The notes beneath the pieces were generated by a model that was given only the letters and a program-made list of their open reading frames with translations, had not been told where the DNA came from and ran no database searches. This document shows, piece by piece, positions 1 to 64,000 of a DNA stretch of 64,000 bases. The position numbers were made by a program, and so were the translations under genes. Within the stretch, counting starts at the first letter, position 1, and each line of letters opens with the position of its first letter. The stretch is from Schmidtea polychroa. Lineage: Eukaryota. The DNA is taken from contig CM097885.1 of assembly GCA_044892525.1 (NCBI GenBank), positions 14,076,001 to 14,140,000 on the forward strand, in the 5' to 3' direction.

Positions 1-188
1 TTACAATAATTATGCTTGATGAATAAAATTGTGATAATATTAATTGACAAATTCGCATCGTTCTGAATTTTATTTAAATAATCTTTACAAATATAATTCT
101 AAAATACAAAATCAAAATAAAAAAACAGAAAAATAATTTTATTGAAAATATGTCTCGCAATCTCCCTTCAGAAAACCTTTCCAACAAT

Positions 189-817
189 CTACTGAAATGA
201 TTTACAACTCTTCAAGTATTCTGATGATAATTTCCCTGCTGTTTCCAATGCCTCGTACAGTCCATCACCGGAAACTGCACAACATGCCTGCAGGTGCCAT
301 TTGTGAGTGCGCTCCAGTTTCGATAATTCTAACCCTTCCACAATTCTACTTGGTGACATGGCATTTGGTAAATCTTGTTTGTTTGCAATCACCACTATTG
401 GAATCTGAATCAATGTTAAACATTTCAATTTCCTATGAAATCTAGATTTACATTTCTCATCTCGTCACATTCAGCAATCGTAAATAATTCATCTCTTGAT
501 TCCTTCAACCTTTCCACATCATTGCTGTCCACTACATAAATCAATCCATGACAATTCGTATAGTAATGTCTCCATAACTGTCGAATCTTTTCTTGACCTC
601 CCACATCCCAAATTGTGAATTTCAAACCTTTCCCAATTGAAACTTCCTCCACATTGAATCCGATTGTTGGAATCGTTGTCACAGTTTCATTGAGTTTCAA
701 TTTGTACAGAATTGTGGTTTTACCAGCAGCATCCAGTCCCAACATTAGGATTCTCCGAGGATCAGATTGAGACAACTCGTTTAGCAATTTGTATAATCTA
801 CTCAAAAGTATTCCCAT
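189..817 (-). CDS. ARF-family small GTPase (ARF/Arl4-11-14-like), apparently intact, 2 exons, 193 aa
   Basis: Exon 817-452 and exon 404-189 are joined by a 47-nt GT..CAG phase-0 intron (451-405). MG start (Gly2 myristoylation site); motifs [34 protein letters not shown] stop. Confidence 0.93.
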
Positions 818-865
818 TTAATATAATATTGAAATCGAATAATAAAAATCATAGAAAACATTGAG

Positions 866-873
866 TATTTATA
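866..873 (-). promoter_or_regulatory. Putative TATA box of ARF gene
   Basis: TATAAATA on minus strand 49 nt upstream of the ATG; conserved in copy 2 and deleted in copy 3; CCAAT at about 961-965. Confidence 0.45.
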
Positions 874-1021
874 GTGATTCTGAATTGCATCAAATTCTCC
901 ACCGTAGATTGAATGACAACGCGTTTCTAAAAATAGTAACAGAAATTTCAACATTTTCTCATTGGTCATTTAGAATAATTAATGCCAATCTATCACAGAC
1001 TTAAACAATAAATTGATGACG

Positions 1022-1023
<2 letters not shown>

Positions 1024-1090
<67 letters not shown>

Positions 1091-1097
1091 TATTACT
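1024..1097. repeat. (TTA)n microsatellite upstream of ARF copy 1
   Basis: Nearly pure TTA run. Confidence 0.95.
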
Positions 1098-1949
1098 AGA
1101 ATTCTCGGTCGACCTCTGTAACTGCAATCTGTCGAAAAAGAAAGATTGTAATGGGTTTTTGTAAGCCTAGTAATATTTAACATAGAAAATGTAGCTTGAA
1201 TTAATTCAACATTTTATAGATTTGCCTGTTTTTGCAACTGAATTATAAATAACAATAAGCCAAGAAATTTGCTTCTATTATTGGCCTGATGATGTTTGCT
1301 ACTGAAATATTCATTTGAATGATTTTTGAAAATCTTAAAATTTTTTTAATATTTGCCGGTAGGTTAATAGTTTGATAGCATTTCTAACTTCATCATATCT
1401 TCAACTGACACTATTGTCAAGACATTTAAAATTATTCAAATTGTCGTATAAAATAAAATTTGTTTTTAAGTTTAAATTAAATTTGGAAATAATTAACGAC
1501 ATCGGTTAATTTTGTAATTAAATCCAATAATTTTAATAATTTTTAAAATTACAAATTTTATTACATAAAGGTTCTACATTATTAAATTTAATCCTGCTAT
1601 CATTATTTTTTAATTCTTCCTTGACAATATTTTGTTTTTAAAATTAAATTAATTATGATAATAATAACAACAAACGTGTGATAATAAGCATAAGGATCGC
1701 GAACAGCACAGTCACCAACTAAATTGGAGCACCAATGTCTCTAGCGACAGGCATTTAGCGGTAAAATCAATAGTTAAGTGTAATTACGAAAAGAAATATG
1801 GTTAAGTGTGAGCAACAGCAGGAAAAGGCCAAAATTTGCAAGGATAAACATAGATTGTTCTCCCAACTCGTAATCTACCTTTAGAAATAGAGCTCACTTT
1901 CTTATTTATTTTCAACAACTATGTACATTCCCAACATGGTGGTTGGCAT

Positions 1950-2712
1950 GGAAACCCGTCAAAAGGGCCGCAATAATATGGCCCCAATATTACGACCCAC
2001 AACATAAAGGCCCATGGCAAAACGGCCCTGAAAAATGATATAAGAGTCTTTGCCAAAAACGATCCCTGTCAAAAGGGCCCACATCAAAAGGACCGCGAAG
2101 ATTGAAATATTTATATGTAGAAAAGAAAGATTGTAAGTATGTTGACTTAAAAAACGACGTCATCCGTAACTTTTTAAGCATCATTTGGTAAAAGTTAAAA
2201 GAATGCCTTCTAATCTCTGACTACAGACGATTTAGACAGTTTACAATAGGTTCTATACATTTGTTATTACACATGCATATAGTACCATGGAAAGATTTTG
2301 GCGAAAGAGTAGTTTGAATATCATATGGACCAGGAGAAGCCGGAATAGTAATTTGGCACGAATTCGATCAATCTTGTCAGTGAAGAATTCACGGAATGCG
2401 TTTGCAAGAGTGAATGTATCAGGCTGGTCAGGAAGGGAATATGTGTCGGTGAGGTAAAACAGAATTTAGGGTTTTCCAGAGCGAGTGTGGATAAGTGTAT
2501 AGTTGTTGATCGTGTATGAAACTTCCTGAAACAGTGTGTTTTTGTATACTTAGTGTTTAAGCGCTTCTATTGTTGGGGACCCTTTTAAAAGGGTCGTTTT
2601 TTCGGGGCCTTTATATCAGAGGCTTTTATGTCAGTGGCCGTTTTCTCAGCCCCGTAATACCTGAGTCCTTTTGACGGGGCCGTTCTGTCCTGGGCCCTTT
2701 TGACTAGACACC
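1950..2712. mobile_element. Non-autonomous MULE/foldback-like DNA transposon, copy 1
   Basis: Terminal IRs GG(A/T)AACCCGTCAAAAGGGCC..GGGCCCTTTTGAC..ACC with tandem AAAAGGGCCC-type subterminal repeats; 9-bp TSD GGTTGGCAT/GGTTGGGAT. Confidence 0.75.
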
Positions 2713-4191
2713 GGTTGGGATGGGTATATTGATGTTTAAAAAGTAAAATATTCATAAATGCTTTTAAGTAAGAGTTACAAATCTATCAGTGACATTAGGA
2801 CGTAGAAACAACACACACGCCAGATTCTGAGTTGTTTGCCAACCGAAACTCTATTACTATCCAAACACCTGTAATTTTGACTTGAACAACCTTCTATTTC
2901 TGATATACCTAAAGAAATTCAGGCTCCAAAATATTATCTTGTACTCTTTCGAGTTAGGATCACCCTGGTTGTCTTATTATCTTATATTTTTCATATCTTC
3001 AAGATTTTAAGATAAATTTCGTTGTTTGTTAAAAAGTAAAATTCATTCATAAAATTTATCATATTTGTTAATTTAAATATATATTTTCTTAAAATCCTTT
3101 TTGTTTAAATAATATTGTATTTGAAAATTTTGCGAATGAAAAAGTGAATAAATTAATGAAATGTTACTTTATTTAATATTAAATCAGGTCACTAGCTCTT
3201 AAAAAGGATCTCAATACAAATGCAAATGGTGGGCGAAGCAATACAGAGTAACTATAGTATTATTATTATTATTATTATATTAACAATAATATTATTAGTA
3301 AATCAGACCCGAGACCTTTAAGAGATCCTAACCCAAATTTCATGAAAGATGCAAAACATAAATTATTTAAAGTAATCCATTTCATTATTAAAAGAAAGCA
3401 CCGATTACCCTAATCGAATCGACATCTCTAATTTTGGTAAACTTACCCAAACAGATGTGAAAGCAATTTTCGAACATTTTATCAGTATTGTTGTTCCGGA
3501 TTTTCGTTTAAATGCCTCACAAATAGCTGCCGAAGATCAAATTTTAAGGCACTAATCAATTTGATATAACACAATTTTAGTATTGCAATTAGGTTTTTTA
3601 CTGCCATTCAGTACAGCAATAATTTCTCCAAAACTCATTAAACATCACCGGCGATTTTCTCGTCAGTTCCACTCGTCATAGGAGCGTTTGATTTGTTGAG
3701 GCGATTTGTCAGCGCTTATATTCGGGTGAATTTTAATTTCATTTCAAATTTTGATTATTTTGATTATAATTATTATTCAAATTAATTTATATTAAATGTT
3801 TTTGATTTAATTATATAATTAATATTATTATGCTGTTGATATTGCAATTGGCAAGTTGCCGTGAGCGCTCCTTGATATAATTTTGATAAAAAGTATAATT
3901 TAAGAGCTTGAATAATGATCTCATATCTATATGGATCAATATTCAAGCCTTAAAGTTTACTTTAAATAAAAATAAATTACTCGAAAGCCATTGGCTAAAT
4001 TCAAAAAGTTAAAATATCTAAATAAAATAGCTAAGTTAAATTCCAAAAAAATTCTTCATAAAGAAGAAAGTTGGTTGTACATACAATTCACTCATCATTC
4101 ACTCCGCAATATAAAATAAAATTATGATATTACTACTTTTAAAAAATGATATGATATTAAAATAAAATAAACTAAGGCCAATATAACCAAT

Positions 4192-4650
4192 TTAATGCGA
4201 CTTTTGTGCCTGTTTTTTATTGGAAAGTAATTGGATATGAGGTTCGAGCTTAGTAACACGTAATTTGAGTTGGCCTTCCAAATGAACATCAGTTATCTGT
4301 GTCTTTAAATCGGTTTTAATTTGTGTTAGATATGAAAAAGTGGATTCGCAACAGTAAGTAGTTCCAAAGCAAGAAAGGGTATTCAGTTGCGTTTCCCCAT
4401 ATTTTCCCATAGGATTGTTCTTTAAATCAAAAAGGGATTTTTAATATTATCTTCACATAACTCAAACAATTCCATCTGTAGTTCGCTCGGCGCCTTTGCG
4501 ATATCAACTAGATGTCGTTCAAATGCTAATTTCATTTCAGAGTCAGAAAACCGTTCAGTATATTCTTCAATTAATGAGTCCACAACAGCAATATAGACAT
4601 CTTGAAATAGGAAAGTCTTTTTTTGGGAAAGTTGATTTTTCACATAAATC
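4192..4650 (-). mobile_element. hAT (Charlie/GTF2IRD2-like) transposase C-terminal remnant
   Basis: FGTTYCCESTFSYLTQIK..ITDVHLEGQLKL..KKQAQKSH, typical hAT dimerisation-domain C-terminus; frameshifted. Confidence 0.8.
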
Positions 4651-5639
4651 TAAAAATGGTGGAAAAATATTAAAATTTTTCTTTAAAAAGTGTATCACAA
4701 TTACAAATCATTATATCAATTCAAATATCAGTTATTATCAAAAATCTGATTAATTATTATTTATTTTACTAATATTTTGTTTTAAATCGTGCGCCAATTA
4801 TTCAGATAACACAATTAATATAATTACTCGGTTATGCAATTTTATATTAACAAGTATGCATTTTTATAGATTTAAAAAAAAATAAAAATTCGAAAAATAA
4901 ATAATAGATTAATAAATAGATTAATAAATAGATTAATAAATAGATTAATAAATTAAGTAAATTAATAAATAAATAGATTATTAAATTAATCACGATAATT
5001 AAGTACGATAACTCATCTATTTTTTATTTATTTATGATTTCATATTGATTTGCTTGAGATATTCCTATCGAATCGGTTTCCTAGGTACTCGGACACAATC
5101 AATCAGATCGAGGATTTCCAAGAGAAATTAGTGAGAAAGCGAGCGCAATTGCAGCAATCGAAATTGGAAATGGAAGAATTTAAACAAACGACCCGATCGA
5201 TGGAGCTCGAGATTGATGACGTGAAATTCCATTTGCAGAAAATATTTGCCGATGTTTATAATATTGTAATTGGTTTATTTGTATTTTTATTTATTATTTA
5301 CTTTACGGATGGAAATTTTGGCGCGATTTCATTGGCTCGCCACTTTGATTTTATTTTGCCGCATCCTAAATTCGATAATATTTGCCCTTAATCGATTATT
5401 TTTTATCAATATTTTACTGATTATTTCAATAATAATCTACATTTTATTAATTTTTTTATTGATTATTTTTTATCCATATTTTATTGATTCATTTTATCCA
5501 TATTTTTATTGATAACCTTTTCTAATTATTTATTAATATTTTTCATTTTTTAATAAACACTTATCAATTATTTTTATTAATAATTTCACTGATTATTTTT
5601 ATCAATATTTTATTAATTATTGAGCGATTGAGGAAATCG

Positions 5640-6430
5640 ATCGTAATCATCACTAGGAAATTATATTCGAATGGTCAGTGAAAGAATGGTAATGTCTAAT
5701 TGTAAAAGCAGGTTAGGAAGTGTAAACAATTGGTTAAAGTTGTCGGGATATCGGTGCAACTTTCAAATTGATGTGCTAAAGTTTACGAGTTATTTAAAAC
5801 GCAAAACAGTTTTGCATTGGAATGTTTAGAAGGGAATAATTAAAGTACGAAATAAAAAAGGATATTTTCTGTTGAATATGCAAAAAATGAATCCAATGAT
5901 GGCCTGAAAATGAAAGCATGAAGATATAAATGCGTTTTAAAGAATTATTTTGAAGAAAATCGAGTAGAATGCAGGAGGAAATTAAAATATACTCCAAATA
6001 AGGCCTGGTAAAGCAAAATTATTTACAATAAAAATAGGTTGAACATGAACAAGAGTTTAGAGATCAAATTCCTGTTAAATGCGAACACATGAAGGTTTTT
6101 AAATCAAATATACTGAAACATGAAAATATGGAGACAATAAATGTTTGGACAATGAAGCTTCAGAGTAGAACGGAAGAGAGAATATTTCAGCGTAATTATA
6201 ATGAAATTAAAACAATTCCGAGTAGATCAGATGAGATTGTGATGGGGAGGAATAGTTGGGGGACGAGTTCGAGAAATAAAATGTAAAGGATGGTAACAAC
6301 AATAATCGAAGGAGATGAAATATTGAGACAAAAGTAGAACTAGCAGAATCGACAAGTTAGAAACCAAAAAACTAAAAAGATAAACGGAAATTAAACTGGA
6401 GTAGCAGGAAGGACAATTCACCATATTATC
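5640..6430 (-). mobile_element. Highly degraded LINE (CR1/L2-like) RT C-terminal remnant in NDC80 intron; second copy about 55158-55948
   Basis: Fragments such as DLLGIV and TRPYLEY (compare LVRPHLEY) in broken frames. Confidence 0.35.
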
Positions 6431-8344
6431 CGATATTAATCCAATAAGTAGTTGTAATTCATACCTGAGAAAATGTGCCTGAATTCAGACAGCTAGTATT
6501 TACATCTGTATAAAATAGTAATATTACTATTCAAATATCATTTATTAAATCAATTTATTATATTAATATCGATTCAATTTGTTATATATTCATGAAATTA
6601 TATTTGTGCTAGAATTTATGTATTAACTTTTATGTTTTCATAATTTTTAATTATCCCCTTGACCTCTCCTGCTCTCCCTTCTTCCTGCAGTTGACAGCGG
6701 CCCCCGTTGAGAAATGATTTCAATAATCATTTATCTAAATCAGAATCGCGATAAATATGCGGAAAACTATTACTCTATATCTGATTACCTAAATTTTATA
6801 GAATCTGCAAGAATTGGAATATTATAAATTCTATATAAAATCAAATGATATGTTTGTCGCAACTAATGGCAAATTTATATCGGGATATCAATTAAAAACC
6901 CCAAAAATAATAATGTACTTACAATCATTTAAAAGATTTATTTACAAAACTTAATCTCTGCAATTAACCCAGTGGCGTCTTCATTTTAAAATTTCTCTTG
7001 TTAACCTTGTATTTGTATTTTCCCATTAAAATTTGACATGTAATTGCCTGTGAAATGATTAATTGTTCCAGTTAGGCCTTAATATTTCATCGTTTTTAAT
7101 AGCAACTGAATGCCGAGCAGAATTTCACAATTCATAACTGATCGAATTCAGCTTACAATTTATTCAATATAGATTATATAAGATTTATAGAGATTTCGAT
7201 AAGATTATTTTATGGCAAAATTCCACAATAATTTTATTCCATCGATAGCACATTTTAACTGCTTCCTTAGCATCACTTTCTCGCTAATCTTGGCTGTTAT
7301 TTGTATAATTTCATGTATTTTTCATACTTACATTTTATATAAAACTGACTTGATAACCAAATCCTCTCATCTTTTGTTATTATAATATTATAATGATTAT
7401 TGTATTATCATTTAATAATCAATATTTTATATGATATAAAATGTTTGGCAATAGCTATTGGAGCTAATATTAATTGTGGATGCTATAATGACAATAATGG
7501 CAAATGACCACCGTACTTTCAAAATAGACTTAGACTTTTTTTTACCTCTCATTTCAGTTCCCAGACTTAGTCAAAGAAGAAATTCGTCAAGAAATCACGG
7601 ATTTTAATTTCGAATATCTGCTAAATTACGATGGTTATTTGCGACCTTATATATCAAACTTGATATCTGTTATTGAAGAGAAGACCCAAATCAGGCGAGA
7701 GGAATTACAGGAACACATAAGACAAAGCGAAGATTTAAAAAGGAACGCTGAAGTTTTGGTATGGGTAAATTGATATAAACCGAAGTTATTTAGTTCATAG
7801 AAAAGTGATATAAAATTGTTGGAATTCGAGAATCGAATAGCTGTCAAGAATTTGAATGAAAATGAGACGATTTGCCTGACATTGTAGGAGGAATCTGCGG
7901 AACATTGTAAAGCCATTCAGAATTTAACGGATCAAGTTGGTCATCATCGCGATCTCAATGATTACATGGATCAGAAACTCGTCGAGATAAAGGTAGGGTT
8001 CAAGAATCAATAAGTCCTAAAGATGTAGAGATTTAGAAGCGATTCGAGGAAGAGAAAAGTACATTTCAGGAAGCAAGTCAATTCTATGAAGTTGATATTG
8101 ATTTGAAGCAAGATTGTGCTGACATTCGACTGCAAAGCCTCCAGGAAAGTCATGATTTTAGAGAATCAGTAATGAAATGGAATACGGCATTATTTGAAGG
8201 AGAAAAAGAAAATAGTAAATCATTTGAAGCTGGCCTAGAAAAGCGCAAAAGAGAACTGATGAAACATTTTACCAAGGAACTTGCAGTAATCGATGAAAAG
8301 TTTAAATTTTGATCTTGTTATTGATGTTACTTTGTTATAATACA

Positions 8345-8917
8345 CAGTGCTCGAAGTGAGGCGGGATAGCCGGGATATTATCCCGGCATTGATTATGTAG
8401 GCGGAATTGCATCCCGGCACTACATTTCATATAATCTATAGGTTTATCCCGGTACTTATTTCATTTTATAGGCACACAAATACTGCAATTAAGGTCACAC
8501 ATAGTACATCCATATATGTATGTATATATATATATTCTTTATTCTCTATTCTCTATTCAATTAAGAATTTCCCAAGCAGCAGTAATGGATAGGTAGGTAT
8601 ATTCTCTTATTTATTTTAGTTAAACCAGCAAGTTGTTTGTTGAGTTATTTATACTGCGACCCCCTCTATATATAATGTGTGCATGATTTCACATGCAGAG
8701 AGCTGTTATAATTAACGTGATAAGAAAACATATATGTGCTACGCAGATATACATACACATGCACATATTGACAATCACAATATGTAAGAGATATGTAAGA
8801 TAGGACCACCCAAAGTTTTGCAACACCCCCAACTGAAAATTTCTGCATAAAAGCCTGGAATCCCGGGTGCCAAAGCATGCCTATCCCGGCACATATTTTG
8901 TTCCACTTCGAGCACTG
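8345..8917. mobile_element. hAT-family MITE, 573 bp
   Basis: 14-bp TIR CAGTGCTCGAAGTG; 8-bp TSD ATAATACA/ATAGTACA; empty site at about 57853-57860; second copy at 61632-62104. Confidence 0.9.
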
Positions 8918-9540
8918 ATAGTACATGTTTCTATTTTTGTTTTTTTTATCATTTACTGAAGCCTTTTTTAATTTATTCACTCAGATTTATTTACAATCTT
9001 TTTAATTAAAAATTATATATAAAATGCTTATTTAGGTGGTTAATAGTGAGTAATTTAATGAGATCATGATGTAAATGTTTTTGAAATAAAAACGTGCTGC
9101 TATCTAGTCAAAATTTGTATAAAAGAAAAGCTGGTAAACAAAATAATATAATAAAAGTTTTTTACATAAAATTCTTAATTTTCCATTTTAAATATATCAT
9201 TAATAAACTACTGATAAATTGTCAATATTATATATTGATTTTATTATATAAGATTTTAGTGGCAAATAAACATTTAGAGTTAGATATGTACACAACCACA
9301 ATAAGATAACGATTGCATATCGTAATTATAAATAAAAAGTTACAAGTAATAATTTAACACCACACTACGTCGATATTTGAATTCAGAGGGTTAGATTTAC
9401 TATAGAAACCCTCTAAGAGTAATATAACTATTTTTTGTTGTGTTGTGTAATAATAAAAATAATAATATTAATTACATCGGATGAAAGAGGAGAATGACAA
9501 TAATTATTACTATTAATCTAATGTAATAAAATAATAAGGC

Positions 9541-9990
9541 TAGTGGCGTCGCTATGCGGGTGTGGACTAAACCGGCTACAACCAAATGAAAAAAATTGCA
9601 AATTTTACAGAACAGACATTGCTCGGTTCAGTCCTATTTCATAAGTGGATGACCGATCATAGGTAAATAAATATATGACTAAAAGGCATAACTGGGTCTG
9701 AGTGCCACCTTGCAGTTCTCAGAGCATCGGTGGCACATTTTAATGAGATTCAGGGCTGGTATGATCAAACTTTGAAGTTATTTACGAACGCGATAATTAA
9801 CCAGGTAGAATAGATCAATAGACTTGAAGGATTTTCCATAGGCCGAGTGCTTGTGTTGTGACAAAGCAAGATGAAAAGGCTTAAAAAGACATGCGCTAGT
9901 TAACCAAACAATGGTTCTACAGGATGATGACTTGTAGTGCATATACAGTAAAACCATTCGTTATTTACTTTTCACAAGAAACGTAAAATC
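9541..9990 (+). mobile_element. 5' end of hAT element, truncated (longer copy starts about 60948)
   Basis: AGTGGCGTCGCT terminus; colinear with 60948-61398, which continues into a hAT transposase. Confidence 0.55.
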
Positions 9991-10198
9991 AAAGTGAATA
10001 AATTAATGAAATGTTACATTATTTAATATTAAATCAGGTCACTCTTTAAAAGAATCTCATTACAAATCCAAATGGTTCGTGAACATTGCACGACAACAAG
10101 ATTATACCAGCATAAGGAATGAGTCGATCCACTACGGATCTGTTTCACCTACAAATGTCGATAAAAAAGGCAAATTCAGTCGATTTTAGTAATAAGAT

Positions 10199-10760
10199 TG
10201 TTGAAAAGTTCTATGGTATTAAGTATTTATATTTGTGTAATGTACGATTGTATGTGAGAGGAGATTTGAAGAGCCTGATAGAGTCACCGATAAAAAGAGT
10301 GTGGCGGGACAATCGAAGTTCTTGTATGTAACTAAGGAATGTTTCTAAATGAGTATTTATAATTTCTAATAATTAAGAAAATTAATAATAAACAACGTAA
10401 TTAAATACAACTTTTATTAACTAATAAATATTATAAGACCTGTTTTAATCAGAATATTGTGAGTTCAGGCCAAACCTACAATAACTATGTAGGTAGTAAC
10501 TTGATCGAAGGAATTTGTTGTATTTGGATAGATATAGAAGGGTTGAGAACAAACGCGTAGGAGATTGCCTTTTGTCTCTTATATTATAATTGAATTAATT
10601 ATGTTTGGTTGATTGTGATTTGGCCAGTGATTGATCAGAATTATTTGGTTAAGGCGGTTGATATACAGAATCTTATTATATTTAGATAGATATTGAAGGG
10701 TTTGACTTTGAATATTATCTGCTTCTGGTTTTCTTATATAATCCTTTTGATAGCTCGAGC
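10199..10760 (-). mobile_element. LTR-like fragment related to the 46593-49121 element; boundaries uncertain
   Basis: ATTTGAAGAGCCTGATAGAGTCACCGATAAAA..TGTGGCGGGACAATCG resembles 46659-46708; minus-strand AATAAA near 10415. Confidence 0.35.
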
Positions 10761-13155
10761 TTGTAAAATTTCTGTTATCGTTTCCTTAGTTTAATTTTTT
10801 TTGATTTCTTTTAATTTTTAATTAGTTTTCGATTTGTGATTTTTAAACATTTTATTTCACGACGTTAAGGACACAGAAACAAGAGTAAATACAAAACCAA
10901 ATTGAGGTTCTGTTTTGACTAATAATAATGATAAAAATATAACATTCTACTACAAATATGAAGCAAATAAAGCAAATGATTCTACATGATTGCATTAACA
11001 AATAAATGATTTTAAATATTTTTCATCCACACCACATTTTATTGAACCGCTAGAATTTGTGCGGAATTAACTTAATTAATCGATTTTCATGGGAATTTTT
11101 TTCATAATCATTATTTTTTTTCATTTTTTCTGTTAAATTCTTTTTGTAAAATTTTATCATACCTTTTTCGTATATAAATAAAAGCTATAACTTTCCTAAT
11201 TAATTTAATTATTGTCTTTCTTTAGCAAACACGACCAATAATTATTATTAATTTTCGATCTTACTAATTCCTTCTTTTATGTATTATTCTTTCCTTTTTG
11301 AAGTGGCAGATTTTTCAAGTTTATCATTTTAATATCTATTTATTTATCATCCATATGTTGTGTACTTTACTTTATAATATTGATATATGATCACATATTT
11401 TGATTCAATTTATTGAAGTTTTTATGATATTTTTTTAGATAAATTCTAACAACCTCTTAATTTCTCATTCTATCCCAAAAACAGTTCGATACAGATATTT
11501 AAATTGACGGCTACCAAATTAAGAATGCAATGTTGATCTGAGTCATAATCAATCACCAACAATAATTCAAGAGTTTTAGGAGACGAAATTATTGCAAATT
11601 TACGGATGCTTTCATAATGTACTCAATGTTCAAAAATTCTTTTGAGTACAAACATCTGAAATTGCATAAGACATGGTCTTATTTAACAATATATATTTTC
11701 CTGATAATTTTATTTTATCCATAACTTCCTTGTTGATCGAATTGTTGGACTGAATAGTGTGAGTAATGAATAAGATCTTGTAAGTGGGGGACCTGAGTAA
11801 AAATTAATTTAAATTATTAAAAATAAATTTGGATTAATTATAATTAATAAGCCAAGACAAACCCACACAACATAGAAATCGCACAAAATTATTTAAATTT
11901 AATAAAAACACCAAGTAAAAAAATTAACATGAAAAAAAAATAAATAAAAAATCAAAAAAAACTAGACGCGTAACGAGTTCCACAAGAAACATATTTTAAT
12001 ACAGAAAAACACAAAAAGTATCGCTGAAAAACAGACTCGAAATAGCAAAAATATATCGACATGAATGATGATGTCCTCTTCAACATCGACGACCTCCTTG
12101 TGGATGCCCAAGAGAATTCACATTGATGAGAAATAATAACTTTAATAATATAGTAATAATATAATAATAAATTTTGTTGTAATTTTTTTTGTCTTCTTTC
12201 ATTATTATTAGAACTATAAGTTTTCTATTTGTTGAGGATACCTAAATGAAAAATAACATAATAAATAAATAAATTACCTGGAGGAAGATCGTCATAACAA
12301 ACGGAACGATCTATGGGAACTCAGAAAAGAAAACGGAAGTAAAAAGAAATTAAAAATGAGAAAGATAAATCAAATAAAAGGAAACAAACAAGAAATTAAA
12401 ACAAAGGTCACTGTTAATTAAGAAATACAAATGAAAGTGGAATTCCAAATTCCAGAAAAACAAAATAAGGGAAAAAGCCGTATCTTGACAGATTGTATTG
12501 GGTCTGTTGATTATTATATAAAGTCGATACTGAGCAGCGTCACCAAGTTCAGTCCGTCGTTTGGCGAGAATCCAAACTTCATCAAGTCACAGGTCTATCG
12601 TTAAAAATCAATTCTCGAAAGACGGACGTCGAGAATTTGTGAAAACTGACAAGCTGAGAATAGTTCTTCTGCTTTCTCACATTCAGCCACTGTATACAAT
12701 ACTAACATGGTCTATCACCATGCGTATACAAGGAGTTAATTATAATAATCATGTGGTCGTCTGACAAAGGATCATCTTCGCCTTACCTTTCTTCGATCTT
12801 GCCCTCAGTACTACTCAACAAAATTAAGGTTAAACGAAGTTTCATTGCACGATTCGAAATTAATTTCACCAAGAAAATCGAATAGTTTATCATAATCGAA
12901 AAACATGACAAAACAAGACGCAAGGTAATGATTGAAAATGAATGGAAAGATGACAGATACAATGACGAGTGATGAATTTGACTTAACGAATAGAACTTTT
13001 CGACTTTACCTTTTCATCAATTGAAATAAGATTCTCGTCAAGTTTGGGTAATTGAAATCAAAGAAGAGACGTCTTAAGTTTTAAGATTAATATATAAATC
13101 TATTAAAATAATTTGTTGCAATAATAATTATAAATAAAATGTAAAATTCATAATT

Positions 13156-13242
13156 GCTGGGATGAGCCTCGGCGGTCCGGGGTGAAGGCTTCAAACCTGT
13201 AGGCGGTTGACACCGAAGTAATTCGATTCCACCTTTCCAGCG
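13156..13242 (+). tRNA. tRNA-Sec: Selenocysteine tRNA (anticodon UCA), 87 nt, probably degenerate/pseudogene
   Basis: 9-bp acceptor stem GCTGGGATG/CTTTCCAGC, 6-bp D stem, CTTCAAA loop (TCA 13191-13193), long variable arm, TTCGATTCCAC; colinear with animal tRNA-Sec. TATAAATA at -27 and oligo-T downstream. Mismatches in anticodon stem (A.G) and T stem (GTAA instead of GTGG). Confidence 0.9.
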
Positions 13243-13996
13243 AGTTCTGAAAATTTTCTTTTTTATCCAATTTTACATATTTGCATTCCATTAATATAAT
13301 TTCTCTCATAATATAATATTATAATCATAAATATTATCAATCCTACTGATTAGGGGCCAATTTTGATAATCTCAACTGCGATTATCATGGAGTTGAATTA
13401 CAATTGCTTCTACTTGCAAGGGCCACCCTTTATCTCATAATTATATTCTTGAGGTAATCAATTCTTTTATTTCTGTCATAAAATTTTGAAAATTAAATAT
13501 AAATATAAATTATTCAGTGATAAAATTCATTTATATATCGAAATCAAAATGTGAAAAGAATTAACTACTGAATAATTTATCAGTAGAATTGAATTATTCA
13601 ATAAAATTAAGTTTTTACTTTATTAGTTTGTGCCACCTGGGACGGTCCTTAACTTTGCCTCCTCTCCCCATATAATTATCTAACATAAAGTCTGATCTAA
13701 CTAAGAATGTGTAATAAATATATTTTTATCCTTTATGTAAAAAATTTGTTTTATTTAAAAATTATGTTGTAATAAAATATGTTATAAAATAATGCATGGT
13801 CAATTTATTACAATAATTATGCTTGATGAATAAAGTTGTGACAATATTAATTGACAAATTCGAATCGTTCTGAATTTTATTTAAATAAATTTTTACAAAT
13901 ATAATTCTAAAATGCAAAATAAAAATAAAAAAACAGAAAAATAATTTTATTGAAAATATCTCTCGCAATCTTCCTTCAGAAAACCTTTCCAACAAT

Positions 13997-14625
13997 CTAC
14001 TGAAATGATTTACAACTCTTCAAGTATTCTGATGATAATTTCCCTGTTGCTTCCAATGCCTCGTACAGTCCATCACCGGAAACTGCACAACATGCCTGCA
14101 GGTGCCATTTGTGAGTGCGCTCCAGTTTCGATAATTCTAACTCTTCCACAATTCTACTTGGTGACATGGCATTTGGTAAATCTTGTTTGTTTGCAATCAC
14201 CACTATTGGAATCTGAATCAATGTTAAACATTTCGATTTCCTATCAAATCTAGATTTACATTTCTCATCTCGTCACATTCAGCAATCGTAAATAATTCAT
14301 CTCTTGATTCCTTCAACCTTTCCACATCATTCCTGTCCACTACATAAATCAATCCATGGCAATTTGTATAGTAATGTCTCCATAACTGTCGAATCTTCTC
14401 TTGACCTCCCACATCCCAAATTGTGAATTTCAAACCTTTCCCAATTGAAACTTCCTCCACATTGAATCCGATTGTTGGAATCGTTGTCACAGTTTCATTG
14501 AGTTTCAATTTGTATAGAATTGTGGTTTTACCAGCAGCATCCAATCCCAACATTAGGATTCTCCTTGGATCAGATTGAGACAACTCGTTTAGCAAATTGT
14601 ATAATATAATCAAAAGTATTCCGAT
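13997..14625 (-). pseudogene. ARF-family GTPase copy 2, start codon lost
   Basis: Colinear with copy 1 (629 nt, intron 14259-14213), but ATG is ATC at 14625-14623 with an in-frame TAA just upstream; VVDSN is changed to VVDRN. Confidence 0.85.
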
Positions 14626-14829
14626 TTAATACAATAATGAAATGGAATAATAAAAATCATAGAAAATATTGAATATTTATAGTGATTCTGAATTGCATCA
14701 AATTCTCCACCGTGGATTGAATGACAACGCGTTTCTAAAAATAGTAACAGAAATTTCAACATTTTCTGATTGGTCATTTAGAATAATTAATGCCACTCTA
14801 TCACAGACTTAAACAATAGATTGATGACG

Positions 14830-15031
<202 letters not shown>

Positions 15032-15620
15032 AAAATTATTGGATTTAATTACAATATATGTGGTGAGTGCAAATTTTATGTTTATAATTAACTATTTAAA
15101 TAAATAATTATTTATTATAAAAATACACAAAAACTAATTCTTATAACGTTTATTAAAATTTACAAAAAAAAATCTTTAGATAGAGATCATAAAATCTTTC
15201 TAACTCTCATAAAGTTTATAAAGTTCAAATTTTAATAAATTTAATCCCGCGATCCTTATTTTTTAATTCTTCCTTGACAATTTTTGTCATTGATTTTTTG
15301 TTTTTAAATTTAAAATTTAATTTTAATTATGATAATAATAACAACAAACGTGTGACAATAAACATAAGGATCACGTACAGCACAGTCACCAACTAAATTG
15401 CAGCACCAACGTCTCTTGCGATGGGCATTTAGTATTAAAATCAATAGTTATGTGTAGTTAAGAAAAGAAATATTGTAAAGTGTGAGCAACAGCAGGAAGA
15501 GGCCGACATTTTCAAGGATAAAAATAGATTTTACTCCCAACTTGTAATCTACCTTTAGAAATAGAGCTCGCCTCCTTATTTATTTTCAACTGTGTACATT
15601 CCCAACCTGGTGATTGGCAA

Positions 15621-16334
15621 GGTAACCCGTCAAATGGGCCTCGATAATATGACCCCAATATTACGGCCCACATTATAAAGGCCCATGGCAAAACGGCCCT
15701 GAAAAAAGGGCCTCTGATATAAGAGTCTTTGGCAAAAACGATCCCTGTCAAAAGGGCTCACGCCAAAAGAATCGCGTAAATAGAAATATTTGTATGTAGA
15801 AAAGAAAAATTGTACGTATGTTGACTTCGAAACGACGTCATCTGTAACTTTTTAAGACTGTTTAAAATAGATTCTATATGTTTGTTATTATACATGCATA
15901 TAGTACCATGTAAATGTTTTTGGCAAGAGAGTAGTTTGAATATCATATGGACCTGGAGAGGCCGGAATAGAAATTTGGCACGAATTTGATCAATCTTGTT
16001 AGTGAAGAATTCACGGAATGCGTTAGCAAGAGTAGATGTATCAGGCTGGTCAGGAAGAGAATATGTGTCGGTGAGATAAAATAGAATTTAGGGTTTTCCA
16101 GAGCGAGTGTGGATAAGTTTATAGTTCTTGATCGTGTATGAAACTTCCGGAAACAGTGTGTTTTTGTATATTTAGTGTTTAAGCGCTTCTATTGTTGGGA
16201 CCCTTTTAAAAGGGTCGTTTTTTCGGGGCCTTTATATCAGAAGCTAATTTGCCGGAGGCATTGATGTCGGTGGCCGTAATATCTTTGTCATTTTGACGGG
16301 GCCGTTTTGTCCTGGGCCCTTTTGACGGGACACC
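15621..16334. mobile_element. MULE/foldback-like element, copy 2 (same insertion site, duplicated with the unit)
   Basis: GGTAACCCGTCAAA..TTTGACGGGACACC termini; flanks GATTGGCAA/GGTTGGCAC. Confidence 0.75.
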
Positions 16335-16729
16335 GGTTGGCACGGGTATATTGATGTTAAAAAAATTAACCTAAATATTCATAAATATTGAATACTAATA
16401 TATAAGTGACAAGCCAGATTCTGAGTTGTTTGCCAAACGGAACTCTATTACTATCCAAACACCTGTAAGTTTGACTTGAACAACCTTCTAATTCTGATGT
16501 ACCTAAAGAAATTCAGGTTCCAAAATATTTTCTAGTACTCTTTCGAGTTAAGACCCATATGTTTGTCTTATTATCTTATATTTTTCATATCTTCAGGATA
16601 TCAAGATAAATTTCGTTGTTTGCTAAAAAGTAAAATTCATTCATAAAATTTATCAATTTTGTGAGTTTAAATATAAATTTTCATGAAATCTTTTTTGTTT
16701 AAATAATATTGTATTTGAAAAGTTTGCGA

Positions 16730-19700
16730 ATGAAAAAGTGAATAAATTAATGAAATGATACATTATTTAATATTAAATCAGGTCACTAGTTCCTATAAAG
16801 GATCTCAATACAAATGCAAATGGGGGGCAAAGCAATACAGAGTAACTATAGTATTATTATTATTATTATATTAACAATAATATTATTAGTAAATCAGACC
16901 CGAGACCTTTAAGAGATCCAAATTTCATGAAAGATGCAAAACATAAATTATTTAAAGTAATCCATTTCATTATTAAAAGAATTCGTAACAGAATTTTATA
17001 GTTTCTAGAAAGCACCGATTACCCTCATCGAATCGACAGCTCTAATTTTGGTAAACTTACCCAAACAGATGTGAAAGCAATTTTCGAACATTTTATCAGT
17101 ATTGTTGTTGCGGATTTTCGTTTAAATGACTCACAAATAGCTGCCGAAGATCAAATTTTACGGCACAAATCAATTTGATATAACACAATTTTAGTATTGC
17201 AATTAGCTGCATTTTACTGCCATTCAGTACAGCAATAATTTCTCCACAACTCATATAACATCAGCGGCGGCTTTCCCGTCAGTTCCACTCGTCATAGGAG
17301 CGTTTGATTTGTTGAGGCGATTTGTCAGCGCTTTTATTCGGGTGAATTTTAATTTCATTTCAAATTTTGATTATTTTGATTATAATTATTATTCAAATTA
17401 ATTTATATTAAATGTTTTTGATTTAATTATATAATTAATATTATTATGCTGTTGATATTGCAATTGGCAAGTTGCCGTGAGCGCTCCGCCACATAGAGCA
17501 GTTACAAATGCAAATCAAACTAATCTATCAGTTATTAATCTATCAAAGGAATTATCACAATAGTTATCTCACATAATAATTCAATAAATCAAATCAATAA
17601 TAATAAGGCAAATCAAAACCCAAAATAAATCAATTTTTATTGAAATCTTTTTTAATTTGTCATAATTTTTCAATTCTGCACCTGAGCAGCAATTTACCAC
17701 TTTTGAATCGAGCGAATGATTTTTGATGGGTGCAAGCATTTCTTTTTCATCTCATCAATTTGCTGTTGACATTTTGATTCAATCTGCCGAATTTCATTGG
17801 CGCATTTCACCATTTCAAGCTGCAGCTGAATCTCAAATTCAAACATTTAAATAAATCAATAATTCACCTTTTCATTCCCCTGTTGCAGCCGCTGCTCGCA
17901 TTTCTCTTTCATCTCATCAATTTGCTGTTGACATTTAGATTCAATCGCCTCAATTTGCTGCCTGACCTGCTTTGCATTAATAATAAATCAAATCAATAAT
18001 CAAACTTGATTGATTGATCCAATATTTGTCTCCATCTCCATTCTCAATGAGCGATTCTCATTCTTCAATGCCACCATTTCCTCATTCAATTCTTCTATTG
18101 ATAATTGATAATTTTTATTGATAATTTCATTACGCAATGTCACATTCTCGTCTCTCATTGCTTGCATCTCATTGCATAGATTACTGATCTGATCGATCAA
18201 TAATTTGCTATGGCCTTCATTATTCTCATTGAGATGGACTTTCATTTCGTCCTTATCCACCTCATTCATTTCGCATCCAATTCTATTGAATGGACATTTT
18301 ATTGGTTGCTTGTTGCATGTTCTCATGTGGCTTTCCATCACCTCTAATTCATCTTTGAATTGACAATTTTGCATTGGGCATCTCACTATCACTTCTGAAA
18401 TCCTTAAATTGGCTGCATGATCTTCAGAAACATCTTTATTGAAATTTATCATTTTCTTTCCACAATGTTTTCCTGCTCCTGGACAGAATTTATCTTTTCC
18501 ATCCAAATAATGTTCAATGCAATCAGAACAAAAGCGACAACCGCAAGGAGCTTGGCAAGCTTTTATCATTAAACACTTGCAAATTCTGCATATCAATTCA
18601 TTGCTGATTTCATTATCAAATTCAAATTTATTCCTCTTCATTATTTCCCATACACTTGCAAACATTTTATCTAAAATTAACAAAATTATAAAAATATTTC
18701 AACATTTTACAACATTCATAAATCATACTTATTATATTAATTATTTCCTCTGACGTTGACAATTTCAATATTTATAATTTGTATTTTGATGTAGATAAAC
18801 AAACATTTTATAAATATTGTATTTTAGCTTGAAATATTGTTAATGCTAATTTTTAGTGTTTTTCTCATTTATTTTAAATTTTACAAAATTATTTAAATTA
18901 TAATTTTATAACGAAATGTAAAATTTTAACATTTTTAACGGCAAACACAAATTAAAAATATATCAAAATATAAAATTAGATATTTTTCATAAAATATTAA
19001 AATATTGATCTAATGATTTCGTTATGGTTACACATATTTGTCTCACATTTTCTGATGTGTACAAGTTTCCTGTGAGCCCCATATTGACATTGTCACATTT
19101 TATTGTGCACAAAGCAATACTGATAAATTGGATTAGATTTAACACAATAAAAATTAAATTTTAACGAATTTTTGTATGATTTAATGAAATCTGTGATCGG
19201 TGCAGGGCCTAATTGACACGTAATTTTAATTGATTCTATCCATTGCAGTTCACTGTCCTGGTGCATGTAATGGTGGATGTGCTGGGGAATGTGCTGGGGA
19301 ATGTGCTGGGGAATGTGATGGATATATCTGCCTTTTCAATTTATTATTAATGCTAATGATAATAAATAATAATAATAATTTTAAATGACCCCGCTAAATT
19401 CAGACCGATCCTAAAATGCTTTTCCCGAGAATTATGAGTTATCGTATCTGCTCAGAAGTCGTTTTGGATTCTTTGATTTCCATTTACCGGACAATTGAAA
19501 ACGCTGAATTCAACGCTAATAATCTAATTGAACTTCAGGATGCCATTCGATACGAAATGGGAATCATATCAAGCAGTGAAATCATGAAAATCTCTCAGAA
19601 TGTCGACCAAATCGAAGAGATGCAAACGAATGTTCAACTCCTTGAATGCACTATCAGAGAAATCCGAGGAATCCAATCGAATTGACAATTGCATTGAGAC

Positions 19701-19887
19701 CGAGGATGGAAAGCATTCAAAATTGAAAGTGAAATCAGGTTGGTGGAATCCTGTACGTGATGAATCATTTATAGGAAATCCTTCACAAGCTGCAAATGGA
19801 AATCCGAGATGAAACCAATTGCTCAAATGCTATTACGAAAGAGAATTCACTCCTAGTTGCCAAGAGGAGTGAATACGAGGAGAAAGG
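16730..19887 (+). pseudogene. NDC80: NDC80 broken copy 2 (N-terminal and CH exons 16730-17341; middle exons 19404-19738 and 19775-19887; 3' exons absent)
   Basis: ATG at 16730; donor at 17342 and CAG acceptor at 19403 are in phase. Exon TDPKMLF..VLDSLISIY..ELQDAI resembles HEC1 LFLDYTIKCY..ELQSKL. Apparent frameshifts near 17207 and 19670-19740. Confidence 0.78.
17694..18665 (-). CDS. TRAF-like protein copy A: RING + zinc fingers + coiled coil, MATH domain deleted (about 295-300 aa; may be a pseudogene)
   Basis: ATG 18665; exons 18665-18006, 17969-17868, 17831-17694 with about 36-nt GT-AG introns. RING CRIC..CGCRFCSDC..CPG; TRAF ZnF CPMQNC..H..C. Frameshifted tail ends at TAA 17696-17694; remnant KLLLRCRIEKL* lies in another frame. 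Confidence 0.8.
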
Positions 19888-20779
19888 GTGATAATCCATA
19901 TTTTACCTGTTTTACCATATTTCTAATCTCGGATCATTTTCTAATTTCATTCATTTTTAAAATATTTTTCGTATGAGTAATTTAGATTAATAAATAGATT
20001 ATTAAATAGATTAATAAATAAATTAATAAATAAAAATTATAAATAAATTAATAAATATATTAATAAATAAATTAATAAATATATTAATAAATAAATTAAT
20101 AAATAAATTAATAAATGGATTAATAAATAAATTAATAAATAGATTAATAAATAAATTAATAAATAGAATAATTTTTTTTATATTTACTTTGTCACATCGT
20201 ATTTCATATGCTTTCTGTTATACGCTTTCAGTTATATAAATTTCACAGTAATTCATAACTAGATCTTTATTATAATCCATTTGATATCCGAATGTTACAC
20301 AATCTTTTCCCTAATATTGAATTGACCCAATTTTTTTTAAATGAAGCGTGATGTGAACTTTGACTCTATTTGTTATAATGGATCTCATTGGTACCATCTA
20401 AAAATGTTGATTATGCATTAGATCGTTCTCATTGATTCTGGAATCTGACCATTTCGCCACAGATAATCACAGACCTAATTCTGTTCCTATCAATTATATA
20501 AATACATTTGATATTACATGTTATATTAAGAGTAACAATTATTATATTTGTGTTACCAAGTGTGCAATTTGAAATTTAATATTGTCCAACAGAATGCCCT
20601 TTAACAATTATACGCTTATAAAATCGGCGATAAAAAGAATTCATTGGATTTTATTATATTTCCCGCAGTTCTCAGCATCAATAAATTCTTTTTGGTCTTG
20701 GCGAGTTTTGTTTTCTTGCGTATACTTTTAGATACTTCTTTAGGTACTTTAAAATAAAAATTCGATTCGTTTTAAAGAA

Positions 20780-21170
20780 AATATTTATCACTGTCGATCT
20801 AATTATTTAAAGTTTCACATGAAATGTTCAAGTACCTGATGGGATGCTTAAATTTTATATGGGAAACGCTCAAGTTTTTCCTTTAAAAAATTTGCATTGT
20901 TTTAAAACTGCGTTAAACTTCCTTAGCTGAATTTCTAACCGATGTTCTGTTAGGATTGTTTTCATCAATTATTTCTATTTTTCCTACTTCAGAAACGCTA
21001 CCAGTTTATTTAAACTTAGCAAAGATCTTTCCCATAGTTTTCGTTATCGATTGGTTTGTTTCATTTCAACTCTTGTAAATGCCTTCTAACCAAAGTTCCT
21101 GATTCAAATTTCTCCATATGGAAAACTATTTTTACAAGTGCGTTAATGTAGAACGTAATCACATTTTGCA
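20780..21170 (-). mobile_element. Tc1/mariner-superfamily transposase N-terminal remnant
   Basis: Broken frames giving KIFAKFK*TGSVS..TSVR, typical of the HTH region of these transposases. Confidence 0.4.
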
Positions 21171-21688
21171 TCAACACTATTGTAATGCTAATTGATTAAA
21201 TCAAATACTTTTTGTTGAAATATATATTAAATTTTAATTAATAAATGTTACTCTAGAGCTTTTGGATATGTTTAATTACTATTCAATTTCAAAATGCAGA
21301 AGCTGCTTATAATATTATATTGCATTTGTGAAAATAGCTTACAAACCAATGCAAAAGTAGCCAAAGATAAAGTATTAATACAGAAAGCTAAATAATATTT
21401 TTAAATTCATCTTACTATTATGGTAAAATCTTTAATTTTAAGCTGGCCTATAATCTGTTTGTTTATATTTCATTTATTTTCATTATGACAAAATATCAAA
21501 TAATTTTGGAAAATTAATTTTTCATTTTTAGAAAAAGACATTTAGTAACAATATTTACATTTTATAAATAGTTTTTATATTTTGCTTTTTGTTTATTTTA
21601 ATATTTTAAGCGCCTCATTACATGAACGCAATAGTTGCCAAATCCATCGGTTAAGGAGTGTTTATTTTTGTAACCAATAAGATAGGAG

Positions 21689-21990
<302 letters not shown>

Positions 21991-22841
21991 TACTTAAACA
22001 CGCATGGAAACGATTTAATTATAAGAAAGTGCCAATGAAACATTCGTGTCACGATATATATTTTCCTGTCATCATTTCTAAAGGATGAAATATTTTTTTA
22101 AAATATTCGATATAATTAATAATTAATACAATTAATAAATCTGTTCAAAAATCTATAATTTCTATAGTTATTATATCCTACCTGAAGATGAGAGGAAAAC
22201 TGTCGAAATATATCATGAAACGAATTTTGACTTGGTGCTTTCTTAAAAATAATTATAAACAATAAAAATAATGATAATAATTATAATAAATGATAATAAT
22301 AATAATAAACATCAGCAGTGATAGAAATTTTATTATAATTTCAATCATTTATGAAACATACAAATATATATAATGGAATATGCATAAATCTTTCTTTTTT
22401 CGTATTCACTCATTATACGGTAGATATTAAAACAATATAAACATAATGGAGGGAAGGCTTAATATAATATAATGATATATTTACAAAAATGTCCTACACT
22501 TTTGAAACGAAATTTATTTAACGAAATGCAAAATAGTAATTTAAAGTGCACTAAAATTGGAGGCTATAAATAAGTAACAGTTTATTTATTAAATATTATT
22601 GATAATCTTATCTTATAACAATAATAGAGGTGTCCTATACTTTTGAAACAAGGTATATATATAAACATTACAAGTTTTGTGATACCCAGTGCAAATCCCA
22701 ATAGTAGACTAGTTTCGAGCTTTTGGCTCTCATCAGTACTATGCGTGAGGCCCTGGACACCATGCTATGACACTGGGAATCACATCAATTGCAAATTAGC
22801 TAATTCACAGAAAAAATACCTGTAAACTTGTAAACATGGCG

Positions 22842-22865
<24 letters not shown>

Positions 22866-22872
<7 letters not shown>

Positions 22873-24540
22873 AGCATGTCCGCAATGTAGAAATGAAAGT
22901 GAATTCCTATGGGTGTGACTTATATATCTACCGCCTGTGTTCCTATCGTTAAGTGATATCAGAAGAGATCGTTGTATCAACCTTTACTCCACCATGTTGA
23001 AATCGTCACGCGAAGTGATGTACAATATGTTCTATTGCTTTGCGACGCTTAGGAAGCTAATAATCATTTTGTCTGTCACGAGCTAACCTAAACTTAAAAT
23101 ATATTAATATAAATAGTTTTTAATTTGAAATTTTTTTTCATTTCTAAATATTTCTAAATATTTTAAGTGGCTCATAATATGTGCGAGTTGGTTGCGAATC
23201 CATCGGTTAGGGAGCGTGTATTTGCATTGGTGAGTTACTTTCACCAATATCCTCATTTGAAGATCATTTAGAATTCTCCCCCGAGTACGGGTGTTGCCAA
23301 TGAGCAAGAACTATATGGTTATGCTAAAGTTTTGCTCAGATTTTTCGGTGAGCCAAAACCATCAGAACACATTGCGGCTAATTCCAAATATACCTGAACA
23401 GCTCAAATTTAGTCTTCTATTATTAATTTATTATAAATCATGAACATTCATATTTGACTGATCTGATCAATAAACTGTCACATGCAAAATATTTTGATAT
23501 TTATTTTATAAATTATTATTATTATTAATATTATATTTTGTTACTTCCACATGAAACCATTTTACTCCATTTCATAGATATATAATGGTTTTAGGTGCAT
23601 TGGTGAGAAAGGGAGTGATATTATCTTGTTGATATTAATATTATTATTCATGATGTCATCATGATAATTTCATTGGTTGATTGTATTACTTTCAATTGTA
23701 ACATATATTGTTCGTTGATTAATTTCTTTTTAAAATAAATTTATTTCTTTTCGTTAATTTCAAAGCTCTCAAAATATTTTCCCGCTTTTTGAACGTTTTG
23801 AAAATCACTTGAAAAAGGCAGTACCGAAAATTCGTGAATATCAGAAAACATCGATATATTTACTGATTCATAGTCAAGCTTTCTAATAAATACAATGTCA
23901 ATGGAAAAGAAATCAGTGGTGAAAATTGAAAATCAATATTTAAAATGCAAAAATTGATTAGAAATTTGAATAATCGAAAAATCAATAATGTCAATTCAAT
24001 AATGTCAAATCAATAAATACAAATATAATAATTACAAATAGATGGCGGATGGTTCATTGGCAAAGTTATTATGAAAAAAATCGATTGGTCACGTTAATAA
24101 TTTCTAGAGAAATAGTGACATCGATGTTGAGTTTATTCTAAATAGGGGAATTTAAATTGGTCCCCGTTGGAGGCAAGCAAGTTTAACATTTCTCAAAAAG
24201 TGTTGGTAACAGTGATTGTTTGGAGCGCTTCATTTTATCGATAAATGTTGATAGGTTCAATTGTTTGTCAGATCAAACTCGTAAAGAATAAAAAAAGTTT
24301 AATGACTCAACAATATTAAAAATAGCATTATTATGATAAAAATTTACACGATTGTTCAAGTAGTTTTTATTTTATAGGTTATTTGATCTATAATCGAAAT
24401 GAAGATAAATGAAATTCTAAATATTTGCAAGCGATTCGTTAAATCATCAAATACAGTCATATTAATTTTTATATGAATTATGATAATTAATTGATAATCA
24501 ATTATAATATAATTTCAATTTATAATTTAGGTTTTTATAT
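22866..24540. repeat. 1.7-kb direct duplication (second copy about 31798-33562) containing exon-like degenerate segments
   Basis: Near-identical colinear sequence; the same 'LIGNTRTRGRILNDLQ' ORF appears in both. Confidence 0.9.
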
Positions 24541-25790
24541 AATGTATTTTTATATTTTACACCAGAAACCATCCAAAGACGTTTCCTATAATATATGAAA
24601 AAAAAATCAATAACTTACATAGAAATATACATTCTTTGGTTTCACACTGATGTTCTCGTTAATAGTGCAATGAGATACATCTTGCACTATAGAAATCTAA
24701 AAAGTGTTGAAAAATTGATTACTGCACATAAACACAACACATACTATAAAACACATAAACTTTCGATATATAGAAATGCGCTACTGAGATACGTTTCTAT
24801 AATAACTTTATTTGAGACAATTTTGAGGGGAAAATGTATTTTTAAAGAAACTACGTTAAATTGTCATGAAAATGTTGACTAAAAGTATTATTAAAGAACT
24901 CGAATAATGATCTCATATCTATATGGGTCAAAATTCAAGCCTTAAAATTAAATATCTTACCTGAAAGTCATTTTAAAAATGGCTAAAATAATTTCTAGAC
25001 AAATTGGTGAATCAATTTAATGAGACGAATTGATGTACACACTAACCAACGCTATAGAAAATGTATCTCAATGGCGTTTGGTGCAAATAACTTAAAAAGA
25101 AACATATGATAAAATACAAGTATTATCACTCATTATTGAAAACACATAAAATTCACTCATTATATTATACTGCTTGATTATCTTTCTGTCGCTACTCAGT
25201 TTTATAAATAACAAAATTTTCTAATTATATGGTTATCTCACTTGACAATTTTGTTGGTAATGAAAAACAATCGACAGCTGAACTTAGGAGCCAAGAAATA
25301 ATACTTTTACAAACAGGTCCCTTGTGCATAAACTGTATTTTTAATCATCTATAAAAGCTGCGAATCATTCCAAAATGTATTAAAATTTATTCTAATGTGC
25401 CGCACAAAAACCAGTTATAAAACTAGAGGCACATGGATTATTAAACCAATTTAATTATTTAGAAACTGGTATTATGGTATCATTTAGGTTCGATGTTTTA
25501 GATAAGCTTTATGGTGTAAATAAAACACAAAACTTGATGCATAAATTGAATTTGGAGTTGAACTATACAACAGCTTATGTGAATATTTTCTATCGAAAGC
25601 CCAGAATATTTTGATTATTTGAAAATAAAAATTAAACTATCTGGTTGTTCCGAATATAAAATAACCAACCAACGCAAAAGAAATCAGTTGAATCAAATCA
25701 ATTTGATAAAATTAATTGTGTTGGGATTCGACGAGGAAGGCACAAAAACAATGTGAAAATCAATGAAAACATCAAATTCACAATAATAAT

Positions 25791-28700
25791 TAAAAGTTCA
25801 AAAATAGTAATTAAAAATCATAAAAATTAAGAATGAATATTTTCCGTGGGAAACTGGTATGTGCAGATGCCGAACAATGAGACGAGTTCAAATATAATAA
25901 AACTTAAGTCAGTGAGGGGCAAATTACAAAAACTAAAATTAATTAGCTAATAAAAAAATTGAGGAAATGCGAAACTCGTGAGGTGTCAGAGGACTCGAGT
26001 GGTCAATCAAATTAATTAGAGGCAGTCGACAAATAATTAAAATGTGGCAAACTATCAAAAAAAGTATAAATCGCCCAAAACAATTAGGTTGGTAATATGA
26101 AGCGCGGGGAAAAGTATCCAAATTAATTTGATAAGGAGAATTTATAATCACGAGACGGACATAAAAGCCACCGGTAAGTAAATAGTATAACCAGTATGTC
26201 GAAGAAAGAAAAGTGATAGTATAGCGAAAAGAAATGTTAGATGACAGGGGCAGGACCATTAACACATTTGTCCTAACAACTGACTATAAGACTGGGCCAA
26301 ACAAGTTCAGGGTATAGTAAAAAAGCCAGTAGATCCAACAAAACAAATTGATCAAACAATTCAGATGAACTCGATAATTCAAATCAGACTTATTCCACAT
26401 TGACAGTTAAATTCTGGAACATTACAACTCTTAATTCAATCGATAATTCAAATTAGACAATTCCTGATTTATATATTATCTTGAGATAATCTATGTGACC
26501 TAATTATCTTTTGTGATTTGTAAAAGTACAAAAATATAAATTAAAATCAAAAAAAATTAAAAATGAATATTTTCCGGGTGAAACTGGTATGTGCAGATGC
26601 CGAACAATGAGACGAGTTCAAATATAATAAAACTAAAGTCAGTGTGGGGCGTCCCTATAAGCAAATAATTACAAAAACTAAAATTAATTAGCTAATAAAA
26701 AAATTGAGCCAATGGAGAACTCGTGAGGTGTCAGAGGACTCGAGTGGTCAATCAAATTAGGTAGAGGCAGTCGACAAGTAATTAAAATGGGGCAAACGAT
26801 CAAAAAATGAATAAATTGCCCAAACCAATTAGGTCTGTAATATGAAGCGCGGGGAAAAGTATCCAAATTAATTTGATAAGGAGAATTTATAATCACGAGA
26901 CGGGCATAAAAGCCACCGGTACGTAAATAGTGAGAAAAGAAAAATAATAGGTAAACAAACAAATAAATAAAAACGAATGGAGCCTCAGCCTCCGGTTCAC
27001 TAAGTATCCAATACGATCGCAATTAATCTCCCTTATGTGTAGCCGTGGCGGTGTGACACGTTGGTACTGCACACATAGGTTGGAATTTACCAACAGGTGA
27101 GCTCCTGCCTTAGAACTATTCTTGGTGAACTCGCGCTTCTGATTCTCGTGGGACCGACGCCGAGGCGGTATTAGATTGAAGGTTCGATGGAGTGGAGGGG
27201 CGGAAGTTGAGGCCCATGTCCTACGCAGCGGGTCGATACTCGTGACCCTACAGCGGTTTGATGGTGGACCGGGAACACCTTAGTTCCCTCCTGAATCGGG
27301 TATTCACGAACTCGTTTTAAGATTTCTGCTTCAATGTACACTTTCTGCAGTGCCTCTGATTGGGCTTTGATTGAGCCTTTGATTGTTAGCTATTATCACC
27401 GGCTTTCCTCCAGGAGACTGTCACGGCAGTGCTCCATTCTTAAGATCTTTATTCTTTCCTCTTTTATTTGTGGCGGGGAGAACCGCGTGCCTTCGTACGT
27501 ATCGATACGTTTTTTGAGAGCCCCAATATAAACGTGCAATTTCCGGATGTCTTCGTTCTTGTCAGCACAAGAAAAACAGGGTCGGAGTTCTTTATTGGAG
27601 GCGCTGGGTACTAACATATCTACAAAGAAAAAAAGGAAATTCTCTATCATAGCCGATAATGATTATGCAAGTATACTAATGAAGTCAGATGACCCCACAA
27701 AATTGCATTGGTAGTTTCAGCTCCAAGTGGGGGAAAATTATAGATATCCTAGTAAGCTATCATATCGAGCCATCACGCAAGGTCGGTTTCCTTCGGTAGA
27801 TCACCATGCTCAAACAATAGGTTCGAAATTTAATTTTTAAGCTGAATTATTGTGGAAAATCATGAACACACATGCGGTAGCACACATACCCACCATACCA
27901 GCATTTGTGACAATATTCAATGATTGCTCAATTTTCTATTCCCCTTTTCTATCTCAATTTTATTTATTCACAAAAATCGGTGTAGGAGTAACGGGATATA
28001 TCATCAGTCAGCAGAATAATATTTCCCCTTGACGACGCAGTGAAGGAGGGATTGGGTGGGACTTGATCGAGACGAAACTGACAATTGAAAATAAATAATA
28101 ACGAATTTAATGACTCAGAATTAAATTGTTTCCTAATACTGTGGGGGCTTATTTTGTAGCTCCACGACAAATGCGGAAAGTTGCTTACATTACTAGCCAA
28201 ATTTACTGTAAAATTCCTATGTACTGTTTGTAACAATGATGTAATACGGTTAGAGTTTTATTGGCGATTGTGTGCGGTCCTATGGGTCACTACTTATGTG
28301 ACGGCCATCCTAATAACAACAAGAAATACTAATCCTAGGTCAATGACAGTAATGCTAACAGTCATAATAAAGATAATAATAATGATAACGATAATAACGA
28401 CTAGACTAGTATCAATAATGATAATAAATAAAATAATCAAAATAATAATGATGTTTATAATTAATAATTAAAATAGGAATAATAGTAACCATAATAATAA
28501 GAATAATAATTATAATAATGATAATCAAGATAATAACAGTTGTGTGACGTCCTCCACTTGGAATAGCGATGCATGTGGTTATATCCGTCACCCACAATTC
28601 CTACTACGGACGGTCATCTATCTACCGGCATTTGATCTCGGGTTTCGGTTAGTGGAATGCCTGATTCTGTTAATGTACTATAACACTGACGATTCCTCAG

Positions 28701-30762
28701 CAGAAGTTATCAACTTTCTAATTGCCTGGCTGAATATGTTTATACGCCATATCAGGAAAAGATAATCAATGGTTAAAGCGCGATAGAAATTTATGTCAGA
28801 AGAGATATGCGTGCGGCATCATAGACACTCATGTACCGGTGAATTATCTCGCAATAACTGTAAATATTTATGTCTTATTTATGGAAAATTTGATTTTTAT
28901 TTAGATTGACGAGACACTATCTGCGATGATATCAAGATCGACTGAATTTTCCCATGGATTCACTGGAATGTCAGGTTCGGCGGTTTTCCAATAGACGTCG
29001 CCTATCAAGATCGATTTACGCGCTAACACAAAATAGGTAAGTTCACATTTCATATGAAATGAATTTAACGTTGATTTTCCTTACAAGACTGTGGGCAAGG
29101 TATTCTACTAACCACACTCTACCCCTGTGAGTTCGAATTTCCTGGAAATGCCTAACCGAGAAAATGAAGCTTGTGCTCTAATGATTAACGACGATTTGCA
29201 ATTGACGAAAATTTCGATTATTATTGTGGAATTTTTTCTCGTTCTCCTATTTGATCGCAACCAAATGAAAGCCTCTGGGTGTTCACTTCACTATCTCCGT
29301 TTCAACTCGGAGTTTCTCCACTCCCCATGACACACCCAAGAGTCACAGGCATCACTACCCACCACTCTCGCATCATCATGAGGGACAGTCAACTCCATAT
29401 GATTAAAATTAAAAATGAAAGAAACACAATTCGAACCATTAAAAATTCATTAATATAATTCAATACAAATAATTTACCTGGCGACCATGCCATTTGGAGT
29501 TTTGATCATGATATCCTTGGTCAACATCCTATCCACCCATCATAATCCACTCCACTATTCCATATCGATTTTCAGTGGAAACTTTTTAACAATCATCATC
29601 CATCGTTTCCACGTTTCTAATAAACCAACATTCTTCGAGAAATCATAAGTTTCGTCCTCAGTTCAATGATCCTGTTCCTCCTTGGATCTCTTTGATATAA
29701 TCAAAATATCACTTGGCGTTCTCGATATCATGATGGAACTCCCAGATAGCACCGTCGCCAGTACCGTAAAGAAGAAGTAAGTCCTTGAGTTCATAATGAA
29801 AAATTTATTCAGTGAAATTATTCAATAAATATAACTAAATAAAATACAATCATATCAAACCATACTAAGATTCTCTAAAACCGATGAATGGAGTTGAATC
29901 GGTTATGCTGCTTCCTTCCGTAAAAAGTTAGTTCTGATGAATATTTATTAATGTTGATCCTTCTTAGCCGAATTCTTCGGTGTCGTTGTGAAATTTTTGT
30001 CGAGTCTGTATTGATATTTTTTTAAAAGTGGTGATTTTACTGAATTGGCGTTGGTTTATATATCTATTTTGGTCCAATCAGGACGAATCTGGGGTTTATT
30101 TTTATTAATTATTATTGTTTTGTAATTTTTTATTACATTTTATTACATTATTTTTTTTCCTTTTTGCTAGTTGCACGTAGTTGATATCTTATTTCCTATA
30201 ATTGTTCCTATTTCTCATGATTTTTATTTTTTGATTGTTTTTGTTTTATTATTTATTTCGGTTTCTTCTAATGGGTTTTCTTTGGTTTATCGTTATGTTG
30301 ATTAGATTCGGTTAAGGTTACTTTATTTAAAGTTATTTTATTTTTATGTGGTTTCCTCTTTCATACCCGATTCAACTCCATCAAAATTTATAACTTCGAG
30401 ATTTAGCCCAACAATAGTATTATCAGTAGGTCGAAGAAAGAAAAGTGATAGTATAGCGAAAAGAAATGTTAGATGACAGTGGCAGGCCCATTAACACATT
30501 TGTCTTAACAACTGACTATAAGACTGGGCCAAACAAGTTCAGGGTGAATGTGTATAGTGAAAAAGCCAATCAGTAGATCCAACGAAACAAATTGATCGAA
30601 CAATTCAGATGAACTCGATAATTCAAATCAGACTTATTCCACATTGACAGTTTAATTCTGGAACATTACAACTCTTAATTCAATCGATAATTCAAATTAG
30701 ACAATTCCTGATTTATATATTATCTTGAGACAATCTATGTGACTTAATTATCTTTTGTGATT
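25791..30762 (-). mobile_element. Degenerate tyrosine-recombinase retroelement with split direct repeats (Ngaro/PAT-like, DIRS order), no recognisable RT
   Basis: On the minus strand: A1 (30762-30413) - internal - B1 (26931-26521) - A2 (26519-26181) - B2 (26186-25791). Internal YR-like remnants LTYFVLAR..IGDVYW..IKIKFS..FSQAIRKLI..STLTESGIP..AGR* at about 29055-28610. Confidence 0.65.
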
Positions 30763-31158
30763 TAATTATATCAGGAAAATTCAATTTTATTATGACAATT
30801 CAATTTTATTTGTCTGTGTCGAAAATGTATTATTCCATTCATATGGTGGTAGTGTGACAATTCAATTTTAGATAATTTGTGATCAAATATGTGACTTAAT
30901 TATTTTTTATTTATTTTATGGATTTATATTTTATGGTGTAAATAATTGTTCATCTTTTATTTTTACGACTTATCATTTTATTTCATACATAAAATCTTAA
31001 CTACATAATTTAGGATCGGAATTTCTTTATTAATGATATTACATTAGTGGCCAAGGACCAAATGTGAAGCAGTTCAGAGTATATTGCGTAATTCAATACA
31101 ATGTATTAGTTATTACGCAATATACATTACTATTTACAATATACATTACAATATACAT

Positions 31159-31790
31159 TATTGATCTAATGATCTCGTTATGGTTACAAATATTTGTTTG
31201 ACATTTTCTAATGTGTACAAGTTTCCTGTGAGCCCCATATTGACATTTTCACATTTTATTGTGACAAAGGTGCAATTATAAAATGTCAAATGTACAAAGC
31301 AATACTGATAAATTGGATTAGATATAACACAATAAAAACTAATTTGTAGCGGATTTTTGTATGATTTTATGAAATCTTTGATCGGTGCAGGGCCTAATTG
31401 ACACGTAATTTTAATTGATTCTATCCAATCGTATTGCAGTTCACTGTGCTACTGCATGTGATGGTGAATGTGATGGATATATATACCCTGTTTGCACTCA
31501 ATAAACGCACCTATAATATAAATAATAATAAATTAATTATTAAATAGATTAATAAATAAATTGATAAATAGATTAATGAATAAATAAATTATTAAATAAA
31601 TTAATAAATGGATTAATTAATAAATAAATTAATAAATAGACAAATAAATTAATTAATTTATAAATAAATAGATTCTCTCTCTGCTTTCGCCTTTCAAGCG
31701 CATTTCCTCTTGCTTTATTTATATTATCCAAATTGCTTTCGATTTTTTTAATTCTTGTAGAATTGCAAAACTTATCTGGCAGCTAATTCA
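31159..31790. repeat. Fourth partial copy of the TRAF-upstream/NDC80 intron region
   Basis: 31159-31485 matches 19005-19330 and 53137-53465; 31710-31790 matches 54138-54230; exons absent. Confidence 0.8.
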
Positions 31791-33571
31791 ACTTTCTATA
31801 TACCTAGCATGTCAGCAATGTAGAAATGAGACTGAATTCCTATGGATGTGACTTATATATCTACCGCCTATGTTCCTATCCGTTAAGTGATGTCAGAAGA
31901 GCTCGTTGTATCAACCTTTACTCCACCATGTTGAAATCGTCACGCGAAGTGATGTACAATATGTTCTATTGCTTTGCGACGCTTAGGAAGCTAATAATCA
32001 TTTTGTATGTCACGAGCTAACCTAAACTTAAAATATATTAATATAAATAGTTTTTAATTTGAAATTTTTTTTCATTTCTAAATATTTTAAGTGGCTCATA
32101 ATATGTGCGAGTTGGTTGCGAATCCATCGGTTAGGGAGCGTGTATTTGCATTGGTGAGTTACTTTCACCAATATCCTCATTTGAAGATCATTTAGAATTC
32201 TCCCCCGAGTACGGGTGTTGCCAATGAGCAAGACCTATATGGTTATGCTAAAGTTTTGCTCAGATTTTTCGGTGAGCCAAAACCATCAGAACACATTGCG
32301 GCTAATTCCAAATATACCTGAACAGCTCAAATTTAGTCTTCTATTATTAATTTATTATAAATCATGAACATTCATATTTGACTGATCTGATCAATAAACT
32401 GTCACATGCAAAATATTTTGATATTTATTTTATAAATTATTATTATTATTAATATTATATTTTGTTACTTCCACATGAAACCATTTTACTCCATTTCATA
32501 GATATATAATGGTTTTAGGTGCATTGGTGAGAAAGGGAGTGATATTATCTTGTTGATATTAATATTATTATTCATGATGTCATCATGATAATTTCATTGG
32601 TTGATTGTATTACTTTCAATTGTAACATATATTGTTCGTTGATTAATTTCTTTTTAAAATAAATTTATTTCTTTTCGTTAATTTCAAAGCTCTCAAAATA
32701 TTTTCCCGCTTTTTGAACGTTTTGAAAATCACTTGAAAAAGGCAGTACCGAAAATTCGTGAATATCAAAAAACATCGATATATTTACTGATTCATAGTCA
32801 AGCTTTCTAATAAATACAATGTCAATGGAAAAGAAATCAGTGGTGAAAATTGAAAATCAATATTTAAAAAACAATTTAAAATGCAAATATTGATTAGAAA
32901 TTTGAATAATCGAAAAATCAATAATATCTCATAGGGAGAGTATGTGCGAGTAGCAAATGAAAAGATAAATACGAATATAATAATTACAAATAGATGGCGG
33001 ATGGTTCATTGGCAAAGTTATTATGAAAAAATCGATTGGTCACGTTAATAATTTCTAGAGAAATAGTGACATCGATGTTGAGTTTATTCAAATAGGGGCA
33101 TTTAATTGGTCCCCGTTGGAGGCAAGCAAGTTTAACATTTTTCAAAGTGTTGGTAACAGTGATTGTTTGGAGCTCTTAATTTTATCGATTATTGGTGATA
33201 GTTTCAATGGTTTGTCACATCAAACTCGTAAAGAATAGATGAATAAAAAAAGAATTATTGACAACTTTCCCCCGAAAGTTTAATAACTCCACAACATTAA
33301 AAATAGCATTATTATGATAAAATATGAAAATATAAATGACCTCAACAATTTTTATTGCATCTTCATTTACACGATTGTTCAAGTAGTTTTTATTTTATAG
33401 GTTATTTGATCTATAATCGAAATGAAGATAAATGAAATTCTAAAAATTTGCAAGCAATTCGTTAAATCATCAACTACAGTCATATTAATTTTAATATGAA
33501 TTATGATAATTAATTGATAATCAATTATAATATAATTTCAATTTATAATTTAGGTTTCTATATATATTAAA

Positions 33572-36500
33572 ATTTTACCTATTGGGTCATATAAGGGAGA
33601 TCCAGAAAAGTTCGACGATTTTTTTCACTGAGATTTCTCAGTATGTAGAGGCTTGTGGTTGGACACTTGATGAATTGAAAACAAGAATCCCCTTATATGT
33701 GAAGTAATCGAAATAATGATAGAGATAATGGAAATAATCGTTTTAGAGATATATACTCGTTTTGGTAGATATATACTCGAGATGATAGGAACAGTCGTTT
33801 CGAAAATAATAGATATAACCATCCGGAATATAACAGAAAGGATTTAAGAAACAGGCGAATGAGCTCATATAGACAAAATGAGTATAGAGAGAGGCGACTA
33901 AGCCCGTATAACAATGATAGTAGAGAAAAAGTATATTTACAAGGAAAAATCAAATGTTATAATTGCGAGAGATATGGCCACTTAGCGAAAACATGTTATA
34001 AACCGCGAGAAAAATCGCCAATCAGAGTAAATATTAAAGAGGAACTAGATATAAAACAGGTAAATAGTGCTGAATTGGTAGCAGCTATTAATGAGATAAA
34101 TATGTTCAGAGAAGAGTTAAAAGAGTTCAAGACTCTATGTTGTAGACTTATTGAGAAAATACTTGAGGTATCAATAAATGAATTAGAAATTTTTACAAAT
34201 GAAGTATTTATTGATGATGATGGATTTAGAAGAGCCCAAGAGGCCGATAACAAATTTTTAACAAGGATAACAGATAAAGACTGTTTCGAGAAAATTTGAT
34301 AAATGCACTAATCTGCTTGATCCATTATATAAAATCAGTGATGATATGTGGATTACGATGTCCGACAGAAAAGAAGCAACAAAGCTGCATAAACTAGAAT
34401 TAATTGAACTAGAGAAAAAACTAGAATTTATGGAAGTCAACGAAATGGACAATAATGGCATGTATACAAGAGAAGACATAGAAAGTGCCAGAAAACACAT
34501 GTTAATTCCTTATGAAAAAGAAAAAAATAATAAAAAAAAATCAATCATAGTAAATAAAGTAATCGAATGTAGTCATGGGGGAAGCTGCAATTTTGATGTA
34601 TTATTGTCAAAGGAACATTTTAAAAATGTGGTATACCGAGTATTGAAAATGATTTGCTCGTAATTAATGTCATTAAAACAGCTCAGACAAGTGTTTGGAA
34701 ATTCGTACAAGCTAATAGCATGTTTTTGCCCATTCATAGCCAAATATTTAATAACAACAAAACATGACAAAGAGATCCGATTAATAAAAAGACGAAGAGA
34801 AGACGAGCAGCAGATAATGATCATAGAAAAAGATGAAGAGAACCCGGAAGAATCGGAACAACAGCCAAGCAGAGGCATATACGATAATCAAAGAGATTTA
34901 TGAAAAGAAATGGAAAATTATAATGCCAAAACTAAGCAAAAGTTGTCATGGTGTACCCAGAAAAATATACGGGTGCTATGGTTTGGAACTTTGCATGAAT
35001 GACATATGGGGATCAGCAAATGAAGCAAGACCATTACTTCAAATAACAATAAATAATATAAGCATACACGCTCTAGTTGATACAGGAGCAGCAGCATCAT
35101 TGATAAGAGAGGATCAATTAACAGAGAATCAAATGAAAAATATTGTAACCACAAGAGAAAGAGTGGTATCATTGTCAGCACACGATATTCCATTAAAAGG
35201 AAACATTGAACTGACAGTCCATTTGGCAAGTCAAACAATAAATCATATATTTAAAGTCGCTGAGGAGTGCAAAAGCATGTGTGTTCTTGGAATGGATCTA
35301 CTTAATAAACTAGATAAGTTTGTGATAGATTTAACAGATAGTACAGTTAAAAGGAAAGTGTTAGTTTACTTATGCAATTAAAGAAAAATGATATGGGGAT
35401 ATTGAGTAGATAAAAGTTGTAGAGGGCAACAGAGTCTCCGCAAAAATACCTGTTTGGGACAGTTGGCATGCGTGTATGTTATGAATAAGTAGAGTATACA
35501 GCTAGATATCAATTATAATATAAAAAGAAAATAAACGCGAACAATAACTCCAGCTTTTATTAAAAAGAAAATAATTAGTCAACCTTGTTTTTGTGAAAAC
35601 GGGAAATTAAATCTTTTGCTTTTCGGATATATCTTCGAATAGTGAATAATAGTGAATAATGGTAGTGAATAATTGTATTTTTCTTTCGAGTAAATCTTCG
35701 TAAATATATCTTTGAATAATTTCAATTCGGTATATCTTCGAATAGTTTTTTATTGATCTTTTTATTTGTTTCCATTTTCTATTGCTATATAGTTTATTTT
35801 TTTTAAAAAAAGATAAAAAAAGAGTTTTCCACGTGCAACGCACAGAATTGTTACTTACATTGAACCAGAACAACCAACAATTAAAATAAAATATAACAAT
35901 ACATTACAGAACTTCCCCCTTTAAAACCGGAGGTTAACATTTAAACGGCTTTACATATTTACAAAAAAATTAAAAATATGTTGTTGGAATTTGTGATGGT
36001 TTAGTTGTGTTTTTGTTTTGTGTTTTACAACTAAAAAAATTATAAAAATTGTACAACTAAATCTTGATCACGCAGTTCTGCTGGTACTATAATTCTTTTG
36101 TTGTTGTCGTTTGAAGTGTCGTACCATATGCCGTCTATTTCTTCCAATTGGAGTGAATTCAACCTTTTTTTTCAGATTTTCTTTTGCCTGTTTAAAGCTG
36201 TTATTAGTTTTTCGTTCCAATTTATTTTGATGATTCTCTTTATTTTGTTCAATTTGTTGAGAGGGGCTAGCATTTCGCTACATTTTGGTACGTATTTGTG
36301 ATAGAAGTTGATCATGCCAAGGAAACGTCTTAGCTCTTTTGTTGTTTTGGGTAACGGATAGTTTTTGATTGCTTTGATTTTGTCGTCTAATGGTTTTATT
36401 CCGTTTTCGTTTAACAGATCTCCCAAAAATTTATTTCTCTTTTCAAAAATTCACATTTTTTTATGTTAATTTTTAGTTTATATTTGTTTAATATTTCGAA

Positions 36501-39500
36501 CACATTTTTAATGTTTTGTAAATGTTCTGTTTTGTTTGCTGATGCTATCAAGATGTCGTCTAGATGTGCGACTGTGTTTTGTTGATTTCGAAATATTTGG
36601 TCCATAAAGCGTTGGAAAGGGGCTGCTGCGTTTTTTAATCCAAAAGGCATTTTGTTATATTCGAAAAGTCCTATGGGTATGATGATTGCAGTTTTATTTG
36701 TGTCTTCCGTTCTGACAAGAATTTGATGACAGGCTTTTTCTAAGTCTATTTTGCTGAAAGTTTTGGGTTTGTTTAATCTGTTAATGATGTCGTTTATTAT
36801 TGGAATTGGGTATTTATCGGTTGTTGTGATATTCTTTAATACTCTGTAGTCTCCACAGGCTCGCCATTCGCCGTTTGCATTTTCTTTGCGCATGAGAGCT
36901 GATGACCAGTTTGAGTTTGAGTGTTTGACGATTTGGTTTTCTAGTAGTTCGTCGAATATTTTCTTAGGTATTTCGAGTTTATTTTTGTCTAATTTTCTGA
37001 CTTTTGCATGGACTGGGTTTCCGTTGCTAATTATTATGTGTTCGGTTATGCATTTTTTGTTATTGTTTGCCTCTAGTTTATTAGTTATATTTGGTACATT
37101 TTGTATTAGTTTTGCGATTTCATTAGGTATATGCCAGTTTGTTTCTGTTTTAATTGTTTTTGTTTTACCGTGTTGGGCTGTTATTACTCCGATGTCACAA
37201 TTGATTTGTTTCTTGGATTGTTTATTTTGGTTGTATATGTTGCTTAAATTGTTTGGTAAGACTTTTCCATTCTTGCAGTCGACTAGTAGATCGAAGTTTG
37301 AGAGGAAATCTGCTCTTAAAATGGATTGTTTGACTTCAGCGATAGTGAATTGCAAATTGTATTGTGTGTTGTTGATGATGATTTTAATGTTTTGTTTCCC
37401 GAACGTTTTGATTGGGCTGCGTTTGCTGCACACAAATTCGAGGTTTCTGTTTTGTATTTTTATACAAGTAATTCGGAACAATGAAATTATTGAGCCTGAA
37501 TCAACGAGAAAGTTAAGGCCATTGCTATGCACTGTGAAAGTTTGGCTGTCACCAATTGTCGGTGCTATCATTGGTGACTTTATATGTTTCCCGACTCTTC
37601 TTTGTCGAAGGTGCAGGGTTTGTTGCATTTATATGCTTTATTCCCAAATTTATTGTGGTAGTAACAATAGTTTTGGTTTGTGCATTTATTAGGGTTGTTC
37701 CATGTTTTGTTTTTGTCCAAGCTGTTGCGGCTGCCTGATCTTGTATTTTGTGTTGGATAATTTTGCCTGTTTTCATAACATTGTGTTCTCCTGGATACTC
37801 TTCTTTGTAATTCGGTAATGTCTTTTCTTAGACTTTTGTTTTCGATAATTATTTCGTCAAAATTTTGTTACCAAAGTTGAGAGGAGTTTGTTCCTTTCTG
37901 TAGTTTCTGAGCTATTGTGTACCGGGATGTTTTGTTCATTATTTTTGGAATAATTTTTGTTTTGGTATGTTCTACATATTGTCGGGTATATTTTGGCGTT
38001 GATTTTGTCTGCTATGTTTGCCAGGGTTTCGAGGTCTGTGCAGTTGCTGACAGCTAGAATCCGGCATATTTCAGGTAGGTCTTTGATAATCTCTTTTGAC
38101 CCGGTGCTTGTTATTTTAATTTGTCAGTATTCGAGTTTTGTTTTTAAATTTCGCAGGAATTCAGACGGTTTGACGTTACCCAATTGTATATCTTTCAAAC
38201 ATGATTCAAGTAGTTCTCGTTTGTTTATTTTGTTCCTATTTATTAGGGCATTGTATAAGTTTTCGAAAGGGTTGTCATCCATTGATATTTACTCTATTCT
38301 ATCGGCTATTTCGTTGAGGATGTTGCTTGGAAAGGCGGCAATTATGTGAGAGCAAACTGTTTTTGATGATTTGATGCCTGATATACTAAATGTTAGTTTG
38401 GCGAATTCTGCCATTTTGGTGATGTTCCATTTTTGTCTGTAACGAAATTTGAGATGGACGCCTTAGGAATTGTTACTTACATTGAACCAAAACAACCAAC
38501 AAATAAAATAAAATATAACAATACATTACAGAAAGCAAACCACCGTAATGCAAAATTTTCAGAGGTAAAATTCTTGGAAGCTTTTGAGCTAGAATACAAA
38601 TGCGATCATATAGTTCCTGTAAAAGTTAATGTCAAAAGTGAGAACACTTTTATTTTTGAGCCAGATACAGCAATCACAAAAAATCACAATGCAATGCTAA
38701 TAGACGAGTATGTAATCCCGATACGAATTGCAAATTATGAAAATAATAATATAAAAATACATAAAGGTACTAAACTAGGAAAGCTATTTAAAGGAAAAGC
38801 AGAACAAATTATTGAAATAAGTGAGATGTTAATAACAGAGAATACGAGTGAAAACGTTGTCGAACTGGGTCAACCAAATAACATAAAATTCTACGATAAA
38901 GTAAAAATTGATAATAAATATTTAAATGAAAATCAACAATCACAATTACAAACCTTAATTGATGAATATAACGATGTTTTCGCTAAACATGAATTTGATT
39001 TAGGAGATACCGACATCATTAAACACATGATAGATACAGGTAATGCTAGATCTATAAAACAAAGACCCTATGGAGTACCTTATAAATTGAGGAAGGAAAT
39101 AAAACGAAAAATTAAAGAACTAAATATGCAGGCATAATTAAACAAAGTTTTCACAGTGGGCATCACCAATAGTACCAGTTAGAAAAAAAGATGGAGAAAT
39201 AAGAATGTACATTGACTATTGTAAACTAAATGACGTAACAGTAAAAGACTCATACCCATTCCCAAAAGCACAAGAACAATACGATAAATTAAGAGACTCT
39301 AAATATTTTTCAGTCATTGATGCAAATAAGGGTTATATGCAAATCCAAATGGAGGAAGGGATGCGGAAAAAACAGCTTTTGTCATTGAAGACGACCTATT
39401 TGAGTATACAAGATTACCTTTTGCGTTAACCAATTCACCAGCAACCTTCCAGTGTTTATTGAAAACAATATTAGTAGATGTACAACATTGCGCAATTTAG

Positions 39501-40350
39501 ATGTACGTTATACTAATATCATCAAAAACATTTGAGGAACATTTAAAAGACATTACAAACGTATTACAGCAATAAGGAAAGGCAAAGATAAAAATTAAAT
39601 CAACTAAATGTAAATGGGCGAGCCCTCAGCGTTATTTTTGGGACATATTGTTAGTGTGGAGGGCATAACACCAAACCCAGATCAAATTAAAGCTGTGAAA
39701 AAGTTTCCAGTCGCAAAAACATTACAACAAGTGCAAGGATTTTTAGGTTTAACAGGGTACTATCGTAAATTTTTACAAGACTATGAAATTAGCAGCGCCG
39801 ATGATAGAATTAACAAAAGGAATAAAAACCAAGGGAGAAAGTAAAAATGTATTAATAGTACAAAGTAATAACGATAAAATCAATAAACCACAAAAGAAAT
39901 GGACAGCAAAACATCAAGAAGCTTTTGATCAACTAAAAGAAAAATTAGTAACTGCACCAATATTAAGATACCCAGACAATTTATAGTTATGACGGACGCC
40001 AGCGGGAAGGCCGTAGGGGCAGGTTTAGGACAAGAAGAAGAAAAAGGTAAAGATTATGTAATAGCTTATGCAAGTAAAACATTAAAAGGTGCACAGTTAA
40101 GATATTCAACTATAGAAAAGGAATGTTATGCCATAGTTTTTGCGCTAAAACAATTTAGGCCATACATATATGCAACATTGGTAGTTATTAAAACAGACCA
40201 TACACCATTAGAAGGGATATGGAAGCATAAGGATACATCAAGTAGATTATTGAAATGCACAATGAAGAATCAAGACATGCATATTAAAATTATATATAAA
40301 CCCGGAAGGATTAACAGAAATGCGGACGCATTATCAAGAATCCCTGAGTT
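33572..40350 (+). mobile_element. Ty3/Gypsy retrotransposon remnant (gag, protease, RT, RNase H); no LTRs or integrase; interrupted by a second element
   Basis: Zinc knuckle CYNCERYGHLAKTC; protease ALVDTGA; RT WASPIVPVRKKDG, IDYCKLN, FALTNSPATFQ; RNase H TDAS, YSTIEKECYAI, NADALSR; many frameshifts. Confidence 0.92.
35418..38530 (-). mobile_element. Nested Ty3/Gypsy element: truncated 5' LTR (38530-38468), gag, protease, RT, PPT, 3' LTR (35908-35418); integrase deleted
   Basis: FLVDSGS protease; CGDYRVL, FSKIDL, MPFGLKNA, HLDDILI RT; PPT AAAGGGGGAAG next to TGTAATG LTR start; TGTA..TACA ends; 63-bp LTR match on the right. TSD not clearly identified. Confidence 0.88.
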
Positions 40351-40569
40351 AGGAGTATTAGGATTCTCATCCGTTACAACAATAATATCTTTTTGCAAAT
40401 CACTAAATAATTCCATAAATTTTATTCAATAAATTTTTCTCTCAAAAACCTGTCTTTCTTAGTTTTATTATTAAACAAATTTCAATTTTCCTTTTAAAAT
40501 ATTTTTCGATAAAAATATTTTTTTTAAATTTAACAAAATTTCTAATTAAATCTTTAAGAATCTATCAAC

Positions 40570-42191
40570 TTCCTCATAATGGCAATTTATTATTGGCCAT
40601 GGAATTAGTTGCCGAATTTGACTCGTTTTTAGCTGCGCATATGGAAAAATATGGAAATCCAGGAAAAGTAGGTACATCATATTTATCGTCAATTGTTTTC
40701 GAAGACATTGTAATACTGATGGCTGAAAAGTAAAACAACAAATATTTAAGGAATTAAGAGAAGCAAAATATTATTCAATTAGTGTTGACTCCACTCCTGA
40801 AATATCACATACTGCTCAAGTTGCTTTTATTATTCGATATGTAAAAAATGGAGTCCCCGATGAACATATTTTGAAGTTTTTGGAAAATGTAGCGCATAAA
40901 GATGAAGAATGGAGAAAGAAATTATACAATTTTTAAATAAAAATAAAATTTAACTAAAAAATTGAGAGGACAATCATATGATAATGCTCGAAACATGCCT
41001 GGAATTTATTCAGGACTTCATGTACGAATTAAGAAAATCAATGAATTAGCTCATTTTATACCTTGTGCAGCACACTCAATGAACTTGGTTGGAAAATTTG
41101 CGGCAGATTGTTGTCGAGATGCAGCATCCTTTTTCAATTTTTTACAAAAATTCTTTAATTTCTTTTCTTCTTCAACAAGTCGTTGGTTAGTGTTAACTAC
41201 AACTTTAAAAGGACGAACCATAAAATATCTTTATGAAACAAGATGGTCTTGTCGGTATGATGCATGCAAAGCTCTGTATGAAAACTGGGCGGGAATATCT
41301 GAAGCTTTAAAAAAATATCACAAGATGAAATAGTATCTTCTCAAGTTAGAAGCCAAGCTCAAAATATTAACAAACAAATGAATCGTCTCGAATGTGCTTC
41401 TACGATGACATTTTGGAAATCTATTTTAGAACGTTTTAATGCTACTAGTTTAAAGTTACAATCCATTGAAAATGATTTATCAATTATTGTTGAGCAATAC
41501 AAATCCTTGATTGAATTCGTAAATTCAATGTCAAATTTATATGAAAACTATGAATCTAAAGCCAAAGAAATATCTTTTGTTAAAAGATTTGAAAGAAAAC
41601 GAGGAAGAAAACGGAAAATGTTTCATGATGAAATTGAAGAATCGGAATTACATAGCAATCAGAATTTTAAAACCAAAACATTACATGTATTAATTTCATG
41701 TCTTAGTGAAGAACTGAAAAAGAGGCTGAAGCATATGAATTAATTTACAAAAATGTTGTATTTTTAAACAATTGAACGAAATACCAATCTAAATTAATAT
41801 TAGAAAATGCAGAAAATTTATACCAGATACACAAGAACGGTTTAGATGAATGTTTTATGGAAGAATGTGTGCACTTGGGTTCATATTTGAAAGCTAATGA
41901 AATTTCTGAAAATTCGATATTAGAGCTCAGTAAATTATTATATAGTAAACTGTTTTTCCAAATATAAATATAATCTTATGAATATTTTTGTGCACGCATT
42001 TAAGTAACTGTTCTGCGGAACGCAGTTTTTCGTTATCGAAAAGATTGAAAACCTATTTAAGATCTAGTATAAAGGAACAACGCTTAAACGATTTAGCTAT
42101 ATTATCAATAGAAACAGATTTTACATCAAATATAGATTATTCTGATATGATTAATGATTTTGCTGACCAAAAATCAAGGCGAAAATTTTAA
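40570..42191 (+). mobile_element. hAT (ZMYM1-like) transposase pseudogene, 5' truncated
   Basis: ISVDSTPEISH, RGQSYDNA, CAAHSMNL, TRWS, SAERSFS..RLNDLAILSIE; frameshifted. Confidence 0.9.
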
Positions 42192-42564
42192 TGTGTTAAA
42201 ACGAAGTAAGAAAAGCAATATTTTACTTAATTAAAGCATACTCCACTGACATTTTTAATTGTATATTTGTACTTTTTAATTTTTAATATGAATAATGGGG
42301 CGAGTTAATATATATTGCCTAAGGGCGCATAAGATACAAATGCTGCAATGGAACCAATATATAGTAAGAAATACTGCTGGACATTAATGGAGATATTTTT
42401 CAGAAGAAGATAAAATTATTAATATATTTCCTAGAGATATCGATAACATCAAATTTGTACTGGAATTTAATTAATTTACGATAAATAATTTGTTGCAATA
42501 ATAATTATTAAAAAAATGTCAAGTGTTTAAAATGTATTTATAAGAGAATTTGAAAATCACAATC

Positions 42565-42652
42565 ATTGGGATGAGTATTGGTGGTCCTGGGTTGCAGGCT
42601 TCAAGCTTGTAGTCGGTTTACACCGAAGTGTTTCGATTCCACCTTTCTAACG
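42565..42652 (+). tRNA. tRNA-Sec: tRNA-Sec pseudogene, copy 2
   Basis: Colinear with 13156-13242 (GCAGGCTTCAAG, TCGGTTTACACCGA, TTCGATTCCACCTTTC); D stem and first acceptor pair broken; same downstream flank. Confidence 0.82.
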
Positions 42653-43220
42653 AGTTCTGAAAATTTTCATTTTTACACAATTTTACATATTTGCATTCCA
42701 TTAATATAATTTCTCTCATAATATAATATTATAATTATAATTATTATCAATCCTACTGATTACGGGCCAATTTTGATAATCTCAACTGCGATTACCATGA
42801 AGTTGAATTACAATTGCTTTTACTTGCAAGGGCCACCCTTTATCTCATCATCATATTCTTTAGGTAATCAGTTCTTTTATTTCTGTCATAAAATTTTGAA
42901 AATTAAATATAAATATAAATTATTCAGTGATAAAATTCATTTATATATCGAAATCAAAATGTGAAAAGAATTAACTACTGATTAATTTATCAGTAGAATT
43001 AAATTATCTATAAAATTAAGTTTTTACTTTATTAATTAATGATGAATTATGTCATTTTATCACAATATATTTATAAATAAAAATTACAAATAAAAAAGTC
43101 TGACCTACCTAAGAATGTGTATTGAATATATTTTTATCCTTTATATAAAATATTTGATTTCTTATTTAAACATTATGTTGTAATAAAATATGTTATAAAA
43201 TTATGCATTGCCAATTTAAT

Positions 43221-43665
43221 GAGTATAGGCAGTGGCGTAACTAGTGGACGTAGGACCCTGCGTTGCGGGGGCCCATCAGCTATTATTACTAAAATTATTA
43301 CTAAAAAAATATTTACAATCATTTTCTGAAACCTTTTCCCGCAGATATATTTGCCTACAAACAAACTATCATTGAATAGCGGCTGCTGTGAATAACTATG
43401 AATTAAACTCTAACCGAAAAATGTAAGTGGAAATATTTTACATTGCGCGGGGGGTCCAAAATTTGAAGTTCCGCCACTGAGTTTAGGACAATATCCTCCT
43501 GGACAAATACCCCCACTCTTGTAATGCATATTTTTAGTATGAATATAATAATAAAGACATTGAAGATTATTAACAAGTAAATATAAATTAATTAATTACC
43601 CGGGGGATATTGTTATGGGGATATTGTCCAGGATGATATTGTTTGGGGATATTGTCCTTATACCC
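43221..43665. mobile_element. MULE-like MITE with GGGGATATTGTCC subrepeats, containing a nested hAT MITE
   Basis: Termini GAGTATAGGACAATATCC / GGATATTGTCCTTATACCC; 8-9 bp TSD (C)AATTTAAT/(C)AATTTATT; empty site at about 13801-13809. Confidence 0.7.
43230..43479. mobile_element. hAT MITE, 250 bp
   Basis: TIR CAGTGGCG..CGCCACTG; 8-bp TSD AGTATAGG/AGTTTAGG. Confidence 0.8.
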
Positions 43666-43700
43666 AATTTATTACAATAATTATGCTTGATGAATAAAAT

Positions 43701-44732
43701 TGTTGGGTTTTTAGTTAATTTAAGTCGGTTACCTCTGACTCCTCGTGTCCTTTAAATCAAAACAATAACGACCCAACGTATATTGAAATAATAAAATTTA
43801 CAATCTTTTCTCAACACTCAATAATAGTCAAAGTTACGTTTGACCGATTGTCCGCTCGGTGTTGATGCTTTGATAAAGATAATATTCACCTTTTATTCCC
43901 TTAAGTTCTCTTGACCAACGTTTTCCTTTTTTCCTTTAATTTGATCCTTTCTCACTCTTTTTATTCTTATTCTATCTCTTCTTTTTCCCTAATCCCCTAA
44001 ATTCGTTTTTACCTTTTCCTAAGCTCGATTTCTTCTAACCCTAGCTGAGGCAAAAGGTCGATTTGCTCTGATTTTCCCCTTCCTTATATACTCTTCGAAA
44101 TCGGGATGACGAATAGTTATTGTCGAGCCAATCTTTCACTTGACATTTGCTTTCACGTATCTGCTTTGGCTGTCACCCATAATGGTCCAACGAACAAAGA
44201 TAATTAATGGCCCGTCCGGCCTTTCTACACGCACTATCTTCTCCTTGCTCTTTTCCAACTAATCATTGTGTCAAGCTAATGGGCCCAAATCTTCCTTCTG
44301 TTTACTTTTCTTCTTGTTTACCCAGCTCGGGTTTCCTTCATCTCTCGGGTTCTCCATTGGCTCGGGTTTCCCATTAGCTCGGGTTTTCTATTAGCCAATT
44401 AATTAATTAATATACGTTTTCTATTTGTACACATTTGAATGCTTTTCGACCTTTCCTAACAATTTTATGATAAATCCCTAATCATCATCTTGTTGAACAT
44501 TAGCTAATCTATACCGCTCCCGTTTTCCCAATTTGATTTAGATGATTTTACAATTTATTGATTTTTCTCGGATTTCCGGATTCTAGCCTTTCGCAATTGC
44601 TTTTGGCATTTTCTAATACTGCTTCCATCACACTTTCCTTTACTATCAATTCTGCTCATGATCCCGCTTTTATTTGTCTTTTTTCTTACCCTAAATTTCA
44701 TTTAAATTTATTTTAATTTACGGACCTCAACA
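43701..44732 (-). mobile_element. Solo LTR, 1032 bp (Gypsy-like)
   Basis: TGTTG..CAACA ends; 4-bp TSD AAAT; empty site at about 21-35; minus-strand TATATAA near 44085 and AATAAA near 43894; internal CTCGGGTTT repeats. Confidence 0.85.
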
Positions 44733-44896
44733 AAATTGTGATAATATTAATTGACAAATTTGCATCGTTCTGAATTTCATTTAAATAAATTTTTACAAAT
44801 ATAATTCAAAAATACAAAATCAAAATAAAAAAACAGAAAAATAATTTTATTGAAAATATGTCTCGCAATCTCCCTTCAGAAAACCTTTCCAACAAT

Positions 44897-45514
44897 CTAC
44901 CGAAATGATTTACAATTCTTCAAGTATTCTGATGATAATTTCCCTGCTGCTTCCAATGCCTCGTACAGTCCATCACCAGAAACTGCACAACATGCCTGCA
45001 GGTGCCAATTGTGAGTGCGCTCCAGTTTCGATAATTCTAACCCTTCCACAATTCTACTTGGTGACATGGCATTTGGTAAATCTTGTTAGTTTGCAATCAC
45101 CACTATTGGAATCTGAATCAATGTTAAACATTTCAATTTCCTATCAAATCTAGATTTACATTTCTCATCTCGTCACATTCAGCAATCGTAAATAATTCAT
45201 CTCTTCATTCCTTCAACCTTTCCACATCATTGCTGTCCACTACATAAATCAATCCATGACAATTCGTATAGTAATGTCTCCATAACTGTCGAATCTTCTC
45301 TTGACCTCCCACATCCCAAATTGTGAATTTCAAACCTTTCCCAATTGAGATTTCCTCCACATTGAATGCGATTGTTGGAATCGTTGTCACAGTTTCATTG
45401 AGTTTCAATTTGTATAGAATTGTGGTTTTACCAGCAGCATCCAATCCCAACATTAGGATTCTCCTTGGATCAGATTGAGACAACTCGTTTAGCAATTTGT
45501 ATAATCTACTCAAA
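44897..45514 (-). pseudogene. ARF-family GTPase copy 3
   Basis: 88-bp deletion (TCAAA microhomology) removes ATG, 5' UTR and TATA; TCA to TGA nonsense at 45207-45205; IGFN changed to IAFN; intron 45159-45113 retained. Confidence 0.92.
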
Positions 45515-45641
45515 TTCTCCACCGTGGATTGAATGACAACGCGTTTCTAAAAACAGTAATAGAAATTTCAATATTTTCTGATTGGTCATTTAGAATAATT
45601 AATGCCATTCTATCAAAGACTTAAAAAATAGATTGATAACG

Positions 45642-45857
<216 letters not shown>

Positions 45858-46487
45858 CAGGGTTGCCAACTGTACGCTTTTGAAGCATAACCTACGCTTT
45901 TCGTGCAAAAAACAAACATGTATACGTTATACACACGCTTTTCATTGATATATGAAAAAATGCTCTTTTAGCTTGCTGGGATAAAAATATCGTCAATTTT
46001 TGGTTCGATGGTGTAAAAAAAAATTGCTTTCCAAATTGAAACAGCAGAATTTTTTCCAAATTCATATTTCAATTTACTTGAAATTTCCAGAAAATCTGTC
46101 ATAATTACAATGTGATATTTCCTGTATTTTATAAAATTAATTTTTGAGATGCAGAAATTAAAAAGTAAAATATATAATTTTATTAATTAATAATTTTGTT
46201 TAAGTTTTATTAATTGTTGATTGTTATTGCTCTCTATAACCTGTAAGTAAATTTATAATTCGAATTTCGAAAAGTAATTTTGTTTTGAAATTATAAATTT
46301 TGTCTTTTAGAGAGGCCTTTGAAATAAATGCGACAGAAGATACTTCCAATTGCAATTTGATTTTGAGATCAACCGGAACAGGTTCAGGTAGTAGTGACAG
46401 TAACAGCGAGCTTGAGTATGAGAAAAACAGGACACCCGTAAAAATATTTGAAAACGCTTTTGGTCGAATCAAAAGTTGGCAACCCTA
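45858..46487. mobile_element. Non-autonomous TIR element (probably hAT) inserted in the microsatellite
   Basis: 13-bp TIR AGGGTTGCCAACT; absent from the paralogous site at 14832-15030. Confidence 0.8.
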
Positions 46488-46592
46488 ATTATTATTATTA
46501 TTATTATTAAAATTATTGGATTTAATTACAATGTAAATGGTGTGTGCAAATTTTATATTTATAATTAACTATTTAAATAATTAATTATTTAG

Positions 46593-49121
46593 TGTTATAT
46601 TATGTTTTTGACTATTTTGTTTTTGTGTGTGGTATGAAGTTGTAATGTTAGATTAGAAATTTGATGAGCCCGAAAGAGTCTCCGTTAAAACTTGTGGCGT
46701 GACAATCGGGGTGCGTGTTGTGTAATAACAAGTAAAATAAAAAATAATAATAAACGATAATATATATTGGAACAAAAGTTTTATTCAAAATAAAAATTTT
46801 AAGACCTTGAGTCCGGGGGTAGTTTAACTAGGATTTGAATCTAGACCTTTGCCGGGATATAGGACAGTAGGAACTGTAGATTTGCAGTTTAAGATAGATA
46901 GGCCTTTGCCTGAATATAGGACTGGAAATTTGTTGTTTAAGATAGGTTAATCTGAATTTGATTCCTTTCTTGTGTCTTAATACTGTGTTCAATCAATAAA
47001 TTAATTGTAGGGTTTTGACTCTTTAGCTCGTACTTAGGATTCTTATTATTTTTTATTATTATTTTCGAGATTTCAACCTTTATCCTTGTTCTCGTATCCG
47101 AACACAAATCCTGGTCTACAAATAGGTGTTGGGCTGAAACCGAAAACTGAGAGTTTGTTTTAATCGATCGAAAATACCTAACACAAAAACGGCAAAGTTG
47201 AAAAGATTTATGACCAAGGTTTAATATAAAATAAATAAAATAAATTACATCACACATTAATCCCGTATAATAGAATAAAGAGATAAATAAATTTAACAGA
47301 AAAAATTCAACACTTAAAAATTTCGATAGAAAAATAATAAAATGTAAAATAGAATTAGTTGAAAATTATTTAAACAATATAAAAATTAAATCGTCAAAAT
47401 AATAAAATTAGTTAGCATTATGTAAATTGTAAAGTTTATAGAATTAAATGGTTATGTAACTTATTAAATTTAAAGATAAAAATGTTTAAATTAATAAAAA
47501 TTAATATAACTCAAATTATTTAAATTATAAAAGTTATAAAATTAAAATTAATAAAAATTAAATAATTAATTAATTAAATTAATGAAATTAAAAACAAATA
47601 AATAATTGCATGTATGCAAAATTAAGTCAAAATTTCTCGCACTCTGATTGGATAGAGTGACAGCGCATGCATGAATGCGCATTCAAAATCAGTATAAATA
47701 CTGATCACAAATTCATTTGAAAAACTTTTTTTTTCAGCACCACAATGTAATTTGCAGACAGTAAAGCTCTCAGTTTTCGATTTTATGCCATCGTGGATTT
47801 GGTAATTTATTTTTATTCTTATTGTAATTTTTACGAAGTGTTTTAATTAATAAATTTTATATGCAATTAATGTCTCAGTTAAATTTTCTTTTGTTGTCCT
47901 TTTTAATGGTTTAATTTCATTTAGTTTCAAGTTCTAAATAATAGCCTTTATTGAGTTCAATTATATTATTTGTTGATTGTGAACGATGGTGCCGTGGAAT
48001 TGAGATCCAGCATATTATGGTTTGGGGTACCTTCGGGACGCTCAGACTGGTGGGTATGCTGGTTTTTCAATCGCGCAGCTGATTTCGGGCCGAAATGTGG
48101 AGGCTTCTCCACGGGTCCGTCGCTGGAAGTACCTTGGTCAAAAATAGGTTAGGACTAAGAATACAGGCAGATCCCTGCTCAAATTTCTTGAAGAACAATT
48201 TAAATATTATGGGAAGTGTCGGTTAACTTGGAAATAAGGGCCGATCCCTGCTCAAATTTTTTGCGAGATAGGTTAAATATTCATAAATATAAAGAAAAAT
48301 ACCTAGCAACCTTTATTAATAGAAAAATAAGGGCGCGTCCCTGCACAAAATTTTGAAACGAAACAATAGAAAACATCTAGAAATGAGGACAATAGCCGAA
48401 TGAGATAGAAAAGTAGAAATAGAAAATGATCGATGACGTAAGACCTTCTATCGGCCGTCTAGAACCCGAAGAGAAAATACAATGGGGAGTAGTTTTAGCA
48501 ATAGAGCTCACCTGCTCATTGTTTTTTTCGCCTTTGTGTACAGTACCAACATGGTCGCCGCCATGGGTACACAAATGGTTTAAAGTACAAAGTCATGGGG
48601 GTGCTTAGGAAAGAGTCGAGTGAATACCTGTGATTACCCCTAACGTATTTAAAGTTTAAAATGACACACCCCTAAGTAACCAACATAGGTTTGGAATTGA
48701 AATGGATGACTTTATTTTCAATTTGCTGCAACTTGCTTTAATTTTATTATTATTATTTTCGGGATTTCAACCTTTATCCTTGTCTCGTATCTGAACACAA
48801 ATCCTGGTCTACAAATAGGTTTGGAATTGATCTCTGCTTTTATAAGGAACTGGTATGTTTAATTAACGGTTGGAATTGAAATTGAGGACTTTATTTTTAA
48901 CTTGTTACAACTTGCTTTAATATTAATTTTAATATACGAAATCTTTTTTTTATCGACTTTTTTTAATTTTTCAATTTCCTATAGCGATAATTTACCATAG
49001 TAAATTATCGCTATATAGTTTTTCTGAAAATCTGGATTTTCCAGATGGTGGTGATTTATGTTATAATATTCACGATTCCTAATCGTGAACGCTGAAATAA
49101 AAAAAATAACTATACATTACA
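46593..49121. mobile_element. 2.5-kb TG..CA insertion, probable large solo LTR
   Basis: TGTTAT..ATTACA ends; flanks TTTAG/TTTAC; empty site at about 15110-15120; no coding capacity; internal direct repeat 47065-47127 / 48758-48820. Confidence 0.65.
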
Positions 49122-49654
49122 TTTACTAGAAAAATACACAAAAACAAATTCTAATAATAAAATTCTAACTAATAACGTTTATTAAAATTTACAAAAGAAA
49201 ATCTTTAGATAGAGATCATAAAATCTTTCTAACGTTCATAAAGTTCATAAAGTTCAAATTTTAATAAATTTAATTCTGCGATCGTTATTTTTTAATTCTT
49301 CCTTGACAATTTTTCCCATTGATTTTTTGTTTTTAAAATTTGAAATTTTAATTTTAATTATGATAATAACAACAACAAACGTGTGACAATAAACATAAGG
49401 ATCACGTACAGCACAGTCACCAACTAAATTGCAGCACTAACGTCTCTTGCGAAGGGCATTTAGCATTAAAATCAATAGTTATGTGTAGTTACGAAGGGAA
49501 ATATGGTAAAGTGTGAGCAACGGCAGGAAAAGGCCGTCATTTTCAAGGATAAAAATAGATTGTTCTCCCAACTTGTAATCTACCTTTAGAAATAGAACTC
49601 ACCTCCTTATTTATTTTCAACGACTGTGTACATTCTCAACCTGGTGATTGAAAA

Positions 49655-50361
49655 GGTAACCCGTCAAAAAGGCCTCGATAATATGGCCCCAATATTACGG
49701 CCCCCAACATAAAGGCCCATGGCAAAACGGCCCTGAAAAAGGGTCTCTGATATAAGAGTCTTTGGCAAAAACGATCCCTGTCAAAAGGGCCCACGCCAAA
49801 AGAACCGCGTAGATTGAAATATTTTTATGTAGATAAGAAATATTGTACGTATGTTGACTTCAAAACGACGTCATCTGTAACTTTTTAAGACTGTTTAAAA
49901 TATGTTCTATACGTTTGTTATTACACATGCATATAGTACCATGAAATTATTATCATATGGACCAGGAGAAGCCGGAATAGTAAATTTGGCACGAATTTGA
50001 TCAATCTTGTTAGTGAAAAATTCACGGAATGCGTTTGCAAGAGTAGATGTATCAGGCTGGTCATGAAGAGAATATGTGTCGGTGAGATAAAATAGATTTT
50101 AGGGTTTTCCAGAGCGAGTGTGGATAAGTGTATAGTTCTTGATCGTGTATGAAACTTCCGGAAACAGTGTGTTTTTGTATACTCAGTGTTGAAGTGGTTC
50201 TATTGGCGAGGGTCCTATTAACAGGGGTCGTTTTTGTCGGGGGCCTGTATATCATAGGCTCTTTTGCCCGAGGCCTTTATGTCGGAGCCGTTTTTTCAGA
50301 CCCATAATATTGGGGTCCTTTTAAGGGGTCTTTTGCCCTGGGCCCTTTTTGACGGGACACC
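49655..50361. mobile_element. MULE/foldback-like element, copy 3
   Basis: Same termini and position as copies 1 and 2. Confidence 0.75.
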
Positions 50362-51322
50362 TGTTGGCACGGGTATATTGATGATAACATAGTAAAATAT
50401 TCATAAATGCTTTTAAGTAAGAGTTGATTACAAATCTATCAGCGACTCTAGGATATGGAAACAACACACATTCCAGATTCTGAGTTAACTGCCAACAGAA
50501 ACTCTATTAATATCCAAAAATCTGTAATCTTGACTTGAACAACCTTTTACTTCGGATGAACCTAACGAAATTCAGGTTCCAAAATATTTTCTTGTACTCT
50601 TTCGAGATCCACCTGGTTGTCTTATTATCTTATATTTTTCATATCTTCAGGATTTCAAGATAAATTTCGTTGTTTGTTAAAAAGTAAAATTCATTCATAA
50701 AATTTATCATATTTGTGAATTTAAATATAAATTTTCATGAAATCTTATTTGTTTAAATAATATTGTATTTGAAAATTTTGCGAATGAAAAAGTGAATAAA
50801 TTAATGAAATGTTACTTTATTTAATATTAAATCAGGTCACTAGCTCTTAAAAAGGATCTCAATACAACTGCAAATGGTGGGCGAAGCAATACAGAGTAAC
50901 TATAGTATTATTATTATTATTATATTAACAATAATATTATTAGTAAATCAGACCCGAGACCTTTAAGAGATCCAAATTTCATGAAAGATGCAAAGCATAA
51001 ATTATTCAAAGTAATTCATTTCATTATTAAAAGAATTCGTAACAGAATTTTATAGTTTCTAGAAAGCACCGATTACCCTCATCGAATCGACAGCTCTAAT
51101 TTTGGTAAACTTACCCAAACAGATGTGAAAGCAATTTTCGAACATTTTATCAGTATTGTTGTTCCGGATTTTCGTTTAAATGCCTCACAAATAGCTGCCG
51201 AAGATCAAATTTGATGATGATGATGATGACCACAATAATAATCTCATATAATAAATATAATAGAAAAAGGCAAACAGTAAAACAAATCAAAACCCAAAAT
51301 AAATCAATTTTTCTTTAATTTG

Positions 51323-52806
51323 TCATAATTTTTCGATTCTGCGCCTGAGCAGCAATTTATCACTTTTGTCTGCTAATTGATAGATTGATCTGTCATCACC
51401 AATAGAATAATAACTGGCAATTGGATTATTTTTGTCATCTAACGGTTTCCCCCATCCGACATCATCAAACCAACCTGAATATTTTATTGACTTGCTCATA
51501 TAAATGCTGCCATTTGCTGGATCGATCACATCGATTGTCACGGATTGTTTGAACGGCCAATCCAATTGCTCATCATTTGCCCCACGCATCAAACAGAAAC
51601 CAGCAAACACCCAATCATCCCCAATGCTCACCCACAAGCACATTTTGTAACCGATTGGCCCCGAATAAAATGTGTCGCTGTAAATATCTTCTCTTCTCTT
51701 TTGTTGTGAAAATTTATCGATTTGCCATTCAAAAAATCCATAATTTCTATATTTTTCATTCCCTTGTCGCTCGCATTTCTCTTTCATCTCATCAATTTCC
51801 TGTTGACATTTTGATTCAATCTGCCGAATTTCATTGGCGCATTTCGCCATTTTAAGCTGCAACTGAATCTCAAATTCAAACATTTCAATAAATCACCTTT
51901 TTATTCCCCTGCTGAAGCCGCTGCTCGCATTTCTTTTTCATCGCATCAATTTGCTGTTGGCATTTTGATTCAATCTGCCGTATTTCATTGGCGCATTTCG
52001 CCATTTCAAGCAGCAACTGAATCTTAAATTCAAACATTTCAATAAATCAATAAATCACCTTGTCATTCTTCTGTTGCAGCCGCTGCTCGCATTTCTCTTT
52101 CATCTCATCAATTTGCTGTTGACATTTTGATTCAATCACATCAATTTGCTGTCTGATCTGCTTTGCATCAATAATAAATCAAATCAATAATCAAACTTGA
52201 TTGATTGATCCAATATTTGTCTCCCTCTCCATTCTCAGTGAGCGATTCTCATTCTTCAATGCCACCATTTCCTCATTCAATTCTTCTATTTCTCCTCTGT
52301 TCTCCGCCTCTTTCTTTTCTATATTGCACAATTTCACCTACAATCACAGATATCAATTAAATTAATTACAAATACAATTTTACAATTTCGTTTTTATCCA
52401 CCTCATTCATTTCGCATCCAATTCTATTGAATGGACATTTTATTGGTTGCTTGTTGCATGTTCTCATGTGGCTCTCCATCACCTCTAATTCATCTTTGAA
52501 TTGACAATTTTGCATTGGGCATCTCACTATCACTTCTGAAATCCTTAAATTGGCTGCATGATCTTCAGAAACATCTTTATTGAAATTTATCATTTTCTTT
52601 CCACAATGTTTTGCTGCTCCTGGACAGAATTTCTCTTTTCCATCCAAATAATGTTCAATGCAATCAGAACAAAAGCCACAACCGCAAGGAGCTTGGCAAG
52701 CTTTTATCATTAAACATTTGCAAATTCTGCATATCAATTCATTGCTGATTTCATTATCAAATTCAAATTTATTCCGCCTCATCATTTCCCATACGTTTCC
52801 AAACAT
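51323..52806 (-). CDS. TRAF-family protein copy B: RING, zinc finger, coiled coil, MATH/TRAF-C (about 440 aa)
   Basis: ATG 52806; exons 52806-52384, 52337-52197, 52160-52059, 52022-51897, about 51862-51323, with all introns phase 0 GT-AG. MATH motifs FEWQIDKF, FYSGPIGYKMCL, LMRGANDEQLDWPF. Confidence 0.88.
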
Positions 52807-53490
52807 TTTATCTAAAATTAATAAAATTATCAAAATATTTCAACATTTTACAACATTCATAAATCATACTTATTATATTAATTACCTTGACAATTTCAAT
52901 ATTTATAATTTGTATTTTGATGTAGATAAACAAACATTTTATAAATATTGTATTTTAGCTTTAAATATTGTTAATGCTAATTTTCAGTGTTTTTCTCATT
53001 TATTTTAAATCTTACAAAATTATTTAAATTACAATTTGATAACGAAATGTAAAATTTTAACATTTTTAACGGCAAACACAAAATAAAAATATATCAAAAT
53101 ATAAAAATAAATATTTTTCATAAAATATTAAAATATTGATCTAATGATCTCGTTATGGTTACCAATATTTGTCTGGCATTTTCTGATGTGTACAAGTTTC
53201 CTGTGAGCCCCATATTGACATTTTCACATTTTATTGTGACAAAGGTGCAATGATTAAATATAAAATTATAAAATGTCAAATGCACAAAGCAATACTGATA
53301 AATTGGATTAGATTTAACACAATAAAAATTAAATTTTAACTAATTTTTTGTATGATTTTATGAAATCTTTAATCGGTGCAAGGCCTAATTGACACGTAAT
53401 TTTAATTGATTCTATCCAATCTTATTGCAGTTCACATTGCTGGTACATGTGATGGATATATCTGCCTTATCAATTTATTATTAATGCTAA

Positions 53491-53660
<170 letters not shown>

Positions 53661-54368
53661 AATTTTAAACGACCCCGCTACAATCAGACCGATTCTAAAA
53701 TGCTAAATTTTCTAATTTCATTCATTTCAAAAATATTTTTCGTATGAGTAGTAAAAAGTTAGATTAGTAAATAGATTAATAAATAAAATATTAAATAGAT
53801 TAACAAATAATTTATTGAATAAATAGAATTAATAGGTAGATTAATTAATTAATAAATAGATAAATAAATTAATAAATAGATTAATGAATAAATTAATTAT
53901 TAAATAGATAGATTAATAAATAATTTTATAAATAATTTAATGAATAAATAAATTAATAAATTGATTAATAAATAAATTAATAGAATAAATAAATTAATAA
54001 AAATATTAATAAATAGTTTATTAAATTAATCAAAAAACAGATAAATAAATTATTTTTACTTTTATTTATTTCACTCATTTATTTTTTTATTTTCTCTTTC
54101 TCTATTTTGACCTTTTCTACTTTTCATTTCTCACTCTGCTTTATTTATATTATCCAAATTGCTTTCGATTTTTTTAATTCTTGTAGTAATTTCTGAAAAA
54201 TTGCAAAACTTATCTGGCAGCTAATTCAGCCTCCAAACATTTAATGGAGAATTAGTAAATTAGATTTAGAATTATTTTTAATTATTTAAAAATAAAAAAA
54301 ATCTGAAATTAATTGTTAATTTTTTAGTTTAGAATAATAATTTATAAAAATAATTTAATTGCTAATGA

Positions 54369-54521
54369 AATGGTCAATATATGCAGTTGTTGCTAAGGAA
54401 TTGGTCATTATATGCAGTGGTTGCTAAGGAATTGGTCATTATATGCATTGGTTGCTACGGAATTGGTCATTATATGCATTGGTTGCTACGGAATTGGTCA
54501 TTATATGCTTTGGTTGCTAAG
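54369..54521. repeat. 31-bp minisatellite, 5 units
   Basis: Unit AATTGGTCATTATATGCATTGGTTGCTA(A/C)GG, head-to-tail. Confidence 0.9.
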
Positions 54522-57500
54522 AGGAAATTAGGTCCACAAAATCAAGCACGATAACTCATCTATTTTTTATTTATTTATGATTTCATATTGATTTGCTTGA
54601 GATATTCCTATCGACTCGGTTTCCTAGGTACTCGGACACAATCAATCAGATCGAGGATTTCCAAGAGAAATTAGTGAGAAAGCGAGCGCAATTGCAGCAA
54701 TCAAAATTGGAAATGGAAGAATTTAAACAAACGACCCGATCGATGGAGCTCGAGATTGATGACGTGAAATTCCATTTGCAGAAAATATTTGCCGATGTTT
54801 ATAATATTGTAATTGGTTTATTTGTATTTTTATTTATTATTTACGTTACGGATGGAAATTTTGGCGCGATTTCATTGGCTCGCCACTTTGATTTTATTTT
54901 GCCGCATCCTAAATTCGATAATATTTGCCCTTAATCGATTATTTTTTATCAATATTTTATTGATTATTTCAATAATAATCTACATTTTATTAATTTTTTT
55001 ATTGATTATTTTTTATCCATATTTTATTGATAACCTTTTCTAATTATTTATTAATATTTTTCATTTTTTAATAAACACTTATCAATTATTTTTATTAATA
55101 ATTTCACTGATTATTTTTATCAATATTTTATTAATTATTGAGCGATTGAGGAAATCGATCGTAATCATCACTAGGAAATTATATTCGAATGGTCAGTGAA
55201 AGAATGGTAATGTCTAATTGTAAAAGCAGGTTAGGAAGTGTAAACAATTGGTTAAAGTTGTCGGGATATCGGTGCAACTTTCAAATTGATGTGCTAAAGT
55301 TTACGAGTTATTTAAAACGCAAAACAGTTTTGCATTGGAATGTTTAGAAGGGAATAATTAAAGTACGAAATAAAAAAGGATATTTTCTGTTGAATATGCA
55401 AAAAATGAATCCAATGATGGCCTGAAAATGAAAGCGTGAAGATATAAATGCGTTATAAAGAATTATTTTGAAGAAAATCGAGTAGAATGCAGGAGGAAAT
55501 TAAAATATACTCCAAATAAGGCCTGGTAAAGCAAAATTATTTACAATAAAAATAGGTTGAACATGAACAAGAGCTTAGAGATCAAATTCCTGTTAAATGC
55601 GAACACATGAAGGTTTTTAAATCAAATATACTGAAACATGAAAATATGGAGACAATAAATGTTTGGACAATGAAGCTTCAGAGTAGAACGGAAGAGAGAA
55701 TATTTCAGCGTAATTATAATGAAATTAAAACAATTCCGAGTAGATCAGATGGGATTGTGATGGGGAGGAATAGTTGGGGGACGAGTTCGAGAAATAAAAT
55801 GTAAAGGATGGTAACAACAATAATCGAAGGAGATGAAATATTGAGACAAAAGTAGAACTAGCAGAATCGACAAGTTAGAAACCAAAAAACTAAAAAGATA
55901 AACGGAAATTAAACTGGAGTAGCAGGAAGGACAATTCACCATATTATCCGATATTAATCCAATAAGTAGTTGTAATTCATACCTGAGAAAATGTGCCTGA
56001 ATTCAGACAGCTAGTATTTACATCTGTATAAAATAGTAATATTACTATTTAAATATCATTTATTAAATCAATTTATTATATTAATATCGATTCAATTTGT
56101 TATATATTCATGAAATTATATTTGTGCTAGAATTTATGTATTAACTTTTATGTTTTCATAATTTTTAATTATCCCCTTGACCTCTCCTGCTCTCCCTTCT
56201 TCCTGCAGTTGACAGCGGCCCCTGTTGAGAAATGATTTCATTAATCATTTATCTAAATCAGAATCGCGATAAATATGCGGAAAACTATTACTCTATATCT
56301 GATTACCTAAATTTTATAGAATCTGCAAGAATTGGAATATTATAAATTCTATATAAAATCAAATGATATGTTTGTCGCAACTAATGGCAAATTTATATCG
56401 GGATATCAATTAAAAACCCCAAAAATAATAATGTACTTACAATCATTTAAAAGATTTATTTACAAAACTTAATCTCTGCAATTAACCCAGTGGCGTCTTC
56501 ATTTTAAAATTTCTCTTGTTAACCTTGTATTTGTATTTTCCCATTAAAATTTGACATGTAATTGCCTGTGAAATGATTAATTGTTCCAGTTAGGCCTTAA
56601 TATTTCATCGTTTTTAATAGCAACTGAATGCCGAGCAGAATTTCACAATTCATAACTGATCGAATTCAGCTTACAATTTATTCAATATAGATTATATAAG
56701 ATTTATAGAGATTTCGATAAGATTATTTTATGGCAAAATTCCACAATAATTTTATTCCATCGATAGCACATTTTAACTGCTTCCTTAGCATCACTTTCTC
56801 GCTAATCTTGGCTGTTATTTGTATAATTTCATGTATTTTTCATACTTACATTTTATATAAAACTGACTTGATAACCAAATCCTCTCATCTTTTGTTATTA
56901 TAATATTATAATGATTATTGTATTATCATTTAATAATCAATATTTTATATGATATAAAATGTTTGGCAATAGCTATTGGAGCTAATATTAATTGTGGATG
57001 CTATAATGACAATAATGGCAAATGACCACCGTACTTTCAATAGACTTGGACTTTTTTTTACCTCTCATTTCAGTTCCAAGGCTTAGTCAAAGAAGAAATT
57101 CGTCAAGAAATCACGGATTTTAATTTCGAATATCTGCTAAATTACGATGGTCATTTGCGACCTTATATATCAAACTTGATATCTGTTATTGAAGAGAAGA
57201 CCCAAATCAGGCGAGAGGAATTACAGGAACACATAAGACAAAGCGAAGATTTAAAAAGGAACGCTGAAGTTTTGGTATGGGTTAATTGATATAAACCGAA
57301 GTTATTTAGTTCATAGAAAAGTGATATAAAATTGTTGGAATTCGAGAATCGAATAGCTGTCAAGAATTTGAATGAAAATGAGACGATTTGCCTGACATTG
57401 CAGGAGGAATCTGCGGAACATTGTAAAGCCATTCAGAATTTAACGGATCAAGTTGGTCATCATCGCGATCTCAATGATTACATGGATCAGAAACTCGTCG

Positions 57501-58325
57501 AGATAAAGGTAGGGTTCAAGAATCAATAAGTCCTAAAGATGTAGAGATTTAGAAGCGATTCGAGGAAGAGAAAAGTACATTTCAGGAAGCAAGTCAATTC
57601 TATGAAGTTGATATTGATTTGAAGCAAGATTGTGCTGACATTCGACTGCAAAGCCTCCAGGAAAGTCATGATTTTAGAGAATCAGTAATGAAAGGGAATA
57701 CGGCATTATTTGAAGGAGAAAAAGAAAATAGTAAATCATTTGAAGCTGGCCTAGAAAAGCGCAAAAGAGAACTGATGAAACATTTTACCAAGGAACTTGC
57801 AGTAATAGATGAAAAGTTTAAATTTTGATCTTGTTATTGATGTTACTTTGTTATAATACATGTTTTTATTTTTGTTATTTTATCATTTACTGAAGCCTTT
57901 TTTAATTTATTAACTCAGATTCATTTACAATTTTTTTAATTAAAAATTATATATAAAATTTTTATTTAGGTGGTTAATAGTGAGTAATTTAATGAGATCA
58001 TGATGTAAATGTTTTAGAAATAAAAACGTGATGCTATCAGTCAAAATTTGTATAAAAGTAAAGCTGGTAAACAAAATAATATAATAAGTTTTTTACATAA
58101 AATTCTTAATTTTCTATTTTAAATATATCATTAATAAACTACTGATAAATTGTCAATATTATATATTGATTTTATTATATAAGAATTTATAGTGGCAAAT
58201 AAACATTTAGAGTTAGATATGTACACAGCCACAATAAGATAACGATTGCATAATTTAACACCACACTTCGTCGATATTTGAATTCAGAGGGTCAGATTTA
58301 CTATAGAAACGCTCTAAGAGTAATA

Positions 58326-60829
58326 CACCTAATTCTGTTTTTACGCGATAGATACGTTCCCCGAAAATACGCGTAAAAAAATTCGCGTTAAAAAAGATAT
58401 GGTGTCCATATAAAAGTAGAGGATTGGTTCTTCATTTCCAAAATCAACTAAAATAATGTGATTAAAGTATACAAATTCATTGTTTTTACGTGTTTTATAC
58501 ACTTTTTAATTAATTAAATATATATTTATGAATAAAATAACGAAAAAAAATACTAATTTAACAAAAAAAATTCATTATTTAACAAAAAATTCATTTTAGT
58601 AAAACAAAAAGTGGCAAAATATATCATTAAACATATTTCTATTGCTGTCACTTCCTGATGATATACGTATTCGTTTACGTGAGACTTGAACGCCACAATC
58701 ACTGTCATCACTAGAAATATTTTCCACTTCATTTTCATGTTGAAGTGGTGTTGATGTTTTAGCGGTTCTAGTCAAAAATTCAGTAATCAATTGTTGTGGT
58801 CTGGGTTTGATAATGCTGTTATGTAATTCGCGATAATTTCCCATTAATAATTTCACGTTGAAATTTCCGAGCTCTTTCCTCAATAGGATCATGCTTGCCA
58901 AATGATCGCTTAATTTAGCTGCTAGTTAAAGTCCTTCTTTAATTAGATCTGCGGTGAGGGTAGGAACCTCTACGTCGTCATCTTCGCTAATTTCTTGCAC
59001 ATCAGGTGTCTCAAGCGCAAAAGCAATGATTTCATCACTGCTAAGTACCGTATCCACTAATAGTTCTTCTATATCTGCAGACGATAGATCATCAAAACCT
59101 TCTCCGCCTACTTCATGAGCTAAGGCTATGATATTGCTAAACTCGACTGCATTAGAAGGTATCGGATCTTTATTTTTGACGCATTCCGTTCCAACATGCG
59201 TTTAAAGTTGATGGTTTTAGTTCGGATAGCGCTAATCCAGCATGTTTGATGCAGTCATTAATAGAAAATTTCTTCCACGCGTCCATAACTTTTAAATTGT
59301 CATCATTCAGTAATTGATCTAAAATATACCGGAATGTTTGCTTAACATAATAGGTTTTAAAGGTTGCTATAATTCCTTGATCCAGTAGTTGTATCAACGA
59401 AGTAGTATTGGGTGGCAAAAAACAAAATTCGACATTTGGATGCTCCATATGGGGATGACCTGGTGCGTTGTCTATAATCAACAGAACCTTGAATTCAAGA
59501 CCTTTATCGCTCATATAGCGGCGAACTTCTGGGACAAAATTTTTGAGGAACCACTCCTTAAAAGTCTCAGTTGTCACCCAAGCTTTTTTATTAGCTGTCC
59601 AGTGAACTGGCAATGTACTGAAATTTACACCTTTCATTGACCGTGGTTTTAGAGCTCGATTTACAAGTTAAGGTTTTAGCATTCGATCTCCTGAAACGTT
59701 AGAACAAAATAAAAAGGTCACACGATCCTTGACTACTTTAAACCCACTTGCAATTTTTTGGGATTTAGCTACGTATGTTCTGCTCGGCATTCGTTTCCAG
59801 AAAAGGCCGGTTTCATCTGCATTCCATACCTGATCAGCAGTGTAGCCACCTTCTTCAATTATTTTAGCCAATTTTTGGGGAAATTCTTTGGCTGCTAATT
59901 CACCCCTAATTTTTATATTATGCAGCGCGCTGCCTTAGCAGATAACCTGTCACCCAACCTGTACTTGCAGGAAATTCAATTTTTTTATCTCTCTGGCCTG
60001 ATGTTTGTGGTTCCATTTCTTTCATCTGCTTATAGATCCGTAATGCCATCTGCTTTATGCCATTTCCGTCAACTGGTATTCGTTTTTGTGAGTAATCCTC
60101 CATCCATATTACAAGAGCCTTCTCCATTTTCTCTTTTACAATGTCTCTTGTGTATGATGATGTATGAGCACTCATATTTGTTCCAGCAATCACAGGTTTT
60201 CTGATAGCTTCTTCATTTTTTTATTGTTCTTATGGTAGATTCTTTTAAATTAAAATATTTTCCTACACAAATGGCACCTTCTTCAGTGGCTAGTCTATCC
60301 AAAATTTTGATTTTAACTTCCAAAGAAATAGCTTTTCTATTCGTTTGTTTTTTAGCTGACATTGTTAATTGTAATGAGGTCCCTATAAAAATAATTTATT
60401 TGCAGGTAATAAATAAATGCACTTCAAATTATAAATTACCGTTAATTGAATTCAGGAATTGTATAAATCTCTTGATAAAATCTTCAAACGCAATTGATAC
60501 CAAATTTGGATTGGTATTTTATACTAAAACACCTATTATAACACCTATTATCGAATAACTTTAAAATGTGAATGTAAATATTTTAGTTTTCTCACCTCAG
60601 AATTTTGATTATTGTACATACATTAAAATAGAAATTGTTTTAAACCTAAACTACAAATTAGCAGTAAACTATAAAGAATTATGTACATACATGTACATAC
60701 ATGTTTTTTCTTGTTAAAAAAATGAATTTTTTTTAAGCGCGTTAAATCAAATCAAATCGCGTAAAAACAGAACGAAATAATTTTTTTGAATCGCGTTAAA
60801 TCAAATTCGCGTAAAAACAGAATTAGGTG
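58326..60829 (-). mobile_element. pogo/Tigger-family DNA transposon, full length (2504 bp), transposase disrupted
   Basis: 23-bp TIR CACCTAATTCTGTTTTTACGCGA; TA TSD; empty site at about 9423-9424. Transposase from ATG 60362 with WNADETGLFWK, LIIDNAPGH, LPPNTTSLIQLLDQGII; stops and frameshifts. Confidence 0.95.
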
Positions 60830-60947
60830 TATAACTATTTTTTGTTGTGTCGTGTAATAATAAAAATAATAATATTAATTACATCAGATGAAAGAGGAGA
60901 ATGACAATAATTATTACTATTAATCTAATGTAATAAAATAATAAGGC

Positions 60948-62900
60948 AAGTGGCGTCGCTAAGCGGGTGAGGACCGAACCGGCTGACACCAAATGAAAAA
61001 AATTGCAAATTTTACAGAGCAGACGTTGCTCGGTTCAGTCGTATTTCATAAGTGGATAACCGATTATAGTTAAATAAATATATGACTAAAAGGCATAACT
61101 GGGCCTGAATGTCACCTTGGAGTTTGCAGAACATCGTTGGCTCATTTTAATGAGATTCAGGGCTGGTATGATCAAACTTTGAAGTTATTTACGAACGCGA
61201 TAATTAACCAGGTAGAATAGATCAATAGACTTGAAAGATTTTCCATAGGCCGAGTGCTTGTGTTGTGACAAAGCAAGATGAAAAGGCTTAAAAAGACATG
61301 CGCAAGTTAACCAAACAATGGTTCTACATGATGATGACTTGTAGTGCATATACAGTAAAACCATTCGTTATTTACTTTTCACCAGAAACGTAAAATCAAT
61401 TTATAAATGTCTTGGCAAATCAAGTAAATGAGATTCTTGTCAAAGATAAAAAAACTGCAAGGTATTTTGGAATTATGTTCGAGAGCACACATGACATATA
61501 ACACCCTGACCAGATGTTTGAGGTTATCAGGTATGTGAAAATCCACAATGGGAAAGTTGAAGTAAAAGAAGTGTTCCACGGATTTTTCCCTTTAAGCGGG
61601 ATAAAGCTGATGACCTCATTTCTGATATTCTCAGTGCTCGAAGTGAGGCGGGATAGCTGGGATATTATCCCGGCATTGATTATGTAGGCGGAATTGCATC
61701 CCGGCACTACATTTTATATAATCTATAGGTTTATCCCGGTACTTATTTCATTTTATAGGCACACAAATACTGCAATTAAGGTCACACATAGTACATCCAT
61801 ATATGTATGTATATATATATATATTCTTTATTCTCTATTCTCTATTCAATTAAGAATTTCCCAAGCAGCAGTAATGGATAGGTAGGTATATTCTCTTATT
61901 TATTTTAGTTAAACCAGCAAGTTGTTTGTTGAGTTATTTATACTGCGACCCCCTCTATATATAATGTGTCTATATATAAAATTTGTTGGACACCCCCCAA
62001 AGTTTTGCAACACACCCAACTGAAAATTTCTGCATAAAAGCCTGGAATCCCGGGTGCCACAGCATGCCTATCCCGGCACATATTTTGTTCCACTTCGAGC
62101 ACTGGATATTCTTACAAATCTAAAACGCGACGGACTTGACATAATGATGTGCAGAGCTCAAGGCTACGAAATGCTGCAACAATGTGCGGAATCCATGGAG
62201 GTGTTAAAGCCATTCTGAAAAGAAATAATAAGTAAGCGATTTTTATTGGGTGCGTGGACCATTAAGTAAACTTGTGTGGCCTACACTCTTTTGCCAACAA
62301 TGCTTCTAGCGTTACATTTTTTGGTACTCTTGAGAGAATATTTTCATTCTTTGCTGCTTACACTCATCGATGGGATGTTTTGATTGAACACACTGGGATG
62401 TTGGTGAAAATGTTGTCAACAACACGTCGGAGTGCTCATTATGCTGCTGTTAAGTCAGTGAAAAATAAATTTGATGAATGTATAGCGGCGACTGAAGCTC
62501 TATGTGATATTATTGAAAATCTGGACACAAGGGGTACAGTACAACGTCTTTTACATGCGGTCGGTGATTTCACGTTTATCTGCTACCTTTACCTCTCAGC
62601 TGATCTACTTGAGCAAGTCCATCTTACTCAGCAGAACCCTCAGACTAAAGGCTTAACTCTTGACAAATTTGTGATTAGGTTTCTGTACGAGAAACGCAGT
62701 CTCTTAGTTGAGCATGCAATTGATTAGGCACTTTTAAAATCAGACCAATATGAAATTTGGGTAGAAAGAAGATTAAGGTTCAAGAAGAGAATGGTGGGGG
62801 AACAACTGAGAGACGTTGGACTTTCTGCGAGAAGAAAACAGTAGGGAGATGCTGAAATGTATTGATCCTTTTCATTAGGAACTCCTGATGAGATCAAGAA
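60948..62900 (+). mobile_element. hAT (ZMYM1-like) element remnant with degraded transposase; right end uncertain
   Basis: AGTGGCGTCGCT left end; VIRYVKI..EVFHGF, CRAQGY, CVDH*VNLCG, HRWDVL, LSTTR; interrupted by a MITE. Confidence 0.8.
61632..62104. mobile_element. hAT MITE, second copy (473 bp, internally deleted)
   Basis: TIR CAGTGCTCGAAGTG; perfect 8-bp TSD GATATTCT. Confidence 0.92.
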
Positions 62901-64000
62901 AATCCATCTAATAGACAAAGGAAATGGATCCAGTCTATAAACGAATTTGATGCAAAGATAATGCAAAGATAAAAAATGTTTTAACTGTAATTATTCTAAA
63001 TTACAGTGGATCCTTCAATGGAGAAGTTTCGCCAAGATCTGATTCAATACACGGCTGAGGCAACAAAGCAGGTTAACAGGGCTCAAGCGTTGGTGCGATG
63101 ACGAAGACGAATGGAATTTTTATTGTTTCTTCCAAATTAGGCCAAAAGGTTACATTGGAAGATCGAATCAATACAGAACTGTGAGAGGAGAACCAATGAG
63201 TGATGCAAGATCTAAAGATTACCGTCCAAGAGCCTTACCAAGGAGCAATGGATATTCGACATGAGAGCAGGCATTCAAATGAATATAAACGTTCCGCCTA
63301 TTCGGAGATCGAACTGTTTCTCGTTATTGTCTTTGACATCACGAGGCTACCCAATCAATAACATTGACTTCCTCAACTGTAAACAAGAAGATAGCAAAGT
63401 TTCGTCCCAAAAAATACAAGTGAAAAGGACCCAGAAGCTGTACTCTTCGCGAACAAACCTATCCGATTGAAAATATTGATAATTTGATACTTAATGTAAA
63501 TTTCCTTTTACTTATTTATTCATTTGATTCTGTCGCTTGCCTAATTTGAAATATAGTTTTTAATCCAAATAAAATTTAAAGCATATCTGTTTGAATCAAA
63601 ATAAAGCTAAATTCGCCATAAATGGAAATTAGCCACTAATATGAAACCACTGATAGCTTAATATTGCGTTTTCAACTTCAAATCTTCATTTATTTAAGTA
63701 AAAGTACAAATTCAAAGATTTGAGGTATCAAGTAACGACAAATAGATAGGTCAAGTGAACATAATGATGATAGGGACATATGAAATAGGGCCATACACCT
63801 TCTATGATATTTCTGTGAATCCAGAGACGCGTCAGGAAATTTGCACTCCATCTGAGAAGCTCACCTTTAGCTGATGGCCACTAACTTAAATGTAGCACCA
63901 GAGGTGTTTGCGATGGGCATTTAGCGCTAAAGTCAATGGTATTTCGGAGTTACCAGGGGAATATGGTAAAGTGTGAGCAACGGCAAGAAAAGGTTAAACC

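Follow-up and report, generated by a model that had tools for sequence, protein, structure and literature searches.

In planarians, TRAF/MATH genes number in the hundreds; they combine RING, zinc finger, coiled-coil, and MATH domains and are expressed as a family, as described in the accessible portions of two reports (PMC6109357, PMC7586133). In nematodes and plants, F-box and MATH-BTB proteins make up unstable families of ubiquitin-ligase adaptors, for which the excerpted text of PMC1866355 hypothesises a function in pathogen defence. For tRNA-Sec, three eukaryotes in the available part of a genomic survey (PMC5330540) have copies with compensating changes, four at the most, and a diatom has nine predictions that are undisrupted; the survey also cautions against artefacts with identical flanks. 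The locus of Schmidtea polychroa described here shares its domain set and large family size with the planarian TRAF/MATH expansion; whereas those reports, as excerpted, deal in transcript counts, the present data concern genomic arrays, nesting within NDC80, hitchhiking remnants, and selection (PMC6109357, PMC7586133). [quoted passage not shown] The domain order is that of vertebrate TRAF2/3/5/6, and the TRAF-C fold gives a TM-score of about 0.7 to TRAF2, TRAF3, and TRAF6. A search of titles and opening lines of abstracts in the open-access literature returned no description of a nested NDC80/TRAF locus in planarians or Schmidtea.

The stretch of DNA analysed, referred to as the window, comprises 64,000 nucleotides (contig CM097885.1, positions 14,076,001 to 14,140,000). 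Self-BLAST finds three colinear units in it that are 84–98% identical over kilobase-long blocks; Pfam matches Arf, zf-TRAF, RING, and MATH domains, and Rfam detects a tRNA-Sec. These units are three of 10 NDC80-bearing segmental duplicates, here called the home cluster, that are spread across 330 kb in both orientations and with variable ends. The initial annotation had proposed three colinear units with different lesions in each, and both points are confirmed by the alignments and by the gene models of ARF, tRNA-Sec, TRAF, and NDC80. The array is not a simple tandem, since its units number at least 10 and face both ways, and the proposed unit content is correct in its common gene order and not for unit 1, which has no nested TRAF and whose tRNA-Sec is intact but situated 1 kb before the window.

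Unit 1 contains an intact ARF-family GTPase (189–817, minus strand; 193 aa, intron 405–451; Pfam Arf E 3e-46) and an NDC80 pseudogene (3188–8312, plus strand) that retains exons e0–e3 and e6–e9; a deletion has removed the e2 acceptor, e3 and e8 contain stops, and e4–e5 are absent together with the nested TRAF. An insertion specific to this unit (8345–8943) has a related copy at 61632–62104, and a DNA run carries the form without it. In unit 2, the tRNA-Sec (13156–13241, plus strand; Rfam 55.3 bits) differs from intact copies by four substitutions in the anticodon, variable, and T arms and is likely a pseudogene; the ARF copy (13997–14625, minus strand) has lost its start codon, and the NDC80 pseudogene (16782–19887, plus strand) is reduced to e0–e5, its 3′ half missing, with frameshifts of +2 in e3 and −2 in e4. 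Antisense in an intron of the latter lies a TRAF (17694–18665, minus strand) with an open frame of 296 aa that encodes RING, zinc finger, and coiled coil, its MATH domain deleted. Unit 3 has a degenerate tRNA-Sec (42565–42650, plus strand) that Rfam misses at the gathering score, an ARF pseudogene (44896–45513, minus strand) with a 5′ deletion and a stop, and an NDC80 pseudogene (50836–57828, plus strand) with e0–e2 and e6–e9 left and e3–e5 deleted. Its TRAF (51323–52806, minus strand), antisense in NDC80, has five exons, an open frame of 440 aa from which about 45 aa are gone in frame past the zinc finger, and a complete MATH domain that matches TRAF2 and TRAF3 in the PDB with E about 2e-9. 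A Tigger/Tc5-like DDE transposon remnant (58335–60829, minus strand; Pfam DDE_1 and HTH_Tnp_Tc5), found only in unit 3, corresponds to a gap in the alignment of units 1 and 3.

We read the units as segmental duplicates of the sole complete NDC80 locus, which likely became prone to duplication after insertion of a TRAF gene whose copies selection probably keeps, and assign this reading a probability of about 0.68. The Ndc80_HEC profile (Pfam PF03801), for the N-terminal calponin-homology (CH) domain, scores above its cut-off at eight places in the genome, two of them inside the window. Just one of the 10 cluster copies, 54 kb outside the window, is complete, as a predicted splice model of 10 exons that is open for 569 aa. 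Its exons e4–e5 have hardly any counterpart in other copies, its nested TRAF is dead, and the open TRAFs adjoin broken NDC80s. NDC80/HEC1 proteins total about 600 aa, have a long C-terminal coiled coil with a loop, and act at the kinetochore alongside NUF2, SPC24, and SPC25. Human HEC1 (E 0.38) is the sole PDB match at E up to 1; taken separately, the 3′ exons match generic coiled-coil families or nothing, and a spliced contig joins them to the CH exons. The CH exon alone gave no meaningful PDB match, and neither it nor the TRAF RING exon found a homologue as a protein query; a HMMER search of cluster representatives returned just three unrelated repeat proteins, and an Atlas search coiled-coil look-alikes only, at 0.76 or less. 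Against the preferred reading, a GC-AG intron whose removal the intact model requires is still present in the principal NDC80 contigs from two studies. The sequencing runs concerned were guessed to be RNA, none being so recorded, a guess supported by GT..AG joints; the 3′ exons are uncovered in one run, which was given no evidential weight, and contig depth served neither for copy number nor for expression.

Beyond the home cluster, 48 NDC80 exon remnants are distributed across 14 Mb. These distant pieces are 77–88% identical to intact NDC80, compared with 91–100% for home-cluster copies, and three NDC80 exon queries against the genome detected no more distant paralogue. In the remnant tree, the pieces fall into three clades by geography (support 100/99, 95/84, and 100/99), and distal remnants include exons from both sides of the nested TRAF. 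Tail-to-tail pairing with a listed TRAF is seen for 35 of the 48, mostly about 1.35 kb apart, which is the nested spacing; random placement yielded 0.47 pairings on average and never more than four in 2000 trials. The approximately 50 broken NDC80 pieces along the chromosome arm are likely to reflect repeated duplication of the nested TRAF, and the idea that NDC80 hitchhiked and decayed is upheld.

The nested gene belongs to a TRAF family with at least 184 genome matches, in which RING, zf-TRAF, coiled coil, and MATH occur in a single protein (Pfam; 469-aa and 440-aa gene models). At 12 outgroup TRAFs, no NDC80 remnant was found. Grouping by 3′ flank places 11 of 27 assessed remnant-free arm TRAFs with seven of 11 outgroup TRAFs, and nine of these 11 arm TRAFs match outgroup flanks directly over 266–830 bp at 78–88%, so that a flank without NDC80 appears to be the older state. 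This indicates that a TRAF entered the NDC80 intron and then founded a sub-lineage amounting to about half of the arm's TRAFs. A broader role for the nested TRAF, as founder of the whole 2–17 Mb clade (monophyletic at 100/100), was given up in the light of the flank test. The TRAF tree covers 82 of the at least 184 copies, a non-random sample in which remnant-bearing copies were chosen deliberately and from which one partial RING match was dropped; it conflicts with the remnant tree for three copies, which also counts against the preferred reading. Nor was any contig assignable to a particular nested TRAF copy, which weighs in the same direction.

[quoted passage not shown] Among 38 TRAF copies, retained after exclusion of those with stops, without MATH, with frameshifted ends (three), or duplicating an identical MATH, dN/dS is 1.56 for MATH (95% CI 1.11–2.24) versus 0.28 for RING and zinc finger, and pN exceeds pS in MATH in 11 of 12 disjoint pairs. 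Codon models, which ignore recombination, give an ω of 2.4–2.5 for MATH versus 0.37–0.38 for RING (LRT 61.8). The MATH dN/dS peaks at the peptide-binding face, with an ω of 4.8 at 10 positions mapped to TRAF2 receptor hot spots, three of them conserved, versus 2.2 elsewhere; the C-terminal ones are placed tentatively, in part from TRAF2 residue numbers and an alignment that is weak (E 1.7). The hot-spot residues fixed in TRAF1/2/3/5 according to the accessible text of PMC6125299 (R393, Y395, and a serine triad) correspond here to variable positions that are not R, Y, and S-S-S; the first two show seven and 10 different residues, respectively. Synonymous divergence is lower in MATH (0.05–0.09) than in RING (0.10–0.27), a further point against the preferred reading, and suggests gene conversion in MATH, which would be able to inflate ω. 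These TRAFs show the genomic and substitution features of a diversifying birth-and-death recognition family: many clustered copies, pseudogenes among them, a binding domain with ω above 1, and a scaffold below 1 (recombination ignored). The suggestion that the unit was amplified for its TRAF gains from this gene being the one under diversifying selection, and from the company that NDC80 pieces keep with it; selection on all four genes as one module lacks support, ARF and tRNA-Sec having also been amplified separately and the widespread unit being TRAF plus an NDC80 fragment.

From the copy map, lesions, co-location, trees, and substitution ratios, we infer an order of events and a cause of amplification. 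A TRAF from an already expanding family would have landed antisense in the fourth NDC80 intron, after which the locus likely became duplication-prone. Two old waves of duplication would have taken TRAF with NDC80 pieces to 2.1–9.3 Mb and 15.5–16.7 Mb, where they were presumably re-amplified locally as the NDC80 pieces decayed. A recent wave in the home cluster, through direct and inverted duplications, would also have copied the neighbouring tRNA-Sec and ARF. Selection likely retains TRAF copies for new MATH binding specificities; each TRAF is predicted to work as a RING-type ubiquitin ligase or as an adaptor whose substrate-binding face varies. A single NDC80, along with several copies of tRNA-Sec and of ARF, would be maintained by purifying selection.

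It is conceivable, if doubtful, that the recent home-cluster wave was instead driven by selection for the dosage of tRNA-Sec, ARF, or both, TRAF and NDC80 being carried along in that cluster, a view compatible with TRAF-driven older waves. Seven of 16 tRNA-Sec copies are intact (79.2 bits with Rfam RF01852) and have identical bodies despite flank divergence of 5–9%; the seven show no differences, where flank divergence in the five independent copies would predict four to eight per pair. The other nine are mutated or broken, which speaks against dosage, and gene conversion limited to the bodies could mimic purifying selection. ARAGORN reports SeC(tca) in four copies, two of the intact-type loci having been scanned, and a G follows the acceptor stem as expected of G73; both copies inside the window carry mutations. 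Weak Rfam matches elsewhere proved to be tRNA-Ser(GCT) arrays at the three places checked. Multi-copy genomes in the available part of the survey likewise have more than one apparently functional tRNA-Sec along with pseudogenes, but here five identical bodies with clearly diverged flanks stand among 16 copies (PMC5330540). ARF/ARL features are present (Arf domain, N-terminal MG, and G-box motifs), and the best named relatives are invertebrate ARF-like proteins (64–75%). Eight of 15 ARF copies are intact and under purifying selection (pN/pS 0.26), with four different residues at codon 80, and a contig of a guessed-RNA run splices position 404 to 452 of the unit 1 gene; the remaining seven are mutated or broken. 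Four tRNA-only copies lie together at 14.43 Mb, and five copies are ARF-only, each gene forming clusters of its own that lack NDC80 and TRAF, so the region duplicates without TRAF too, which also tells against the preferred reading. Simple decay of tRNA-Sec as a passenger, proposed earlier, lacks support, given the identical bodies and the tRNA-only copies. Dosage leaves unexplained the 48 distant NDC80 remnants, which track TRAF.

A neutral rearrangement hot spot, duplicating mechanically through palindromes, microsatellites, and retroelements, in which all genes are passengers and intactness reflects youth or gene conversion, is improbable. It would fit the palindromic unit pairs and variable breakpoints in both orientations, the interruption of units by a large retroelement and other insertions, the separate ARF-only and tRNA-only duplications, and the mostly damaged home-cluster TRAFs, of which two of seven are full length, three are near-identical with an in-frame deletion, one lacks MATH, and one has a stop. 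Since just two are full length, the youngest wave may indeed be largely neutral. It fits poorly with unequal decay, from a MATH ω above 1, RING at 0.3–0.4, and ARF at 0.26 to invariant tRNA bodies and one complete NDC80 in 10, and with the persistence of distant remnants beside TRAFs in which most RING and MATH exons remain open.

Uncollapsed haplotypes or another assembly artefact are a very improbable source of the units as a whole. A 31-kb direct duplicate that spans a 500-N gap with one mismatch is probably such an artefact, and a 57-kb duplicate that includes unit 3 of the window has 83 mismatches in 56.5 kb; the remaining units are 2–16% apart with private deletions and insertions, and DNA contigs of two studies, one run of which may be the source of the assembly, carry unit-diagnostic variants. 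Neither outcome named in advance as contrary to amplification for TRAF or ARF, an assembly artefact or equal neutral decay of all genes, was found. Very improbable too is the earlier alternative in which a large mobile element carries the unit as cargo, because in place of fixed termini and genome-wide dispersal the shared sequence upstream of the tRNA stops variably (about 25 to >400 bp), unit content and orientation differ, the units have no transposase or polymerase in common, tRNA-bearing copies are confined to 0.8 Mb, and the TRAFs retain their introns.

Under the preferred reading of TRAF-driven segmental duplication, the locus is a case of birth-and-death immune-cluster evolution in which an essential gene has been engulfed, the immune function being inferred. 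More speculatively, the TRAFs might form an antibody-like intracellular repertoire of ubiquitin ligases in which the MATH grooves are hypervariable; about half of one arm's share would then derive from one invader of an NDC80 intron, which made the locus a launch pad from which new TRAFs keep arising. If so, reciprocal loss preserves the locus, an intact NDC80 going with a dead TRAF and dead NDC80s with live TRAFs. It would also have left behind a selected multi-copy tRNA-Sec cluster and plentiful antisense transcripts of NDC80 fragments that retain introns and may have a part in regulating TRAFs or NDC80. At least five conserved tRNA-Sec genes would rank among the highest animal counts, relative to the accessible part of the survey (PMC5330540). 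For NDC80 RNAi or annotation in S. polychroa, one gene has to be told from about 57 fragments. With the NDC80 remnants as a lineage tag, part of the planarian-type TRAF expansion, hitherto unexplained, can be ordered and traced, and the hypervariable MATH face is a direct handle on what these TRAFs bind. The locus illustrates how an essential, normally single-copy gene survives within a birth-and-death immune array.

The three colinear units proposed in the initial annotation were borne out by self-comparison of the window, and family searches confirmed the identities assigned to ARF, TRAF, tRNA-Sec and the calponin-homology (CH) domain of NDC80. In the 584 kb retrieved around the window from this AT-rich animal genome of 781 Mb, ten NDC80-bearing units lie at 13.91-14.24 Mb of contig CM097885.1 (C1), in both orientations and including palindromic pairs. 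The sequence common to them upstream of the tRNA stops at ~25 to >400 bp, and such variable ends argue against the alternative that the unit is cargo of a mobile element with fixed termini. A 31-kb direct repeat with 1 mismatch, spanning a 500-N gap (G000:C1:14202686-14265171, genome coordinates), is probably a false duplication, an artefact; both it and a 57-kb repeat that includes window unit 3 (83 mismatches in 56.5 kb) are suspiciously young. The remaining units are 2-16% apart, each with private lesions, and DNA contigs from two studies, one of which may be the source of the assembly, contain variants diagnostic of different units.

Other sequences are interspersed. Decayed pieces of a Gypsy-like retroelement (zinc knuckle, protease, RT, RNase H) and other reading frames occupy window 33769-41740, between units 2 and 3; a solitary fragment of TRAF 5' flank lies at window 31147-31790, and self-comparison revealed a 1.7-kb duplication apart from the units (window 22864-24541 and 31797-33564, 91%). 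One unit is split by a 35-kb insert with frames of 2,561 and 2,542 aa at G000:C1:14155368 and 14169410. Further groups of long frames, 600-1,300 aa each and with one inverted pair among them, are found at G000:C1:14265200-14295000 and 13990000-14016000.

The only NDC80 with all ten exons open is at C1 14,194,618-14,203,067 on the minus strand. Its model encodes 569 aa; of its introns one is GC-AG and eight are GT-AG, and a candidate three-codon start exon 44 bp upstream is plausible on inspection. With three exons as queries, no more distant NDC80 paralogue turned up. The TRAF nested within this copy carries a stop. Loss is reciprocal, with a dead TRAF in the complete NDC80 and broken NDC80 next to the live TRAFs. 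One contig of 1,186 nt, assembled from a presumed RNA run, links the CH exons across 485 nt with exon e6 and leaves out the TRAF-bearing intron; it retains the GC-AG intron, and its exon e3 has the +2 form known from broken copies. Both features recur in NDC80 contigs of a second study, so that the majority transcript looks like a pseudogene type among contig assemblies, which lose rarer forms. The intron after the CH exon (window 3549-3592) begins with a GC donor wherever an NDC80 copy, young or old, still has it, and the majority contigs retain it.

With 150 of 1,616 candidates scored, the family of the nested TRAF numbers 184 matches or more, densest at C1 2-17 Mb and 258-268 Mb. Two of seven cluster TRAFs are full length, one of them modelled at 469 aa; three, including that of window unit 3, are near-identical and open at 440 aa with an in-frame deletion, and that of window unit 2 lacks the MATH domain. 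TRAF-family contigs have GT..AG joints at modelled exon borders, the listed pieces being <200 nt and matching at family level only. Among 38 distinct TRAFs of this C1 arm, dN/dS is 1.56 (95% CI 1.11-2.24) for MATH versus 0.28 for RING plus zinc finger. Over 12 disjoint pairs MATH pN is 0.080 versus a pS of 0.050 (Fisher p 0.002), and codon models that ignore gene conversion give omega of 2.4-2.5 for MATH versus 0.37-0.38 for RING/zinc finger. Synonymous divergence in MATH is low, which points to gene conversion there. The predicted MATH structure (pLDDT 79) matches TRAF2, TRAF3 and TRAF6, with variable residues alternating along beta strands. At ten mapped hot-spot positions omega reaches 4.8, versus 2.2 elsewhere; three of the ten are conserved, and the C-terminal ones are mapped partly by assumed TRAF2 numbering. 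The alignment places TRAF2 R393 and Y395, which one study describes as receptor hot spots (PMC6125299), at two positions that are among the most variable.

Of the 58 matches to the CH exon, nine belong to the cluster, 48 lie outside it on C1 (2.5-16.7 Mb) and one is on a small contig. A tail-to-tail arrangement with a listed TRAF is seen for 35 of the 48 distant remnants, mostly at the ~1.35-kb spacing of the nested gene, where random placement predicts a mean of 0.47. Conversely, of the 83 arm TRAFs listed beyond the cluster, 35 have a CH exon beside them, with further cases from a DNA-level search. The exon from the opposite side of TRAF is also kept at six distal places, which implies that the founding duplicate held NDC80 on both sides. 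In a tree built from 39 remnants the three clades follow geography, one each for 2.5-9.3 Mb, for 15.5-16.7 Mb and for the home cluster; identity to intact NDC80 is 77-88% for distant remnants and 91-100% for home copies.

The 70 arm-clade TRAFs that were sampled are monophyletic with respect to 12 others (support 100/100), and NDC80 remnants are found with 40 of them and with none of the outgroup. When 3' flanks are compared, 11 of the 27 arm TRAFs that were assessed and lack a remnant cluster with 7 of 11 outgroup TRAFs, and nine of these arm TRAFs match outgroup flanks directly over 266-830 bp; the flanks of remnant-bearing TRAFs do not group with the outgroup. The nested gene as founder of the whole arm clade is rejected because of these outgroup-type flanks, from which the NDC80 context is, on sequence evidence, the derived state. 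A TRAF would have inserted into the NDC80 intron and then founded a sub-lineage making up roughly half of the arm's copies.

Four tRNA-only and five ARF-only copies share a region at 14.33-14.43 Mb, indicating that these two genes also amplify independently. The ARF protein has its best named relatives in spiralian invertebrates. Of fifteen ARF copies at ≥95%, eight are intact, counting one that lies within the gap duplicate, and pN/pS is 0.26; a spliced contig fits the stand-alone 14.33 Mb copy at four of five diagnostic letters. Codon 80 (window 578-580, minus strand), next to switch II and presumably equivalent to ARF1 Pro76, encodes Q, R, P or L among the eight intact, otherwise constrained copies and is a possible diversifying site. 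Older ARF/ARL paralogues are present in this region as well, at G000:C1:14341637, 14419990 and 14421400 (73%, 68% and 47% identity), so the ARF array is older than the recent wave. A stretch of 0.8 Mb contains 16 copies of tRNA-Sec, and seven are identical. Among five of the seven, whose flanks have diverged by 4.6-9%, 0 body differences per pair are observed versus 4-8 expected. According to one survey a single copy is usually assumed, and four compensated copies are the most that it lists (PMC5330540). tRNA-Ser(GCT) genes, repeated about every 324 bp, make up long tandem arrays at C1 60.25 Mb and on contigs C871 and C98 (loci L058, L059 and L060).

Our preferred explanation, to which we give a probability of roughly two in three, is that a diversifying TRAF family evolving by birth and death captured the NDC80 locus, and that purifying selection retains one NDC80 and several tRNA-Sec and ARF copies. 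The youngest local wave of duplication may be neutral or dosage-driven. The open-access literature searched yielded no description of TRAF nesting in NDC80. Planarian TRAF expansion is already published (PMC6109357, PMC7586133), and an expanded family is common to those accounts and to ours; the instability seen here resembles that described for ligase-adaptor families of nematodes and plants (PMC1866355). TRAF expansion and unstable adaptor families are, on these sources, known, and what is added here is the nesting in, and probable capture of, NDC80.

Follow-up and report, generated by a model that had tools for sequence, protein, structure and literature searches.

The question raised by this locus is whether a working NDC80 gene can be read from a stretch of DNA in which the gene occurs only in pieces. 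NDC80/HEC1 acts in a complex with Nuf2, Spc24 and Spc25 and binds microtubules. The window, by which we mean the whole stretch analysed (64,000 nt of Schmidtea polychroa, GCA_044892525.1, CM097885.1, 14,076,001-14,140,000, forward strand), holds three tandem units in which an ARF-family GTPase gene stands head-to-head with NDC80 and an antisense TRAF gene is nested in an NDC80 intron, TRAF being kept in units 2 and 3 of the three. The units are 97.0-98.5% identical across the 5' exon region, with introns retained, and the ARF copies are 97.1-97.4% identical; the promoter regions diverge by 12-16%, and the NDC80 3' parts of units 1 and 3 show their 98.5% identity over 3.3 kb. Between the units lies debris of retroelements and DNA transposons. 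Unit-specific transposon insertions show target-site duplications, with the corresponding site empty in the other unit, and the window also contains a DDE_1 element. Further remnants at 9991 and 31147 suggest more than three copies. The genes beside NDC80 show a similar decay: ARF is open in one of three units and TRAF in one of the two units carrying it; the spliced path of the open TRAF gene was found with an intron A+T filter of 0.70, and not with 0.75 or 0.78.

Table 1. Coordinates of the ARF, NDC80 and TRAF features, in window positions
Feature	Position	Strand	Remarks
Unit 1 ARF-family GTPase gene	189..817	-	open, 193 aa; one 47-nt intron, 405-451; Pfam Arf 157 bits
Unit 1 NDC80 5' exons 1-5	3136..3725	+	first stop at aa 69
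Unit 1 NDC80 3' exons A-D	5085-5265, 7558-7758, 7801-7992, 8037-8312	+	stop at 8312; 98.5% to unit 3
Further NDC80 intron 1 / exon 2 remnant	9991..10076	+	88-90% to all three units; abuts sequence downstream of unit 1
Unit 2 ARF copy	13997..14625	-	without start codon; dead
Unit 2 NDC80 5' exons	16730-16737, 16782-16841, 16890-16956, 17002-17162, 17207-17341	+	Pfam Ndc80_HEC 31.3 bits
Unit 2 TRAF copy	17556..18665	-	RING, zinc finger, coiled coil; MATH domain deleted; inside NDC80 intron
NDC80 middle exons (sole copy in window)	19404-19728, 19775-19887	+	end in GG at 19887
NDC80 intron remnant flanking absent middle exons (TRAF upstream region and AT-rich repeat)	31147..31790	+	79-82% to 18990-19285 and 53121-53620
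Unit 3 ARF copy	44897..45514	-	5' end deleted, two in-frame stops; dead
Unit 3 NDC80 exons 1-4	50784..51211	+	ended by TGA run; would encode 97 aa; Pfam Ndc80_HEC 34.0 bits
Unit 3 TRAF gene	51323..52806	-	open, 443 aa: RING, zf-TRAF, coiled-coil repeats, MATH; four GT-AG introns of 34-46 nt
Unit 3 deletion scar	53638..53969	+	counterpart of unit 2 19421-19935 (nearly all middle exons) gone
Unit 3 NDC80 3' exons A-D	54628-54808, 57074-57274, 57317-57508, 57553-57828	+	frame open to stop at 57828

The identity of the gene was examined with profile and protein searches. Read through the in-frame 45-nt intron, the unit 2 and unit 3 queries both scored above the Pfam gathering cut-off of Ndc80_HEC (PF03801, 25.1 bits) and matched no other family, which upholds the assignment to NDC80. 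Exons 3 and 4 taken singly matched profile positions 29-48 and 50-93, again as the sole family. Exon 5, which would supply the remainder of the CH domain (profile 95-147), gave no Pfam match when taken alone; extending the read-through into it did not lengthen the match (29.6 bits) and returned septins only from the PDB, at E about 0.4. The contig with the CH exons also carries exon 5, in its only open frame. With an E limit of 10 the PDB yielded four matches, every one of them NDC80 (8g0q, 8v11, 5tcs, 5td8), at E values of 0.7-1.2 that are weak alone. Of the likeness to HEC1 claimed along the whole length, profile positions 29-94 of 147 stand, while no tool supports the rest. Exon B, which may resemble the loop or post-loop segment specific to NDC80, gave weak unrelated matches only (best atlas score 0.87, a low recognition below 0.9), and exons B-D are joined to the model by splice phase alone. 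No NDC80 relative was found among the 37 candidates of the exon D protein search or the 3 of the CH read-through search, a search of 1.84 billion proteins returned three matches, each a repeat protein lacking an Ndc80 domain, and the middle exon had no relatives among 156 pattern matches in metagenome contigs. Compared with NDC80/HEC1, the window gene shares the DPRPL motif, a CH domain whose first half scores above the Pfam cut-off and long coiled-coil exons that follow on the same contig; it is unlike it in being very divergent, in an N-terminal tail of only about 24 aa in the model and in that all copies in the window are broken. The first coiled-coil exons share a contig with the CH exons and thus do not belong to another transcript. 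The gene model, in identity and exon order, is therefore largely correct.

The reading frame is a different matter. The sequence-only reading had proposed an unbroken chain of splice phases through micro-exons. Its starts (ATG at 3136, 16730 and 50784), its GT-AG introns (5' part: 44, 48-51 and 45 nt; 3' part: 42 and 44 nt), its exon end at 19887, its 3' starts at 5085 and 54628 and its stops at 8312 and 57828 all hold, but the chain is interrupted by stops at aa 69, at aa 116, at 19683 and at 7885, and "micro-exons" overstates the case, the coding exons being 60-325 nt long except for the 8-nt first exon. Each copy in the window carries a disabling lesion, and no copy is whole, as had been stated. 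In unit 1, exon 3 has a duplication of 6 nt, a 29-nt deletion took away the exon-4 acceptor, exon 5 has an additional TAA downstream of the aa-69 stop, and the 3' part has a premature TAG at 7885. In unit 2 the frame is lost at the exon 4/5 junction: a 44-nt GC-AG intron (17163-17206) does not preserve it and, when this intron is spliced, the protein stops at aa 116. The intron at 17342-19403, which houses the TRAF copy, is 2062 nt long, and the middle exon that follows is 2 nt shorter than in the spliced contigs described below, so that its frame ends at 19683. Unit 3 would yield the truncated CH product of exactly 97 aa, with the TGA run at its end, that had been foreseen at approximate length, and its 3' exons keep 282 open codons. 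The reported distribution was confirmed as well: within the window, unit 2 alone holds the middle exons, and units 1 and 3 alone hold the 3' exons. Of 572 reference codons, 541 survive along the best open path that stays colinear and uses GT-AG introns (553 if GC donors are allowed), and this path requires cryptic introns at 17107-17206 and 19632-19668, both of which the spliced contigs read straight across; at the exon 4/5 junction, 15 GT/GC-AG pairs restore the frame, each costing at least 20 coding letters. Given the sole middle exon, the out-of-frame exon 4/5 junction and the cryptic introns that are needed, a complete frame thus cannot be rebuilt from the three copies unless they are repaired.

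Contigs from four of 16 sequencing runs (X1, X5, X7 and X9) were compared with the window. None of the 16 is recorded as RNA; X7 and X9, from two studies, are treated as such because of one indication only, a GT..AG joint of exon 5 to the middle exon that skips intron 17342-19403 and is missing in X1 and X5. The same absence speaks against a processed retrocopy as the origin of these contigs, though contigs cannot prove that a joint is absent. The X9 contig (1186 nt) runs through exons 4-5 and the middle exons and continues for 233 letters past 19889, and the loose end of X7 past the shared GT agrees with unit 3 exon A at 30 of 30 letters. The first letters of the exon after 19887 are identical in units 1 and 3, so the junction does not reveal whether that exon stems from unit 1, from unit 3 or from a parent. 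Compared with unit 2, the X9 contig shows 10 differences in 339 letters and 12 in 487 (22 of 826), both contigs have the middle exon 2 nt longer than unit 2, they carry the unit 1 letter at six of seven shown 5' sites, and some of their letters, such as that at 17288 and others within the middle exon, occur in no unit. Given that they differ from unit 2 to this extent and side with unit 1, the contigs come from another copy or allele. Of the proposed 19887-to-54628 junction, they show the passage from 19887 to the following exon, but they do not demonstrate splicing of unit 2 to unit 3. Both contigs retain introns of 44 and 46 nt, have the same length as unit 2 at the exon 4/5 junction and do not show an open frame. 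Other versions of the middle exon exist as DNA, since run X5 has 10 of 11 shown middle-exon variants, and in run X1, which matches the window best, one contig shows 8 differences from it over 19662-19975. An X1 contig is identical to unit 2 across 19233-19410, and the 5' part shows many variants among the DNA runs. X1 cover is near zero at 19501-19663, to which no weight was given, and summed contig depth was discarded as a measure of copy number, which by the tool's own description it is not.

In the 5' part, the private changes of unit 2 look neutral: 2 are synonymous and 10 are non-synonymous, where random change would give a synonymous share of 0.23. The middle-exon differences are synonymous in 7 of 11 cases (p = 0.002; p = 0.004 if a twelfth, unshown difference is counted as non-synonymous), and the synonymous shares of the two parts differ with a Fisher p of 0.04-0.07. 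The middle exon thus appears to have been recently under selection, unlike the 5' part.

We consider it about two-thirds probable that the NDC80 pieces are decaying duplicates of a tandem block and that the working NDC80 lies outside the window. Segmental duplication would have produced the units and parts would then have been lost at random; independent deletions would leave just such complementary units. The array may have been maintained through the presumed survival of ARF in unit 1 and of TRAF in unit 3; the spliced contigs would derive from the parent gene. Against this count the synonymous excess of the middle exon, the open 3' exons of unit 3, the possibility that the contigs represent this locus in another strain, as a different allele, and the missing open frame in the contigs themselves. 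Alternatively, this would be the real NDC80 locus, the duplication having landed in the intron past the middle exon so that a 34.7-kb intron joins unit 2 to the unit 3 3' exons, with the lesions due to a dead allele or assembly errors. The order is colinear, the phases agree at 19887/54628, the 3' frame of unit 3 is open, the interfering internal exons are lost from unit 3, the middle exon looks selected, and the X7 or X9 strain may differ from the assembled one; however, the contigs side with unit 1, the private 5' changes of unit 2 are mostly non-synonymous, its ARF and TRAF are dead too, and X1 carries another version of the middle exon, and we regard this as unlikely. Quite unlikely is a bolder form, in which a working gene would span two units via that intron (inside which would lie retroelements, a live TRAF, and both an ARF and a second NDC80 start that are dead), the duplicate's middle exons would have been purged and the dose would be gated by two short detained introns.

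The contigs could also be transcribed dead members of an amplified family, with the working gene in neither window nor contigs. This would suit the two kept introns and the out-of-frame exon 4/5 length in both contigs, as well as the many 5' variants in DNA runs, but the middle-exon frame is restored in the contigs and their differences from unit 2 there are mostly synonymous; moreover, three undisplayed substitutions in 17002-17340 could change a splice site, and rare forms are dropped from contigs, so that we find it very unlikely. Trans-splicing or exon borrowing among units into one protein has in its favour that all exons are present across the units and that mixing them in any order retains 560 of 572 reference codons; it is scarcely credible with the sole middle exon frameshifted and with contigs that are no mosaic of window letters. 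An assembly artefact (uncollapsed haplotypes or mis-joins), which the 98.5% identity of the unit 1 and unit 3 3' parts might suggest, appears equally far-fetched in view of the divergent promoters, the unit-specific transposon insertions and the X1 contig that equals unit 2 exactly over 19233-19410.

Unprocessed pseudogenes in tandem segmental duplications retain introns and promoter, acquire independent lesions, are co-duplicated with their neighbours and leave different genes surviving in each unit. The window NDC80 copies, which keep introns and promoter and bear deletions, stops and frameshifts, resemble them; the antisense TRAF in a host intron and the one exon with a synonymous excess do not. 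With the planarian TRAF expansion, as described in the accessible part of PMC6109357 (121 MATH domains and a Tigger-type DDE_1 expansion in S. mediterranea), the window shares a multi-copy RING, zinc finger, coiled coil and MATH gene, an AT-rich animal and a DDE_1 element; that part of the paper does not mention a TRAF nested in NDC80. According to the accessible part of PMC4978528, intron retention in planarian stem cells disrupts the frame in 56.2% of 12,276 events, and the introns retained exceed the average length and belong to differentiation genes, unlike the NDC80 ones, which are 44-46 nt long, lie in a mitotic gene and are known from contigs alone. Literature listings, in which most subscription papers are missing, showed no paper that deals with copies of NDC80 in planarians, with a TRAF gene nested in NDC80 or with the retention of NDC80 introns in an animal of this kind.

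Ordinary duplication and decay is thus the best reading. The analysis provides an exon model of about 573 aa, with transcript backing, for an NDC80 that has diverged beyond what protein searches can find. Since TRAF resides inside an NDC80 intron, its amplification can drag pieces of NDC80 around, and such displaced pieces would confuse annotation, RNAi design and surveys of the presence or absence of kinetochore genes. The two introns kept in contigs of two studies are flagged here; if either the long-intron or the detained-intron reading were true, it would mean an unusual upkeep or regulation of an essential gene in a repeat-rich genome.

The window has a G+C content of ~30% with short GT-AG introns and, on self-comparison, shows three units in which an ARF gene is followed by a promoter with the NDC80 5' exons and then by TRAF, the latter being present in units 2 and 3 only. 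Named best matches of the ARF gene are nearly all animal, with molluscs, nemerteans and annelids at the top (60-70% identity). A planarian-like flatworm is the probable source, judging from the high A+T content, the many variants of TRAF and the presence of Tigger elements. The same self-comparison aligns 4997-8344 with 54540-57860 at 98.5% identity and detects additional block remnants at 9991 and 31147, which points to more than three copies. More local duplications (89-93%) are seen between units 2 and 3, outside the NDC80 block (22864-24541 vs 31797-33564; 25791-26931; 26181-26519 vs 30413-30763), and the window end (63879-63993) aligns at 75-80% with part of the ARF-NDC80 intergenic region, so that either a dispersed repeat or the beginning of another unit may be present here. 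Long TTA/TAA microsatellites occur at 14832-15030, 21689-21990, 45644-45857 and 53488-53663, their length being very unequal among units: upstream of ARF the copies number 24, 66 and 71. The short inverted-repeat element, which we take to be a hAT-type MITE, has an empty site in unit 3 near 57850, and the Tigger/pogo-like transposon, downstream of unit 3, has one in unit 1 near 9423. The LTR-retroelement pieces are apparently nested.

ARF copies and transposable elements in the window
Feature	Position	Strand	Evidence
ARF, unit 1	1-1098		self-comparison of window
ARF, unit 2	13808-14906		self-comparison of window
ARF, unit 3	44729-45719		self-comparison of window
Short element with terminal inverted repeats	8345-8917 and 61632-62104		8-bp target-site duplications: one mismatch (first), perfect (second)
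Tigger/pogo-like DNA transposon	~58328-60829		Pfam DDE_1 114.9 bits, inverted ends, TA duplication
LTR-retroelement pieces, broken	33769-40432	both	protease, reverse transcriptase, RNase H

Pfam assigns the pieces in the window to the NDC80 family. Exons 3 and 4 read through the in-frame 45-nt intron score 31.3 and 34.0 bits against Ndc80_HEC (cut-off 25.1), which is also the sole family matched by each exon individually, in profile order. All four PDB matches are NDC80, every one weak, and no NDC80-specific match was found for exon 5 in Pfam or for the coiled-coil exons in Pfam and the atlas search. The fragments are genuine and were correctly recognised by the sequence-only reading, whose NDC80 coordinates hold, as does the length of 97 aa for what unit 3 would encode. 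Its complete frame, rebuilt from three complementary broken copies, is however overstated, since the window's own letters give none and every unit is interrupted or incomplete. Unit 1 has lost the exon-4 acceptor, with a stop at aa 69, followed by a TAA in exon 5 and a TAG at 7885. In unit 2 the frame ends at aa 116 once the 44-nt GC-AG intron between exons 4 and 5 is removed, and the middle exon, single copy and found in this unit only, has a frame that stops at 19683. The 5' part of unit 3 terminates in a TGA run; this unit has no equivalent of 19421-19935, and the frame of its 3' exons is uninterrupted. For ARF an open frame of 193 aa is present in unit 1, and for TRAF one of 443 aa in unit 3; in unit 2 ARF has no start codon and TRAF no MATH domain.

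Of the 16 sequencing runs listed, four were aligned to 15100-19975, all as contigs: X1 and X5, which are DNA, and X7 and X9, putative RNA from two studies, the comparison resting on 40 of 363 substitutions and 15 of 89 joints. A joint 17341|19404 with GT..AG ends is present in both X7 and X9, its shorter side being 255 letters in X9 and only 29 in X7, and among the joints listed it was not seen in X1 or X5. Exon 2 is joined to exon 3 in an X7 loose end, and one X9 contig of 1186 nt runs from 17002-17340 to 19403-19889 and 233 letters beyond. The X7 loose end past 19889 has 179 letters, which is the remaining length of the 3' exon A, and its 30 displayed letters match exon A, where units 1 and 3 are identical. 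Together, the X9 span and the X7 match put exon A on one transcript with the CH and middle exons, so that the proposed exon order is borne out by the spliced contigs, and the joint and contig spans place TRAF within an NDC80 intron. The TRAF coiled coil (51769-52137) is expanded by a ~154-nt tandem repeat of 2.3 copies with an exon and its intron inside, and the minus-strand TRAF introns there show several variants in spliced contigs.

The X7 and X9 contigs are not derived from unit 2. X9 differs from it in 10/339 and 12/487 letters, and in both contigs the middle exon is 2 nt longer, which is what its frame requires. Six of the seven 5' differences listed (of 10) carry unit 1's letter, X5 DNA has 10 of the 11 middle-exon variants listed (of 12), and X1 has 3 of the 5 listed that it covers, one of its contigs showing 8 differences from unit 2 over 19662-19975. 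A minor X7 contig, found in X1 and X5 too, has a 1-nt loss at 17081 and an altered exon-4 start (17002-17003); it is a further broken NDC80 5' copy outside the window.

With a probability of about 0.68, we favour a tandem-duplicated ARF / NDC80 / nested-TRAF block that then decayed independently, with a working NDC80 elsewhere. The block would have been duplicated several times and its copies eroded by independent deletions, such that one unit would retain ARF, a different one TRAF and none of them NDC80; the functional NDC80 would sit at another locus. A single gene spanning units 2 and 3 via a 34.7-kb intron is rather unlikely. A search over all splice paths gives an open colinear path of 543 aa keeping 541/572 reference codons (553/572 with GC donors, 560/572 with units mixed in any order); in every case it needs a 37-nt cryptic intron at 19632-19668, with 57% A+T, the 7 other short introns on the list ranging over 61-90%, and neither X7 nor X9 contigs skip 19632-19668 or 17107-17206. 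The spliced junction after 19887 backs the gene model but lends no support to the suggested 19887-to-54628 splicing, because the contigs differ from unit 2. Complementation among the NDC80 copies, each with its own lesions, and an assembly artefact behind the three units both appear highly improbable, and it is also improbable, to a lesser degree, that the spliced contigs are transcribed dead copies.

The 44-nt intron and the 46-nt intron between the middle exons are unskipped in both contigs, record and window spans being equal except for 2 nt, so premature stops occur in the contigs as assembled. In X7 the GT-AG ends of the 46-nt intron are intact, since the five differences of that contig are all listed and all lie outside it. 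Given that both introns are weak (one with a GC donor, one with the lowest A+T among real introns), that contigs lose rare forms and that frame-breaking retention is common in planarians in the excerpted text of PMC4978528, partial splicing is the plain reading. The exon 4/5 junction has the same length in the contigs as in unit 2, where all 15 frame-restoring GT/GC-AG pairs cost at least 20 coding letters; that of unit 1 is 2 nt shorter and in frame. 5' substitutions beyond those listed may account for this puzzle. Of the 11 listed middle-exon differences between contigs and unit 2, 7 are synonymous (p = 0.002), fixing the two reading frames; this indicates that the middle exon remained under selection until recently, which counts against a simple decay story. 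Private 5' exon changes of unit 2 are 2 synonymous and 10 non-synonymous, near the random synonymous share of 0.23, the contrast between middle exon and 5' part being modest (Fisher p = 0.04-0.07).

A literature search at the level of listings found no paper on this locus. TRAF expansion is described for S. mediterranea in the excerpted text of PMC6109357, and Ndc80 is absent from the proteins named multi-copy in that of a kinetochore survey of 90 species (PMC5579357). Ordinary decay after duplication is most likely, the locus behaving as a set of unprocessed pseudogenes whose putative parent would lie outside the window.

Follow-up and report, generated by a model that had tools for sequence, protein, structure and literature searches.

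How did a TRAF gene come to lie on the opposite strand inside an intron of NDC80, and does this arrangement couple immunity to cell division, as an earlier note on this DNA had proposed in suggesting that the guest could be co-regulated with cell division or mutually exclusive to it? The DNA analysed (hereafter the window) is a 64-kb stretch, C1:14076001-14140000, of an AT-rich genome of 781 Mb, and it contains three diverged units, each built from an Arf-like gene, NDC80 and TRAF (Table 1). The Arf-family GTPase frames that head the units are on the minus strand, at window positions 425-817, 14224-14625 and 45205-45546 (Pfam Arf E 3e-46). Units 2 and 3 (C1:14.09-14.14 Mb) recur about 172 kb upstream, at C1:13.90-13.97 Mb, where the unit 2 TRAF still has its MATH exon. 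Also present in the window are a solo piece of the TRAF upstream region without TRAF coding sequence (31147-31476) and broken frames at 33769-41743 and 58596-60220, which we take to resemble retrotransposon gag/pol and hAT-like and pogo-like transposases.

Table 1. Features of the three units and of the complete NDC80 copy. Positions are those of the window unless given on C1.
Feature	Position	Strand	Remarks
NDC80 duplicate, unit 1	2820..9196	+	exons 1-5 and 8-11 present; exons 6-7 and TRAF lost by deletion
NDC80 duplicate exons 1-5 (N-tail and CH domain), unit 2	16730..17341	+	from Pfam, alleles and gene model
NDC80 intron 4, unit 2	17163-17206	+	44 nt, GC donor
NDC80 intron 5, unit 2	17342..19403	+	2062 nt, GT-AG, phase 0
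TRAF cassette, unit 2	17560..19005	-	approximate span homologous to TRAF copies without NDC80 flank
TRAF A coding region, unit 2	17694..18665	-	RING, zinc finger, coiled coil; MATH deleted; 297-aa model, two introns
TRAF 5′ UTR intron, unit 2	18671..18728	-	58 nt; joint 18670-18729 in an X2 contig, possibly of paralogue origin
NDC80 exons 6-7, unit 2	19404..19887	+	46-nt intron 6 at 19729-19774; frame broken by a 2-nt deletion near 19662
NDC80 5′ exons, unit 3	50473..51212	+	cut inside exon 4; host-intron donor deleted
TRAF B, unit 3	51323..52806	-	full 443-aa RING-ZF-CC-MATH model
NDC80 exons 8-11, unit 3	54540..58127	+	acceptor and exons 6-7 deleted upstream
Complete NDC80 copy (L059), about 100 kb from the window	C1:14194621-14203119		gene model

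The host is recognizable as NDC80 by its N-terminal CH domain (PF03801), which was matched at window 16885-17145 with 30.1 bits against a cut-off of 25.1. All five PDB matches of the paralogous CH stretch were to NDC80/HEC1, each of them weak (E 0.34-0.96). The C-terminal exons gave no NDC80 Pfam match, and a search for relatives in the protein database returned nothing usable, the three matches among the representatives being unrelated repeat proteins.

In unit 2, the host intron begins with GT at 17342, ends with AG at 19403 and is in phase 0 (R/T); TRAF A and its 5′ UTR intron are contained wholly within this single intron on the opposite strand. Contigs from three of four runs (X1, X2 and X3, from two studies) join 17340 to 19403, skipping 2062 nt with GT..AG ends, and they also splice neighbouring small introns; the contigs of runs X1-X5 are unstranded, and that they derive from RNA is a guess. 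At 20 diagnostic positions the joined contigs carry the letters of the copy at C1:14.198-14.203 Mb in 17 cases and those of the window copy in none, and the splicing of the host intron is therefore established for this paralogue, not for the window copy. The earlier note was thus right that an in-phase NDC80 donor and acceptor bracket an antisense TRAF A, and the host exons are indeed joined in RNA-like contigs of X1-X3, in paralogue alleles. X5 is without the host-intron joint, and its coverage, mainly at TRAF 3′ ends, says nothing on expression. Among the joints listed, none crosses TRAF A's own deletion junctions. Within the host intron, a short Cys/Gly-rich tandem motif is found behind an acceptor-like site (window 19250-19330); the DNA around it has 37 matches, nearly all within TRAF clusters.

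Both partners of unit 2 are damaged. Relative to the complete NDC80 copy, the host has two extra nt in exon 5 (17210-17211), a changed base immediately preceding the GC donor of intron 4, a 2-nt deletion in the exons downstream of TRAF (Table 1) and no exons 8-11. The frame is not restored by removing any GT-AG segment as long as the CH domain is to be kept. Rescue by frameshifting was rejected, as stops occur in all three frames, and the alternative splice routes considered for the frameshift allele all either depend on poor intron ends (GC or AT-AC) or interrupt the CH domain. TRAF A, in which zf-TRAF (E 5e-5) and zf-C3HC4 (E 0.002) both score under the Pfam cut-off, has lost the MATH domain as well as 98 nt around an intron. 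With its host frameshifted and its guest devoid of MATH, unit 2 is a dead end, and a full-length NDC80 open frame is absent from the window altogether.

TRAF B retains its MATH domain (E 1e-13), which is homologous to the MATH/TRAF-C domain of vertebrate TRAF2/3/5 (PDB 1ca4 and 1kzz, E 1.6e-9); unlike in those proteins, MATH is hypervariable here, and TRAF A is without it. The placement of TRAF B at the same site in unit 3, also put forward in the earlier note, stands as far as homologous position is concerned, but the unit 3 host intron has neither donor nor acceptor. As the note had said, the window offers no empty site: unit 1, which was considered as one, was rejected, TRAF being absent there by deletion. 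No empty pre-insertion intron came to light.

The question whether TRAF entered before or after NDC80 was inactivated can be addressed with the only copy found with all exons, L059. Its NDC80 model has 572 aa and 10 introns, nine GT-AG and one GC-AG, and it too carries a TRAF in intron 5, which is 3949 nt long there. The nesting is therefore older than the breakage of the duplicates, and the condition under which the note would have taken it for a secondary insertion into a dead copy, a parental intron without TRAF, does not apply. That is, as regards the duplicates, TRAF was in place before NDC80 was inactivated. The guest of the complete NDC80 has a stop at codon 159 and more frame damage at MATH, so that in this assembly it is broken as well. 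Hence the breakage is reciprocal: the complete NDC80 holds a stopped TRAF, whereas full-length TRAFs stand beside partial NDC80, and none of the 29 modelled copies has both partners intact at one locus. This weakens the idea of co-regulation or mutual exclusion with cell division.

The structure of the intron bears on how TRAF arrived. Among older copies, the introns are homologous only over about 50 nt at the donor and about 40 nt at the acceptor, and the ancestral intron was therefore probably short. Homology to TRAFs without an NDC80 flank stops about 340 nt upstream of the ATG. The nested TRAFs retain 3-5 introns of their own, so that the guest is no retrocopy and differs from the intronless gene expected of retroelement cargo.

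The window units belong to a large family of copies on C1. Of 63 candidates for the CH-domain exon, 58 are matches, 57 of them on C1. Of these C1 exon-4 matches, 42 lie at most 3.5 kb from an opposite-strand TRAF, tail-to-tail; the pairing, which gives at least 42 pairs, used the 92 TRAF matches on C1 0-17 Mb out of 150 listed. The TRAF family itself has 1094 candidates genome-wide, of which 150 were scored, and 50 of the 92 top matches on C1 0-17 Mb are without a paired NDC80 exon. The pairs cluster at about 2.1-5.8, 9.3, 13.9-14.2 and 15.5-16.7 Mb, in both orientations and with variable ends, and the copies differ by 3-20% and have private deletions. The exon that follows the host intron is present at only nine places and a C-terminal NDC80 exon at 10. 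Downstream of NDC80 exon 6 in one older duplicate (L049:6916-7840) there are broken frames with motifs that, presumably, recall a rolling-circle Rep and helicase.

From this family 45 TRAF copies were extracted, 29 of them NDC80-flanked. Beside their broken NDC80, 21 of the 29 model full length (422-474 aa, with their C-terminus in the last MATH strand), a recount from the models where an automatic classifier gave 15 of 29; the other eight are not full length, some perhaps because of model failure. Flanked and unflanked TRAFs are mixed across the tree (seven changes, at least four of them forced), and monophyly of the flanked TRAFs was rejected (AU p 3e-59, with L083, a near-copy of L063, relabelled as flanked). 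The unflanked TRAFs may either have lost their flank or have been mixed in by gene conversion, a choice that the root of the tree, one long branch, leaves undecided.

Selection was compared among 16 of the 21 full-length flanked TRAFs, three near-duplicates and two doubtful models being left out. Pairwise dN/dS was 0.25 in RING/ZF, 0.40 in the coiled coil and 1.45 in MATH. Likelihood estimates of omega were about 0.25 for RING and about 2 for MATH (lnL -2060.1 free vs -2069.2 at omega 1; 2dlnL 18.2), although with a MATH dS as low as 0.08 gene conversion may inflate the latter value. Columns with four or more residues numbered 18 of 126 in MATH and 8 of 130 in RING; in the MATH exon (window 51323-51750 and paralogues) the hypervariability is concentrated in a few strands and loops. 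The NDC80 duplicate lineages had pN/pS of 1.07 and 0.99, with tips at 0.92 and 0.99 (287 codons). For the lineage of the complete copy pN/pS was 0.44 over the same number of codons, from nine nonsynonymous and five synonymous changes, which is not significant (p 0.13; Fisher p 0.29). Judged by these substitution patterns, the TRAF RING is conserved, MATH appears to diversify and the NDC80 duplicates drift.

The explanation that we consider probable is that TRAF became nested antisense in NDC80 intron 5, likely by one landing at the DNA level, and that dozens of copies of the pair were made afterwards, in each of which selection likely kept only one partner. In this scenario, a TRAF duplicate would have inserted as DNA into a short NDC80 intron, and the pair would then have spread along C1 by repeated segmental duplication. 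The TRAF copies would have been selected as a repertoire of diversifying adaptors, with the NDC80 pieces as hitchhiking passengers in neutral decay, and the guest would have been lost from the single copy in which NDC80 is indispensable. Relief of antisense interference could explain why no copy keeps both genes. We infer the single insertion, the role of TRAF as the selected cargo and the relief of interference. Because the NDC80-flanked TRAFs do not form one clade, flanks must have been lost or gene conversion must have occurred if the insertion was single. Reciprocal loss would also be expected from dosage and neutral decay alone. Interference between nested partners is documented in PMC5174743, and PMC12274878 reports co-expression of opposite-strand nested pairs too. 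It is likely that the nesting arose by accident in evolution and is being undone as the pair duplicates, and that it is no switch between immunity and cell division.

One alternative has to be weighed against this scenario: all nested copies, the 572-aa one included, could be NDC80 pseudogenes, with the working NDC80 unassembled or diverged beyond recognition and TRAF having entered a copy that was already dispensable. The full-length frame of L059, with its long coiled coil, requires splicing of introns 4 and 6, a weak GC-AG intron and an intron of 46 nt, and neither was seen spliced in the contigs examined. Every NDC80-like contig that covers these two introns, which flank the TRAF-bearing intron 5, retains them: the 44-nt, stop-bearing intron 4 (L059:8640-8683) is retained in contigs of X1, X2, X3 and X4 and intron 6 (L059:4185-4230) in contigs of X1-X3. 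Moreover, the NDC80-like RNA allele has a frame-breaking 2-nt insertion, so that these contigs cannot encode full NDC80, and at several sites its base is the older one, the complete copy being derived there. Furthermore, a 500-N gap (C1:14233681-14234180), about 30 kb from the complete copy, interrupts a near-identical NDC80 duplicate. Beside this gap, the 31-kb block C1:14234181-14265171 is 99.95% identical to 14202686-14233680, which likely reflects an assembly overlap or a very young duplication.

Against this, the 572 codons of the complete copy contain no stop or frameshift, whereas older duplicates bear several. No other NDC80 was found in the genome by searches that would miss diverged, intron-split genes: eight of 11 PF03801 candidates passed, all within the cluster on C1, and a ninth is another copy of the family. 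The one off-cluster PF03801 candidate, on C2 next to another TRAF, was rejected as intergenic noise. Of the kinetochore partners of NDC80 (Nuf2, Spc24 and Spc25), only a weak Nuf2-like exon was found, at L099:1471-1671 (C1:58.45 Mb; Pfam E 5e-4, under the cut-off). No productive NDC80 mRNA was seen among the NDC80-like contigs, but contigs drop rarer isoforms. Intron retention is described as common in planarian stem cells (PMC4978528) and as an effect of nested genes (PMC3192792). Taken together, we regard it as unlikely that every copy is a pseudogene.

A regulatory account would read the same pieces differently. The NDC80 promoter, expected to be active in dividing cells, would drive antisense transcription through the TRAF copies and silence them in stem cells, and the 5′ half of NDC80 would travel along for this reason. 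The 5′ exons do adjoin the paired TRAFs while the 3′ exons are mostly gone, some older duplicates are transcribed, judging from X1 contigs with indels typical of them, and the dominant NDC80-like RNA is spliced but non-coding. However, the 5′ exons are merely those nearest to the TRAF 3′ end, the NDC80 pieces evolve neutrally, the TRAFs without a paired exon are numerous and scattered through the tree, and the contigs give neither strand nor cell type. Such a role for the promoter is therefore, in our judgement, quite improbable. We are just as doubtful of its wider form, in which a branch of the TRAF expansion originated within NDC80 and every copy carried the NDC80 promoter away with it as an antisense brake, keeping dozens of fast-diversifying adaptors off in dividing stem cells; if true, the silencer would be a spliced non-coding RNA derived from NDC80 that is also the worm's main NDC80-like transcript. 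That assembly error created the repeated units, or that the splice sites are motifs arising by chance, is scarcely credible and is refuted for the family as a whole by the divergence and private deletions among copies and by the host-intron joint in contigs from two studies, and could hold at most for the 31-kb block beside the gap.

The single landing followed by duplication has parallels in known systems. In the RCCX module of the human MHC, an immune gene has been multiplied by segmental duplication, truncated neighbours have been dragged along and gene conversion has occurred among copies. RCCX consists of a few tandem modules with adjacent or overlapping genes, whereas in the present case it is the host of a nested gene that travels as passenger, and the copies are dispersed and number in the dozens. 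Opposite-strand nested genes as described in Drosophila (PMC5174743) and C. elegans (PMC12274878) share with our case a short young duplicate in a host intron on the opposite strand; as compared with those accounts, the host-guest pair here was amplified more than 40 times, with at most one partner kept per copy examined. The planarian TRAF/MATH expansion (PMC6109357, PMC7586133) likewise comprises RING-ZF-coiled coil-MATH TRAFs in very large numbers, and from this match with the very large family seen here we take the genome, tentatively, to be that of a freshwater planarian; in the passages that deal with it, these papers count transcripts, with neither a genomic origin nor a link to NDC80. 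Each of the three elements is thus already known by itself: genes nested in introns, fragments that hitchhike in duplicated modules, and the TRAF expansion. No account of all three together at this scale was found in the literature as far as it was searched, where supplementary gene tables could hold these loci.

By itself, the locus is not evidence that immunity and mitosis are linked. For practical work, RNAi or probes directed to NDC80 or to any of these TRAFs would hit dozens of loci by cross-reaction, and miscalls are to be expected in the annotation of the units. The locus is a clear natural case of a nested pair parted by duplication and reciprocal loss. At least 42 TRAF copies bear NDC80 fragments as a birthmark, by which part of a known but unexplained expansion can be traced to its origin, and if the unflanked copies have lost their flank, the nested TRAF would be the founder of a larger subfamily.
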